Source of the DNA: Methanobacteriota archaeon
Lineage (GTDB): Archaea; Thermoplasmatota; Thermoplasmata; RBG-16-68-12
DNA: 47,498 nucleotides
NCBI GenBank assembly: GCA_005878615.1
Contig: VBLT01000106.1
Location: 1 to 47,498 of the forward strand
Direction: 5' to 3'
The notes beneath the pieces were generated by a model that saw only the letters and a program-made list of their open reading frames with translations, was not told the DNA's origin and did not search any database. The position numbers and the translations under genes are program-made. This document shows, piece after piece, positions 1-47,498 of this stretch. Position 1 is the first letter of the stretch, and each line of letters starts with the position of its first letter.

Positions 1-80
1 AGAACATTCGATGTGTGCCCACGCGGAAACCAAGCGCAATGGCGTGTCATATAGTTCACGGGGGCGGCCCGTGCTCCCGC

Positions 81-93
81 AAGAGTTCATATT
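81..93 (+). promoter_or_regulatory. putative BRE/TATA promoter of tRNA-Ala
   Basis: AAGAG-TTCATATT about 26-33 nt upstream of the tRNA 5' end. Confidence 0.5.
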
Positions 94-118
94 CCACACG
101 AGGATACATCGGGCTCGC

Positions 119-191
119 GGGCCGGTAGATCAGCTGGAAGATCGCTATCTTGGCATGGTAGAGGCCGTGGGTTCAAATCCCACCCGGTCCA
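119..191 (+). tRNA. tRNA-Ala(GGC), no encoded CCA
   Basis: Cloverleaf: acceptor GGGCCGG/CCGGTCC with G3-U70, D-stem GATC/GATC, anticodon arm CTATC-TTGGCAT-GGTAG, T-arm GTGGG-TTCAAAT-CCCAC, discriminator A. Confidence 0.97.
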
Positions 192-264
192 CTTTCCCTC
201 GGTCCATACCTGCCTATTGCATGCTATAGAAACCCATAAGTACGTGCGTGCGCGTGTCCGCTTC

Positions 265-486
265 GTGGCCGCAACTACGATCCAGCTCAGCCACGAAATG
301 AAGAAAACCCTCGAAGGGATGAAGCTGCACCCCCGCGAGACCTACGAGGACGTCCTCGAGAGGCTCCTCGAGGATCTCCAAGAGCTGAACGAGCAAACCA
401 AGAGGGAAATTGAGCAGGCCGTCCGCGATATCAAGGCGGGCAAATACCGGACCCACCAGCAACTCAAGGATGAACTGGGTTTCTGA
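265..486 (+). CDS. antitoxin of RelBE-type type II TA pair
   Basis: GTG start, 73 aa, TTIQLS...ETYEDVLERLL N-terminus typical of archaeal antitoxins; TGATG overlap with toxin. Confidence 0.8.
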   Translation: MAATTIQLSHEMKKTLEGMKLHPRETYEDVLERLLEDLQELNEQTKREIEQAVRDIKAGKYRTHQQLKDELGF

Positions 487-740
487 TGGCCTTCGAGATC
501 ATCTGGTCCGAGCCGGCCATTCGTCAACTGAGGAAGCTCGATCGAACGGTCGCCCGCCGGATCTTCAATAAGGTCGGGGAACTCGCGGACAATCCCCATC
601 GACTGGTCCAAAGGCTCGTGAGCTCTCCTTATTACCGGGTTCGAGTCGGGGACTATCGCGTAATCCTCGACATTCAGCAGCGTCTCCTGCGAATTCTCGT
701 CCTCAAAGTAGGACACAGGGGATCGATCTACGACAGATAG
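486..740 (+). CDS. relE: RelE/ParE family toxin
   Basis: 84 aa, YRVRVGDYRVI and KVGHRGSIY motifs. Confidence 0.92.
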   Translation: MAFEIIWSEPAIRQLRKLDRTVARRIFNKVGELADNPHRLVQRLVSSPYYRVRVGDYRVILDIQQRLLRILVLKVGHRGSIYDR

Positions 741-786
741 GCGGGATGGAGTCGGTTTGAGATCGGACTTCGATTCTGGAGCCGGC

Positions 787-807
787 GGTCCAAATTCGTC
801 CCGATCT
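787..807 (+). repeat. degenerate copy of tRNA-Ala 3' end, inside a hairpin at 759-808
   Basis: GGTCCAAATTCGTCCCGATCT, 15/21 match to tRNA 170-190. Confidence 0.35.
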
Positions 808-833
808 CCCTCATGAGGTGGCCGTCGGGCAGC

Positions 834-1880
834 TCAGAGAGGGACATCGCTGTTCGACCAACGGACCTCCTTCCGCGCCGATTGGATGGGCATGCCGGAG
901 ACCTCCTCTTCGACGGCTTCTTTGACGTCGGTTTCCAACGGTCGCCACATCCGCACCGTGACTCGGCCCACCTGACGACGCCACGTCCCAACAAGCTCAC
1001 CGTTCACCAGGAGCGCACCCGGCCACACGGACTTGGGCCATAACTCGGATCGAGCTCGTGGCTCCGGCACGAGTAGTGCCCGGTCTGGGGACGCAAGATA
1101 CGGGTCTCCGGCCGGCAGCAAGCGTACCGTTTCGACGGGCCCCGCGCGTTCCAAAGTAGATCGGTCGGCACGAAGAGCCCACCGATTCCGACCGCCGAGT
1201 TCAACCTCGGTCAGTTCCGTTTCGAGAGACCGAAAGGTCTGCTGCGCGTCCGAGAGCTCCCCGCGTGTGGTTGCACCAAAGGATCCGGCCCACCCGCCCG
1301 ACCACCAGGCAAATTCCTCCGGCGTCGAAGGCCCGACCGACCGCAGGAACCGACGTGCGAGCTCGAGGCGAGCGGGTTCCGGCGCCTCGGTCGGAGGGTC
1401 GACCAGCCACCAGGATGTCGTGGCTCCATCCCACTCGATCCTCAACGAGCCCGTGATCGAGGCGATTCTCAATTCGCGGAAATTCACTCCGAGGGCTCGA
1501 TCGGAAAGCGCCCGATCCGGCCGAATCTTTCGGATTCGGAAGGCGCGTTTCGCCTTTTCGGCGGCGGCTCGCACGGACGCTCCCAGGACGGGATCGCGAG
1601 GGAACCGACCTAGCGTAAACACGGCCACATCGTGTCGGGGTACGACATACACGGCACCGCGAGGGCCCCATAGTTGGGCGAACCGGGGATCCTTCCATGC
1701 GGATGGGGATACGTCTTTCACGCGCGCGTGGAGCGCCAACACGGCCGATCGCGGAGCGCTGTCTTGGAGTCCTGCGAACGCGGCCTCGACGAGCCGGCCC
1801 GGCGGTAGGCGCCGGTGCAGAAACGTCGCACGTTGCCGGAACGCAAGCACATTCTCGCGGGTGATTGAAGCGATGGCCAT
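834..1880 (-). CDS. winged-helix (HTH_42) AlkZ/YcaQ-like DNA glycosylase family protein
   Basis: GLQDSAPRS, LARRFLRSVGPSTPEEFAWW, VRLLPAGDPY, GALLVNGELVGTWR motifs; ATG at 1880. Confidence 0.8.
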   Translation of the reverse strand: MAIASITRENVLAFRQRATFLHRRLPPGRLVEAAFAGLQDSAPRSAVLALHARVKDVSPSAWKDPRFAQLWGPRGAVYVVPRHDVAVFTLGRFPRDPVLGASVRAAAEKAKRAFRIRKIRPDRALSDRALGVNFRELRIASITGSLRIEWDGATTSWWLVDPPTEAPEPARLELARRFLRSVGPSTPEEFAWWSGGWAGSFGATTRGELSDAQQTFRSLETELTEVELGGRNRWALRADRSTLERAGPVETVRLLPAGDPYLASPDRALLVPEPRARSELWPKSVWPGALLVNGELVGTWRRQVGRVTVRMWRPLETDVKEAVEEEVSGMPIQSARKEVRWSNSDVPL

Positions 1881-2134
1881 CGTAGGCGCTGGGCGCCTGA
1901 ACGGGATCGGGGCCTTAAGCAACCCGTGCTCTCCCGAGGATTTCCCGGCCGAGATCGGCCCCCCGGCTCCTAACGCTGCATGACTCGACAAACGGCCCAG
2001 AGGTCCCTGGTCTCCGAGGCTTGAGAAAGGACATCCCGAACAGTCTTTCTCGAGGGGGTCGACCGGCCGTTTCAGCAAACGCTTAAGCGCACCGGCCGAT
2101 TCGGGCGCACCTTCCTCCCAATCGATGTGAGAAC

Positions 2135-2833
2135 ATGGGAATGATTGAACTCAAGAGCCCCGAAGGCAAGGTCCCAGGATTCTTGTCCGTCCCGAAGAAA
2201 GGCAGCGGACCGGGCGTCCTGGTCCTCCACGCATGGTGGGGTTTGACGGATTTCTTCAAGGGCCTCTCCGACCGGCTCGCAAGCGCCGGGTTCGTCGCTT
2301 TTGCTCCCGACCTGTATCGCGGGGCGACCGCGTCAACGAGGGAGGAGGCGAAGAAGCTGCTCGCGAAACTCGACGACGAAAGAGCCCGCCGGGACGTTGT
2401 CGGGAGCGTGAGAGGCCTCCAGAGCCATCCGGCGGTGCGGGGAAAGAGGCTCGGTGTCGTTGGGCTGTCCCTCGGAGCGTTCTGGTCTCTTTGGTTGGCC
2501 CAGGAGCTCCCTGGGGATTTGGGTGCAATCGTCCTCTTCTACGGGACTCGAGAGGGCGACTACGATCAGACAAAGCTGTCGAAGGCACAGGCGGCCTTCC
2601 TCGGTCACTTTGCCGAGACCGACGAGTTTGAATCCGCCGCTTCGGTGCAGGGTCTCGAGAAGCTCCTCCGCACCCTTGGGAAGGACGTCACGTTCCACAC
2701 GTACTCCGGGACGACACACTGGTTTTTCGAAAACGACCGACCGGACGCGTACAATGCTGGCGCGGCCAAGATCGCCTGGGAGAGAACGATTCGGTTTTTG
2801 ACGACCCAGCTGCCCGGCGAACTCCGAGGTTGA
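2135..2833 (+). CDS. dienelactone hydrolase family alpha/beta hydrolase
   Basis: VLVLHAWWGL, APDLYRG, GLSLG nucleophile elbow, HWFFENDRP, AWERT. Confidence 0.9.
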   Translation: MGMIELKSPEGKVPGFLSVPKKGSGPGVLVLHAWWGLTDFFKGLSDRLASAGFVAFAPDLYRGATASTREEAKKLLAKLDDERARRDVVGSVRGLQSHPAVRGKRLGVVGLSLGAFWSLWLAQELPGDLGAIVLFYGTREGDYDQTKLSKAQAAFLGHFAETDEFESAASVQGLEKLLRTLGKDVTFHTYSGTTHWFFENDRPDAYNAGAAKIAWERTIRFLTTQLPGELRG

Positions 2834-2854
2834 GGTTCGGATCCCACCCGGTCC
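2834..2854 (+). repeat. direct repeat of tRNA-Ala 3' end (att-like)
   Basis: GGTTCGGATCCCACCCGGTCC, 19/21 match to tRNA 170-190; abuts the stop codon of the upstream gene. Confidence 0.85.
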
Positions 2855-3002
2855 CCTTCATCACGAGGCCACATTGCAGTTCAAAGGGGAACATCGCCTG
2901 TTTCACCGACCCGATTTGACACGACTTTCTTTTATCATCGTAATGTGAATGACTTCAGCGTAGATTCTTCTAGGCTTGCGAAGTCGCAGATGCGGACGCC
3001 CG

Positions 3003-4289
3003 ATGGCTCGCAAACCATTCGCTTCTTCACAACCCACCCACAACTCCGCCTCGCAGCGCGAAGCTCACCTCCTCCTGATTGGGGCGAGCTATCGGACGTG
3101 CAGCCTGGAGGACCGCGATCGGCTCCAGCGTAAGTCACGACACATCGTGGTTCCGACGAGTTCCGACCACCACGCACCTTGGTCCGACGTCGTCCTTCTC
3201 GCCACGTGCAATCGCGTCGAAGTCTACGTCCTCACCAAATCACCGAACCTTGTGTCGCACCGCATGCGAAAATCCCTCGGCGTTTCCAGTAACGATCAAT
3301 CCCTGTATGTCTTGGACGCCGAGGATGCGGCGGCGCACCTCATCCGGGTTGCGAGCGGACTGGACTCGGTCGCGGAAGGCGAGCAGCAGGTGACCGAGCA
3401 GGTCCGAAACGCTCCCAAGCAACTCCCGTCCCCATCCGCGGACGAGCGTCCTCTTGAGGACCTCTTCTTGCGAGCGGCCAAGATCGCGCCTCGGATCCGC
3501 AGGCTGGCCGGAGTCCGTCCCGAAGACGCGTCGGCGAGTCACGCGGCCATTCGATTCCTGCAGGCCGCGGTGCCGGTGGAGAATCCAACCGTCGCCTTGA
3601 TCGGGACCGGGAAGATGGCCCGCATTGCCGCGCAGGCACTCCGAGGACGTGCCCGGGTCGAAATTCTGAATCGAGATGTCGCGCGCGCCCGACAGTTGGC
3701 GAAAATCCTGAATGGCGAGGCGGTTCCGTTGAGGAAGCTATCCCAGGTCCTCGCCGAAGCCGACGTCGTGGTCGCCGCAACGGCATCTCAAGCTCCCCTC
3801 GTCACGGCTCGCGGCCTCCGTGCCGCCATGCATCGTAGGGACGGTCGACCGATCTGGTTGATCGATCTGGGATTCCCGCGAAACGTGGATCCGACGTGCC
3901 GAAGCCTCGCGGGCGTTCACCTCCTCGACCTGGACAGGCTGGCGCCATGGGGCCGATTTTCCTCTTCGCCAACGGCGCAAGCCCGGGTCGAAGCCCGGAT
4001 TCGAGAGGAAGCGGAACGAATGGTCGAGTCGTTGCGACCGACCGCGTCCGCAGACGTCGCTTCCTTTCGAAAGACCGCGGAGGCCCTCCGACGACAGGAG
4101 GTTGCGGAGGCCTTGGGCCGTTTGCCCGAGCTCTCCAAGGAGGGGCAGACCGTCGTGGATCGGCTTGCGACCCGGCTCGTGAATCGCCTGTTGCACGCCC
4201 CCACTCGACACCTCTACGCCCTCCCGGAGGGCCGGCGCAAGGAACTGATCCGGGAGATGGTCTCGGGCCTCCAGGGAGGCTCCGGATGA
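3003..4289 (+). CDS. hemA: glutamyl-tRNA reductase
   Basis: TCNRVE catalytic motif, VASGLDS..GE.Q, GTGKMA Rossmann motif, IDLGFPRNVD; start could be TTG 2976. Confidence 0.92.
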   Translation: MARKPFASSQPTHNSASQREAHLLLIGASYRTCSLEDRDRLQRKSRHIVVPTSSDHHAPWSDVVLLATCNRVEVYVLTKSPNLVSHRMRKSLGVSSNDQSLYVLDAEDAAAHLIRVASGLDSVAEGEQQVTEQVRNAPKQLPSPSADERPLEDLFLRAAKIAPRIRRLAGVRPEDASASHAAIRFLQAAVPVENPTVALIGTGKMARIAAQALRGRARVEILNRDVARARQLAKILNGEAVPLRKLSQVLAEADVVVAATASQAPLVTARGLRAAMHRRDGRPIWLIDLGFPRNVDPTCRSLAGVHLLDLDRLAPWGRFSSSPTAQARVEARIREEAERMVESLRPTASADVASFRKTAEALRRQEVAEALGRLPELSKEGQTVVDRLATRLVNRLLHAPTRHLYALPEGRRKELIREMVSGLQGGSG

Positions 4290-5212
4290 ACCCGCCCTTC
4301 CGGGTCGGTACCCGCGGGAGCCCCCTCGCACTGGCCCAGACGCAGGAGGTCGTGGACCGACTCCTCGCCGTACAGCCGGACGTACGAACCGAGACGGTCG
4401 TGATCCGCACGCAGGGCGACGAGTCCTATCGAGAGGACCTCGGCACGGCTCTCGACCGCAAGCGGGCTTTCACGAAGCGGCTTGAGGAGGCTCTGTTGGA
4501 CGACCGAATCGATTTCGCGGTCCACAGCCTGAAGGATCTACCAACGGAAACGGTTGAAGGAGTTGTCATCGCGGCGATCCCACCGCGGGGAGATCCGAGA
4601 GACGCGTTTGTCGCTCGGGAGCACTTGACGCTCGAGGACTTAGGCCCGGGCGTCCGGGTCGGGACGAGCAGCCTCCGCCGACGCGCGCAACTGTTGTCCC
4701 GCTGGCCCGACCTCGAGGTCCGGGAACTCCACGGGAACGTTGGGACCCGCCTCGGCCGGCTCGATACGAGGGACTTCGATGCGGTCGTCGTCGCGGCCGC
4801 CGGACTCGGTCGTCTTCGCGTTGAGGATCGGCGGGTGACTCCTCTGCCGCCGGAAATCATGACCCCGGCTCCCGGTCAGGGGGCGCTCGCGGTTCAGGCG
4901 CGGACCGGAGATCGTCCCGTCCTGGAGCTCCTCTCCTCGATTGACCACCCGAGCACCCGGCGAACGACGGAGGCCGAGCGCGCCCTGAGCGCTCGCTTCG
5001 GGGTCGGATGCAATGTGCCGTTCGGGGCCCTCGCGACGGCGGAGGGCGGGATCTCGCTCCGGGCGGTGGTCGCCGACCGAGAGGGTCGGCGCGTCGTTCG
5101 GGCCGAGGAACAGGCGGTCGCCTCCCAATGGGACCGAGTCGTCGAATCGGTCTGGATGAAACTGGTTCAAGGCGGCGGCGATGAGCTGGTAACGGAGGAG
5201 GCATCGCCGTGA
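4286..5212 (+). CDS. hemC: hydroxymethylbilane synthase (porphobilinogen deaminase)
   Basis: GTRGSPLALAQ, AVHSLKDLP, GTSSLRR, GNVGTRL, PAPGQGAL, GCNVP. Confidence 0.96.
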   Translation: MNPPFRVGTRGSPLALAQTQEVVDRLLAVQPDVRTETVVIRTQGDESYREDLGTALDRKRAFTKRLEEALLDDRIDFAVHSLKDLPTETVEGVVIAAIPPRGDPRDAFVAREHLTLEDLGPGVRVGTSSLRRRAQLLSRWPDLEVRELHGNVGTRLGRLDTRDFDAVVVAAAGLGRLRVEDRRVTPLPPEIMTPAPGQGALAVQARTGDRPVLELLSSIDHPSTRRTTEAERALSARFGVGCNVPFGALATAEGGISLRAVVADREGRRVVRAEEQAVASQWDRVVESVWMKLVQGGGDELVTEEASP

Positions 5213-5973
5213 GACATCCTCTCGATGGCGCTACGGTTCTCGTGGCTGCCTCGGAAGATCTCGTCGAAAGACTCGCTCACGCGGTGCGAGAACACGGAGG
5301 TCGCGCAATCCCCTTCCCCACCGTTCGTGTGACGCCGCCTCCGGATTTAAGAAAGCTGGACCAGGGGCTTAGGATGTGGCACCGTCTGGACTGCGTCGTC
5401 TTTACGAGCGCCCAGGGCGTCGAAGCGGTTGTCGAGAGAGCGCAGTCTCTGGGCCTGGACCTTTCCCGGTTCGCGGGCACCGTCGCGGTGGTTGGGCCCG
5501 CGACAGGGGCCGCCGCGGAAGCGGCCGGCTTTCCCGCATCAATCCTCCCGGAGGAGTTCCTCACGGATGCGATTCCGAACGCGCTCGGCGACGTCCGCGG
5601 CCAGACGATTTTCCTGCCCCGTTCGCGCCTCGCGCGAAAGGGCCTTGCGGAAGAACTCCGGGCCCGGGGGGCGAAGGTCCTCGAAGCGGACGCCTACGAT
5701 GCCGTGCCGGCGGAACCCGACCTCGCCTCCGTCCGGCGCGAGCGGAAGTTCGACTTCGTCCTGCTGACGAGCGCCTCCGCCGCGAACAACTTGGCAACCC
5801 TGCTGCCGGATGACCTGCGCAAGCGATTGATCGACGAAGCGGGCGCGGTGTGCATCGGCCCGATCGCCGCCGAGGCCGCACGCTCCTTGGGGTTCCGCGT
5901 GCGTGCCATCGCCCGGGAGCACACCGTGCCCGGCCTCGTTGAGTGCCTCCTCGAGGTCCAAGCCCATGGTTGA
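5209..5973 (+). CDS. hemD: uroporphyrinogen-III synthase
   Basis: VFTSAQGV, VGPAT, LTSASAA, CIGP motifs; operon position. Confidence 0.92.
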   Translation: MRHPLDGATVLVAASEDLVERLAHAVREHGGRAIPFPTVRVTPPPDLRKLDQGLRMWHRLDCVVFTSAQGVEAVVERAQSLGLDLSRFAGTVAVVGPATGAAAEAAGFPASILPEEFLTDAIPNALGDVRGQTIFLPRSRLARKGLAEELRARGAKVLEADAYDAVPAEPDLASVRRERKFDFVLLTSASAANNLATLLPDDLRKRLIDEAGAVCIGPIAAEAARSLGFRVRAIAREHTVPGLVECLLEVQAHG

Positions 5974-6958
5974 GCTCCCGCGTCCCCGACATCGACCTCG
6001 ACGCCTTCGGAGGAGCCCGGCCCTCCGGGCTCTTGTTCGCGAGACGTCCGTCGAGCCAGCCCGGCTCGTACAACCGCTCTTCATCCGCGAAAATCGGAGA
6101 GCGGGAGCCCGCATTCCGTCCATGCCTGGAATTCGTCGCCTGACGGTGGACGAAGTTCCGGCCGAGACCAAGGAACTCCTCGGGCTGGACGTTTCCGCCG
6201 TCCTCTTGTTCGGTGTCCCTGCAGAGAAGGACCCGCTTGGACAGGGAGCGTACGACGAGGACGGAGTCGTCCAGACCGCGATCCGCAACATCAAGGAGGT
6301 CAATCCCGACATCGTCCTCATGTCGGACGTCTGCCTGTGCGGCTACACCGATCACGGGCATTGCGGGGTGATTCGAGGCGGGGGCGTTGACAACGACGCA
6401 ACCGTCGAGCTCCTCGCGAAGACCGCCGTGAGCCATGCGCGTGCCGGTGTGGACATCGTCGCTCCGAGTGCGATGATGGATGGGCAGGTGGCGGGAGTCC
6501 GGGCGGCGCTCGACCGGGAGGGGTTCGAGGACACGGCGATCCTCGCGTATGCGGCGAAGCACGCCTCCGCGTTTTACGGTCCTTTCCGGGACGCGGCGGA
6601 TTCCGCTCCTCGGTTCGGGGACCGCCGCGGCTATCAGAAGGATCCTGCCAATCTCCGCGAATCGCTTCGCGAGATCGCCCTCGACCTGGAAGAGGGAGCG
6701 GACATCGTGATGGTGAAACCGGCGCTTCCCTACTTGGACGTGATCCGAGCGGCCCGGGAACGCTTCGATGCGCCGCTCGCGGCGTATGCGGTCAGCGGCG
6801 AGTATGCCATGATCAAAGCGGCCGCGGACCGGGGATGGATCGATGAACGGGCCGTCGTCGAGGAGACTCTGACGGCAATCCGCCGCGCCGGGGCGGACTT
6901 CATCTTGACGTATCACGCGAAGGACTTTGCGCGCTGGCGGGAAGAGGGATCGGCATGA
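5966..6958 (+). CDS. hemB: porphobilinogen synthase (Zn-type)
   Basis: DVCLCGYTDHGHCG, APSAMMDG, FYGPFRDAA, MVKPAL. Confidence 0.97.
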   Translation: MVELPRPRHRPRRLRRSPALRALVRETSVEPARLVQPLFIRENRRAGARIPSMPGIRRLTVDEVPAETKELLGLDVSAVLLFGVPAEKDPLGQGAYDEDGVVQTAIRNIKEVNPDIVLMSDVCLCGYTDHGHCGVIRGGGVDNDATVELLAKTAVSHARAGVDIVAPSAMMDGQVAGVRAALDREGFEDTAILAYAAKHASAFYGPFRDAADSAPRFGDRRGYQKDPANLRESLREIALDLEEGADIVMVKPALPYLDVIRAARERFDAPLAAYAVSGEYAMIKAAADRGWIDERAVVEETLTAIRRAGADFILTYHAKDFARWREEGSA

Positions 6959-7692
6959 CGGAGCTTCTTGGGGACGGGAGCGCCCGCGAATCGGAGGACG
7001 ACAACGAGCCACGGGAGTTCCTGAAGTATACGTTCTACAAGGTCCGTCCCGAATGGCGGCTCCTCGCCGCCGATACGAAGAAACAACAAAAGGCCGAGTT
7101 CTCGGCGCTCGTCCACGACCTCGAGGATGAAGTCAGCCTTCGGTGCTATGCCCTCCAGGGGATCCGAGCCGATACGGATTTCATGATCTGGGCTATCGAC
7201 CCGAAGCTCGAAACCTTCCGCGAGATGGCCCGTCGCATTGCGTCGACCGAGTTAGGGCACCAGGTGGACACCGCGTATGCCTATCTCGCCGCGAGCAAGC
7301 GTTCCCAGTACTTGGGTGGCCACGCCCATCCGGGGCAGGAGGGGCTCGTGACGAAGCCCGAACCGCTCGGGAGTCGATACTTGTTCGTCTATCCGTTCGT
7401 CAAGAAGCGCGAGTGGTACTCGGTCCCATTCGAGGAGCGGCAGAGGATCATGCGGGACCATTTCCGCATCGGACACCGATATCCGACCGTCAAGATCCAC
7501 ACCGCGTATTCGTTCGGCCTCGACGATCAGGAATTTGTCCTCTCGTTCGAGGCCGACGATCCTCTCGAGTTCCTCGACCTCGTCATGGAACTCCGTTCGA
7601 GCGAGGCGAGCAGATACACCGAGCGGGAGACACCGATCTTCACCTGCATCCTCTCGACGCCGGAACAGATGCTCGACGCCTTGGGGATCTGA
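6955..7692 (+). CDS. chdC: coproheme decarboxylase (chlorite dismutase family, HemQ)
   Basis: YPFVK (Y-P-x-x-K), WY, proximal H in MRDH, YSFGLDDQEF; embedded in heme operon. Confidence 0.85.
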   Translation: MTELLGDGSARESEDDNEPREFLKYTFYKVRPEWRLLAADTKKQQKAEFSALVHDLEDEVSLRCYALQGIRADTDFMIWAIDPKLETFREMARRIASTELGHQVDTAYAYLAASKRSQYLGGHAHPGQEGLVTKPEPLGSRYLFVYPFVKKREWYSVPFEERQRIMRDHFRIGHRYPTVKIHTAYSFGLDDQEFVLSFEADDPLEFLDLVMELRSSEASRYTERETPIFTCILSTPEQMLDALGI

Positions 7693-7693
7693 G

Positions 7694-9007
7694 ATGAGTT
7701 CGGATCGTGCCGGCGGGCCACCGGCTCCGAGGTCAGAAGGACTCTTCGAACGCGCCCAACGGAGCTTGGTCGGCGGCGTCGACAGCCCCGTGCGCGCTTT
7801 CCGGTCCGTCGGAGGCGCACCGCGATTTCTCGTCCGAGGGAAAGGGGCCTACATCTGGGACGCGGATCGGCGGAAGTATGTGGACTATTGCATGTCTTGG
7901 GGAGCCCTGCTATTCGGCCACGCGGATCCAGCGATTGTCCGTGCGGTTCGAGACGCGGCGGGACGGGGCACGAGCTTCGGGGCCGCCACGGAAGCGGAAG
8001 TCCGATTGGCCGAGGAAGTGAAGAAACGCTTCCGAAGCATCGACCTGCTCCGTTTCGTGAGCTCGGGGACAGAGGCAACGATGTCCGCCGTGCGGGTGGC
8101 CCGCGGTTTCACCGGCCGGGACAAGATCGTCGTGTTCGGGGGAGCCTATCATGGACATGCGGACGCGCTCCTCGTCAAAGCGGGGTCCGGCGTCGCGGCT
8201 GCGGAGTTGTCGGCCTCCGCGGGCGTCCCCCAAAGCGCGGTGCGGGACACGCTGGTGGCCGAGTACAACGACGTCGACTCAGTCGAGGATATCTTCCGAA
8301 CCCACCCGAACGAAATTGCAGCAGTCCTCGTCGAGCCCGTCGCCGCGAACATGGGACTCGTCCCTCCGGAACGCGGCTTCCTCAGCGACCTCCGACGAAT
8401 CACCCGGGACTTCGATAGCTTACTCGTGTTCGACGAAGTCGTCACGGGATTCCGGGTCGCGCCGGGCGGGGCCCAGGAGAAGTACGGGGTGACGCCGGAC
8501 TTGACCTGCCTCGGCAAGATCCTCGGCCACGGTTTGCCGGTCGGCGCCTACGGCGGACGGCGGGAGATCATGGAACGGGTCGCTCCCCTCGGACCGGTGT
8601 ACCAGGCCGGGACCCTCTCGGGCAATCCCCTTGCGATGGCCGCGGGTCTCGCGACCATGCGGGGGCTCCGACCGGACCTGTTCCGGCGGCTGGAGGAAGG
8701 GAGCGCTCGAGTTGCGGCGGGTTTGCGAGACGCCGCGTCCGAGGCCGCGGTGGACTTCCAGGTGCCCCGGGTTGGATCGATGCTGGGACTTTTCTTCCGG
8801 CCGGATCCGGTGCGGAACTTTGGGGACGCACGGGCGAGCGATGTTCGCGACTACCGCACCTTCTTCTGGTCGCTCCTGACGCGGGGGGTTTACCTCCCGC
8901 CCGCTCCGTTCGAGACGTTGTTCCTCTCTTCGACGCACGAAGGAAACGAAATCGAGCGCACGATCGAGGCCGCCTCGGCCGCGTTCGCGGAGGTCCGGAA
9001 CTCGTGA
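7694..9007 (+). CDS. hemL: glutamate-1-semialdehyde 2,1-aminomutase
   Basis: GGVDSPVRAF, SSGTEATMSA, FDEVVTGFR, LGKILG, YQAGTLSGNP. Confidence 0.97.
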   Translation: MSSDRAGGPPAPRSEGLFERAQRSLVGGVDSPVRAFRSVGGAPRFLVRGKGAYIWDADRRKYVDYCMSWGALLFGHADPAIVRAVRDAAGRGTSFGAATEAEVRLAEEVKKRFRSIDLLRFVSSGTEATMSAVRVARGFTGRDKIVVFGGAYHGHADALLVKAGSGVAAAELSASAGVPQSAVRDTLVAEYNDVDSVEDIFRTHPNEIAAVLVEPVAANMGLVPPERGFLSDLRRITRDFDSLLVFDEVVTGFRVAPGGAQEKYGVTPDLTCLGKILGHGLPVGAYGGRREIMERVAPLGPVYQAGTLSGNPLAMAAGLATMRGLRPDLFRRLEEGSARVAAGLRDAASEAAVDFQVPRVGSMLGLFFRPDPVRNFGDARASDVRDYRTFFWSLLTRGVYLPPAPFETLFLSSTHEGNEIERTIEAASAAFAEVRNS

Positions 9008-10026
9008 AGGACCGCTTCCTCCGTGCGTGTTGGCGAGAGCCGGTAGACCGAACGCCCGTCTGGTTCATGCGTCAAGCAGGTCGGTCCTCCCCCGCGTATC
9101 GCGCGATCCGGGAAAAGCACGGAATCCTCGAAATTGCGAAATCACCGGATTTGGCCACGGAGGTCACCCTTCAGCCTCTACGGGAGCTGGGGGTGGACGC
9201 CGCGATTCTCTTCGCGGACCTCCTATTACCCCTGGAGGCGATGGGGATGCGAGTGCGAATCGACGGCGGGGAGGGGCCCGTCGTCGAGCCCCCGCTCCGG
9301 ACGCCGGAGGACGTCGACCGACTCCGCCCCCTCGAACCGACGAAAGGCTTGCCCTTCGTCTTCGAGACGATTCGCCGTTTGCGGGCCAAGGCCGGGGTCC
9401 CGCTCATTGGATTCGCGGGGGCGCCCTTCACGATGGCGAGTTACCTGATCGAAGGGGGGGCCTCGAAGGACTTCTCCGCGACGAAGACGTTCATGGCGTC
9501 TCACCCGGACGCGTGGCGTCAGCTGATGGGTCGACTCGTCGATGGGGTCGGCGCGTTTCTAAGGGAGCAGGTCAAGGCCGGCGTTCAGGCGATTCAAGTC
9601 TTCGACAGCTGGGCGGGGGCCGTTGGGAAGGAGGGCTACCAGGCGAACGTACTCCCATACAGCCGGAAACTCTTCGATGAGATCCGAGAGACCGGCGTCC
9701 CACTCATTCACTTTGGGACCGGCACGGCCGATTTCCTGGAGTCTTTCACCGCGGCGGGAGGAGACCTGATCGGGGTCGACTGGCGCATTCCGATCGACGC
9801 CGCGTGGCAGCGGATCGGAGCGGAACACGGGATCCAGGGGAATCTGGATCCTACGGCCCTCGTCCGCGGTCCCGAGATCTGGAGGCCCGCGGCGACGGAC
9901 ATTCTGCGCCGCGCCGCGCGGCGCCCTGGCCATGTGTTCAACTTGGGACACGGCGTCCTGCCGCAGACCCAACAGGAGGACCTCCGAGGCCTCGTGAACT
10001 TCGTCCACGAATCGAGTCGAATCTGA
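9004..10026 (+). CDS. hemE: uroporphyrinogen decarboxylase
   Basis: PVWFMRQAGR, GFAGAPFT.ASY, FDSWAG, QGNLDP, FNLGHG. Confidence 0.97.
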   Translation: MKDRFLRACWREPVDRTPVWFMRQAGRSSPAYRAIREKHGILEIAKSPDLATEVTLQPLRELGVDAAILFADLLLPLEAMGMRVRIDGGEGPVVEPPLRTPEDVDRLRPLEPTKGLPFVFETIRRLRAKAGVPLIGFAGAPFTMASYLIEGGASKDFSATKTFMASHPDAWRQLMGRLVDGVGAFLREQVKAGVQAIQVFDSWAGAVGKEGYQANVLPYSRKLFDEIRETGVPLIHFGTGTADFLESFTAAGGDLIGVDWRIPIDAAWQRIGAEHGIQGNLDPTALVRGPEIWRPAATDILRRAARRPGHVFNLGHGVLPQTQQEDLRGLVNFVHESSRI

Positions 10027-10040
10027 GGAGGACACCAAGG

Positions 10041-11066
10041 ATGGTCGACGATCACAAGCGGATTGGCGTCCTGTTGACGGCGGTGGGAGGTCCGGCGTCG
10101 CTCGACGAGGTCGGTCCGTTCCTGCTCGATATCCGGGGGGGACGGCCGACGAGCCAGGAACTCATCGACGAATTCCGGGAGCGGTACCGTCAGATCGGAG
10201 GAAAATCCCCCCTCCTCGAGATTTCACAAGCTCAGGCGACCACCCTTGAACGCCGCCTCAACGGCGGCGATGGCCCCTACCGCTGTCGGGTGGGGATGCG
10301 GAATTGGCGACCCTACATCCGTGACGTCCTTCCCGAGCTCGTCGAGGAAGGCCTCGGCCGGCTCGTCATCTTGCCCTTGACGCCCTACTACTCCCGTCGG
10401 AGCGTAGGGGCGTACTTCGCCGCGGTCAAGGACGTCCTTCGGACCCTCGCCGAGCCACCTGACGTCGCGTACGTCGAAAGCTGGAACACCGAACCCGCGC
10501 TCGCGGGGATGTTTGCTTCGAAAATCCGAGCCGGTCTCGAGCGGCTCGCGGCCCAAGGATATCGCGACCCGGTCGTGGTCTTCACCGCCCACAGCCTCCC
10601 GAAGAAGCTCATGGAGGAAGGGGACCCCTATGAACGGGAACTGGCCGAAACTATGGATTCGGTCCTCCATCGCCTCGGGCCCCTCCGGACACGGATGGCC
10701 TGGCAGAGCGCCGGCCGAACCGGAGAAGCGTGGCTGGGCCCCGGCCTTGAGGAGGTCCTCGAGGAACTTGCCAATACGCGAGAGGAGGCCGTCCTCGTCG
10801 TTCCGTTCGGATTCATCTCCGACCACTTAGAGATCCTCTACGACGTGGACCTCGAGGCGAAGGAGTTCGCCAAAGACCGGGGCATGCACCTCGAGCGCAC
10901 GGACTCCCCGAACACAGATGTCGAATTCATCGAAGCGATGGCGAGTGCCGTTCGCTCGGTCGCTCCTCCACCCTCGGGTTGGACCTCGCCTGCCGCCCAC
11001 CCTTCCCACCTGAAAAAGCTGGGGATCTTGGGACTCGACGCTCAGGAGTTCCGAGGCCCTCGCTGA
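10041..11066 (+). CDS. hemH: ferrochelatase (probably coproporphyrin ferrochelatase CpfC)
   Basis: Y..IGGKSPL, GMRNW.PYI, FTAHSLP, GDPY, WQS...WLGP, GFISDHLEILYDVD. Confidence 0.95.
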   Translation: MVDDHKRIGVLLTAVGGPASLDEVGPFLLDIRGGRPTSQELIDEFRERYRQIGGKSPLLEISQAQATTLERRLNGGDGPYRCRVGMRNWRPYIRDVLPELVEEGLGRLVILPLTPYYSRRSVGAYFAAVKDVLRTLAEPPDVAYVESWNTEPALAGMFASKIRAGLERLAAQGYRDPVVVFTAHSLPKKLMEEGDPYERELAETMDSVLHRLGPLRTRMAWQSAGRTGEAWLGPGLEEVLEELANTREEAVLVVPFGFISDHLEILYDVDLEAKEFAKDRGMHLERTDSPNTDVEFIEAMASAVRSVAPPPSGWTSPAAHPSHLKKLGILGLDAQEFRGPR

Positions 11067-11097
11067 TTGCGCGTCGGCCAGCTGAGGTTCGTGTTCG

Positions 11098-11118
11098 GGG
11101 TCAAATCCCACCCGGTCC
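11098..11118 (+). repeat. direct repeat of tRNA-Ala 3' end (att-like)
   Basis: 11101-11118 TCAAATCCCACCCGGTCC identical (18/18) to tRNA 173-190; 20/21 over 170-190. Confidence 0.9.
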
Positions 11119-11190
11119 CCTTTCGGACCTGGCGGCGGACGGTGGTGTCCTGGCGGCCCCCGGCAACGAGGGCGAGCACCGCGCGAACGT

Positions 11191-11203
11191 AGGGATAAAT
11201 ATA
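11191..11203 (+). promoter_or_regulatory. putative TATA box for a leaderless Tag-like gene
   Basis: AGGG-ATAAATATA, ending 22 nt before ATG 11225. Confidence 0.55.
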
Positions 11204-11224
11204 GCGAACAAGGTCGGTGTCTCC

Positions 11225-11689
11225 ATGCCGGGATGGAAAGCGGCTCCTCCGAAGGATGACCACGGGTATCTCGACCTGATGTCCAGGGCGATCTTCAGCG
11301 CGGGCTTGAATTGGCGAATGATTGAGAAAAAGTGGCCCCACTTTCGAAAGGCGTTTCGTGATTTCTCACCGGAGAAGGTCGCGCGGCTATCGGAGCGCGA
11401 CATCCGGGCGTTGATGCAGGATTCGGGAATCGTCCGGAACGAAAAGAAAATCCGTGCGACGGTCGAGAACGCCAGGACGATTTTGGACTTGGCGAAGGAG
11501 CACGGTTCTCTGAAGGGGTACATCGCCGGTTTCGGGAAGCGCGAAGGGAAGCTGCTGGAGGATCTCCAATACAAGTTCAAGCACATGGGCCCTGCGACCG
11601 CGAGGGTATTCCTCTGGTCGGTCGGATTTCCGCTCACTCCTAACGAGGAGGAGAAGCGGTGGATGAAGGGGCATCCGGAGCACGACTAG
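11225..11689 (+). CDS. short DNA-3-methyladenine glycosylase I (Tag)-like protein
   Basis: AGLNW..I.KKW..FRKAF..F, GIVRNEKKIRATVENA, FKHMGP; lacks the terminal Zn ligands of full-length Tag. Confidence 0.8.
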   Translation: MPGWKAAPPKDDHGYLDLMSRAIFSAGLNWRMIEKKWPHFRKAFRDFSPEKVARLSERDIRALMQDSGIVRNEKKIRATVENARTILDLAKEHGSLKGYIAGFGKREGKLLEDLQYKFKHMGPATARVFLWSVGFPLTPNEEEKRWMKGHPEHD

Positions 11690-11790
11690 CGCCAAACCTA
11701 GCCTGCAGTCTCGTCACGTTCTCGAATCAACTAGCGATAACCGCGTACTTGGAAAGGCCCGCGGGTCAAAGCGACCGCCTGCAACGTAGG

Positions 11791-13221
11791 CTAGTGTGAA
11801 CGAATGTCGAGCGCGTGCTCCATCGTGTGGTGGTAGTGCTCCGGCGGCATCAGGCTCAAACAAGCGCGTTCCACGACCTCGCTCAGCGCCGGATGGATGT
11901 GCATGCCCTCGCGCACGGGATCGACGCTCCGGTCCTTCGTGTACATGAGGTTGATCAGCTCTTGAATGAGGACGGATGCCTCCGGTCCGACGATGTGGGC
12001 GCCGAGGATCGCGTGTCCCCGACGGTCGACCACGACCTTGACGAAATAGTCCTTCAGGTCCATCGCCTCGCCCTTCGCGGTGTCTTGGTACTGGTAGAAG
12101 CCAATCAGGACATTCGCGGCCCCGAACTGCTGGACGGCCTCCGCTTCCTTCAGGCCGACGCTCGCGACCTCGGGATCGGTGAACACGGCATGCGGGACCG
12201 CATGGTAGTCCACCTTCCGTTTCTCTCCCCCGAGGATGTTGTAGTACAGGATCTGCGCGTCGTAGTTCGCCTTGTGCTTGAAGGGGAATTTTCCGGTCGC
12301 ATCACCTAACGCCCATACGTTCGGTTGGGACGTCGCGAGGTACTCGTCCGTCACGATCCAGCCGTTCACATCGGTCTTGATCCCTGCGCGTTCAGGATGG
12401 AGGATCCGGACCGGGCCGCGGCCTGCGGCCACGAGAATTTCATCGGCCATGACTACGGTTTCTTTCTTCGTCGCCCGATCCCGCGCTCGAAGGCGCTTCC
12501 CTTCGCCCGTTCGGGTCACCTCGCCGACCTCGTAGTTCGTCTCGATCCGCATGACCTCGCTCAGGTGCGTTCGGGCGACTCGGGAGATTTCGGGCTCCTC
12601 CTCCGGGAGGAACTGGGGATTCCTCCCGAGGATCGTGACGGCCGCCCCCATCGCGGCCAGGAAGAATCCGTACTCCGCGGCGATATACCCGCCTCCGATC
12701 ACCGCGACGCGCGGGGGAAGCTTTCGAATTCCCAGGACCGTGTCGCTCGTGAGGTAGCCGGCCTCCACGAGGCCTGGAATCTCAGGGACAATCGGTTCCG
12801 AGCCGGCGCCGAGGAGGATCTTGGATCCCCTGATCTCGGTGCCGTCGACGCGCATCGTGTAAGGCGCCATGAATTCCGCGGGCGCATGGAAGTAGTCGAG
12901 GTTCTTGGAACTCGACAGCCCCTTGCGGATCTGGTCGATGTCCTTGTGAATCAGGGCATGCATGCGCTCCATCACCTTGACGAAGTCGACGGACCGCAGT
13001 TCGACATCGAGTCCGAAGCCGCGGGCCCTCCGGATCGTCCGGACGAGTTCCGCGGGGTAGAGCAAGATCTTGGAAGGGATGCACCCGCGGGTCAGGCAGA
13101 TCCCGCCCGGCTCGTCCCTGTCGATGACCGCGACCTTGATCCGAGGATTCGCTTCGATCATGGCCTCAACGACCGCCATGACCGATCCGGTGCCCACCGC
13201 AATGACGTCGTATTCTCTCAT
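11791..13221 (-). CDS. dihydrolipoamide dehydrogenase / mycothione-reductase-like pyridine nucleotide-disulfide oxidoreductase
   Basis: GGICLTRGCIPSK redox disulfide, GGGYIAAE, WALGD, HIHPALSE. Confidence 0.9.
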   Translation of the reverse strand: MREYDVIAVGTGSVMAVVEAMIEANPRIKVAVIDRDEPGGICLTRGCIPSKILLYPAELVRTIRRARGFGLDVELRSVDFVKVMERMHALIHKDIDQIRKGLSSSKNLDYFHAPAEFMAPYTMRVDGTEIRGSKILLGAGSEPIVPEIPGLVEAGYLTSDTVLGIRKLPPRVAVIGGGYIAAEYGFFLAAMGAAVTILGRNPQFLPEEEPEISRVARTHLSEVMRIETNYEVGEVTRTGEGKRLRARDRATKKETVVMADEILVAAGRGPVRILHPERAGIKTDVNGWIVTDEYLATSQPNVWALGDATGKFPFKHKANYDAQILYYNILGGEKRKVDYHAVPHAVFTDPEVASVGLKEAEAVQQFGAANVLIGFYQYQDTAKGEAMDLKDYFVKVVVDRRGHAILGAHIVGPEASVLIQELINLMYTKDRSVDPVREGMHIHPALSEVVERACLSLMPPEHYHHTMEHALDIRSH

Positions 13222-13604
13222 TCGCTCCCCTGGGCCCGAGGCCACAGGGAGCCGTTAATGCCTTCGGTGCACTGCACGATGTCGTCCTCAGAATATACGA
13301 ATCGCCGTGATGGGAGCTGGAGGCGTCGTGGAACGCGGAAGCGACTCGATGTTGATGCCTTGACCGTCGCGGTGGTGAGGCTTGGAGCGAGACACGGGTT
13401 GTCCACGCCTGTCAATTCGTTCATTCATGATCTGTTGAAGCTTTAGGACGAAGAGTGTCGAAGGCGGCCGGCAACGCCGCATGTTCGAGACAAGACGGAT
13501 TGAACGCAGCCGGATGAGGTGCGGAGTCCAATCTGCACCCGACGGGCCTCACCGCATGGCGAAACGCTTTAGGCGGGGCATGTGTCCGGGGCGCGAGGCA
13601 CTCT

Positions 13605-14654
13605 GTGGGGCGAGCTAGGACCTTCATATGGCCCATCGTTTGGGTGCTCGCGGTGACAGTGTCCCTCGGCATCGCAGGCCCGACCACCGCGGCCCTTCAG
13701 AAGCCGACCTATTCGACGGGCGATCACTGGATCTACATCACGACCGCGTCGATTTCCTCGTTCCCGGGCCTGAACTCCAGCCAAGGCAGCGGCCAATTCG
13801 GGCTCGTCGGTCAGGTCGAGGTTCGCGTGATCGGTCCCGCGGAAGTGCCGCGAGGGAACACGTCGGTGCACACGGTCCAGGTCCTCACGCGCGCGACGGG
13901 ATTCCTCAACGGGACGTTCCGGACGCCCGGTTTCGGGCCCGCGGACATCACCGGGACCTTCACGACGGATATGACCGAGTTCTGGGAAAATCAAGCCTAC
14001 CTCCCGATCGCATCGACCGGGACGACGTCCTACGTTGCCCATGTGACGTACATCCTCCCGACGGACCTCGTCGTCAATTTCCGCGCGAACGCGACGACGT
14101 CGATTTCAGCGGTGCCGACCTTCGATCTCGACGTGGGACAGCATGCCTCGGCGAATCTGGTCACCCACGTCGACCTGAACTCGACCTTCACCTTCTTCGG
14201 GCAGACGAGGAGCCAGAGGAACGCGACCGACCTGTCGTCGACGTGGCAGCGCGACGTGCTCTCTCGGGAAAACGTGACGGTGGAAGCGGGCACATTCTCC
14301 TCCTACCGGCTGAATCAGACGGCCGCGGGATTCTCAGGGCTTCCCCTCGGGATCTCGGCGGGCAACGAGACGGCCTTCTTCTCGAACGACGTCGGGTATT
14401 ACACGAAACGCGAGGCCTACGAGAACGGCAGCCGCGTCGGGGAGACGCGACTGAAGTCTTACTCGTTCGGATCGGCGCCGCCCTCTTGGCTCGGTACCTG
14501 GGGCCTCCCTCTACTTGTCATCGCGGTCGTGGCGGGGACTCTCCTCGCGATCGTCTTCTGGCGACGCCGAAAGTCTCGAATCCGACGACGGGCATCGCCG
14601 CCGGCCCCGGCCGATGCTCCGGGGTCCGGGGGAGGGAACGATCGTGCTCGTTGA
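13605..14654 (+). CDS. exported beta-rich protein with C-terminal TM anchor
   Basis: N-terminal signal-like segment, T/S-rich body with ENVTVEAGTF motif, C-terminal TM followed by RRRK. Confidence 0.75.
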   Translation: MGRARTFIWPIVWVLAVTVSLGIAGPTTAALQKPTYSTGDHWIYITTASISSFPGLNSSQGSGQFGLVGQVEVRVIGPAEVPRGNTSVHTVQVLTRATGFLNGTFRTPGFGPADITGTFTTDMTEFWENQAYLPIASTGTTSYVAHVTYILPTDLVVNFRANATTSISAVPTFDLDVGQHASANLVTHVDLNSTFTFFGQTRSQRNATDLSSTWQRDVLSRENVTVEAGTFSSYRLNQTAAGFSGLPLGISAGNETAFFSNDVGYYTKREAYENGSRVGETRLKSYSFGSAPPSWLGTWGLPLLVIAVVAGTLLAIVFWRRRKSRIRRRASPPAPADAPGSGGGNDRAR

Positions 14655-15561
14655 GACCAAGAACCTCACGAAGGTCTTCGGCGAGGTCCGCGCCGTCGAC
14701 GACCTCACCGTCGCGATCCCGGAGGGAGCGATCGGACTCGTCGGCCCAAACGGCGCCGGCAAGACGACGTTCCTCCGGCTGCTCCTGAGCCTCCTCCAGC
14801 CCACCGCGGGGACTGCGAAGGTCCTCGGCCGCGACATCCTCGACGGCGTGCCGTTGCGCGAGCGCATCGGCTACATGCCCGAGCATGATTGTCTGATCCC
14901 GGACATGACGGGCGTCGGGCTCGTCGCCTTCATGGGCCGCGTGAGCGGGCTCGACGCCGACAGCGCGATCGGTCGCGCGCACGACGTGCTGCAGTTCGTC
15001 GGGGTCGAAGAAGAACGCTACCGCAAAGTCGCCGAATACTCGACAGGCATGAAGCAGAAGGTGAAGCTCGCCCAATCGATGGTTCACGACCCGCAGTTGT
15101 ACATCTTCGATGAGCCCACCACCGGCCTGGACCCGCGAGGCCGGACGGAAATGCTCGACCTGGTGCGCGCGATCGCGAGCTCGCCGGGCCGTAACGTCAT
15201 CTTGTCGAGCCACCTCCTGCCCGACGTCGAGACAATCTGCAAATACGTCGTGATCTTGGATGGCGGGCATCAAATCGCCGCGGGGGACTTACACGATCTC
15301 CTGACCGGTGCCGCGGACCGACTCCGGATCGACATCCGCGGCGACCACGAGGCCTTTGCCCAACGGCTCCGGGAGACGGGCTTTGAGGCGGAAGCGGGCC
15401 CGACCGGCGTCCACGTGGGACGGCGACCTGGGGTCGAGGCCGAGGTCTTCCAGGCCGCGAGGGCCCTCGGGGCCGAGGTCCGGTACATGGGCCGGGAGAT
15501 CCGGAGTCTCGAGGAATTCTTCCTCGAACTCGTCGCCCGGAACGAAGGGAAAGGTGCGTAG
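14644..15561 (+). CDS. ABC transporter ATP-binding protein (ABC-2 exporter type)
   Basis: GPNGAGKTT, YSTGMKQK, FDEPTTGLD, SSH. Confidence 0.95.
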   Translation: MLVETKNLTKVFGEVRAVDDLTVAIPEGAIGLVGPNGAGKTTFLRLLLSLLQPTAGTAKVLGRDILDGVPLRERIGYMPEHDCLIPDMTGVGLVAFMGRVSGLDADSAIGRAHDVLQFVGVEEERYRKVAEYSTGMKQKVKLAQSMVHDPQLYIFDEPTTGLDPRGRTEMLDLVRAIASSPGRNVILSSHLLPDVETICKYVVILDGGHQIAAGDLHDLLTGAADRLRIDIRGDHEAFAQRLRETGFEAEAGPTGVHVGRRPGVEAEVFQAARALGAEVRYMGREIRSLEEFFLELVARNEGKGA

Positions 15562-16401
15562 ATGTCGATCTCGCTCCCGACCTACACGCGCCGCGAGATG
15601 CCCCTCCTCGGGCGGCGGCATCGCGTCCGCGCGATCATCACGACCGGGCTCCGTCGGGAATTCAAGCGCCCCGCGGTCCTCGTCGTCATCGGGATCGGCG
15701 TCGGCGTCACGATCATCACTTCCATCGTCGTCGTCCTCTTCGCGGGCGTGTTCCTCCAGGGCCAGCCGCTCGACCTGAGCTTCTTCTTCACGCCCGCGTC
15801 GAACGGTGCGATCCTCTTCTTCGTGACGCTGATGGCCTCCGTCGTCGGGTCCGCGCTGATCGCGGACGATCTCCAGTCGATGGCCTTGACGCTCTACCTG
15901 AGCCGACCGATCACGGAAGGGGACTACCTCGCCGCGAAAGCGGCGATCCTCGCCCCGATGATCTCGATGATCGCGGTCTTCCCGCTCGTCCTCACGCCCC
16001 TCGTCGCGGCCCTCCTCGGCTCGTTCTCCTGGACGATCGCACTCGAGGCCATTGGCCTCTCGTTCTTGATCGGCTCCCTCTTCACCGCGTTCTACACCGC
16101 CGCGACGTTGGCCCTCTCGAGCCTCACCCGTCGCAAGAGCTACGCGGCCGCGGGGGTCTTCGCCCTGACCTTCGGTCTGACCATCCCGGCGGAGATCCTC
16201 GCAGGCCCGCCTTTCAACAATCCAGCGGTGCTCTACGCATCGCCGTGGGAAAACTACCTCGCGGTGGCCCGCGCGGCCTTTGGCGCAACGGGCGCGCCGA
16301 TCGATTGGCGTTGGTCCCTCGCGATCCTGCTCGCGGCCACGGCGATCGCGGCCCTCGCCACCTACCTCCGGATGAAGTTCGTCGAGGTGGTGTCCGGATG
16401 A
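15562..16401 (+). CDS. ABC-2 type permease
   Basis: About 6 hydrophobic segments, LYLSRPI...Y..AK motif. Confidence 0.88.
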   Translation: MSISLPTYTRREMPLLGRRHRVRAIITTGLRREFKRPAVLVVIGIGVGVTIITSIVVVLFAGVFLQGQPLDLSFFFTPASNGAILFFVTLMASVVGSALIADDLQSMALTLYLSRPITEGDYLAAKAAILAPMISMIAVFPLVLTPLVAALLGSFSWTIALEAIGLSFLIGSLFTAFYTAATLALSSLTRRKSYAAAGVFALTFGLTIPAEILAGPPFNNPAVLYASPWENYLAVARAAFGATGAPIDWRWSLAILLAATAIAALATYLRMKFVEVVSG

Positions 16402-17318
16402 CCGGTGTCGTCGAGGCGGCGGGCATCTCGAAGTGGTACGGCGAGGTCCTCGGCCTCAACGGCTTTTCGGCCTCGTTCGGCCCCGGCATCACGGGCCTCG
16501 TCGGTCCGAATGGCGCCGGCAAGAGCACGTTGTTCAAGCTCCTCATCGGCCAGCTGCATCCGGACCAGGGGACCTTGCGGCTCCTGGGCGAGAATCCGTG
16601 GAACAACGTCCCGGTGAAGAGGCGCCTCGGCTACTGCCCCGAGCACAACACGCTCTACGGCTGGCTCACCGGGCAGCAGTTCGTGGAAGCCCTCCTGCGA
16701 CTCGACGGGATGCCGCGTTCGCAGGCCGAAAAGGCCGCGGAAGACGCCCTGAAGCTCGTCGGTCTCTCGAGCGCGGCGCAGCGTCCCACCCGGACCTATA
16801 GCCGCGGGATGCGCCAACGAGCGAAACTCGCCCAGGCGCTCGCCCACCGACCGGAGATCCTGATCCTCGACGAGCCGCTCTCGGGCGCCGACCCGCTGGC
16901 CCGGGTCCAGATCCTCCGGACGATCTCGGAATTCGCGAAGGCCGGCGGTCACGTCCTCATGTCGACCCATGTGCTCTACGAGATCGAGCGCGTCACCAAC
17001 AACATCGTCCTCATCAACAACGGCAAGGCGATCGCATCGGGTGACATCCGCTCGATCCGTGCCTTGATCGACGAACATCCGCACGCCGTGCGCCTTGAGA
17101 CGCCGCAGCCGCGACAGCTCGCCCAGGCCCTCGCGCGGATGGACCATATCGTCTCGCTCGAGATTCCCGAAGACGAGGCCCTGCTCGTCCGGACTCGCAA
17201 GCCCGATGCCTTCTACCGCGAGCTCCCCGCGATCGTGGCGGATACCCGGCTGGAGGTCCGTGGCCTCGAAAGCCCGGACGATAGCCTCGACGCGGTCTTC
17301 CGATATCTGGTGGGGTGA
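16398..17318 (+). CDS. ABC transporter ATP-binding protein
   Basis: GPNGAGKST, YSRGMRQR, LDEPLSG, STH. Confidence 0.95.
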   Translation: MTGVVEAAGISKWYGEVLGLNGFSASFGPGITGLVGPNGAGKSTLFKLLIGQLHPDQGTLRLLGENPWNNVPVKRRLGYCPEHNTLYGWLTGQQFVEALLRLDGMPRSQAEKAAEDALKLVGLSSAAQRPTRTYSRGMRQRAKLAQALAHRPEILILDEPLSGADPLARVQILRTISEFAKAGGHVLMSTHVLYEIERVTNNIVLINNGKAIASGDIRSIRALIDEHPHAVRLETPQPRQLAQALARMDHIVSLEIPEDEALLVRTRKPDAFYRELPAIVADTRLEVRGLESPDDSLDAVFRYLVG

Positions 17319-17322
17319 TCGG

Positions 17323-18102
17323 ACGGGCCTCGCGGAAGCGGTTCGCAAGGTCTGGGTCGTCACCGGCCTGACCTTGCGGTATTTGTTGGGGACGCGACGG
17401 ATCATCGCGATGGCCCTGCTCTCCGCGGTGCCACTCATTCTCGCGGTGGGACTGGCGGCGGCTCGCGTCGCAAGTTTCGACGTCCTGCAGCTCTTCCAAG
17501 CCGTGATGGTGCCGCTCTTCCTCCAGGTCGTCCTCATCTTCGTGACGTTGGTGAACGCGACCTCCCTCATTCGGGAGGAAATCGACGACAACACGCTTCC
17601 GTTCCTCCTGACCCGCCCGATCTCGAAGCCTGCGATCGCGACGTACAAGTATCTCGGCTACCTCGCCGCGGTCCTCATCCTGCTGGTCCCACCGCTGGTC
17701 GTGGCGTACGGCGTGACCGAGGCGTACGGCGGGCTTTCGTTCACCACCGACCTCGACGTGTTGGGAGGGTTCCTCCTCGTAACGGTCCTCGGGAGTGCAG
17801 CCTACGGGGGCCTCTTCCTTTTCATCTCGGTCCTCGTCCGCAAGCCGCTCGCGGTCGGCCTGCTCATCGGCTTCGTCTGGGAGTCGATCGTGGGATCGAT
17901 TCCGGGGGACGTCCCGAAACTCAGCGTCATCCACTACCTGCGGACGATCTTGAAAGGGACGATCACGGTCAGTCCCCTCGCCGGATACCGCACGGACCTT
18001 TCCGTCGCGACGGCCGTCGGCATCCTCATCGCGTTTTCGATCGCGATGGTCATCCTCACGATCGCAGTCTTCCAACAGATGGAGTTCCGTCAGAAGGCGT
18101 GA
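17323..18102 (+). CDS. ABC-2 type permease (probable ACG start)
   Basis: About 6 TM segments, EIDDNTLPFLLTRPISK motif; start uncertain. Confidence 0.85.
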   Translation, partial: TGLAEAVRKVWVVTGLTLRYLLGTRRIIAMALLSAVPLILAVGLAAARVASFDVLQLFQAVMVPLFLQVVLIFVTLVNATSLIREEIDDNTLPFLLTRPISKPAIATYKYLGYLAAVLILLVPPLVVAYGVTEAYGGLSFTTDLDVLGGFLLVTVLGSAAYGGLFLFISVLVRKPLAVGLLIGFVWESIVGSIPGDVPKLSVIHYLRTILKGTITVSPLAGYRTDLSVATAVGILIAFSIAMVILTIAVFQQMEFRQKA

Positions 18103-18139
18103 CCCCTCTTTCGGAGCGGTCTGCGGATTCACAGTGCTC

Positions 18140-18220
18140 CCAATGAGATATATGGTCTATAGTCTTTATATTGTATTATCACATATATTCTTAAATAGTT
18201 AGTATGGTATACGACTCAAC
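18140..18220 (+). promoter_or_regulatory. AT-rich promoter/operator region upstream of Fic gene
   Basis: Strongly AT-rich tract in GC-rich DNA; TTAAATA about 27 nt before ATG 18224; imperfect inverted repeats. Confidence 0.55.
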
Positions 18221-18223
18221 TGG

Positions 18224-19156
18224 ATGAGGGAAGACATATTGGGTCCCCTGCGAGCGGAGTTGCTCACCCGCAGCGCCCTCGATTCCCTGCCCGAGGGCGT
18301 TTGGAAGCGCACCGGGGCACTCAACACATGGGGCACGAACGCGATCGAGGGGAACACCCTGAGTCGCACCGACGTAGAAAGAATCCTCCTGGAGCAGAAA
18401 TCCGTCGGGAACCGTCACCTTTCCGATGTGCTGGAGACGATCCAGCATGCAGCGGCCTTTGCAAATCTCCTCGAGCGGAGGAGGGACCCGATCCGGCTCA
18501 CCACGGTGTTGGAGCTGCATGAGGAAGTGTTCCGCGGCATCAAGGCGGACGCCGGTCAGTGGCGGCGGGTCAACGTCCGGATCGGGGGCATGAAGCGTGC
18601 GCCTCCTCGAATGGAAAGGATCCTGCACATGATGTCGACGTGGGAAGAGGAGTACAAAGAGCGAGACATGCACGGAGAGGATCCGTTCAGCCTCGGCGCC
18701 TGGATGCATTTCGACTTCGAGTCCGTTCATCCCTTCAGCGACGGCAACGGTCGAGTGGGACGGTTGCTCCTCAACCTGCATTTCCTCAAACACGGTTGGC
18801 CTCCGGTCCATATCCTCCCGCCGGACCGAGACCGCTACCTCCGCGCTCTCGTGCGGGGACACGACGGCAACCTCTCCGACTTAGAGGGTTTCCTCGTCGT
18901 GGCCATGGCCCGTTCCTTGCTCGACCTCCTGGATCAGGTCGGCACCCGCGAGGATGAACTCAAACCTCTGAACGCCCTCTCTAAACACTCGCCGTACTCG
19001 GCCAAGTATCTGAGTTTGCGCGCGAGCCAGGAGGAGCTCCCGGCTCTCAAGGCATCGGGAGATTGGCGCTCGAGTGAACGCGCCCTTCAGGCCTACCGCC
19101 ACCTCGTCGGCCGGACTACGAACCGACCGGGTCGGCCAGCCAAGGGCACCGGTTGA
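18224..19156 (+). CDS. Fic/DOC family protein
   Basis: Canonical HPFSDGNGRVGR; N-terminal TNAIEGNT inhibitory-type motif. Confidence 0.95.
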   Translation: MREDILGPLRAELLTRSALDSLPEGVWKRTGALNTWGTNAIEGNTLSRTDVERILLEQKSVGNRHLSDVLETIQHAAAFANLLERRRDPIRLTTVLELHEEVFRGIKADAGQWRRVNVRIGGMKRAPPRMERILHMMSTWEEEYKERDMHGEDPFSLGAWMHFDFESVHPFSDGNGRVGRLLLNLHFLKHGWPPVHILPPDRDRYLRALVRGHDGNLSDLEGFLVVAMARSLLDLLDQVGTREDELKPLNALSKHSPYSAKYLSLRASQEELPALKASGDWRSSERALQAYRHLVGRTTNRPGRPAKGTG

Positions 19157-19182
19157 GGTTCGAATCCCGCCCGCTCGACTTT
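19157..19182 (+). repeat. diverged copy of tRNA 3' end (att-like)
   Basis: GGTTCGAATCCCGCCCGCTCGACTTT, 22/26 match to 170-195; abuts the Fic stop codon. Confidence 0.7.
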
Positions 19183-19357
19183 TTCGTCACTAGGACTGCG
19201 CTCTCCTCGGGGCCTCTCGGCTTGATTCGGGCATCCGTCCGATTCCACTCACCAAGGGATTCAAAAACACAGGTGGGCCACGGAGTCTTCACCGGCGGGA
19301 GGTGGATGCCACTGCCGTCGTGGCGAGCCTGGCCAGATCCTCTTTATCTTTCGAGGG

Positions 19358-21106
19358 TTAGCCCACGACGAAAAGCTGCTGCACGTGGGTGTTCCAGATG
19401 AAATCGTTGAAGTTCGCGATGTACTCGCACGCGAGCCAGACCTCCCGCGGATCGCTGTACGACGGACTGGCATCGCAGTAGTCTCCATACCGACCCCCCT
19501 GTTCCGTGTCCTTCCCCGGCACGACAACCGTCGGCGGCTCGAGGACCCCCTTCGTCTGAGAGGCCAGTTTCAGCGTCACTGCCATGCTCGGATCCGTCGT
19601 CAAGGATGAGAAGGCATACGTCAGCGTCAGGTCGCCCGCGGGATCCAACGTAATCCCGGGAAAGTAGACGTCCTCGTCCTTTCCGCTGCTGAAATCAAAA
19701 TCTTGTGCGACGGCGTACGTGCCGCTCGTTGTCGTGACCTCAATGAGTCGGATGCAGCTGCGAAGGCTCGATCCCCCTGGGACGGTGCAGCCCGCGTTCG
19801 CGCCCCACCACGTGACGTCGTCCTGATAGACGCCTGTCGTGATGCGACCGTCATTCGTTTCCAACGACTGAGGCATGCCTGGCTGATCGCCGAACGGCGG
19901 GCCGGCCATGGGGCGAATGGTCAGGTTCGTGATCGAGACCGTGGCCTGCGGGGGCGTCCCATCCACCGCGAAGAAATTCAGGGTGTCGACGCCGCTCTCG
20001 CCGTGGGACGGCGGGAACACGCCGGCCATGTATTCCGTGGGCGAAGGCCCGTACGAGTGGGCGGGATGAATCGATGCCATGTTTCCGAAGGGCCCGAACG
20101 TCTGGAAGGTCACGGAGCAAAAGAGGCCCGCCGGATTCGTACAGCCCACTTGCTCGAGCGCGAGCTTGTCGAGAACCCAGAAGTACGCGCCCGTGAATCC
20201 GTCGACTACGAAAGCGCTGTAAAGGAACTGGTTCGTGCTAATCACGACCACGTGGTCGTTCACCCCGAGGAACGGCTGGTCCGCGAGGTTGAGAGGAAGC
20301 GGGTTCGGTATGACGTACTCGAACCAACTGCCGCTCGGGTCGCTCGTCTGCGACACGCCCAGGTAAATTTGGCTTGACACATCCGGTTGCTGGGTGTTCA
20401 GCGCGCCACATGTGACGCTGAGGATCGAGGTGAACCATCGCTGGGTGCCGTTGTCGAAGTAGACCTGCGGATCGGTGAGGAAGCAACCCGCACCCGAAGG
20501 GACCGTGAAGAAGTCCGTCAGGGTGAAGAACTTCACGACCTGCCCGCTCGTCGTCCAAATCTTCCCGGCCGTGTTCACCTCTTCCATCACGAATTGCGAG
20601 CTCGCGGACATCGTCACGTCGGGCGGGAGGCATCCGAAGGGGCTATTGTTCGTGCCGAAGACGGGCTGGAAGCAGGCGCTTTCCGCCCCGTTGATCCCCT
20701 CCAAGCCGAGGCCCGTTTGGTACTGCTTCTTTCCCGAGGGCAGGGTCGCCGTATTCGGCCCGGAACCGGGATTCTTCCCATGCGGTGAAGCTTGCGAGGC
20801 GGTCCCCGGGTTCGCCGGGCCCACGGTCTCGGGGGGAGTAATGACGGCGGTCACCGGGACAGAGCCCAAGAGACTGGACGGCAGTGACACTGCGGATGCA
20901 TGGAGGACGAGACCATTCGATCTAGGGACAGATGCGGCGGCGGTTCCATCGAAGACCCCGAATCCGTAGAGTACGACCCCGTTCCCGATTGCGGTCATCA
21001 GGAGCACGGAAACGACCAGCGAACCGGAAAAATCCAAAGTGCGGAGCCGCAGGCAAGACCATTCAACACGCGTCGGAATCGCGAGAGCCATCGACCCAAC
21101 CCCCAA
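19358..21106 (-). CDS. exported hypothetical protein, likely beta-propeller-like
   Basis: N-terminal hydrophobic anchor, PPD...VN, TDPQV.FD, VSQTSDPSGSW, RYGDY motifs; start uncertain. Confidence 0.75.
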   Translation of the reverse strand: MGVGSMALAIPTRVEWSCLRLRTLDFSGSLVVSVLLMTAIGNGVVLYGFGVFDGTAAASVPRSNGLVLHASAVSLPSSLLGSVPVTAVITPPETVGPANPGTASQASPHGKNPGSGPNTATLPSGKKQYQTGLGLEGINGAESACFQPVFGTNNSPFGCLPPDVTMSASSQFVMEEVNTAGKIWTTSGQVVKFFTLTDFFTVPSGAGCFLTDPQVYFDNGTQRWFTSILSVTCGALNTQQPDVSSQIYLGVSQTSDPSGSWFEYVIPNPLPLNLADQPFLGVNDHVVVISTNQFLYSAFVVDGFTGAYFWVLDKLALEQVGCTNPAGLFCSVTFQTFGPFGNMASIHPAHSYGPSPTEYMAGVFPPSHGESGVDTLNFFAVDGTPPQATVSITNLTIRPMAGPPFGDQPGMPQSLETNDGRITTGVYQDDVTWWGANAGCTVPGGSSLRSCIRLIEVTTTSGTYAVAQDFDFSSGKDEDVYFPGITLDPAGDLTLTYAFSSLTTDPSMAVTLKLASQTKGVLEPPTVVVPGKDTEQGGRYGDYCDASPSYSDPREVWLACEYIANFNDFIWNTHVQQLFVVG

Positions 21107-21301
21107 TCCATTATGCGCATCGGCGCCTTAATCCGAGGAGTGTCATTCGGGTTACTTGCCTACCGCCTGGATAGACTGTCTCCTTCCGCGGAACGACCCG
21201 CTCGGGCGATTTCGACGGGTTCGTAAGACCACGTATGCGGCGGGTTTCGGGTCAGGCCTCGACGCCGAAATGGTGAAGAACGAGGCTTGCTTCGAGGGGG
21301 C

Positions 21302-22165
21302 GTGATCGTCGTAATTGGCGCCACCGGTCACATCGGGGCCGAACTTATCTCAATCCTGTCAAGGGAAGGCGTGGCTGCCATCGCCGTGACCCGCGATGAG
21401 CGGAGGACGCCATTCCTGCCCGGCATACAATGGATGACGGCTGACTTGGCCGAGCCCGCTTCGACCGAGCGGGTGCTCCGAGGGGTACGCGACCTGTTCC
21501 TGCTGACGCCGAACGGGGAGAATCTGGCCGACCTTCAGATCGGCGCGATTCGCGCCGCCCGGGGAGCCGGCGTGGAGCGGATCGTGAAGCTTTCGGCCCT
21601 CGGCGCATCGGACCACTCTCAGTCTCCCATCGGAAGGGCCCACTATCAAGCGGAGACCGAGTTGCTCAACTCCGGTTTAAAGTGGACAATCCTTCGCCCC
21701 CATGTGTTCATGCAGAATCTACTCGAACAGGCACCGACGATCGTAAAGGAGGGAAGAATCTATGCGGCCTCGGGCGATGGAAAGATCCCTTTTGTCGACA
21801 CGCGAGATATCGCCGCCGTGGCGGCGGCGACCTTGACGAAGCCGGGACACGATGGAAGGAAGTATGTCTTGACCGGTCCCGAGCCTCTAAGCTACGCCGA
21901 CGTCGCCCGCATCCTCTCCGAGGTCGTGGGGCGGCCTGTCGAGTACGTGGCTCTCTCACTCGACGAAGCTCGTGGCCGAATGATGCAAGCCGGTGCACCG
22001 CTCTCGACCATCGAGGGAATGATTGCCCTCGCGGCCTACCAACGGGCCGGCGGTCCGACCGCGCTCGTCCACGATACGGTAGAGAGGATCCTCGGCCGTC
22101 CTCCTCGGAGCTTTGCCGAATTCGCGAAAGACCATAGACGCATCTTTCAGGGCCCTCCACAGTGA
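21302..22165 (+). CDS. NmrA-like atypical SDR (NAD(P)H-binding)
   Basis: VIGATGHIG, WTILRP..FMQN, FVDTRDIAAVA, LTGPEPLS. Confidence 0.9.
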   Translation: MIVVIGATGHIGAELISILSREGVAAIAVTRDERRTPFLPGIQWMTADLAEPASTERVLRGVRDLFLLTPNGENLADLQIGAIRAARGAGVERIVKLSALGASDHSQSPIGRAHYQAETELLNSGLKWTILRPHVFMQNLLEQAPTIVKEGRIYAASGDGKIPFVDTRDIAAVAAATLTKPGHDGRKYVLTGPEPLSYADVARILSEVVGRPVEYVALSLDEARGRMMQAGAPLSTIEGMIALAAYQRAGGPTALVHDTVERILGRPPRSFAEFAKDHRRIFQGPPQ

Positions 22166-22247
22166 GTGGCTTCCGTCGCGCAAGAGCGGATCCGACCCGC
22201 AGCGCTCGGGAGGAACTACCGCGCTCGAATCTCGAGGCGCCGCCTGC

Positions 22248-22829
22248 TCACCGGTTCTCTTCGTACGCCTCCTGCAGCCAATTCAGCACCTCGGAGTCTA
22301 GGTCGTCAGGCGAACGGAGGCCCACTTGCACCGGCATCGTATCGTGGATCTTCGAGGGTTTCAGGCGCCCGCCTGGCTTCGCGCCCTCCAGACGCAAGGC
22401 CACGTCGACCCGGTCCTTCGCGGACGCCTGCACTCGCGCGAACGTCCGCTTGCGGGAGACGAGCGAAACGTAGGTCTTGCGGGCCTGGACGGTCACCTCG
22501 CCGAGGGAAGTCGCGGCCTCGATGATCGCATCGTAGAGGGGGCGGAGGGTCGGTCGGTCCGCGTATTGCCCGCGGACCAGTTCATCGGCGCTTGCTACCA
22601 TGAAGTCCGGATACCCGAAGCGTTCCATCACGAGCAACGATTGGGCATATCCGGTCACGCCCTGTTTCGTCAACCAGGTGCGCAAGTCCGCTTCGTTGCC
22701 CAGCCGCTCCTTCCGAATCCGTCGGTTCCATGCGTCGACACCCGACCCGGTCCGCTCCTTCAGGAGACGGGCGGACATCTCCCGCATCTGCTGCCAAGCT
22801 CGGGTCTCCGGCACGAAGATCGCCAGCAT
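22248..22829 (-). CDS. DUF4287/DUF5655-like conserved protein
   Basis: LKERTG...W, WL...G...GYAQ, RKTYVSL...RTFA, EVLNWLQEAYE. Confidence 0.7.
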   Translation of the reverse strand: MLAIFVPETRAWQQMREMSARLLKERTGSGVDAWNRRIRKERLGNEADLRTWLTKQGVTGYAQSLLVMERFGYPDFMVASADELVRGQYADRPTLRPLYDAIIEAATSLGEVTVQARKTYVSLVSRKRTFARVQASAKDRVDVALRLEGAKPGGRLKPSKIHDTMPVQVGLRSPDDLDSEVLNWLQEAYEENR

Positions 22830-22880
22830 CGGCCAAGGAACTGGAGTGGGAAATAGGTACGGCCCCTCTGCAATCGACCG

Positions 22881-23498
22881 TCAGGGGAGCCGCGACACCT
22901 CGGCGTAGCGGAAGCAACTCACCAGATGGTCGTTGACCATGCCCGCCGCTTGCATGAAGGCGTAGCAGATCGTCGACCCGACGAAGGAGAATCCCCGGGT
23001 CTTCAGGTCCGCGCTCAATGCATCCGATTCGCCCGTGCTTGCAGGAATTTGCCTCAGGCTTTTCCATCGGTTGGTCCGGGGTCGGCCCTGCACGAACCTC
23101 CAGAGGTAGGCATCGAAGCTGCCGAACTCCTTCCGAATGTCCAGGATCGACCGCGCGTTCCGAATCGCGGAGGCGATCTTGAGCCGATTTCGCACGATCC
23201 CGGGGTCGGCGAGCAGCCGCCGGACCTCCCGCGAATCGAACGAGGCCACGATCGTGGGATCGAAACCCAGAAAGGCCTTCCGATAGGCCTCGCGTTTCCT
23301 CAGGATCGTGAGCCAGGACAGGCCCGCTTGAGCGCCGTCGAGAATGAGGAACTCGAAGAGCGTTCGATCGTCGTGTTGAGGCACGCCCCATTCCGAGTCG
23401 TGATATTCCATCAAGAGGGGATCGGGCTCCGCCCAGGCGCATCGCGAAGCCCGTTTCCCGGTGCGCCGCCTCGAAGGCACGCGCTTCCTTAACGCCAC
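22881..23498 (-). CDS. tag: DNA-3-methyladenine glycosylase I
   Basis: RCAW, YHDSEWG.P, QAGLSW.TIL.KR, GIVRNRLKI, GF.FVG.TICYAFMQA.GMVNDH..SC. Confidence 0.95.
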   Translation of the reverse strand: MALRKRVPSRRRTGKRASRCAWAEPDPLLMEYHDSEWGVPQHDDRTLFEFLILDGAQAGLSWLTILRKREAYRKAFLGFDPTIVASFDSREVRRLLADPGIVRNRLKIASAIRNARSILDIRKEFGSFDAYLWRFVQGRPRTNRWKSLRQIPASTGESDALSADLKTRGFSFVGSTICYAFMQAAGMVNDHLVSCFRYAEVSRLP

Positions 23499-23712
23499 GT
23501 CCTACATAAGGAGCGGATCCAAGGGAAATCGGTGGTCCGCGACCTGGGCGGTCTCCCCCGACGTGGCGGACGTGGCCGGGGACCCGGTTCGATCCGTCAT
23601 CGCGACGTATGAGATCACGCATCCATGGAAAGCGAAGGACATCCATTGACGCACCTAGTTACCGCTAGCTCTGAAGCGTTCAAGGGGGCCGGCCCGATAC
23701 TCCGAATACGGG

Positions 23713-24369
23713 ATGATGGAACAGACGGCCGGCGGCCGTTCACGTAGGCCGCTCCTCGAGGTCCCCAAGTGGGACTCTCTCGTGCGGGCGCCGCCCCTCG
23801 GGTCGCACGTCCTACAGGTCTACGAGGAGCCAAGGCGACAAGTTGAGGTCGCCAGCCTTTTCGTGGCCGAGGCTTTGGAGAGGGGCGAGCGCGTCTGCTG
23901 CGTCGGTTCGACCCTCGATACCGCCCCGATTCGGAAGGCCCTGGGGGACGCGGGCTTCGACGTCGATTCCCGCCTTCGATCGCGGGCGCTGCTGATCGCC
24001 AATCGACTCGTGGTCAATGACGAACCGAAGAGACCCGAGGAAAACTCCCCGCAGTCGGTCACTCAATTTCTTCACGACACGTTCGAGGGTGTGCCGGATC
24101 GATATCCGGCGGTGCGCCTCTGGATAAATCCGACTGACCGCTTCTTCGAGGACGGGCGGTTTGAACAAGCGATCGCGTTCGAGCAATCGTGTCACGAGCG
24201 GCGGGATGTGTTTCCATGGTCTCTCCTTTGCGCGTACGATGCTCGGAAGCTGATACCCGAGCGACACGCCGCCGCCTTCTGGGATGTCCTGAGGAACCAC
24301 AGCCATCTCATCCCCGCGGGGGAGCTCGGGGTCGCGCTGGAATTGTTCCCAGACGGAGGCGGCCCGTGA
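23713..24369 (+). CDS. stand-alone MEDS-domain protein
   Basis: HVLQVYE, FVAEALERGER, FEQ, LLCAYD, VLRNHSH pattern. Confidence 0.75.
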   Translation: MMEQTAGGRSRRPLLEVPKWDSLVRAPPLGSHVLQVYEEPRRQVEVASLFVAEALERGERVCCVGSTLDTAPIRKALGDAGFDVDSRLRSRALLIANRLVVNDEPKRPEENSPQSVTQFLHDTFEGVPDRYPAVRLWINPTDRFFEDGRFEQAIAFEQSCHERRDVFPWSLLCAYDARKLIPERHAAAFWDVLRNHSHLIPAGELGVALELFPDGGGP

Positions 24370-25184
24370 TCGACGTCCGCGAGGCGATCGAGGAGATCCA
24401 GGTGCGGACGGGTGACCAAGCGTATTGGCACGCCCTCGAGATGGTCCTCGGGACCTTGACCGCGAGGACGCTGCGATCCACCCTTCGTTTGAAGATCCGC
24501 GGGGAGGATCTGTCCGAGCGAGAGCGCGTTGCCAAGGGGCTCGCGGAAATATTCTCCGCGCAGGCCGCCACAGTCGAGAACCTTGCGCGGCGCGAATCGG
24601 CCCTGCGAGGACCGCGCCCGCGCGAAGCAGCCCTACAGGAATTGGAGATGCACAGCCACTGGGTCGATTTCTCGGACGCGGCGAATGAGACTCGACGGGC
24701 GATGGGCTTCGTCAAGCGAGGAATCGAACGAGGCGCGAAGGTCGTCGCGCTGCTGCCCTCGCCCGACATCGAGGCGTATCGCCGCGAAGTCGCGGGCTCC
24801 GGATGCGGCGAGGATCTCGACTCGGGTCGAATATCCCTAGAATCGGTGGACGACCACCTCGAGATGTTGAAGACAGCCGGCGTCCTCGCGATGCTCCTCC
24901 TCTCGATCCAAGGCATCATCCAGGTCGCGCGGGGCCAGGGATATCCGGAGGTCTGGTTGGTCGGAAAGATCGCGTCGTCGCTATTCGCCTCGGCGCCCCA
25001 GTACCCGGCCCTCACATTGCGAATCGAAGCGGCCCTGGATTCCCTGACTCGAACCCTCCCTCTCTCCCTGTACTGTCCGATGCCCGATCATTTCCCGGGT
25101 GAACCGGGATTGATGGCCATGTTCCTATCCGGCCACGGCTGGGCCTCGATCCTCGACATCGCGCTCGGGCCCCCGCCCAGTTGA
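24366..25184 (+). CDS. helical N-terminus plus divergent MEDS-domain protein
   Basis: HWVDF, FVKRGIERGAKV, ARGQGY.EVWLVG, IEAAL, LYCP; GTGA overlap with previous gene. Confidence 0.65.
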   Translation: MIDVREAIEEIQVRTGDQAYWHALEMVLGTLTARTLRSTLRLKIRGEDLSERERVAKGLAEIFSAQAATVENLARRESALRGPRPREAALQELEMHSHWVDFSDAANETRRAMGFVKRGIERGAKVVALLPSPDIEAYRREVAGSGCGEDLDSGRISLESVDDHLEMLKTAGVLAMLLLSIQGIIQVARGQGYPEVWLVGKIASSLFASAPQYPALTLRIEAALDSLTRTLPLSLYCPMPDHFPGEPGLMAMFLSGHGWASILDIALGPPPS

Positions 25185-25298
25185 CGACAGAGCGCTGCAC
25201 GCGGCATGTCCTAGCTGTTCATCCTGCCCACTCAGGACCTCCACAAAGCACCCGAAACGTGAAATCGGCGGAGCGGTTGGTGGGAACCGGGTCGGCCA

Positions 25299-26261
25299 TT
25301 GGCTTCGAAAAAGGTTCTGGATTGGTTGCTTGAGGACGACCAGCCCGCCGTTCAATACCTGACTTTGAAAGAGCTCGTGGGCAAAGCAGAAGACGATCCG
25401 GAGGTCCAAGCCGCGAAGGAACTCATTCCGAAGAAAGGGTGGGCCGCGGACGTCCTGGTCCGGCAGAATTCGAAGGGCTGGTGGGTGGGCGCCGAGAGCC
25501 TGTACCAACCGAAGTACCTCTCGACGAATTGGATGCTCCTCGTCCTGTCCGACCTCGCATTGACGAAGGAAGACCCGCGGATCGAGAGAGCCTGTGACCT
25601 CTGGATCCGTCGATACTCCCGGGCGGAAGGAGGTTTCGCCATCGAGCGCGACAAGAAGGCGCACCTGTGCACGACCGGCAACATGGCACGGGCTCTCGTC
25701 CGTTTCGGATACGCGGACCATCCTGACGTCGCACGAGCGTTCGAATGGTTCGTCGAGCATCGCGACAAGAACGGGGGATGGAGCTGCTTCGGGAGCGGCC
25801 GGAACCTCGATTCCTGGGAGCCGATGAGTGCGTTCGCCGTCTATCCGAAGAAGAAGTGGACCGAAGGGATGAAGCGGGCCGTGGAGGCCGCGGCCGAATT
25901 CTACCTGCAGCGGGAACTTCATCGCCAGGGGGACCATTACGAACCTTGGTATCGCTTCCACTATCCTACGCACTACTACTACGATCTCCTCGTCGGCCTC
26001 GATTTCATGACGGCCCTCGGATACGGGGACGACCCCCGCTTGAAGCACGCGTTTACCCACTTGAAGGAGAAGCGCCGGTCCGACGGACGGTGGAACCTGG
26101 ACGCGATTCATCCGGATGTCGAGGGCTCCATCGCGGAGTGGTATGCGAAGCATCCGAAGCACGCGCCCGTGCCGTTCGGAATTGAGGCCGCAGGCAAGCC
26201 CAGCAAGATGATCACCCTTCGAGCGATGATCGTCCTTGAGCGGCTGGAGCGGGCGAAGTAG
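25299..26261 (+). CDS. prenyltransferase/squalene-cyclase-repeat (alpha-alpha toroid) protein
   Basis: WLLE.DQPAV.Y, QNSKGWW, DKNGGW.C, FHYP..YYYDLL, RRSDGRW repeats. Confidence 0.75.
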   Translation: MASKKVLDWLLEDDQPAVQYLTLKELVGKAEDDPEVQAAKELIPKKGWAADVLVRQNSKGWWVGAESLYQPKYLSTNWMLLVLSDLALTKEDPRIERACDLWIRRYSRAEGGFAIERDKKAHLCTTGNMARALVRFGYADHPDVARAFEWFVEHRDKNGGWSCFGSGRNLDSWEPMSAFAVYPKKKWTEGMKRAVEAAAEFYLQRELHRQGDHYEPWYRFHYPTHYYYDLLVGLDFMTALGYGDDPRLKHAFTHLKEKRRSDGRWNLDAIHPDVEGSIAEWYAKHPKHAPVPFGIEAAGKPSKMITLRAMIVLERLERAK

Positions 26262-26279
26262 ACTCGGCGACCGCAACTC

Positions 26280-27881
<1,602 letters not shown>

Positions 27882-28026
27882 CCGGTCGTTGCCCGATCGA
27901 GGCGTTCGCGTTTGGAACGTATCAGCCTTGCGTACAGGACGGGTGGCACATCGCTCCACCTGACGGCTCCAAGCGACCGGCGATCGCCGGGCCAACGTCC
28001 TTGGCGACCCCGACCATCCTCGGCCC

Positions 28027-29307
28027 ATGCAGGCCGTGGAGCCAAAACCTATTGCCTTCGAGGGAGATGAGCCGGCGACCGATGGAGAGCCGAGGGGCGA
28101 GACCGTGACGACCCAGGTGACGTTCGCAAGTCGCGCGCCCGGTCCGCTCCAAGACCTCACCGAACGGCGACCCGGACTCGCGATCGACGCGTATCCGCTG
28201 GGAGGCATGCTCCTCCTCCGGTTCCTCGGGGATGCCGAGGGAATCGAGGATGCGCCGGAACTCTTGGAGTCCGATCGTGAGGTCCTCTATCAGAACCGCT
28301 CGGGGAAGGAGGTCACGTTCCTCCTGAGCGGAGGCAGGCCGGAGGAGGAATCGATCGCGTCGCTGGCCGCCGAGAACGCGCACGTCCTCCCTCCGATCCG
28401 CTGGCAGCGGGGCGAGGCCCTCATCACCCTCCTCCTCGAGGACGGCGCGGACCCGCGGACAGTCCTCGACCGATTCCCCGAGGCGCGCCTCGTGTCCAAG
28501 CGCCGCCCGGTCGGGCGCCAGGGAGCCATCGGGGCCCTATCGTCCCCGCTGTTCCTCCCGAAGCTGACGGAGAAACAGGCCCGGGCGCTGCTCGCCGCCT
28601 TCGACGCGGGCTACTACGAATTCCCCCGGAACGTGACGACGGAGGACGTGAGCCTGTCCCTCGGGATCGCGCGGAGCACCTTCGAGCAGCACTTGAACCG
28701 CGCCGAGCACCACGTCATCCGTGCGATGGTGCCGATGGTCCGGATGCGATCCGGCCGGCCGCACGGGGAGGCCCTCGAGGTGTACTCCAAGTTCAGCCGC
28801 GAGCTCGGCCTGTACGTCCAGCTGGAGGTCCTGGGCGACCGCGTCGCCGCCGTGAGCCTCGCGAAGAAGGCTTCCCCGGCCAGCCTCGGGGAGGACCATC
28901 CCTACCTCGCGCAGATCCTCGAACACGTGCGGACGGGGGAGGGGGACCTGCGGGACATCCCGCTCCACCTCGAGGTCGGCCCCTTCGAACGCGAGGTCTT
29001 GGAATTCCTGCGGACGATCCCTCCGGGCACGACGATGACCTACGGGGAAGTGGCCCGGCGACTCGGCCGGCCGAACGCGTCGCGGGCGGTCGGGACCGCC
29101 TGTGCCCGCAACCCGGCGGTCATCGTGATCCCCTGCCACCGCGTGGTCCCGAAGGCCGGCGGCCTGGGTGAGTACTCCGCGATCGGCGGGCAGGAGACGA
29201 AGAAGAAGCTCCTGGTCGCGGAAGGCTTTGAGCTCGAAGCCGACCCATCTCGGGCGCGCCGCGATGCCTCGAAGGCGAAGAAGTCGCGCCGGCGTTCGTC
29301 GACTTGA
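28027..29307 (+). CDS. HTH-10 (Bat/DmsR-type) regulator fused to O6-methylguanine-DNA methyltransferase
   Basis: LTEKQ..AL..A...GYYEFPR.......A.STF..HL.RAE followed in frame by TIPPG...TYGEVA, RAVGTA...NP, IPCHRVV; start could be GTG 28105. Confidence 0.88.
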
Positions 29308-29318
29308 TCGGCCCGATG

Positions 29319-30695
29319 TCACGCCTGAGGTTGCGGGTAGAGGTAGCACGCGACCGAGTGACCGGGCGACACCTCGACCCAGGCCGGCTCCAGGGGCGGA
29401 GGAAATTCGAGGACGATCGACCCCTCTTCGAGGACGACCTCCCGGATCGCCTGGAAGGCCATCCCGCCCGCCTCGGCCGCCCGGCCTCGGACGAGGTCGG
29501 CGACGACTTGCCGTTGCGCCTCGCTCGGTCGCGATCCGCCGAAGAGCAGCCTCAGGCGATTTCCTTCCATAGAGACCTCGGAAAGGGCCGGTAGCGTCGA
29601 CGCGTGAGGGTTCCGGGAAGAGTCGAACAGATAGGCCGTTGCGGAGGCGGCGTCGCGCGGGCTCCAACCGCAGTGAGGCATGACCGCATTGCATCGGGTG
29701 TGGAAACGGCAGCCCGTCGGAGGGTCCACGGGGCTCGGCACGTCGCCGGGAAGCAGGATCTTCTCCCGTCGCCTCTTCGGGTCCGGCACAGGGACCGCGG
29801 ACAGCAACGCTTTCGTGTACGGATGCAGGGGGGACTCGAACAGCTCGCGCGTCGGGGCCTCTTCGACGATCCGGCCCAGATACATCACCGCGACCCGGTC
29901 GGCCATGTGGCGCACGACGCTCAAGTTGTGCGTGATCAGGAGATAGGTGAGGCCCTGCCGTCGCTGGATGTCCTTGAGCAAGTTGAGGATCTGGGCCTGC
30001 ACCGAGACATCGAGGGCGCTCGTCGGCTCGTCGAGCAGGAGGAATTCCGGCTCGGGGGCGAGGGCTCGGGCGATCGCGATCCGCTGCCGCTGGCCGCCGG
30101 AGAACTCGTGGGGGAACCGGTACAGGTGGTCCGGCCGCAGGCCGACCTCTTGGAGCAGCTGGGCGACGCGCTCCATCGCCTCGGGTCGGGTCATCTGGTT
30201 GTTGATGAGGATCGGCTCCGCGAGGATGTCCTTCACGAGCATCCGCGGATCGAGAGAGGTGAAGGGATCCTGGAATACCGGTTGCATCCGCCTCCGAAAC
30301 GGCTTGAAGGCCCGGGTCCGGAGGCGGGTGATCGCGTAGGGATCGAGGCCGTCCCCTTGAGGTCCCTTCGGACTACGCATCGCACCATCTTCCTCCGCGG
30401 TCCGCTGCCAGCGGTCTCTCGCGCTCGCGTACAGATTCGCGGGAACGTTAAACAGGACCTCGCCGGACGTCGGAGGGATGAGCCGCAACAGGAGTCGTCC
30501 GAGCGTGGTCTTCCCGCAGCCGCTCTCCCCGACGAGCGCGAGGGTCTCCCCGCGGCGAACGAACAGATCGACCCCGTCGACCGCCCGGACCTGGGCGATC
30601 GTCCGGCGGAGGACTCCGCCCTTCACCGGAAAGTGCTTCTTCAAGCCCACGGCGCCGACGAGGATCTCATGCGCCTGCCGGTCGCTCGGTAGCAC
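29319..30695 (-). CDS. oppF: oligopeptide/dipeptide ABC ATP-binding protein (OppF/DppF)
   Basis: [41 protein letters not shown]...VACY. Confidence 0.93.
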
Positions 30696-32196
30696 GGGAA
30701 CCCCCTTCCTCGTAGAGGAAACACGCGACGCGGCGGCTCTCCCCCTGGGGGAGCAAGCGAGGCTCCTCCGTCTTGCATCGCGCGAACGCATATTTGCAGC
30801 GAGGATGGAACCGGCAGCCGGACGGCGGGCTCAGGAGATCCGGCACCGTCCCCGCGATCGTCGGCAACGGCGCGTCAGTGGGCACCTCCTTGTCGAGGGA
30901 GACGATCGATTCGAGCAATCCTTCGGTGTATGGATGTAACGGATGCGCAAAGAGGTCGCCGACCGGCGCCTCCTCGACGATCTTGCCGGCATACATGACC
31001 GCGACCCGATCACACAATTCCGCGATCACCGCGAGGTCGTGGGTGATGTAGAGGATCGACGAATGGATCCGCTCCCGGAGGTCCCGGACCAGGGTAAGGA
31101 TCTGGGCCTGGGTCGTCACGTCGAGCGAGGTCGTCGGCTCGTCGGCAATCATGAGGGCCGGATCGCAGGCGAGCGCCATCGCGATCATCACCCGTTGCTG
31201 CATGCCGCCGCTGAGCTCGTGCGGGTACTCGTTGTACACTTTGTGAGGCTCCGAGATCCGCACGTTCTTCAGCTGTTCGAGTACGCGGCGGCGGGCCTCT
31301 TCCTCGATCGGCCGCATCAGGATTCGACGGAGGACCGGGATCGACATGACGAGACGGAAGAGGGCCTGGCGCGACCGGAACTGCGCTTGGGCTGCAAGCC
31401 GGCGACGATCGTCCTCTGAGGACGCGACCCCGGAGAGGACGCGCCATTCTCGCGTTATCCATTCCGACTCGAGGACGTCGAGTTCGCGGGCGAGCCGAAG
31501 GAACCATGCATGGCGAGTCTTCGTACGTTCCGAGAGGCGTCGGATCCTCGCGAGGCGTTCCTCCATCTGGAGGCCGGACCGATCGATGATCGCGGCGACC
31601 TTCTCCACCGGGAGGGCAGTCTGTAGACAGAAGTCGGCGAGGAGTCGCTCCCGCTGCGCCGCATCGGGATGCGTGACCGCCTCCTTGAACAGCTCGAGGT
31701 CCTCGTCGGTGATCTCTCTCCGAGCGAGCAGGCGGTCGCAGATCACCTTCCGCCGCTGGTAGATCAGGACCTCCGCGATCTGGTAGCCCACCGGCAGGAC
31801 CGGGTTCAAGGAAGACATCGGTTCCTGGAAGATCATCGAGACCTCGCGGCCGCGGATCTTGGCCATCCGCGCGCGGTGCCTCCGGAGGGCCGTGTCGTTC
31901 CGGACGAGCTTCGGCTTGCCGCCGAGTCCGCGGCGCACGGTCGCCTCGTTCTCGCTCCCCGCGAGGAGGTTGATCCCGCGGAACCAAATGGCGCCCGAGG
32001 CGATCCGGCCGGGCGGGGTCGGGATCAGGTACATGATCGAGAGCGCGGTGACGGACTTCCCGCACCCGCTCTCGCCGACCAGGCCGAGGACTTCCCCCTC
32101 CTGGATGTCGAAGTCGACGCCGTCCGCGGCCCGGATCACCCCGCGGGGCGTCAGGAACTCCGTCTGCAATCCCTGGACGGACAGCAAGGGGGACAG
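30667..32196 (-). CDS. oppD: oligopeptide/dipeptide ABC ATP-binding protein (OppD/DppD) with large insertion
   Basis: [42 protein letters not shown]; start CTG 32196 or TTG 32187. Confidence 0.93.
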
Positions 32197-32200
32197 TCCC

Positions 32201-33157
32201 TCACCTCCGGAGCCTCGGGTCGAGGACGTCGCGCAGGCCGTCCCCCAGCAGGTTGACGCCCACGGTAAAGATCACGAGCGCGAGCCCCGGGAATAGGATC
32301 GTCCACGGATACGATGTGGGCTCGCTGCCGAACCCGTAGAAGATGAGGGCCCCGAGTTCCGGCAGGTATCCGCTGTGTGGGACGAAGCCGATGAAGATCA
32401 ACGCGGCGAAGATCTGGATGACGACGCCCAGGTCCAGGGACACCTGAACGAAGACGGGGGCCAGCGTGTTCGGCAAGATGTGGCGGAACATGATCCGCAG
32501 ATCCGATGCGCCGGCCGCGCGCGCCGCCTCGACGAACATGTTCGCCTTCACGGCCAGGACCTGCGAGCGGACGAGCCGCGCGTACGGGGGCCACCAGAGG
32601 ATCAGAAGCGAGAGGTTCAGCGTCGTGAAGTCCCGGGAGATGACGTAGGCCACCGCGATCGCGAAGACGAGGAACGGGATCGAATAAGCGACGTCCGTCG
32701 AGCGCATGAGCCCTTCGTCGAAGAGGCCGCCTTTGTACCCGGCGACGAGTCCGACAAGCATGCCGACGATCGCGCCGCCGAGGACGACGATGCTCGAGTA
32801 GTAAAGGTCGATGCGGATCGCCTTGAAGATTGCCATGCCGAGATCGATTCCCGGATAGGTGGTGCCGAACCAGGAGCCTGGCGTCCCGTTGCCCCACCAC
32901 CAGGGCGGCTGGGGGTACGCGGTCGTGAAGTTCGTCTGGAGGACGTCCCGGTCCGGCAGGAACGACGCCGCGATCGCGATGCCGACGTACAGGAGCGTGA
33001 TCAGGAGGCCGGCGGCCGCGAGCGGGCGCTTCAGGAGAAGGCGCAAGGTGAGGGAGTACTCGTCGAGCCTCCGACGCAACCCGCGCCAGAGCTCGGCCCT
33101 CCCGCTCGCGCTCCGGATCCCGCGGCGGACCTCGACATGGGCTCCCATGTTCCTCAC
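32201..33157 (-). CDS. oppC: peptide ABC permease (OppC/DppC)
   Basis: FGT..PG.D, EAARAAGAS..RIMFRHILPN (EAA motif), NLLGDGLRDVLDPR. Confidence 0.93.
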   Translation of the reverse strand: MRNMGAHVEVRRGIRSASGRAELWRGLRRRLDEYSLTLRLLLKRPLAAAGLLITLLYVGIAIAASFLPDRDVLQTNFTTAYPQPPWWWGNGTPGSWFGTTYPGIDLGMAIFKAIRIDLYYSSIVVLGGAIVGMLVGLVAGYKGGLFDEGLMRSTDVAYSIPFLVFAIAVAYVISRDFTTLNLSLLILWWPPYARLVRSQVLAVKANMFVEAARAAGASDLRIMFRHILPNTLAPVFVQVSLDLGVVIQIFAALIFIGFVPHSGYLPELGALIFYGFGSEPTSYPWTILFPGLALVIFTVGVNLLGDGLRDVLDPRLRR

Positions 33158-34215
33158 AGCGTGATCCTGGGGTCCAGGTACGCGTAGATGATGTCCACGA
33201 CGAGATTCGCGAGCACGAGGAACAGGGCGAAGATCAGGGTCGTACCGAGGATCGCCGCGAGGTCATGGCTGATGATCGCGACGGTCGCCCATCGTCCGAT
33301 TCCGTTCCAGACGAACACGTCCTCGACGAGGACCACGCCGCCGAGGAGTCCCGCGAACAGGAGGCCGACGACGGTCGTGACCGGGAGCAGCGCATTGCGC
33401 CGGATGTGCTTGCGGATCACGACGGACTCCGGGAGGCCCTTCGACCACGCCGTCTTGACGTACTCCTGTCCCATCGCGTCGACCATCCCGGAACGGACCA
33501 TCCGGAGGATGACGCCGAGGAATCCGTACGTGAGGGCGAGGGTCGGCAAGATGAGATGTTGGAGCGCGTTCCAGAAGATCTCGCCGTCTCCGTTCAACGC
33601 GGCATCGAGGATGAGGAAGTGGGTCGGTTTCGATTCGAACACGCCGGTGCCGACCAACCACGCGCGCCCGCTCAAGATGCCCGGACTCACCTGTCCGTTG
33701 ATTGGCAACGACGGGACGAACCGGACCGCGAAAATCTGGAGGAGCAGGGCGAGCCAGAAGAGGGGCATCGAATACCCGGTGAGGGCGACGACTCGGGTCA
33801 CGTGATCGGAGATTCGGTCCTTTCGAACCGCGGAGATGGTGCCCAGGGGGATGCCGAGGAAGGTGGCCAAGAACGTCGCCGCGATCGCGAGCTCGACCGT
33901 CGGGGGGAAGAACAGGACCAGGGCCGCGGTGACGGTCCCATGGTACAGTTCCGTGTTCGTGAAGCCCCAGTCTCCGCGGAGGAGGAGTCCGAGGTAGTAG
34001 ACGTACTGAACAGGAATCGGATCGTCGAGATGGAGGAGGGCGCGGGCCGCGGCGATCTGCTGGTCTCTCGGAATCGGGCTTCGTAGGTTCAGGTAGGTCT
34101 CGACAAGTTGATCGACGGGGACGGCGCGGCTCAAGACGAACGTGATCAACGTGACGCCGAGCAAAGTGGGAATTAAGAGGAGGAGTCGACGCACGATGAA
34201 CAGCAGCAGGCGCAT
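33154..34215 (-). CDS. oppB: peptide ABC permease (OppB/DppB)
   Basis: RRLL..IPTLLGV, HLILP.L.L, EYVKTA..KGL, NL.VDI.YAYLDPRI. Confidence 0.93.
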   Translation of the reverse strand: MRLLLFIVRRLLLLIPTLLGVTLITFVLSRAVPVDQLVETYLNLRSPIPRDQQIAAARALLHLDDPIPVQYVYYLGLLLRGDWGFTNTELYHGTVTAALVLFFPPTVELAIAATFLATFLGIPLGTISAVRKDRISDHVTRVVALTGYSMPLFWLALLLQIFAVRFVPSLPINGQVSPGILSGRAWLVGTGVFESKPTHFLILDAALNGDGEIFWNALQHLILPTLALTYGFLGVILRMVRSGMVDAMGQEYVKTAWSKGLPESVVIRKHIRRNALLPVTTVVGLLFAGLLGGVVLVEDVFVWNGIGRWATVAIISHDLAAILGTTLIFALFLVLANLVVDIIYAYLDPRITL

Positions 34216-34362
34216 CGGGTCATTGCGACCATCCCGCGCGGTTGTATATCCTTTGCGCTCTCCCGGCGGAGAGGCCAGTTCCTCGTGCAGGTTTAAGTCG
34301 GTCACGCCTCATGACGACCCGGGCACGCCCACTGTGGGTGGGCCCACCGACGAGGCGCCGCC

Positions 34363-34677
34363 GTGGACCGAGTCCGGATCACCGAAGGACCGCCGACCGG
34401 TTCTTCCCGCGCGACGTTCTCGGTCCGGCATCCCGAAGTCGCCTACGTCTTCGGCGACATGGTTCGAGGATTGTACGTAGTCGGCTGCCTGGCCGCGAAC
34501 CTCTTCGTCGCCTTGCAGGCACACCTATCGCTTCCGACCGCGGACGCCATCCTGTTGCCGCTCCTCGCGGCAGGATTCTTCGCGCTCGCCTATCTCGAAC
34601 TCCGCCTTTATCGCGTCCTCTGGCCCGCCTCGCGCCGGCGGCGAATCGCGCAGATCGTGGAAGGTCGGACTCGCTAG
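34363..34677 (+). CDS. small 2-TM membrane protein
   Basis: 104 aa, two hydrophobic helices and a basic tail; fills the oppA-oppB gap on the opposite strand. Confidence 0.6.
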   Translation: MDRVRITEGPPTGSSRATFSVRHPEVAYVFGDMVRGLYVVGCLAANLFVALQAHLSLPTADAILLPLLAAGFFALAYLELRLYRVLWPASRRRRIAQIVEGRTR

Positions 34678-37502
34678 GGCTCCTCATCCCGCCTTCGGAC
34701 GGCGAGGAGGCCGAGCGTCGCAATCAACGGCGTAATGCCGAATCCTCCCTGGGTGCCCGGGCCTGCAGAACTCGACGTCGCGACGGCACCTTGGATCGTC
34801 CCGGACTTCGCCAGCAGGTTGTAGAGGATGTCCGTCCCTCCGAGCATCGGGTTGCTCTCGAGCGGGATGCCCTGGATCCACGTGCGGTACACGAAGAAGC
34901 TGTACTGCTGCTGGGCGGGCACGTAGATCGTCAGATTCAGCATCGCCTCGCGCTGCGCCTTCCGGGACAGGTCGACGACGACATTGATGTCCGTCTCCGA
35001 CAAAGTGGCGTTGATCCAGTCCGAGATGTTCTGAGCGGCCCGGGACTGGGCGGTCTCGCCGAGCGAGGCGAGATAGCTGATGTTGAAGCCGTTCGCGGCC
35101 GGGTACGTCCCGCCGTATTCCGTAGCGTTGTTGCCCGGCTCGAGCATCGGGTACGTGTAGTCCGTCGGGTACGGGTAGTCGGGCAGCCAGCCGAGGAACC
35201 AAAGGGACATGCGGTTCGCGTGCGGGTTCATCTCCGCGATGATGTCGTGGAACGACATCGTCCGCGTGTTGATCACGATGTTCCCGGTCGGGCCGAGCTT
35301 CTGCAGGTTGTCTCCCCATGAACGGGCCGCGGCCAAGTTCACCGGGTCCGCCGTTGGAACGACGATCGTCAGGGTGAAGGACGCGCTCGCGGGGCCCCCG
35401 TGGCTCGTCACGAACTTCGACGTGTTGTAGTACTGCCGCGCGCGCGCCATGTCGAACACGTTGTAGCTCGAGAGGTTCTCGTACCCGACCATCCCGTTCG
35501 GAATGATCCCGTTAAAGGAGTCCGCGAACTTCGCGTTGAAGTGCTTGTTCTCCACGATGTTGTCGAGGTAGTTCTGGAAGTCGTAGGCGTAGAAGAACGC
35601 CTTCCGCATGTTGAGGTCAGCGAAGAAGTCCCTGGGCACCGTGTTGTCGGCGCTGGGCGCAATCTCCATGTTGAAGTTCCACCAGAACAAGTTGAGCGTC
35701 GGCACGAACTCGATATGGACGAGCCCGTCCGTCTGCATCCGTCGCATCACGTCGAAGCGGTTGCTCGGGTTGTACGTCGTGATGTCGGCCTGACCTGATT
35801 CCAGGGAGAGTTCGCGGGTGGACGGCGATTCCACGTACTGGAGGAACACGCGCTCGACCGTCGGTGCGGGAATCCCGGGCAACGGCTGGAAATTCGAGTT
35901 CCGTTTCATGGCGACCGACTCGCCCGGCACGACGTAGTCGACGGTGTACGGCCCGGAGCCCATTGTCTTGTCCCGCCAGGCAGGGACATAGTTGACGAGG
36001 TTGCCGTACTTCTGGTAGGCCGTGAAACCGGCCGGGGTCCACGCAAGGGCGGGGCCGTTCGCCTCGAGCCATTTCCAGCTCACGATCGAGGAACCGAGCG
36101 GATCGGCGATGATCTGGAACCACAGCAGCGCGGGCACCGACGCCGTGAGGTGGAAGGTGACGGTGTTGCTTGCGTTGTCGACCGACACGGCGTTGTTCAC
36201 GTTGGCGAAGGTCAGGTCCGCAGGGCTGAGGCTCGGCAAGAGGTACTGGGACTGAATCCACCCGCTGGTGCCCGGCGTCCCGAAGACGAAGAGCATCGTC
36301 CGAGTGAAGGAGTACTTCACATCCCACGGTGTGACGGAGGTTCCATCCGCGAACTTCGCGCCGGGCCGAATGTGGAACGTGTAGTTCTTGTGGTCCGAGC
36401 TGATCGAGCCGTCGGTCGTGGACGGGATCTTGTCCGCGAGGACGGGCACGAATGCGTCGGACTTCGTCCCGTCGTACCACAGAAGGGTCTGGTACACGTT
36501 CGCGATCGTTTCGAACCCGACCGATTCGTAGTCAGCGCCCGGATCGAGCGTCGTGTAACTGCCGGTCACCGCCTCCTGGACGACGATCAGTCCCGGATTG
36601 ACGACGCTTCCCGAGTACGTGAGGAGCTTGTACGTCCCCACCGCGATCGTCTGGCCGACCACGGTCGTGCGGATCTGAAACGGCATGACGTTCGTTAGAG
36701 GCGTCGAAGAGCAACCCGAAATGTTGCAGGTGGTCCTCATCGTCTGATTCTGGGTCGCGACCGCCAAGGCCAACTGGTAGATGCCGGCGGAGGCGTAGGT
36801 GTGATTGATTCGGAGCGCCTGGTCCGAAATGTTGATCAGGGGCGCGGCGCCATCGCCGTAGGAGAAGGAGAGCGCCTGGACCGCCCAGGAATAGTTGTCC
36901 CATTGCGTCGTCCCAAGAGACGGCGTGGTTTTAACACTGAAGGCGTAGGACGGGGCTTGCTGGACGCTGCCCACGGCAGCGATCCACTTGCCGGCAGCGA
37001 TGAGGGGAGCTCCCGCCGCCGAGGCCGTCCGGTTGATGGCGATGACCCCAAGGCTGTCTCGGGTGGTAAGGTCCTTTCGAGGACCGACCGTCATGACGTA
37101 GAGGGCATCGAAGTTATTGACGCTCGACCCTCCGCTCAGATTCGCCTGGCTTCCGACGAAAAAGGTCCCCCCCGTCGCGTAGGCATGGGACGTGGACGTG
37201 CTTGTCCCCGACGCCGTCGTCCCGTCGCCGAAGATCCAATTGACGGCGGTCGCGGTGCCACCTGTGATCTTCGCATCAAACGCGACCGCCTCGGTCGCGG
37301 TGGCGAAAACGGTCGTCGTCTCGACCCTCAGGGAGACAGTCTGGCTCCGAAGGAGCAAGTACGCGCCGCCGGCGGCGGAGGCGATGAGGATGACGACGAT
37401 CACGACGATGATCCACTTCCGCCGAGACGACGCCCGCGGAGCGGGCGAAACGGGCGGTTCTGAAACGGGCACAGGCGACGCGGACATGGGTCCTTGCGCC
37501 AA
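34674..37502 (-). CDS. oppA: peptide ABC substrate-binding protein (family 5) with N-terminal PKD-like domains
   Basis: N-terminal TM, WIFGDG and FSYGDG PKD motifs, TLDPG.DYES, GSGPY, GW.PDY..P.DY, C-terminal hydrophobic tail plus RRR. Confidence 0.9.
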   Translation of the reverse strand: MAQGPMSASPVPVSEPPVSPAPRASSRRKWIIVVIVVILIASAAGGAYLLLRSQTVSLRVETTTVFATATEAVAFDAKITGGTATAVNWIFGDGTTASGTSTSTSHAYATGGTFFVGSQANLSGGSSVNNFDALYVMTVGPRKDLTTRDSLGVIAINRTASAAGAPLIAAGKWIAAVGSVQQAPSYAFSVKTTPSLGTTQWDNYSWAVQALSFSYGDGAAPLINISDQALRINHTYASAGIYQLALAVATQNQTMRTTCNISGCSSTPLTNVMPFQIRTTVVGQTIAVGTYKLLTYSGSVVNPGLIVVQEAVTGSYTTLDPGADYESVGFETIANVYQTLLWYDGTKSDAFVPVLADKIPSTTDGSISSDHKNYTFHIRPGAKFADGTSVTPWDVKYSFTRTMLFVFGTPGTSGWIQSQYLLPSLSPADLTFANVNNAVSVDNASNTVTFHLTASVPALLWFQIIADPLGSSIVSWKWLEANGPALAWTPAGFTAYQKYGNLVNYVPAWRDKTMGSGPYTVDYVVPGESVAMKRNSNFQPLPGIPAPTVERVFLQYVESPSTRELSLESGQADITTYNPSNRFDVMRRMQTDGLVHIEFVPTLNLFWWNFNMEIAPSADNTVPRDFFADLNMRKAFFYAYDFQNYLDNIVENKHFNAKFADSFNGIIPNGMVGYENLSSYNVFDMARARQYYNTSKFVTSHGGPASASFTLTIVVPTADPVNLAAARSWGDNLQKLGPTGNIVINTRTMSFHDIIAEMNPHANRMSLWFLGWLPDYPYPTDYTYPMLEPGNNATEYGGTYPAANGFNISYLASLGETAQSRAAQNISDWINATLSETDINVVVDLSRKAQREAMLNLTIYVPAQQQYSFFVYRTWIQGIPLESNPMLGGTDILYNLLAKSGTIQGAVATSSSAGPGTQGGFGITPLIATLGLLAVRRRDEEP

Positions 37503-37643
37503 AGTACCTCCTCCGGACGAGTCCCGCCCAATGCCGTTCCCCTACTCGAAGGTTTTGGCACATCGACCGGAGGGTCCCGCTCTGTCGTACCAATCGGGAC
37601 ATCAAGGCAAAGGATTCAATGTTGCCTATCCATGCGGGTCCCC

Positions 37644-37739
37644 ATGGCGGCGAAGAAGCGCAAGTCGGCCCGCAAGAAAGGGGCCAAGAAGAAGGCGTAC
37701 TACTCGGGACGCAAGGAACGAAAGGCGAAGAAGCGGTGA
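37644..37739 (+). CDS. 31-aa Lys/Arg-rich small protein
   Basis: MAAKKRKSARKKGAKKKAYYSGRKERKAKKR; AAG-dominated codons; AAAGG-ATTCAAT promoter-like element about 24 nt upstream. Confidence 0.6.
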   Translation: MAAKKRKSARKKGAKKKAYYSGRKERKAKKR

Positions 37740-37747
37740 GTCGCTGA

Positions 37748-38554
37748 TCAAAACCTCGGCACGGCCCGCGGGTCGTCGTAGGAGAAAGACTCAAGCCGAC
37801 GTCGCGGCACCGGGATCACGATCCGCGAAACCATCCCATGGAGAGAAAGGGGCAGCCGGATCAGTCGCATCTCGCCGGACGTGACCCATTCATCGATCGC
37901 ATAACGCCGCGCCAAGGAGGCGGCGATCCCGCCCCGCTCCTTGCGGGAGAGCCGAAAGGCATCGGCGTCGAATACATGGACGTGGAACCCGCGGCCCGAG
38001 AACACGATTCGGAGGCGGCTCCAGCGCCTCGCCAATTCGTCGAACAGTTCCGCCGCCTGCCTGCGGATCTCCTCGAATTCCCAATCGCAGAAGGAGAGGC
38101 CCTGGTGACGGGCCATTTTCGCGGCGATGTCGCCATGGATCGGACAGTCGACATTCTCCGGATCCAAGTCGAACGCCAACTCCTGCCCGCGGAAGACTCG
38201 GCTCCTCCAGGCCCGAGCGTAATCGATTCGCGCCTTCCGTGTCTCATCCAGAGGGGCGTACACGTTCCGGTCGTAGTACACGCCCTCGGGAAGGTAGCGA
38301 AGGAGATACGGTCGGAGGTCGCGCACCTCCACGGCGTCGTCGATGATGAGGGGCACATTCTTCAGATGCCGAAATCGCCGCGGGTAGATTCCCGAGTGCC
38401 TTCCGAGGATTAGTGCGAAGACCCGGCCTCCGGCGGGACGTGACATCCACGCGGCGGCGGCATCGTAATCCATCCGTCGCGCGTAGAAACGCCGCCGCTC
38501 CTGGAGCGATGCCGGCCGGAGGTTCCCCGGCATCTCGTATCGGGGGCGGACCAC
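37748..38554 (-). CDS. archaeo-eukaryotic primase, PriS-like
   Basis: AEP motifs ELAFDLD, FSGRGFHVH, ID..V...RLIRLP.SLHG. Confidence 0.85.
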   Translation of the reverse strand: MVRPRYEMPGNLRPASLQERRRFYARRMDYDAAAAWMSRPAGGRVFALILGRHSGIYPRRFRHLKNVPLIIDDAVEVRDLRPYLLRYLPEGVYYDRNVYAPLDETRKARIDYARAWRSRVFRGQELAFDLDPENVDCPIHGDIAAKMARHQGLSFCDWEFEEIRRQAAELFDELARRWSRLRIVFSGRGFHVHVFDADAFRLSRKERGGIAASLARRYAIDEWVTSGEMRLIRLPLSLHGMVSRIVIPVPRRRLESFSYDDPRAVPRF

Positions 38555-38607
38555 GGCAGGACATCCAACGGCGAGGTAAAATGCTCCTCACTCGCGCCCG
38601 ACGGGAC

Positions 38608-39435
38608 TCACGGGAGATCGTCGGGGTTCCACGCGAGGTGGGATCGCTCGTCGAGCGCGTCGAGTCGCGCCATGTCGGCCGACCCGATCTCAAAGTCGAA
38701 GACGTCCGCGTTTTCTCGGATCCGCTCCGAGCGAACCGACTTCGGGATTTCGACGAGGCCATGCTGGAGTCCCCATCGAATGAGGACCTGCGCCGGGGTC
38801 TTGCGGTACTTCGCGGCGATTTCCTTGATGACGGGATGCTTGAGGCGACGCCCGCGGGTGAGCGGGCTGTACGCTTCGAGCTGGATCCGACGGCCCTCGC
38901 AATACTGCAGGAGCTCCCGTTGGTACAGGAACGGATGGAACTCGACCTGATTGACGGCCGGAGGAAGCGGGGACGATTTCAACAGCTCCTCGAGGTGCGG
39001 GATCGTGTAGTTGCTCACGCCGATGGAACGGGCGAGGCCTTGCTCCCTCAACTTCTGGAGCGCTTTCCATGACTCGCCTCGTATTTGAGGGACGGGCCAA
39101 TGGATCAGGTAGAGGTCGACGTACTCGAGTCCGAGTTCCCGGCGGCTCCCTTCGAAGGCGCGCAACGCGGCGTCGAAACCATGGTCGCTGTTCCAGAGTT
39201 TCGTCGTGATGAAGACCTCGTCGCGAGGAATGCCGCTCTCGCGGACGGCCGCTCCCACGTCTCGTTCGTTTCCGTACATCTTCGCGGTGTCGATCAGTCG
39301 GTAGCCGCATTCGAGGGCGGAGGCGACGGCCTTCCGGGTCTCCTTGCCGGCGCCCGCCTGCCACACGCCCAGGCCGAGGACGGGGATCTTCCTTCCATCG
39401 TTGAGCGTGATCCGCGAATCGATCGAGAGGGCCAT
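38608..39435 (-). CDS. aldo/keto reductase (AKR5 / 2,5-DKG reductase-like)
   Basis: GYRLIDTA..YGNE, FITTKLW, DLYLIHWP, SIGVSN, NQVEFHP, IPKS. Confidence 0.95.
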   Translation of the reverse strand: MALSIDSRITLNDGRKIPVLGLGVWQAGAGKETRKAVASALECGYRLIDTAKMYGNERDVGAAVRESGIPRDEVFITTKLWNSDHGFDAALRAFEGSRRELGLEYVDLYLIHWPVPQIRGESWKALQKLREQGLARSIGVSNYTIPHLEELLKSSPLPPAVNQVEFHPFLYQRELLQYCEGRRIQLEAYSPLTRGRRLKHPVIKEIAAKYRKTPAQVLIRWGLQHGLVEIPKSVRSERIRENADVFDFEIGSADMARLDALDERSHLAWNPDDLP

Positions 39436-39554
39436 GGCCCGCGCTGACGTCCTGCGCGCTACTTGAATCTTGACCGGACCGGGCGGCGCCGAAAATCGAT
39501 GAGGATTTTGGCGAACTTGAAAGGGCCGCGAGCGCTTCCCGACTAGAGGTCAAG

Positions 39555-40442
39555 GTGGGCGCGTCGTACGGAAGCCAGAGCATGGTCGATCCTCTTCGGA
39601 CGGTCCTGGTCCGCCGGCCCGATGAGGCCTTCGCCCACGCCGACCCGAAGCTCTGGGGATACGCGGGACGACCGGACTTGATCGCCGCGAGGTCGGAGCA
39701 CATCGCGCTGGTCGAGATGTTACGGGCCTCGGGCGCCGACGTCTGGTACCACGAGGAGCCGCAAGAGGACCGCGCGGACGCGATCTTCGTCCACGACCCG
39801 GTCCTCGTCACGGATCGCGGGGCCATCGTCCTCCGGATGGGGAAGGATCTCCGCCGCGGAGAGGAGGCCTCGATTGCCGGCAGCCTGACGAAGCGGGGAG
39901 TCCCCATCCTCGGCACGTTGCGATCGCCTGCGACCGCCGAAGGTGGGGATCTCCTCTGGATCAACCATGACCGGCTCGCGGTGGGCCAAGGCTTTCGCAC
40001 GAATGCGGAGGGCCTCCGCCAACTCAAGGCCCTACTCAAGCCCCTCGGCGTCCGGACCGAAGCGGTGCCACTCCCGTTCCACACGGGCCCCGCGGCATGC
40101 CTTCATCTGATGTCATTGATCAGCCTCGTGGACGACGATCTCGCGGTCGTCTATCCTCGACTTTTGCCGGTTCCCTTTTGGCAACGCCTTCAGGCCGACG
40201 GATTCGATTTCATCGACGTCCCCGACGCCGAGTTCGACCGGATGGCCCCGAATGTCCTGGCCGTCGCGCCGCGGGATTGCATCATGCTGGAAGGGAATCC
40301 GATCACGCAGCGATGGCTCGAGGAAGCCGGATGCCGGGTCCGGACGTATCGGGGAAACGAGATCTCGCGGAAGGCCGAGGGGGGCGCCACCTGCTTGACG
40401 CGGCCGGTCCTCCGAGCCGGGCGAACAAACGCCGATACGTGA
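39555..40442 (+). CDS. amidinotransferase / dimethylarginase (pentein) family protein
   Basis: DAIFVHDP, RRGE, EGGD, LHL, GGATCLT. Confidence 0.88.
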   Translation: MGASYGSQSMVDPLRTVLVRRPDEAFAHADPKLWGYAGRPDLIAARSEHIALVEMLRASGADVWYHEEPQEDRADAIFVHDPVLVTDRGAIVLRMGKDLRRGEEASIAGSLTKRGVPILGTLRSPATAEGGDLLWINHDRLAVGQGFRTNAEGLRQLKALLKPLGVRTEAVPLPFHTGPAACLHLMSLISLVDDDLAVVYPRLLPVPFWQRLQADGFDFIDVPDAEFDRMAPNVLAVAPRDCIMLEGNPITQRWLEEAGCRVRTYRGNEISRKAEGGATCLTRPVLRAGRTNADT

Positions 40443-41188
40443 GGCGAGTCAGAGGCGGGAAATTGGAGATTCGCGATTCGGTCGCAATCGTGACGGGGGC
40501 CTCCCGAGGCATCGGCCGGGCGACCGCGGTAATGCTGGGAGCGGCGGGCGGGAAGGTCGTCGTGAACGCGCGGACGAGGAGCGAGGCGCTGGAGCAGGTC
40601 GCGAAAGCAATCGGAGGAGAACGGGCCGTGATGGCCGCGGGCGACGTGGCGGATTTCGCTGCCTGCGGACGCATCGTGCGGTCCGCGACCGATCGACTCG
40701 GACCGGTCGACATCCTCGTCAACAACGCAGGGAACTTTGCCCTCAAGAACGTCGTGGCCATGGAGCCGCGAGATTGGGAATCCATCTTTCAGGTCCATGT
40801 ATTCGGCGCATTCAACATGATTCGCCACGTGCTTCCCGCGATGATCCAACGGAAACGAGGCGTGATCGTGAACATCGCCTCGTTTGTTGCGGTCCGACCG
40901 CCTGGCCCAGGACGTGTAGCCTATGCGGCTGCGAAGTCCGCGCTGATCGGTTTGACGCGGGCGCTCGGACTTGAGGTGGCCCGTGATGGAGTCCGGGTGG
41001 TCGGCGTTGCCCCTGGACTCACGGACACCGAAATCGTCCGCGGTGGCCTTCCGAACTTGGCGGAACGGGTGAGCCGCGTGCCCCTTGGCCGGATGGCACG
41101 TCCGGAGGAGATCGCGCACACCGTGGGCTACGCGATCGAGAATGATTTCCTGACGGGGGAAACGGTCTACGTAACCGGAGGAGAATGA
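40439..41188 (+). CDS. classical SDR, FabG-like
   Basis: TGASRGIG, DILVNNAG, YAAAK, PG.TDT; start GTG 40439 or TTG 40463. Confidence 0.92.
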   Translation: MRRVRGGKLEIRDSVAIVTGASRGIGRATAVMLGAAGGKVVVNARTRSEALEQVAKAIGGERAVMAAGDVADFAACGRIVRSATDRLGPVDILVNNAGNFALKNVVAMEPRDWESIFQVHVFGAFNMIRHVLPAMIQRKRGVIVNIASFVAVRPPGPGRVAYAAAKSALIGLTRALGLEVARDGVRVVGVAPGLTDTEIVRGGLPNLAERVSRVPLGRMARPEEIAHTVGYAIENDFLTGETVYVTGGE

Positions 41189-41245
41189 ACCTCGCTGCGG
41201 AGATCAGGATTTCGGAAAAGACTTCTTTGGATTTCCCCGGATCTC

Positions 41246-42211
41246 TCATCCCTTCTTCGGCGCCGCCATCCCGAGGAGCCGCATCTCGTACGCGAGGGTC
41301 TCGCGGAGCCCCGCCTCGAGAGACCGCGGTTCGTACCCGAGGACCCGCCGGGCCTTCTCGTTGCTCCCGAGGTACGTGACGCCGGCGCCCACCCGAAGCC
41401 GTTCCGAGCGAGCGAGCCGGGCCATGAACCGCAGGAGGCGCGGCGAGACATTCAGGCGCGGCGCCCGGATGCCGGTGATCCGCTCCGCGATCTGGAACGC
41501 TTCGATGAGCGAGTGGGGCGGCCCCGCGAGGATGTACGTCTCCCCCGGGACGCCTTTCTCCATCGCGAGGAGATGGCCCCTCGCGGTGTCGTCGACGTGG
41601 GCCCAACAATAGGCCGTTTCTTTCGGCAGCGCTCGCAGGCGACGCCTCAGATATCGGACGAGGAGCGGCCGAATCTCGCTCGTGTCCCCGGGACCGTAGT
41701 TGACCCCCGGTTCGACGATCACGAGGGGCAGGCCCTCGCGGATCATGGGCTCCGCGACCTCGTAATGGGCGGCCCATTTCGTCCGATCATACTCCGTCAG
41801 CCAGGGACCTTTGCCATCGGGCCGGACGGTTTCGTCGACCAGCGCACCGTGGGTATCGGAGAAGACCGCGAGCGTGCTCGTGTAGACGCCCTTGCGGATA
41901 CGCAGCTCCTTCATCGCGGTGAGCACATTCCGCGTCCCTTCGACGTTGATCTTCTCGGCCTCGGCGCGGCCCGCCGCTCCGATCTTGTACCAGCCCGCGA
42001 CGTGGAAGACGCCGTCGACTCCCATCATGGGGCCCCACACCGACTCGGCGATCGTCACGTCGCCGGGGCGGACCTGAACCCCGAGGGCGCGGAGGTCTCG
42101 GGCCCGCGACGGATCCCGAGCGATCGCGATGACCTGGTGTCCATCGGCGACCAGTGCGCGGGCGATCCGGCCGCCGATGAATCCCGTTGCACCGGTGACG
42201 AGATACTTCGT
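41246..42211 (-). CDS. NAD-dependent epimerase/dehydratase (HpnA/DFR-like), probable ACG start
   Basis: VTGATGFIGG, VFHVAG, NVEGT, YTST, YDRTK, HVDD.ARGH. Confidence 0.9.
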   Translation of the reverse strand, partial: TKYLVTGATGFIGGRIARALVADGHQVIAIARDPSRARDLRALGVQVRPGDVTIAESVWGPMMGVDGVFHVAGWYKIGAAGRAEAEKINVEGTRNVLTAMKELRIRKGVYTSTLAVFSDTHGALVDETVRPDGKGPWLTEYDRTKWAAHYEVAEPMIREGLPLVIVEPGVNYGPGDTSEIRPLLVRYLRRRLRALPKETAYCWAHVDDTARGHLLAMEKGVPGETYILAGPPHSLIEAFQIAERITGIRAPRLNVSPRLLRFMARLARSERLRVGAGVTYLGSNEKARRVLGYEPRSLEAGLRETLAYEMRLLGMAAPKKG

Positions 42212-42393
42212 CCGGATCCCTCCGTCCGCGTCGAAAGGCAAGGGGGATATTAGAGAATCGGGCCGAGTCCCGATCGTGCGGGCGTCGAGCAAGTCAACCT
42301 TGTTTAAGGTTGCATTCCATTTCCGCGGGTCGGATCCGTGCGCACTGAAGATTGATAGGCCACGAGGTTTTCACGGACGCCGAAGGGGCTTCC

Positions 42394-44325
42394 ATGGGGG
42401 AATCGCTCACTCGCAAACTGATTCGGAACCACCTCGTCTCCGGGAAAATGGACCCGGGTGAGGAGATCGCCCTCCGGATGGATCAGGCCCTCCTCCAGGA
42501 CGCGACGGGGACCCTCGCCTGGCTCGAGTTCGAGCAGATGGGGCGCGCCTCGGTAACGATCCGTCAGGCGACGCAGTACGTGGACCACAACATCCTCCAG
42601 ACCGGATACGAAAACGCGGACGACCATCGCTTCCTGCGGAGCGTCTGCCAACGGTACGGGGCCCTGTTCTCCGGTCCCGGGAACGGCATCAGCCACTGGG
42701 CCCACATGGAGGCCTTCGACATCCCCGGCGAGACGATGGTCGGCTGCGACTCCCACACGCCGCACGCGGGGGCCTGCGGCATGCTCGCGATCGGCGCGGG
42801 AGGCTTCGAAGTCGCGAACGCGATGGCGGGCGAGCCGTACCGCATCACGATGCCATCGGTCGTCAACGTCCGCCTCACGGGGACGTTCAAGCCGTGGGTG
42901 AGCGCGAAGGACGTGATCTTGGAATTGCTCCGCCGCTTCGATGTGAAATGGGCCCTGAACAAGGTCCTCGAATACACCGGGCCCGGGCTGAAGGAACTCA
43001 CGGTCCCGTCGCGCGGCACGATCGCGAACATGGGGACGGAGCTCGGCGCGACCGCGTCCGTGTTCCCCTCCGACGACCTGACGAAGACGTTCCTTGCGGG
43101 CCAGGAGAGGGCCAAGGACTTCAAGGCCCTCGCCCCGGATCCTGACGCGAAGTACGACGAGACCGTGGACATCGACCTCGGATCCTTGGAGCCGCTGATC
43201 GCCTGCCCCTCGAGTCCGGACAACGTCAAGGCAGTCCGAGAGGTCGCGGGCGTCGAGGTGGCGCAGGTGGCCGTCGGGAGCAGCGTGAACTCCTCGTTCC
43301 GGGACCTGAGCGTCGTCGCAAATGCCCTCGACGGCAAGAAGGTCGCCGCGGGGATCTCGATGGCCGTCTCGCCCGGATCCCGCCAGACGCTCCTCCTCAT
43401 GCTCACGAGCGGACTCATGACGAAGCTGATCAAAGCCGGGGTCCGCGAACTCGAGGTCGCTTGCGGTCCCTGCATCGGCATGGGCTTCGCCCCTCCGACC
43501 CGCGGCCCGTCGGTCCGCACCTTCAACCGGAACTTCGAGGGCCGCAGCGGGACGCCGGACGACCTCGTGTACCTCTGCAGCCCGGAGACCGCGGCCGCGA
43601 CCGCAATCGGGGGCAAGATCGCCGATCCGCGGGACCTCGGAAAGTTGCCGACGTTGAAGGAGCCCGAGAAATATCCCGTCGACACGAGCGGGTTCGAATG
43701 GCCGCCGAAAGATCGGGCCTCCGTCAAGATCGTCCGCGGCCCGAACATCGCCCCGTTGCCCGTCGCGAATCCTCCGAAGGACGCGATCGAAGGCGAGGTG
43801 CTCCTCCGACTCGGGGACAACATCTCGACGGACCACATCATGCCGGCCGGCGCGAAAATCCTCCCGCTGCGGTCGAACATCCCCGCGATCGCGGAGCACG
43901 TCTTCGAGTACGTCGATCCGACGTTCCCGGCGAGAGCCAAGAAGGCCGGAGGCGGATTCATCGTCGCGGGGGACAACTATGGACAAGGGTCCTCGCGCGA
44001 ACACGCCGCGGTCGCCCCGATGTTCCTCGGCGTCCATCTCGTCCTCGCGAAGAGCTTCGCCCGCATCCACCTGGACAACCTCGTGAACTCGGGGATTCCT
44101 CCCGTGACGTTCGCCGATCCGAAGGAATACGATGCGATCCAACAAGGGGACCGGCTGCGGGTCACGAACATGCTCGCGGCGATCCGAGGTCGCGGCGACG
44201 CGACGGCGGAGGACCTGACTCGCGGGACCCGGGTGGGTCTCCGCTTGAATCTCCGGCCGCACCAGCGCGAGGTCCTCCTCGCCGGCGGCGGCATCCGATA
44301 CGCGCAGCTCCAAGTGCCTCGATGA
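42394..44325 (+). CDS. aconitate hydratase family protein
   Basis: QDATGT, DHN, GNGISH, DSHT, CGPCIG, RTFNRNF.GR, ISTDHI.P, NYGQGSSREHAA. Confidence 0.93.
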   Translation: MGESLTRKLIRNHLVSGKMDPGEEIALRMDQALLQDATGTLAWLEFEQMGRASVTIRQATQYVDHNILQTGYENADDHRFLRSVCQRYGALFSGPGNGISHWAHMEAFDIPGETMVGCDSHTPHAGACGMLAIGAGGFEVANAMAGEPYRITMPSVVNVRLTGTFKPWVSAKDVILELLRRFDVKWALNKVLEYTGPGLKELTVPSRGTIANMGTELGATASVFPSDDLTKTFLAGQERAKDFKALAPDPDAKYDETVDIDLGSLEPLIACPSSPDNVKAVREVAGVEVAQVAVGSSVNSSFRDLSVVANALDGKKVAAGISMAVSPGSRQTLLLMLTSGLMTKLIKAGVRELEVACGPCIGMGFAPPTRGPSVRTFNRNFEGRSGTPDDLVYLCSPETAAATAIGGKIADPRDLGKLPTLKEPEKYPVDTSGFEWPPKDRASVKIVRGPNIAPLPVANPPKDAIEGEVLLRLGDNISTDHIMPAGAKILPLRSNIPAIAEHVFEYVDPTFPARAKKAGGGFIVAGDNYGQGSSREHAAVAPMFLGVHLVLAKSFARIHLDNLVNSGIPPVTFADPKEYDAIQQGDRLRVTNMLAAIRGRGDATAEDLTRGTRVGLRLNLRPHQREVLLAGGGIRYAQLQVPR

Positions 44326-44380
44326 AGTGCCGCGGGTTTAAGCCGGGACGCCGATATCACGGCCATCGGAGGACGCCTCG

Positions 44381-45634
44381 ATGGTCTTGATCGTGAAGAA
44401 GGGGACGGTCCCGCCGACCCCTCACACGGAGTTCTACGCCATCCCCAAGGTCCTCACCCGCGAGGAGATCCACGGCTCCTACGGCTTCAGCGGCGCCTGG
44501 TCCCGCAAGGTCCACGTCCGATCGTATCCGACGGAACAGGTCAAGCCGCCGCGGAAGGCGGATTTCTCCCTCGCGCCCGACTTCCCTCCGGATGCCGACG
44601 TCCTCCAACCGTACCACATCTTCACCGGGCGCATGCCGCACGAGGGAGACGCGATCCGCGGCCGCAAGGCGATCGTCCACGGGACGCGCACGACCCTCTC
44701 CATCTCCAAGCCGACGGAATCGATGCCGAAGGAGACCTTCTTCCGGAATGGGGAGCGGCATGAGGTCTACTTCGTCCAGGACGGCGAGGGCGTCGTCCGG
44801 TCCGAGTACGGCGACCTGAAATTCCGGAAGAACGTGTACGTCGCGATCCCGAAAGGGACGACGTACCGGATCGACCTGACGTCGCCGAAGGCCTGGTTCC
44901 TCCTGGTCGAGTCGATGTATCCGATCAACTTCGCGCCGCATTACTTCAACAAGGAAGGCCAGGCCACCCTGATGTCGCCCGTCGTCGAGACGGAGATCGA
45001 GACCCCGACTCTCCCGGCGTACCGCGATGAGCGCGGCGAGTTTCCGGTCGACGTGAAGCACGCCGGCGGGAAGGTGACGCGGATCACCCTCGGCCATCAT
45101 CCGTTCGACCTCGTCGGTTGGGAGGGCGCCCTCTATCCTTTCGTTTTCGACGTGAAGAGCCATCACGGGATTGCGCGCGAGATCCACACCGCGCCGCCGA
45201 TGCATCAGACGTTCCAATCGGGCAACGTGCCCCACAGCGGCTTCTCCCTCTGCTCCTTCGTCCCCGTGATGGCGGGATGGCATCCGCTCGAGGTCCCTGC
45301 GCCGTATGCCCATTTCAACGTCGACTCCGACGAGCTGATGTTCTTCTGTAACCCCTTTTACGGGGCCCGCGAGGGCGTCGTCGAAGAAGGGTCCTTTACG
45401 TTCCATCCCGGCTCGACGCCGCACAGCCCGCAAGGCAAGGCCGCCGAGCGCTCCCTCGCCGCCCGAGGGAAAGTGCAGGGCCGACTCGCGGTGATGCTCG
45501 ACACGTACTTCGAGAGCATGCGGATCACGACGCACGGCTTCGCCCACCGCGACCCCTCGTACGTGCTGAGCTGGGCCGAGACCACGCCGCATGCCGAAGC
45601 CAAAGGAGAAGGCTGGGAATCTCCGTCCGCGTAA
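44381..45634 (+). CDS. hmgA: homogentisate 1,2-dioxygenase
   Basis: HPFDLVGWEG.LYP, H..PP.HQTF, PYAH.NVDSDE, HPG..PH.P. Confidence 0.88.
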   Translation: MVLIVKKGTVPPTPHTEFYAIPKVLTREEIHGSYGFSGAWSRKVHVRSYPTEQVKPPRKADFSLAPDFPPDADVLQPYHIFTGRMPHEGDAIRGRKAIVHGTRTTLSISKPTESMPKETFFRNGERHEVYFVQDGEGVVRSEYGDLKFRKNVYVAIPKGTTYRIDLTSPKAWFLLVESMYPINFAPHYFNKEGQATLMSPVVETEIETPTLPAYRDERGEFPVDVKHAGGKVTRITLGHHPFDLVGWEGALYPFVFDVKSHHGIAREIHTAPPMHQTFQSGNVPHSGFSLCSFVPVMAGWHPLEVPAPYAHFNVDSDELMFFCNPFYGAREGVVEEGSFTFHPGSTPHSPQGKAAERSLAARGKVQGRLAVMLDTYFESMRITTHGFAHRDPSYVLSWAETTPHAEAKGEGWESPSA

Positions 45635-46320
45635 TGGGAGTTCAGACCATGCAGATGTCCACGGATCCGATCCGCCTCGTTTCGGCGAGCTTCCCCCGCG
45701 GTACGCTGGACCGAATTCTCCGGGGAGCCCGGCCCTTCAACGACACGGGCCACTTCCTGTATCCCGCCGACGCGGACGGCAATCACACGAAGGGCTTCTT
45801 CGCCATCGAGCCGGTCACCCGCCTCCCCGCGTTCGTCGATGCGATTGCGGACGACATGGCGGCCTGGGCCGGCCGCACCGCGATCGACGTCGATGTGATC
45901 TTCGCCCCGGCTCAGCCTGCGGTCCGGCCCCTGGCCGAGGCCCTCGGGGCACGCCTCCGGAGACCGACCGCGTACTGGGAATACCTGCCGAGCGGGCGGT
46001 ATGGAGAACGACTCGTCGAGGGATCAGTCCTTGCAGGTTCCCGGGCCTTGGCCCTGAACGGAGTGAGCCTTCAGGGGCGTTGCGTCGGACTCCGTCTGCC
46101 TCAATTCCTGGAACGCCTTGGCGGACGTTCGGTCGCCGCCGCGGTCTTCGCGAGCGGCGTCGCCGACCTCGTCCGTCAAACGGAAGAGAAGATGGGGGAT
46201 CGATTCTATAGCACGCTCCAGGTGAACGTCCCGATCTATCCTCCGTCGTCCTGTCCCCTTTGCGCGTCGTCCGCCCAACCGCCGATGTCTTGGCGTGAGT
46301 TCGCGGAGGGTCCGCGATGA
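45634..46320 (+). CDS. orotate-PRTase-like fold protein with degenerate PRPP motif
   Basis: GHF....G.H N-terminus and YPP..CPLC C-terminus as in PyrE; ALALNGVSLQG replaces VLVVEDVxTTG. Confidence 0.6.
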   Translation: MGVQTMQMSTDPIRLVSASFPRGTLDRILRGARPFNDTGHFLYPADADGNHTKGFFAIEPVTRLPAFVDAIADDMAAWAGRTAIDVDVIFAPAQPAVRPLAEALGARLRRPTAYWEYLPSGRYGERLVEGSVLAGSRALALNGVSLQGRCVGLRLPQFLERLGGRSVAAAVFASGVADLVRQTEEKMGDRFYSTLQVNVPIYPPSSCPLCASSAQPPMSWREFAEGPR

Positions 46321-47333
46321 AGCTCGTGCGCTTCTCGACCGCGGGATTGGAGCCGCGATTGGGTGCGGTCGCGGGAGCTTGGAATCGATGGGAGTGGATC
46401 GTCGACCTGTCCGCCGCGGACCCGGCGATCCCATCGGAAACCGTCGCCTTCATCGACGCCTGCCCGGACCTGAAGGGCGACATTTGGGAGCGCGCCTTGC
46501 ATGTTGTCAAGGAAGCGGAACGGTTCGAGTCCGATGCGCCGCCATGGGCCTTCCGACCGAAAGACGTCCGGGTGCGCAGCCCCATCCTGCCGCGACTTCT
46601 CAGGGACTTCCTGGCGTTCCGCGCGCATGTGGCCCGGACTCGCGCGGCCACCTGGACCTCGATCCCGCCGGAGTGGGACTGGATGCCTGGCTATTACAAC
46701 GGGAACCATCTGAACATTGTCGGCACGGGAGACGAGGTCCCACCGATGCGCTTCGAGACGTTCGACGGGAAGATCCCGCGGCTAATCCTCTCTCCGAAGA
46801 TGGACTACGAGGCCGAGATCGGTTTCGTCCTGGGGAAGGGCGGCCGCGAGATCGACGTGACGAAGGCTCCGGGCCACCTTTTCGGCGTCACGATCTTCAA
46901 TGATTTCTCTGCCCGGGACATCCAGGTGACCGCGGGAAAAATCGGAATGGGCCCCGCCCCCGGAAAAGATTGGGCGAACGCCCTCGGACCGTGCATCGTG
47001 ACCCGCGACGAGTTCGGGGACCTCCGCGATCAGTCGATCGCGGTGCGGGTGAACAACGAGGAGCGGCTGCGGGACCGCTACCGGAATATGGTGTTCGAGA
47101 ATCCCTGGGCCAAGGAGGGGCCCCGGGCCCTCTGGTCGTTCCCGGAGATGGTCGAATTCCTTTCGCGGTTCCAACCGATCTACGCGGGCGAGGTTTGGGG
47201 GAGCGGGACGATCCCCGGCGGTTGCGAATTCGAGCGGGGCGACCGGGCCCGGTACCTGAAACCCGGGGACCGCGTGGAGATCGAGATCGAAGGCATCGGA
47301 GTCCTGCAGAATTCGATCGCGCTCGCGACGTAG
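46317..47333 (+). CDS. fumarylacetoacetate hydrolase family protein
   Basis: RDFLAF..H, P.YY.GN, DYEAEIG, NDFSARDIQ, GKDW...LGP, GSGT..GGC. Confidence 0.92.
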   Translation: MKLVRFSTAGLEPRLGAVAGAWNRWEWIVDLSAADPAIPSETVAFIDACPDLKGDIWERALHVVKEAERFESDAPPWAFRPKDVRVRSPILPRLLRDFLAFRAHVARTRAATWTSIPPEWDWMPGYYNGNHLNIVGTGDEVPPMRFETFDGKIPRLILSPKMDYEAEIGFVLGKGGREIDVTKAPGHLFGVTIFNDFSARDIQVTAGKIGMGPAPGKDWANALGPCIVTRDEFGDLRDQSIAVRVNNEERLRDRYRNMVFENPWAKEGPRALWSFPEMVEFLSRFQPIYAGEVWGSGTIPGGCEFERGDRARYLKPGDRVEIEIEGIGVLQNSIALAT

Positions 47334-47425
47334 ACGGCCGCCCGAGACTCGCTGCGATAGTTCCGTGCGAGGCCGTGCCACGAAAGGGTTATTCCGTCCC
47401 ATTCCCCTTCTCAGCCGGTGACTCC

Positions 47426-47498
47426 ATGGCGGCCCTCCCCGCTTACCTGAAACTCAAGGTGGACCACAAGACGGTCCTCTGCCGGGACCTGAACACCT
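47426..47498 (+). CDS. 5' part of a CDS truncated by the window end
   Basis: ATG after GGTGA RBS and AAAGGGTTATT promoter-like element; open to the edge (MAALPAYLKLKVDHKTVLCRDLNT). Confidence 0.55.
   Translation, partial: MAALPAYLKLKVDHKTVLCRDLNT

What the first reader, a model, noticed from the sequence alone, without database searches (positions are those of the whole stretch)
119..19182. tRNA-Ala-anchored array of gene modules separated by tRNA 3'-end repeats, with no integrase (integron-like accretion locus)
Seen: the T-loop plus acceptor 3' strand of tRNA-Ala (170-190) recurs in the same orientation at 2834 (19/21), 11098 (20/21, with 18 nt exact), 19157 (22/26 including the trailing ACTTT) and, degenerately, 787 (15/21). 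Each copy is intergenic and falls at a module boundary: [relBE] | [AlkZ-like, DLH] | [8-gene hem operon] | [tag-like, oxidoreductase, ABC exporter, Fic]. Established: tyrosine integrases regenerate tRNA 3' ends as attL/attR, and TA and Fic genes are typical island or cassette cargo. Inference: repeated site-specific captures at one tRNA by a recombinase acting in trans or since lost, giving a tRNA-derived cassette array that carries metabolic cargo rather than a prophage.
Basis: partly seen in the sequence, partly recalled or inferred. Interest (0 to 1): 0.85.

Follow-up and report, generated by a model that had tools for sequence, protein, structure and literature searches.

The report
tRNA-Ala integration hotspot with mini-cassette array
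In this soil archaeon the end of one alanine tRNA gene is a docking site where small pieces of foreign and even native DNA (here the whole heme-synthesis operon) have been inserted one after another, each marked by a copy of the tRNA's tail; the docking enzyme is absent here but turns up at the same site in close relatives.

Summary
The last 21 nt of tRNA-Ala(GGC) recur in the same orientation at 2834, 11098 and 19157. A decayed copy lies at 787, and another lies between AlkZ and DLH. There are no further copies in the 1.96-Mb genome apart from true tRNA-Ala genes.

The organism is a soil Thermoplasmata archaeon. In its genus, its sister genus and 43 soil metagenome contigs, the same tRNA is followed by arrays of up to about 9 such copies. 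They are always downstream and co-oriented, with a median spacing of 0.8-0.9 kb. The units carry toxin-antitoxin pairs, Fic, DNA glycosylases and hydrolases. Relatives show empty sites, occupied sites with identical junctions, the same cassette at different ranks, and shuffled order.

The hem operon has left its ancestral locus, which is now empty, and sits between two copies. Independent soil assemblies bridge both junctions.

The window has no integrase. A divergent 411-aa tyrosine integrase with an AbiE module occupies the first array position in the closest relative and in three soil contigs.

Verdict: this is tandem site-specific accretion at a tRNA attachment site, which is a known kind. 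The form is unusually miniaturised and integron-like, and it is found in archaea.

The parts
119..192 (+). tRNA-Ala(GGC), anchor of the array; the attachment-site core is 170-190 plus ACTTT to about 196
   Evidence: the core is shared by all copies
193..786 (+). Unit 1: toxin-antitoxin cassette with a DUF7557 antitoxin-like gene (217-486) and a ParE/RelE toxin (486-740); GC 56%
   Evidence: Pfam; GC; 93.6% nt identical to the G039 cassette while the flanks are 74-81% or unalignable
787..807 (+). Decayed attachment-site copy closing the relBE unit
   Evidence: Not found by the profile. Orthologous to intact copies in L053, L149, L171 and L147
834..2078 (-). AlkZ-like DNA glycosylase (the true start is probably further in; relatives align from residue ~45-66)
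   Evidence: Pfam; tblastn
2015..2040 (+). Approximate place of a copy decayed beyond recognition, between AlkZ and DLH
   Evidence: Alignment with intact or partly decayed copies of G017, G015 and G007
2135..2833 (+). Dienelactone hydrolase family gene
   Evidence: Pfam
2834..2858 (+). Attachment-site copy (19/21) plus CCTT; left border of the hem insertion
   Evidence: homology with G010 ends at 2858
2859..11097 (+). hem unit with its own upstream region: hemA 2976-4289, hemC ~4298-5212, hemD 5209-5973, hemB 5903-6958, chlorite-dismutase-like (HemQ-type) 6955-7692, hemL 7694-9007, hemE 9004-10026, hemH 10041-11066; GC 65%
   Evidence: Pfam; GC; ancestral locus empty; junctions bridged by contigs of other soil runs
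11098..11122 (+). Attachment-site copy (20/21) plus CCTTT; right border of the hem insertion
   Evidence: homology with G010 resumes at 11131
11225..11689 (+). Tag-like 3-methyladenine glycosylase ('X'). In G015 and G012 it follows the tRNA directly, which is the empty-site flank.
   Evidence: Pfam
11791..18102 (.). Pyr_redox oxidoreductase (11791-13245, minus strand), unknown 386-aa ORF (13628-14788), and two ABC ATPase + ABC-2 permease pairs (14515-18102). GC is native-like and no site copy lies at either border.
   Evidence: Pfam; GC; on other contigs in most relatives
18224..19156 (+). Fic-domain gene. In G028, from another family of the order, it follows the tRNA directly.
   Evidence: Pfam
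19157..19182 (+). Oldest recognisable attachment-site copy (17/21) plus ACTTT
19358..21106 (-). Unknown 582-aa gene beyond the array; also found downstream of the array in G039 (64% aa); ordinary chromosome follows

Best explanation
About 25 nt at the end of tRNA-Ala(GGC), from the T-loop to the discriminator base plus CTTT, is the chromosomal attachment site of a family of small archaeal integrative elements. Each incoming circle carries its own copy of that stretch. Integration rebuilds the tRNA from the element's copy and pushes the previous copy downstream together with everything behind it. Repeated rounds give a one-way array in which the newest units lie next to the tRNA and the older, more decayed copies lie further out. 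Recombination between copies also removes and re-inserts units. In this genome the array holds a ParE/RelE cassette, AlkZ-like, DLH, the whole hem operon, Tag and Fic. The hem operon moved here from its ancestral chromosomal locus and is bracketed by two copies like a cassette. The enzyme is most likely the divergent 411-aa tyrosine integrase of a 4.5-5.6 kb element with the layout variable cargo - int - abiEi - abiEii. That element sits in the first array position in the closest relative and in soil contigs. This genome has no copy, so its units are integrase-less: either fixed, or movable only with an integrase supplied in trans. Shown: the repeats, their confinement to the array and their polarity; empty and occupied sites; shuffling; relocation of the hem operon; an integrase at this site in relatives. 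Inferred: that this integrase made the array, where the crossover lies, and any present-day mobility.
For: Repeats and chance.

Polarity: all 205 profile hits are on the tRNA's strand, after each locus was turned to the strand of most of its hits. There are 0 copies upstream against 44 downstream of the tRNA in the 23 metagenome loci that hold it.

Empty site: in G015 and G012 the tRNA is followed directly by ACTTTTCGGTGAAAG + Tag. 28 of 199 copies elsewhere carry that same junction behind inserted units.

The same cassette start follows the tRNA in one genome and an internal copy in another; four cassette types show this.

The proximal end is the most variable: 17 first-flank types in 23 genus loci and 14 in 23 metagenome loci.

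Gene order varies: Tag-AlkZ-DLH-Fic, DLH-Tag-AlkZ, Tag-DLH, and others.

The relBE unit is 93.6% nt identical to that of G039, against 81% and 74% for AlkZ and DLH and no alignable upstream DNA.

hem: G010 has DLH|copy|Tag with nothing between. In G003, G002, G009 and G016 the operon lies between blocks that are adjacent in this genome at C142 ~54.4 kb. That site is also empty in G034, G033 and G017. Contigs of runs X4, X5 and X10 bridge 2834, and X10 (plus X1, the possible source) bridges 11098.

Integrase: PF00589 at 29.8 bits against a cut-off of 27.1, covering profile positions 14-170 of 172. Homologues at the same place: L161 82%, L152 85%, and G010:C275, 1.1 kb from its tRNA. R184, K214, H305, R309 and Y340 are invariant in 4 homologues. 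The top 30 or so Foldseek hits are all tyrosine recombinases.

The element's end arm GACATCTGGCCATAGTTCGTAGGCATTCTG recurs with few or no changes in L147, L161, L152 and G034.
Against: There is no integrase in the window or in the 85%-complete genome: PF00589 gave 0 and tblastn with the element's proteins gave 0.

The integrase family was found in only 4 of 79 genomes of the order, and only G010 has it at this tRNA. It is in 3 of 43 metagenome loci.

In G010 the gene reads in two frames and is cut by the contig end.

The Pfam score is marginal, no PDB sequence match exists, and the structure model is poor (pLDDT 60.7, pTM 0.36, TM ~0.2).

No circular form or excision junction was seen. The joints are short-sided, were laid at 90% likeness, and can come from other species.

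Sub-kb units with no integrase remnant are not what simple decay of 5-kb elements predicts.

The hem relocation could have used another mechanism. No site-like sequence was found at the hem loci of relatives.

Most genomes are fragmented MAGs, and related species are not independent samples.
Confidence: 0.78

Rival explanations
1. The array is built by a host-encoded serine recombinase rather than by an element-borne tyrosine integrase. The candidate is an order-wide gene pair: a 283-aa Resolvase+Recombinase-domain protein and a 243-aa Recombinase-domain protein, next to HMG-CoA reductase. On this reading the pair inserts small circles at the T-loop of the tRNA, as CcrAB does for SCC elements and DsiAB is proposed to do for Dehalococcoides ssrA islands.
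For: It is present in 36 of 38 genus genomes and 73 of 79 order genomes. That includes array-rich genomes with no PF00589 hit (0 of 5; G031). It is syntenic, not IS-like. The best named matches are CcrB, CcrC, CcrA and XisF, all below cut-off, plus phrog_95 integrase at 7.5e-92. Precedent: CcrB-like DsiB, with insertion inferred in the middle of the tmRNA T-loop, 20-bp repeats, tandem islands, and 15 islands without an integration module (PMC3146451, passages read).
Against: It is equally present in G021, G027 and G028, whose tRNA has no copies behind it, so there is no phyletic link to arrays. It lacks the zinc-ribbon and coiled-coil part of large serine integrases (283 aa). It is unlinked to the array. 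A tyrosine integrase does sit inside elements at exactly this site. PF00589 absence is unreliable here: it missed the G010 gene.
Confidence: 0.07
2. The integrase-less units were never mobile as small units. On this reading they are leftovers of full-size elements that lost integrase and most genes by deletion. Differences between species come from vertical descent, deletion, and homologous recombination between the 25-nt repeats or flanking genes.
For: Integrase loss after integration and tandem integration are reported for archaeal elements (PMC8371274, passages read). AbiEii without an integrase lies at the contig start of G034 and L172, though that is a contig cut, not proof of loss. Distal copies are progressively decayed. 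Many unit starts resemble the integrase element's start ACTTTTCYATGGAGTGG (20 of 199 copies), as expected if they derive from it.
Against: No integrase fragment was found in any array by tblastn, beyond the five loci with the full or partial gene (L147, L161, L152, and L180/L184 of G010). The units are compact, with intact ORFs and conserved ends on both sides. The same unit occurs at different ranks. The relBE unit is far more similar between species than its flanks. DLH and Tag change relative order with a repeat at each border.
Confidence: 0.25
3. The repeat is a dispersed REP/MITE-like or terminator/processing element, or the locus is an assembly chimera.
For: Copies directly follow the stop codons of co-oriented genes at 2834 and 19157, so a role at mRNA 3' ends cannot be excluded. 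The window starts at a contig break that overlaps contig C66 by 139 nt and ends inside the tRNA.
Against: There are no copies elsewhere in the genome, nor outside the arrays in the genus apart from true tRNA genes. Independent assemblies from other studies bridge the junctions. The same architecture appears in dozens of independent MAGs and contigs.
Confidence: 0.02

Closest known systems
Tandem accretion of tRNA-integrating elements, with integrase-less 'cis-mobilizable elements' (the streptococcal ICESt1 family; the concept was seen only as cited in PMC3146451, and in the listing)
   Same: Units are bounded by direct repeats of the 3' end of the target gene. New units enter at the intact gene. 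Some units keep both sites but have no recombinase.
   Different: Here the host is an archaeon and the units are mostly 0.4-2 kb with one or two genes. Arrays reach about 9 copies, and no conjugation or replication genes are present. Trans-mobilisation is not shown.
Dehalococcoides ssrA genomic islands (PMC3146451; passages read)
   Same: Both have multiple tandem islands downstream of one small RNA gene, each ending in a ~20-bp repeat of its 3' end. Insertion is inferred in the T-loop. A motif of the element lies just upstream of the repeat. Many islands lack an integration module. The cargo is metabolic.
   Different: There the integrase is a CcrB-like serine recombinase (DsiB with DsiA), the target is tmRNA, and the islands are many kb long. 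Here the element-borne enzyme is a tyrosine recombinase, the target is tRNA-Ala(GGC), and the units are far smaller.
Tycheposon-driven genomic islands of Prochlorococcus (bioRxiv 10.1101/2020.12.28.424599; passages read; its supplements were not seen)
   Same: [quoted passage not shown] A metabolic trait behaves as a plug-in cassette.
   Different: Tycheposons carry a replication module and up to 10 kb of cargo. Most island DNA there is not delimited by sites. Here nearly every unit is delimited, no replication gene was found in the 4.5-5.6 kb element, and the host is an archaeon.
Integrons (recalled knowledge; no call)
   Same: Both are a one-way array of small, mostly co-oriented gene cassettes, rich in toxin-antitoxin pairs. 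Cassettes are inserted at one proximal site and shuffled by excision and re-insertion, using a recombinase that the cassettes do not encode.
   Different: There is no intI next to the array, no attI and no attC hairpin sites. The site is a tRNA 3' end, the units appear to bring their own upstream regions, and the recombinase is on a mobile unit that is absent from most genomes.
Gene capture by SSV-type 'suicidal' integrases in archaea (She et al. 2001 seen only as a reference entry; PMC7253208 abstract only)
   Same: Both are archaeal, use tRNA 3' halves as repeats, and leave elements trapped in the chromosome.
   Different: In SSV-type elements the site lies inside the integrase gene, which is split on integration. 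Here PF16795 was found in 0 of 38 genus genomes, and the integrase gene lies whole in the middle of the element.

Membership tests
Integron | intI tyrosine recombinase gene adjacent to the array | tested here: not met
   Upstream genes are a metallophosphoesterase-like gene, an unknown, arginase, a permease, a CN hydrolase and purF. PF00589 gave 0 hits in the genome.
Integron | attC recombination sites (imperfect palindromes) at cassette ends | tested here: not met
   The repeats are the 3' 21-25 nt of tRNA-Ala(GGC). The definition of attC is recalled.
Integron | Small co-oriented cassettes inserted at one proximal site | tested here: met
   Median spacing is 938 and 830 nt. All copies are co-oriented, and the proximal end is the most variable. 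Gene orientation is mostly, but not always, that of the tRNA.
tRNA-targeted integrative elements with tandem accretion | Units bounded by direct repeats of the tRNA 3' end, only downstream, same orientation | tested here: met
tRNA-targeted integrative elements with tandem accretion | Empty and occupied sites with identical junctions in relatives | tested here: met
   G015 and G012 are empty. Many others are occupied with the same Tag junction. G010 lacks the hem unit that the window has.
tRNA-targeted integrative elements with tandem accretion | A cognate site-specific recombinase in at least some units | tested here: met
   Not met in the window. Met in L147, L161, L152 and G010:C275.
tRNA-targeted integrative elements with tandem accretion | Excision to a circle and re-integration | tested here: inconclusive
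   Only contigs could be laid. The joints 193/195->11182 and 11697->854, and a relE-end->site piece, fit other species' arrangements as well.
Tycheposon | Integration module plus replication module (primase, helicase or polymerase) | tested here: not met
   The L147 and L161 elements hold a pentapeptide or HEAT protein, an unknown (L147), the integrase, AbiEi and AbiEii. No replication family was found by Pfam.
SSV-type suicidal integrase elements | Attachment site inside the integrase ORF; gene split by integration | tested here: not met
   PF16795 was found in 0 of 38 genus genomes. The integrase ORF is whole and internal.
Tyrosine recombinase (the 411-aa protein of L147) | Catalytic-domain fold and the R..K..H/R..Y residue set | tested here: met
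   PF00589 scores 29.8 bits against a cut-off of 27.1. R184, K214, H305, R309 and Y340 are invariant. Foldseek's top hits are all tyrosine recombinases, but on a poor model. There is no PDB sequence hit. The residue set is recalled.
Large serine integrase (order-wide 283-aa protein) | Resolvase + Recombinase + zinc-ribbon/coiled-coil domains, ~450-700 aa | tested here: not met
   Only the Resolvase and Recombinase domains are present, in 283 aa. The CcrB/CcrA/XisF matches are far below cut-off. The domain definition is recalled.

The most novel reading that the evidence does not exclude
This may be an archaeal, integron-like cassette system built on a tRNA site. On this reading, sub-kilobase units each carry a tRNA-Ala-derived site and their own upstream region. 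They are excised, shuffled and re-inserted at the tRNA by a recombinase they do not encode. That recombinase would be either the integrase of the small Int-AbiE helper element or the order-wide CcrAB-like serine recombinase pair. The system could also pick up core chromosomal operons, as with the hem operon here. If so, it would be a natural case in which the birth of a cassette from native DNA can be traced.
Probability: 0.3. Interest if true: 0.75.

Novelty: new variant of a known kind. Interest (0 to 1): 0.55.

Why it matters
Tandem integration at tRNA genes is textbook. Long arrays of one- or two-gene units without a recombinase, each delimited by a tRNA tail, have not been described for Thermoplasmata in the papers I could search. 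Functionally they converge on integrons.

They appear to be a main route of gene flux in an abundant soil archaeal order. They also occur on contigs of 40% GC that carry the same site.

The hem case shows that a core biosynthetic operon can end up as a site-bracketed unit. The closest relative has exactly that unit missing. This makes the questions of how cassettes arise, and whether essential pathways become gain-and-loss traits, testable in this group.

Tried and rejected
Gene calling: two crude ORF pickers, one by GC3 and one by length, gave wrong genes. A self-trained codon model was used only as a guide. It missed AlkZ, hemC and hemD and fails on 40%-GC contigs. Gene names rest on Pfam.

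REP/MITE reading: rejected by the distribution.

Recombinase upstream of the tRNA (integron layout): none found.

SSV-type integrase: PF16795 in 0 of 38 genus genomes.

Site-like sequences at the hem loci of relatives, or at the empty ancestral site: none found by the profile. A weak T-loop-like string I noticed by eye after hemH of G003 was not pursued; my filter printed no hemH 3' flanks.

G010's 1.6-kb filling of the ancestral hem site is an M20-peptidase-like ORF by my reading of the translation. It is not a hem remnant or a recombinase; no family search was run on it.

Viral contigs carrying the site: 0 hits with 25 nt. The 3 hits with 20 nt are phage tRNA-Lys genes.

PDB sequence searches with the integrase, and with a 4-sequence profile of it, gave 0 hits.

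The AlphaFold model of the integrase is poor. I use its Foldseek hits only as weak support.

Phyletic link between the serine recombinase and arrays: none; the recombinase is order-wide.

Read laying: the skipping joints are short-sided, were laid at 90% likeness, and probably come from other species in the same soils. Depth differences are not used. No circular form was shown.

Supplements of papers were not opened. Supplementary Doc. 1 of the tycheposon preprint, which lists tandem examples, might show closer parallels.

I did not run complex prediction, the protein atlas, the search for homologous proteins or the representative search.

Full report
**The observation**

The window opens with tRNA-Ala(GGC) at 119-192. 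Its last 21 nt (170-190) recur on the same strand at 2834 (19/21) and 11098 (20/21). No match was expected in 100 dinucleotide shuffles. They recur again at 19157 (17/21).

I built a 63-column profile from 35 non-tRNA copies found in relatives. It scores the three window copies at E = 4e-7, 3e-7 and 3e-6. In the whole 1.96-Mb, 152-contig genome it finds nothing else below 1e-3 except the two other tRNA-Ala genes.

It is nevertheless a true, decayed copy. Alignments of the relBE unit at 92-94% nt to three soil contigs run straight through 787-806 onto their intact copies. Its 5' flank also matches that of the G039 copy. A further copy, decayed beyond recognition, lies between AlkZ and DLH at about 2015-2040.

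The similarity among copies extends past the tRNA end (ACTTT) and weakly for about 15-20 nt upstream.

**Genes**

- a DUF7557 protein plus a ParE/RelE toxin;
- AlkZ-like glycosylase (minus strand) and a dienelactone hydrolase;
- hemA, hemC, hemD, hemB, a chlorite-dismutase-like gene, hemL, hemE and hemH;
- a Tag-like glycosylase;
- a pyridine-nucleotide disulphide oxidoreductase (minus strand), an unknown ORF, and two ABC ATPase/ABC-2 permease pairs;
- Fic.

Beyond 19.2 kb the window is ordinary chromosome: malate synthase, an oligopeptide transporter, aconitase and others.

GC content is 56-60% for the relBE, Tag and Fic units. It is 64-65% for AlkZ-DLH, hem and the oxidoreductase-ABC block, against 65% for the genome.

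**Who and where**

Titles of related records name Thermoplasmata archaeon MAGs, many of them from soil-type samples.

In a pattern scan of the 38 genomes of the genus, 37 have a match. In the listed rows, 19 genomes have two or more copies on the contig of this tRNA; 15 rows were not listed.

In 27 fetched genus loci, 20 hold two to four copies. The sister genus has arrays too: G071, G072, G073 and G075. So do single genomes of two other families, G050 and G065. G021, G027 and G028 have the tRNA alone.

A scan of public metagenome contigs for non-tRNA copies gave 43 loci with up to about 9 copies each.

All 205 profile hits lie on the tRNA's strand, after each locus was turned to the strand of most of its hits. 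In the 23 metagenome loci that hold the tRNA, 0 copies lie upstream and 44 downstream.

Spacing has a median of 938 nt in genus loci (n = 33, range 559-3388) and 830 nt in metagenome loci (n = 90, range 419-5597). The window's 2.7-, 8.3- and 8.1-kb intervals are therefore outliers.

Six of the metagenome loci have 40-43% GC. They must come from another organism with the same site.

**Evidence for site-specific insertion and shuffling**

In G015 and G012 the tRNA is followed at once by ACTTTTCGGTGAAAG and the Tag gene. This is the empty site. In many other genomes one to several units, each ending in a copy, stand between the tRNA and that same junction; 28 of 199 copies carry it.

Four cassette types start with the same flank after the tRNA in one genome and after an internal copy in another.

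The first unit is the most variable: 17 flank types in 23 genus loci and 14 in 23 metagenome loci. Tag, AlkZ, DLH and Fic, by contrast, are widely shared further out. In G028, from another family, Fic follows the tRNA directly.

The order of the shared units differs between genomes: Tag-AlkZ-DLH-Fic, Tag-DLH-Fic, DLH-Tag-AlkZ-Fic, Tag-oxidoreductase-AlkZ-DLH, and the window's AlkZ-DLH-hem-Tag. A copy lies at most of these borders.

The window's relBE unit is 93.6% nt identical to that of G039. AlkZ and DLH are 81% and 74% identical, and the DNA upstream of the tRNA does not align. The same unit stands second, behind an integrase element, in contig L147.

Cargo found in units:
- ParE/RelE and MazE-PIN toxin-antitoxin pairs;
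- two Fic types;
- Tag and AlkZ-like glycosylases;
- hydrolases;
- HxlR, SnoaL, TfoX_N, DUF1326 and DUF5655 proteins;
- a double-GTPase pair;
- several unknowns.

**The hem operon**

The closest relative, G010, is 92% identical over q11131-17928. It has the DLH end and its copy followed directly by Tag. Homology stops at window 2858 and resumes at 11131. The window therefore carries an extra 2859-11120, which is the hem operon with its upstream region plus one more copy. That is the product expected from inserting a circle with one site.

In G003, G002, G009 and G016 the operon lies between two blocks that are adjacent in this genome on contig C142 at about 54.4 kb. That ancestral site is also empty in G034, G033 and G017. 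In G011 the operon is at a third locus.

G010 and G034 gave no hem match at all, at 81% and 84% completeness.

The operon's GC and its 67-74% nt identity to relatives are native-like.

Contigs from other soil studies cover 1415-3238, 1822-4881, 2621-4990 and 9307-11326 with few differences. The junctions are therefore not an assembly artefact.

How the operon acquired a site is unknown. No site-like sequence was found at the hem loci of relatives.

**The recombinase**

Neither the window nor the genome has a tyrosine recombinase. The genes upstream of the tRNA are housekeeping genes.

In three soil contigs the first or leading unit is larger. It holds variable cargo (a pentapeptide or HEAT protein), a 408-411-aa gene on the minus strand, abiEi and abiEii, and then a copy.

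That gene matches PF00589 just above the cut-off, at 29.8 against 27.1 bits. R184, K214, H305, R309 and Y340 are invariant among four homologues. Even on a poor model, its best structural matches are all tyrosine recombinases: integron integrase, XerH, XerA, Tn1549 Int, XerD, Cre and lambda Int.

G010 has the gene 1.1 kb downstream of its tRNA-Ala(GGC). There it reads in two frames and is cut by the contig end. G034's array contig starts inside abiEii.

In the order as a whole the protein was found in 4 of 79 genomes. PF00589 had missed it in G010, so absences based on that model are weak evidence.

**A second recombinase**

A serine recombinase pair is conserved next to HMG-CoA reductase in 36 of 38 genus genomes and 73 of 79 order genomes. 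It consists of a 283-aa Resolvase+Recombinase-domain protein and a 243-aa Recombinase-domain protein. Its best named matches are CcrB, CcrA and XisF.

Given the Dehalococcoides precedent, it is a candidate for the array-building enzyme. However, it is equally present where no array exists.

**Mechanism and standing**

I read the locus as one-way accretion at a tRNA attachment site by a tyrosine-integrase element family. Later loss, shuffling and decay followed, and the window is an integrase-free state (confidence 0.78).

Whether the sub-kb units move on their own with an integrase in trans is open (about 0.3-0.5).

The closest known systems are tandem accretion with cis-mobilizable elements, the Dehalococcoides ssrA islands, and tycheposon islands. 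It works like an integron but is not one.

I found no description of such arrays in Thermoplasmata in four literature searches. These cover only open-access papers and preprints.

Noticed in passing
G000:C143:61487-62946 (own genome, outside the window); L132:388-1974: An order-wide, syntenic pair of serine-recombinase-type genes lies next to HMG-CoA reductase: a 283-aa Resolvase+Recombinase protein and a 243-aa Recombinase-domain-only protein. Most genomes of the genus show no PF00589 tyrosine recombinase at all (22 of 38), so a Xer-type enzyme may be missing. Some genomes (G008, G004) add a ~550-aa open frame right behind the pair.
   Followed up: partly
L160, L141, L162, L154, L159, L169 (metagenome contigs): Contigs of 40-43% GC carry arrays of the same tRNA-Ala-derived site, up to about 9 copies in 13 kb. 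Cargo includes an alpha/beta hydrolase, a PKD protein, a plastocyanin-like protein, DUF1326 and a cupin. They come from a different organism than the 60-65% GC Thermoplasmata.
   Followed up: partly
G000:C142:~54428-54533 (L119); L125:3504-4865: The ancestral hem locus lies beside a gene whose translation reads like endonuclease III (my reading). It is empty in this genome. In G010 it is filled by a 453-aa ORF that reads like an M20 peptidase (my reading; no family search). In the genus the hem operon occupies at least three different loci.
   Followed up: partly
window 2900-2975; L027:4200-4240; L028: Upstream of hemA, relatives share a palindromic TTATCATTGAAG.GATGATAAT-like element. The window keeps a diverged version (TTTATCATCGTAATGTGAATGA). 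It may be an operator or a promoter.
   Followed up: no
window 1-139 and G000:C66:1-139: The window's first 139 nt, which end inside the tRNA, are identical to the end of contig C66. The assembly graph therefore branches at the tRNA, as expected if strains in the sample differ there.
   Followed up: no
L014:6469-6489 / L184:~375-396 (G010): G010's tRNA-Ala(GGC) ends ...GGTCAA instead of ...GGTCCA. That is a change in the last acceptor-stem base, directly in front of the integrase element. It may have been brought in by the element's copy of the site.
   Followed up: no
G000:C46:~2981, C62:~4928, C18:~19636: Exact or near-exact copies of the 3' ends of tRNA-Pro(CGG) and tRNA-Gln(TTG) lie outside ARAGORN's tRNA calls. 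They may be intron-bearing tRNA genes that ARAGORN missed, or attachment-site copies of other elements.
   Followed up: partly
window 28027-29307: This gene fuses an HTH_10 domain with an O6-methylguanine methyltransferase DNA-binding domain. Together with Tag and AlkZ-like in the array, the region is rich in alkylation-repair genes.
   Followed up: no
window 13628-14788 and 19358-21106: Two sizeable ORFs (386 aa and 582 aa) have no Pfam match (the 386-aa one also none in NCBIfam or PHROGs). Both have homologues in the genus.
   Followed up: partly
L143 (oriented 1413-3429): A 4.8-kb first unit behind the tRNA holds two adjacent double-GTPase-like genes (DO-GTPase2) and two unknown ORFs. It has no integrase and may be defence cargo.
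   Followed up: no
L036, L042 (G048:C6, G049:C23): Other tyrosine integrases of the genus lie next to tRNA-Asn(GTT) and tRNA-Glu(CTC). Further tRNAs therefore serve as attachment sites in this group.
   Followed up: no

Follow-up and report, generated by a model that had tools for sequence, protein, structure and literature searches.

An HTH_10-Ogt fusion conserved in Thermoplasmata, with a nearly genome-unique palindrome at its own promoter: a candidate self-regulating alkyltransferase

How archaea control the repair of alkylated DNA is largely unknown. In Saccharolobus, ogt is induced by MMS, and the available part of that review names no regulator (PMC7216122); the adaptive-response regulators Ada and Cada2 are described as bacterial, archaea going unmentioned (PMC10957082). 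Could an archaeal alkyltransferase act as its own regulator? The question is raised by a gene within a 47,498-nt stretch of DNA from a Methanobacteriota archaeon (contig VBLT01000106.1; the window), in which an earlier note, made from the sequence alone, had read an uninterrupted frame joining a putative sensor region of ~150 aa to an HTH-10 and a full Ogt domain with PCHRV, and had proposed an analogue of E. coli Ada. The frame is indeed open throughout, with zero internal stops and 426 encoded amino acids, and the sequence motifs quoted in that note are found in the protein (Table 1). Both domains lie above their Pfam cut-offs, HTH_10 (PF04967) with E 3.1e-18 and 65.7 bits against 23.1, and DNA_binding_1 (PF01035) with E 9.6e-30 and 102.7 bits against 27; the NCBIfam model TIGR00589 (ogt) adds 89.2 bits, its cut-off being 46.4.

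The fusion is genuine, and it is conserved among relatives. In run X11, whose sample carries no mark as a possible source, a single DNA contig of 2513 nt spans the junction and covers positions 27600-29400 with five differences and no gap, so misassembly does not account for it. Nor are the two parts separate genes throughout the relatives, an outcome for which the earlier note had allowed: PF01035 and PF04967 occur together in 110 of the 120 best near-length database relatives and, for the Ogt part, in all of its 120 best longer relatives. The fused junction is encoded by 35 species-representative Thermoplasmata genomes, and both halves were present in 18/301 genomes of a class sample, with three families represented. 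A split two-gene form was considered and rejected, as none of 44 loci encoding stand-alone relatives of the N-terminal module has an Ogt gene within 6 kb. At the RNA level, metatranscriptome contigs from two libraries of one study fall within the gene, and one of them (28701-29079) joins HTH_10 to Ogt, DNA carry-over being possible throughout; these are assembled contigs of RNA libraries and not mapped transcription starts. No RNA contig covered the intergenic region or malate synthase, a gap to which no weight attaches. Uncultured Thermoplasmata of soil and sediment commonly carry the family, and the database relatives whose names were inspected are annotated as methyltransferase and nothing more. 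In line with the earlier note, to whose author no HTH-10/Ogt version was known, a search of openly accessible papers found no description of this architecture; the same search found nothing on HVO_A0563 or Ta1207.

Table 1. Coordinates of the fusion gene, the parts of its product and its upstream elements (positions in the window; res, residues).
Feature	Position	Strand	Basis
Regulator-Ogt fusion gene, stop codon included	28027..29307	+	ORF, Pfam, NCBIfam, relatives
Variable N-terminal extension, res 1-27	28027..28107	+	0/27 columns invariant
N-domain, res 28-165, predicted double ferredoxin-like sandwich, divergent HVO_A0563_N/BAT-type	28108..28521	+	hhalign, structure model
HTH_10 DNA-binding domain, res 180-231	28564..28719	+	Pfam, own-genome scan
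Linker and putative Ogt N-terminal domain, res 232-318, unusually conserved	28720..28980	+	Invariant columns, 1sfe alignment
Ogt catalytic/DNA-binding domain, res 319-400	28981..29226	+	Pfam, NCBIfam, PDB matches
Codon of acceptor Cys370	29134-29136	+	Within Ogt catalytic domain
Variable basic C-terminal tail, res 401-426	29227..29304	+	0/26 columns invariant
14-bp perfect palindrome CCGGCGATCGCCGG, candidate operator of the fused HTH_10 module	27977..27990	.	Conserved upstream, PWM
BRE-like element GCCAACG	27991..27997	+	Position directly 5' of TATA-like box
TATA-like box TCCTTGGC, weak in the window	27998..28005	+	Aligned upstream regions, position

The two ends of the protein vary across the family: the N-terminal extension is missing or frame-closed in several relatives, and K/R-rich C-terminal tails occur in most. 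Between them, the Ogt part has the features of an intact alkyltransferase. PCHRV (residues 369-373), which contains the acceptor Cys370, is invariant in all 37 aligned family members, as are Y339, R353, N362 and E399 (thus, in full, Y339, R353, N362, P369, C370, H371, R372, V373 and E399). The four residues outside PCHRV, which we take from human AGT to be the TYGE-motif tyrosine, the Arg finger, the Asn hinge and the charge-relay glutamate, align inside conserved blocks of M. tuberculosis OGT. PDB matches of this part have E values of 1e-16 to 1e-13. The putative Ogt N-domain has no match to a Pfam N-domain model, but the alignment to Ada-C (1sfe) extends into this region from query residue 280 (query residues 280-395 paired with chain positions 53-170), strands are predicted with low pLDDT at residues 263-279, and a VIA alignment comprises 111 residues (model residues 262-373, Z 5.5, rmsd 4.1). 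This domain lies beside the HTH and is under almost the same constraint as the catalytic one, with 23 of 71 columns (residues 248-318) invariant versus 29 of 82. In the fusion's own genome (85% complete), no other PF01035 protein with a Cys was found; the second match to this model is to a domain that lacks the Cys and is joined to endonuclease V. Judged by these sequence features, the fusion is probably the organism's working O6-alkylguanine-DNA alkyltransferase and a predicted suicide enzyme. It shares a predicted two-domain alkyltransferase and all catalytic residues with ordinary Ogt/AGT proteins (M. tuberculosis OGT 4wxd, Ada-C 1sfe, S. solfataricus OGT 4zye), but differs from them in ~245 extra N-terminal residues, in a second predicted sequence-specific DNA-binding domain and in the unusual conservation of its Ogt N-domain. 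A tree built on the Ogt part groups the fused proteins in one clade (100/99), with three unfused Ogts from Thermoplasmata outside it. Natural alkyltransferase fusions have been described before, namely AGT-EndoV in Ferroplasma, ATL-EndoV in archaea and AGT-2 of C. elegans with its histone-like tail, and in the accessible part of that source their partners are repair or chromatin modules, with no HTH_10 among them (PMC10779285). Like the present fusion, they add a DNA-directed function to the alkyltransferase, and an ATL-like-EndoV protein is encoded in the same genome.

The N-terminal half corresponds to a known type of regulator. Profile comparison (hhalign) with 26 stand-alone HVO_A0563_N + HTH_10 proteins, in which PF24280 is present in all six that were scanned, aligned residues 26-242 over 217 columns (probability 99.95%, E 1.8e-37), which identifies this segment, at the level of sequence, as a full member of that family. 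The PF24280 model itself had no match on the fusion protein at E 0.1, so its N-domain represents a divergent HVO_A0563_N branch. The ~150-aa region that the earlier note had put forward as a putative sensor is predicted to be a real folded domain (pLDDT 80-93 at residues 28-160; mean pLDDT 89.9 for the N-module model) and is conserved, with eight invariant columns plus recognizable motifs. Its best PDB match is Ta1207 (5m86_A; Z 9.3, rmsd 3.2-3.8 and 132 aligned residues in two comparisons), whereas a sequence search for a solved structure of the N-module family yielded nothing below E 0.18. The modeled HTH_10 fold resembles sigma region 4 and LuxR-type HTH domains (Z 6-7.8), and the other weak Pfam HTH matches on the protein are to sigma-70 region 4 models only. 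The stand-alone PF24280 + PF04967 regulators have the same order of N-domain and HTH_10, but they end ~10-30 residues past the HTH or carry PAS/GAF sensors. Likewise, Bat-like proteins share a BAT-like part and the HTH with the fusion (the BAT domain matches residues ~105-235), but Bat/DmsR-type sensor-activators place PAS/GAF domains before BAT + HTH_10, and neither PAS nor GAF had a Pfam match on the fusion protein. The full-length AlphaFold2 model (mean pLDDT 59.4) is confident in the N-domain only, and contacts between HTH and Ogt therefore cannot be read from it. A homodimer prediction for residues 25-240 scored 0.23 against a mark of 0.42, a result that bears neither way on dimerization.

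If the N-terminal half is a regulator, where does it act? The upstream region offers one candidate, a palindrome that is conserved, nearly unique in the genome and evenly spaced from the start codon across loci, and that constitutes a new observation. CCGGC-N4-GCCGG occurs upstream of the fusion gene in 32/32 loci, irrespective of the neighboring gene (24 exact, seven with one mismatch and one with two). It abuts the BRE/TATA-like element ~36 nt before the ATG in the window, and an in-frame ATG follows it by 36-39 nt in 24 of the 32 loci. In archaeal promoters the BRE sits directly 5' of the TATA box, and this is the basis of the BRE call here; its CAA is nearly invariant (PWM columns +16 to +18: C 25/29, A 28/29, A 29/29), and the TATA-like box reads TCTTTATC, CATATCAT or TGATATCA in deeper relatives. 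The center of this box lies ~25 nt before the ATG, which implies that the mRNA is probably leaderless.

With the family PWM, the fusion gene's promoter scores 30.1 bits, and the next sites in the genome, both inside coding frames, score 19.3 and 17.6. In the whole genomes of five relatives, the extended motif CCGGCNNNNGCCGGNNCAA has six matches, five of them at the fusion promoter and the sixth at one further site, with zero matches for the reversed control; the motif is also missing at five loci where Ogt is unfused. The window's own genome shows no enrichment of the generic core CCGGC-N4-GCCGG (20 found versus 25.6 expected). Near-uniqueness rests on the extended motif, because the looser pattern CCGRCNNNNGCCGGNNNAA used in five deep-clade genomes performs at chance level (16 matches versus 14 for its control). 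A second palindrome just after the gene at one locus (L033) is missing from its close relative L034 and was treated as a chance occurrence.

The placement of the palindrome bears on the target that the earlier note had suggested. The divergent neighbor (26280..27881, minus strand) is a malate synthase gene (Pfam MS_N, MS_TIM-barrel and MS_C), as that note had it, but the gap between the two genes is 145 nt (27882-28026) and not 146. As a target, however, malate synthase is not supported: the neighborhood with aceB, whose conservation that note had named as a check, extends to only four of 35 related loci besides the window, and the palindrome's center lies ~100 nt from the malate synthase start as opposed to its fixed ~36 nt from the fusion start. 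The link to malate synthase is incidental. Clustering of ORFs within 3 kb at 36 loci and the window revealed no family-wide neighbor besides the gene itself and an antisense shadow frame. At 4.5 kb from the fusion gene there is a gene for 3-methyladenine glycosylase I, and five other loci have one within 6 kb.

An Ada-like master regulator, sensing methylation damage and controlling other genes with malate synthase among its targets, is accordingly very improbable. The order of a sensor-like domain, HTH and alkyltransferase does parallel Ada, the palindrome does fall in the intergenic region shared with malate synthase in the window, and the glycosylase gene lies nearby. Yet the malate synthase neighborhood is confined to the few loci just given, no second site of comparable score occurs in the genome, only one further pattern match occurs in the five relatives' genomes, and the glycosylase gene showed no motif. 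Thus, neither the PWM scan of the own genome nor the search of the five relatives' genomes detected a regulon beyond the gene itself, although at 85% completeness of the former further targets may have been missed.

The proposed likeness to Ada holds in part. The three-part architecture is as described: like E. coli Ada, the fusion is one polypeptide in which a regulatory region at the N terminus is followed by an HTH and then by an alkyltransferase with PCHR, predicted to have two domains; it has a (candidate) binding site just upstream of its own core promoter; and repair capacity would be expected to be induced after alkylation. What does not carry over is the Ada-type switch, the AraC-type HTH (HTH_10 in the fusion) and the Ada equivalog score. 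Homology is limited to the alkyltransferase part, NF011964 reaching 71.5 bits, far below its cut-off of 345, with residues 294-399 paired to model positions 246-348 only. The switch of Ada is a cysteine in its Zn-Cys4 N-domain, which serves as a methylphosphotriester acceptor; the fusion has no Pfam match to such a domain, and its only cysteines, as read from the sequence, are C359 and C370. Since residues 1-358 contain none, an Ada-type N-terminal methyl acceptor is excluded. Additionally, Ada commands a regulon whereas the only detectable target of the fusion is its own gene, and the fusion is transcribed by the archaeal TBP/TFB machinery. Given the absence of an N-terminal cysteine, the different HTH and the sub-threshold NF011964 score, the protein is a variation on the Ada idea and not an Ada homologue, and at most a convergent functional analogue of Ada.

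The conserved palindrome at the gene's own promoter makes a regulatory role of the fusion protein likely, and points to the fused HTH_10, probably as a dimer, as the presumptive binder, the link between the two being correlative. Alternatively, the palindrome could be the site of another trans-acting factor or part of the core promoter, the N-module serving only to tether or dimerize Ogt on DNA, where tethering could raise the efficiency of lesion search. This is improbable: the palindrome accompanies the fusion at 32/32 loci and is missing at the five unfused Ogt loci, and HTH_10 modules with such an N-domain otherwise occur as one-component regulators. Evidence in favor of another factor comes from an Ogt-only derivative (locus L041 in genome G161), which has lost residues ~20-245 and keeps the Ogt frame intact behind the promoter together with 9/10 specified palindrome positions, in a genome where no close HTH_10 twin was found (best match 27% over the module and 30-34% in the HTH). 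Its single palindrome change, however, falls on a position that is C in 29/29 unique sites. This one Ogt-only gene with family-level identity is not an unfused ancestor; it nests inside the fused clade (within a six-row clade supported at 98/95 in the Ogt-part tree) and was therefore taken as a secondary deletion. In contrast to the palindrome, the stretch between it and the ATG shares only ~67% identity with that of the derivative's nearest fused relative (hand count). Either the deletion is recent or a second factor also reads the site.

With HTH_10 as the candidate binder, a one-gene feedback loop, in which a suicide Ogt fused to a regulator controls its own promoter and alkylation raises transcription, has slightly better than an even chance of being correct. 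The HTH_10 module, probably dimeric, would bind a single genomic site, the palindrome upstream of its own BRE and TATA box; because this site lies at its own promoter, that promoter would read out how much enzyme is present and in what state, and the protein would control its own replacement. Transfer of an alkyl group to Cys370, the presumed signal, would raise transcription of the fusion gene, and the alkylated residue might do so by altering the contacts of the fused module with the operator or with transcription factors, or by destabilizing the whole protein. Regarding the latter, alkylation loosens and destabilizes alkyltransferases. The available part of a review describes alkylated forms as destabilized and degraded, and reports for Saccharolobus that after MMS ogt mRNA rises while the protein declines (PMC7216122). 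The narrower version, a minimal one-protein adaptive response in which alkylation of Cys370 itself switches HTH_10 at the single own-promoter operator, is plausible but falls somewhat short of an even chance.

Two versions of the loop would lead to the same outcome. The alkylated form could be an activator, as in Ada, or the unalkylated form could be an autorepressor whose action is lost on alkylation. Activation is slightly favored by the position of the site upstream of the BRE, where archaeal activators, including those of the Bat type, act. The bop UAS is reportedly at about -52 to -39. Bat and DmsR, the studied proteins with the same HTH, are positive regulators, and the UAS is located 5' of bop, according to the accessible part of the source (PMC1447603). 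The Ogt-only derivative pulls the other way, in that an intact Ogt frame persists behind its promoter, as would be expected more of a repressor than of an obligate activator.

The operator evidence is identical if Ogt is autoregulated without sensing alkylation, be it through a ligand or partner signal received by the N-domain, as is presumably the case in the stand-alone regulators, or through plain negative autoregulation, with the fusion fixing a 1:1 dosage. In support of such an arrangement, the N-module belongs in full to a family of stand-alone regulators that work without Ogt, and the N-domain is well folded and conserved, as its eight invariant columns attest. It is nevertheless rather unlikely: it leaves unaccounted for the persistence of the fusion across three families, the constrained Ogt N-domain beside the HTH and the absence of Ogt within 6 kb of any of the 44 stand-alone loci, and the active pool would be misreported if spent, alkylated protein stayed on the operator. 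The feedback loop driven by alkylation can also be set beside RbkR, an archaeal enzyme that controls genes of its own pathway and consists of a riboflavin kinase and an HTH, as described in the accessible part of its report (PMC5397151). Both are enzymes fused to a DNA-binding domain, but RbkR senses a metabolite and turns over, whereas the Ogt fusion would be consumed stoichiometrically, so that as a regulator it would report its own depletion.

The fusion family thus offers a self-contained candidate for the control of alkylation repair in archaea, made up of a single protein, a single 14-bp operator and a single promoter. As stated in the available part of the source (PMC7216122), derivatives of O6-benzylguanine react with alkyltransferases, which is the chemistry of the SNAP-tag, and the fusion could on this account be a natural, small-molecule-switchable archaeal transcription factor. 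If alkylation of Cys370 does switch HTH_10 as in the narrower version, no alkylation-sensing transcription factor would have been described in Archaea before this one, which would be a convergent counterpart of Ada, with the O6-alkylguanine acceptor site, and not a phosphotriester acceptor, as its sensor. Should alkylation of the cysteine control DNA binding or stability, the use of a repair protein as a damage sensor would have had a second, independent origin, and the family would embody a simple design for topping up an enzyme that is consumed stoichiometrically.

The gene is a single reading frame in which an archaeal regulator module precedes an O6-alkylguanine transferase (Ogt; see table). 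The earlier note had described one uninterrupted ORF with an HTH_10 domain, a full Ogt domain and the active-site PCHRV, a description borne out by the Pfam calls and by the NCBIfam ogt model, which agrees with them. The fusion is real. Among 5.8 billion proteins searched, both Pfam domains occur in 110 of the best 120 near-length relatives (typically 390-440 aa); the remaining ten (271-396 aa; HTH_10 alone in eight, DNA_binding_1 alone in two) mostly lie below the typical length and are probably fragments. With only the Ogt part as query, the best 120 "longer" relatives likewise all have both domains, and the only database name seen for relatives is "methylated-DNA--[protein]-cysteine S-methyltransferase". 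On contigs representing one genome per species, the fused junction is encoded in 35 loci (L006-L040; 43-95% identity) whose hosts are titled as Thermoplasmata or Methanomassiliicoccales-type MAGs. Both halves are carried by 18 of 301 genomes sampled across the class: these belong to the window's own genus (10/12, the window's own genome aside) and to two other families, one in the same order and one in a different order, and most other genomes of the sample encode an ordinary 160-200-aa Ogt. An assembly error at the junction, for which the earlier note had allowed, is countered by a DNA contig that covers 27600-29400 without gaps and comes from a sample bearing no possible-source mark. Additionally, an RNA-library contig joins HTH_10 to Ogt (28701-29079), with DNA carry-over possible.

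Coordinates of the features discussed (window positions unless a residue, locus or contig is named; G000 is the window's own genome, G161 that of locus L041)
Feature	Position	Strand	Remarks
Fusion ORF	28027..29307	+	single open frame, 426 aa
HTH_10	residues 180-231		Pfam E 3.1e-18, far over cut-off
DNA_binding_1 (alkyltransferase domain)	residues 319-400		Pfam E 9.6e-30, far over cut-off
Malate synthase, divergent from fusion gene	26280..27881	-	
Palindrome CCGGC-N4-GCCGG	27977-27990		
Ogt-only derivative	L041:5897-6486 (= G161:C6, also L096)		
ATL-EndoV-type protein, 305 aa	G000 contig C86:30751-31668 (= L002:1489-2406)	+	PF01035 42 bits, PF04493 188.6 bits

What the family conserves is an entire one-component regulator joined to an Ogt that appears entire and has its catalytic residues intact. 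Across the 37 members of alignment A1, P369, C370, H371, R372 and V373 (the PCHRV, residues 369-373) are invariant, as are Y339, R353, N362 and E399, which we take to correspond to Tyr, Arg finger, Asn hinge and Glu in known alkyltransferases; the fusion protein contains two cysteines only, C359 and C370. The Ogt part matches the structures of M. tuberculosis OGT, Ada-C and an archaeal OGT (E 1e-16 to 1e-13), and since the Ada-C alignment begins at residue 280, an Ogt N-domain is probably present. Invariant columns number 0/27 in the N-extension, 8/138 in the N-domain, 7/52 in HTH_10, 23/71 in Ogt-N, 29/82 in Ogt-C and 0/26 in the tail; the Ogt-N figure is notable because Ogt N-domains are, as a rule, poorly conserved. 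The N-extension (28027-28107, residues 1-27) is variable, yet a K-P/A-K/I word recurs, and the equally variable C-terminal tail (29227-29304, residues 401-426) is K/R-rich in most relatives, which may confer unspecific DNA affinity.

The window's own genome (85% complete) contains two PF01035 matches, the fusion protein and a 305-aa protein in which an alkyltransferase-like domain with Ala at the acceptor Cys position is fused to endonuclease V, a type mentioned in a passage of a review (PMC10779285). The fusion protein is thus the predicted working Ogt of this 85%-complete genome.

The fusion protein belongs at once to the Ogt family and to a regulator family characterized by HVO_A0563_N (PF24280) and HTH_10. 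A set of 26 stand-alone proteins (~212-267 aa) aligns to residues 26-242 (hhalign probability 99.95%, E 1.8e-37, 217 columns), and both domains were found in all six of these scanned with Pfam; Bat-like PAS/GAF proteins match residues ~105-235 via their BAT domain. The confident model of residues 25-245 (pLDDT 89.9) predicts a double ferredoxin-like sandwich ahead of a sigma-region-4/LuxR-like HTH. Among PDB structures the best match to the model is Ta1207, a Thermoplasma protein (Z 9.3, rmsd 3.8, 132 aligned), for which a literature search found no paper, and several sigma region 4 and LuxR-type domains resemble the modelled HTH (Z 6-7.8). Elsewhere in the window's own genome, a contig edge (C49:2-256, L003) cuts into a stand-alone HTH_10 regulator, leaving its C-terminal end, with 46% identity in the HTH; its frame stops 30 residues past the HTH, which rules out a second fusion.

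Alignment of the 260 nt before the conserved start region revealed the palindrome in all 32 loci with upstream DNA (24 exact, 7 with one mismatch, 1 with two), and a separate analysis found it in L036, another fused locus. It is followed by a near-invariant CAA (25, 28 and 29 of 29 unique sites) and then by a TATA-like box, weak TCCTTGGC in the window's clade and TCTTTATC, CATATCAT or TGATATCA in deeper clades, with an in-frame ATG 36-39 nt past the palindrome in 24/32 loci. The TATA-like centre lies ~25 nt before the ATG, a distance that implies a putative leaderless transcript and would place the palindrome at ~-50 to -37, flush with the BRE; these elements are presumed from position and general knowledge of promoters. 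In L015, L016 and L019, ~114 nt separate palindrome and main start, the conserved ATG at +37 is out of frame with the main ORF and a stop lies 9 nt ahead of the Met corresponding to residue 27, so that the variable N-extension has turned into either a leader of ~77 nt or a short ORF upstream.

The palindrome is conserved, nearly genome-unique and fixed in place in the fusion gene's own promoter. The window's genome has no excess of the generic core (20 found, 25.6 expected), and a 25-nt PWM scores 30.1 bits at this promoter, the next sites (19.3 and 17.6) lying inside coding frames. Genome-wide scans of five relatives found the extended pattern six times in all, five of them at the fusion promoter (reversed control, 0), and 29/34 near-matches in 323 kb of related loci are this promoter site; the motif is absent from five loci with ordinary Ogt genes. 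A self-regulating, alkylation-coupled loop is favored with somewhat better than even confidence: the fused HTH_10 would bind the palindrome at its own promoter, so that the enzyme would regulate its own synthesis.

A natural variant bears on this reading. L041, in a 97%-complete genome, encodes a 179-aa Ogt with 66% identity to fusion residues 247-403 and without residues ~20-245 (N-domain and HTH_10). In the Ogt-part tree the fused proteins form a clade (100/99) apart from three unfused Ogts, and L041 is nested inside a fused subclade (98/95); therefore, it has secondarily lost the N-module. Its promoter is of the same type (palindrome, CAA, CCATTATC, ATG at +37), with a spacer only ~67% identical to that of the nearest relative (hand count). 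The explanation would be a recent deletion or a further factor that recognizes the site as well. That another factor reads the palindrome is improbable overall: L041 keeps 9/10 specified positions and no close HTH_10 twin was found in its genome, but the single change hits a position occupied by C in 29/29 unique sites.

Within the self-regulating loop, alkylation of Cys370 would be the input signal, because alkyltransferases are consumed 1:1 and are destabilized and degraded once alkylated, because a spent protein left on the operator would give a false reading of how much active enzyme there is, because the Ogt N-domain beside the HTH is unusually constrained, and because in Saccharolobus MMS is followed by more ogt mRNA but less of the protein (passages of PMC7216122). 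Autoregulation without alkylation sensing is unlikely in our estimate, though less so than another factor at the site. The protein could be an alkylation-activated activator, favored by a site that lies upstream of the BRE and by Bat and DmsR being activators (as passages of PMC1447603 state), or an autorepressor relieved by alkylation, favored by L041, where loss of a repressor accounts better than loss of an obligate activator for an Ogt frame still intact under this promoter.

The earlier note had proposed the divergent malate synthase as a target; the divergence is confirmed, with a gap of 145 nt rather than 146 bp. An Ada-like regulator of several genes, malate synthase included, is very improbable: the loci in which that gene adjoins the fusion gene are confined to the window and the four relatives nearest to it (L006-L009), and its adjacency is judged incidental. 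L010 and L035 instead have, directly upstream of the fusion gene, the gene that the window carries past malate synthase; no neighbor family common to the whole fusion family was found, and the fusion gene behaves as an independent unit. At 4.5 kb from it lies a 3-methyladenine DNA glycosylase I gene (22884-23501, -; PF03352, E 7e-82), followed by a DUF5655 gene (22251-22880), and homologues of the glycosylase gene occur <6 kb from the fusion in five other loci (L012, L013, L014, L019, L035); the palindrome motif was not found at the glycosylase gene, and the proximity may reflect two alkylation-repair genes in loose synteny within the genus. Divergent from the glycosylase gene is a MEDS-domain gene (23659-24366, +; PF14417, the DcmR-type sensory domain of methanogens/methylotrophs). 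A convergent oligopeptide-type ABC transporter operon (29322-37541, -; two ATPases, two permeases, a 955-aa solute-binding protein with PKD domains) is shared at the fusion gene only by the window, L006 and L035. Farther off lie a Fic/DOC-family gene (18203-19153, +; PF02661, E 5e-20) after an ABC-2 type transporter cluster (14455-18099), and, near each other, genes for uroporphyrinogen-III synthase (HemD; 5185-5970, +) and a chlorite-dismutase-family protein (6847-7689, +), possibly, from its family name, a HemQ-type coproporphyrin haem decarboxylase.

The fusion protein resembles E. coli Ada in outline of working but is not a member of its family: its Ada equivalog score is 71.5 bits against a cut-off of 345, it lacks the Zn-Cys4 domain and any cysteine before residue 359, and it has HTH_10 where Ada has AraC. 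Literature searches found nothing on an HTH_10-Ogt architecture; the natural alkyltransferase fusions named in passages of PMC10779285 have EndoV or a histone-like tail as partner, Ada being named as well and an HTH_10 fusion being absent there, and the account of Cada2, from which bacterial adaptive-response regulators are seen to have diversified, leaves archaea unmentioned in its text (PMC10957082). Of the proposed alkylation-responsive regulator, the link to malate synthase falls away and a regulator-Ogt fusion stands that is, from the palindrome at its own promoter, probably self-regulating; in an alkylation-coupled loop, whether as activator or as autorepressor, it would be induced after damage.
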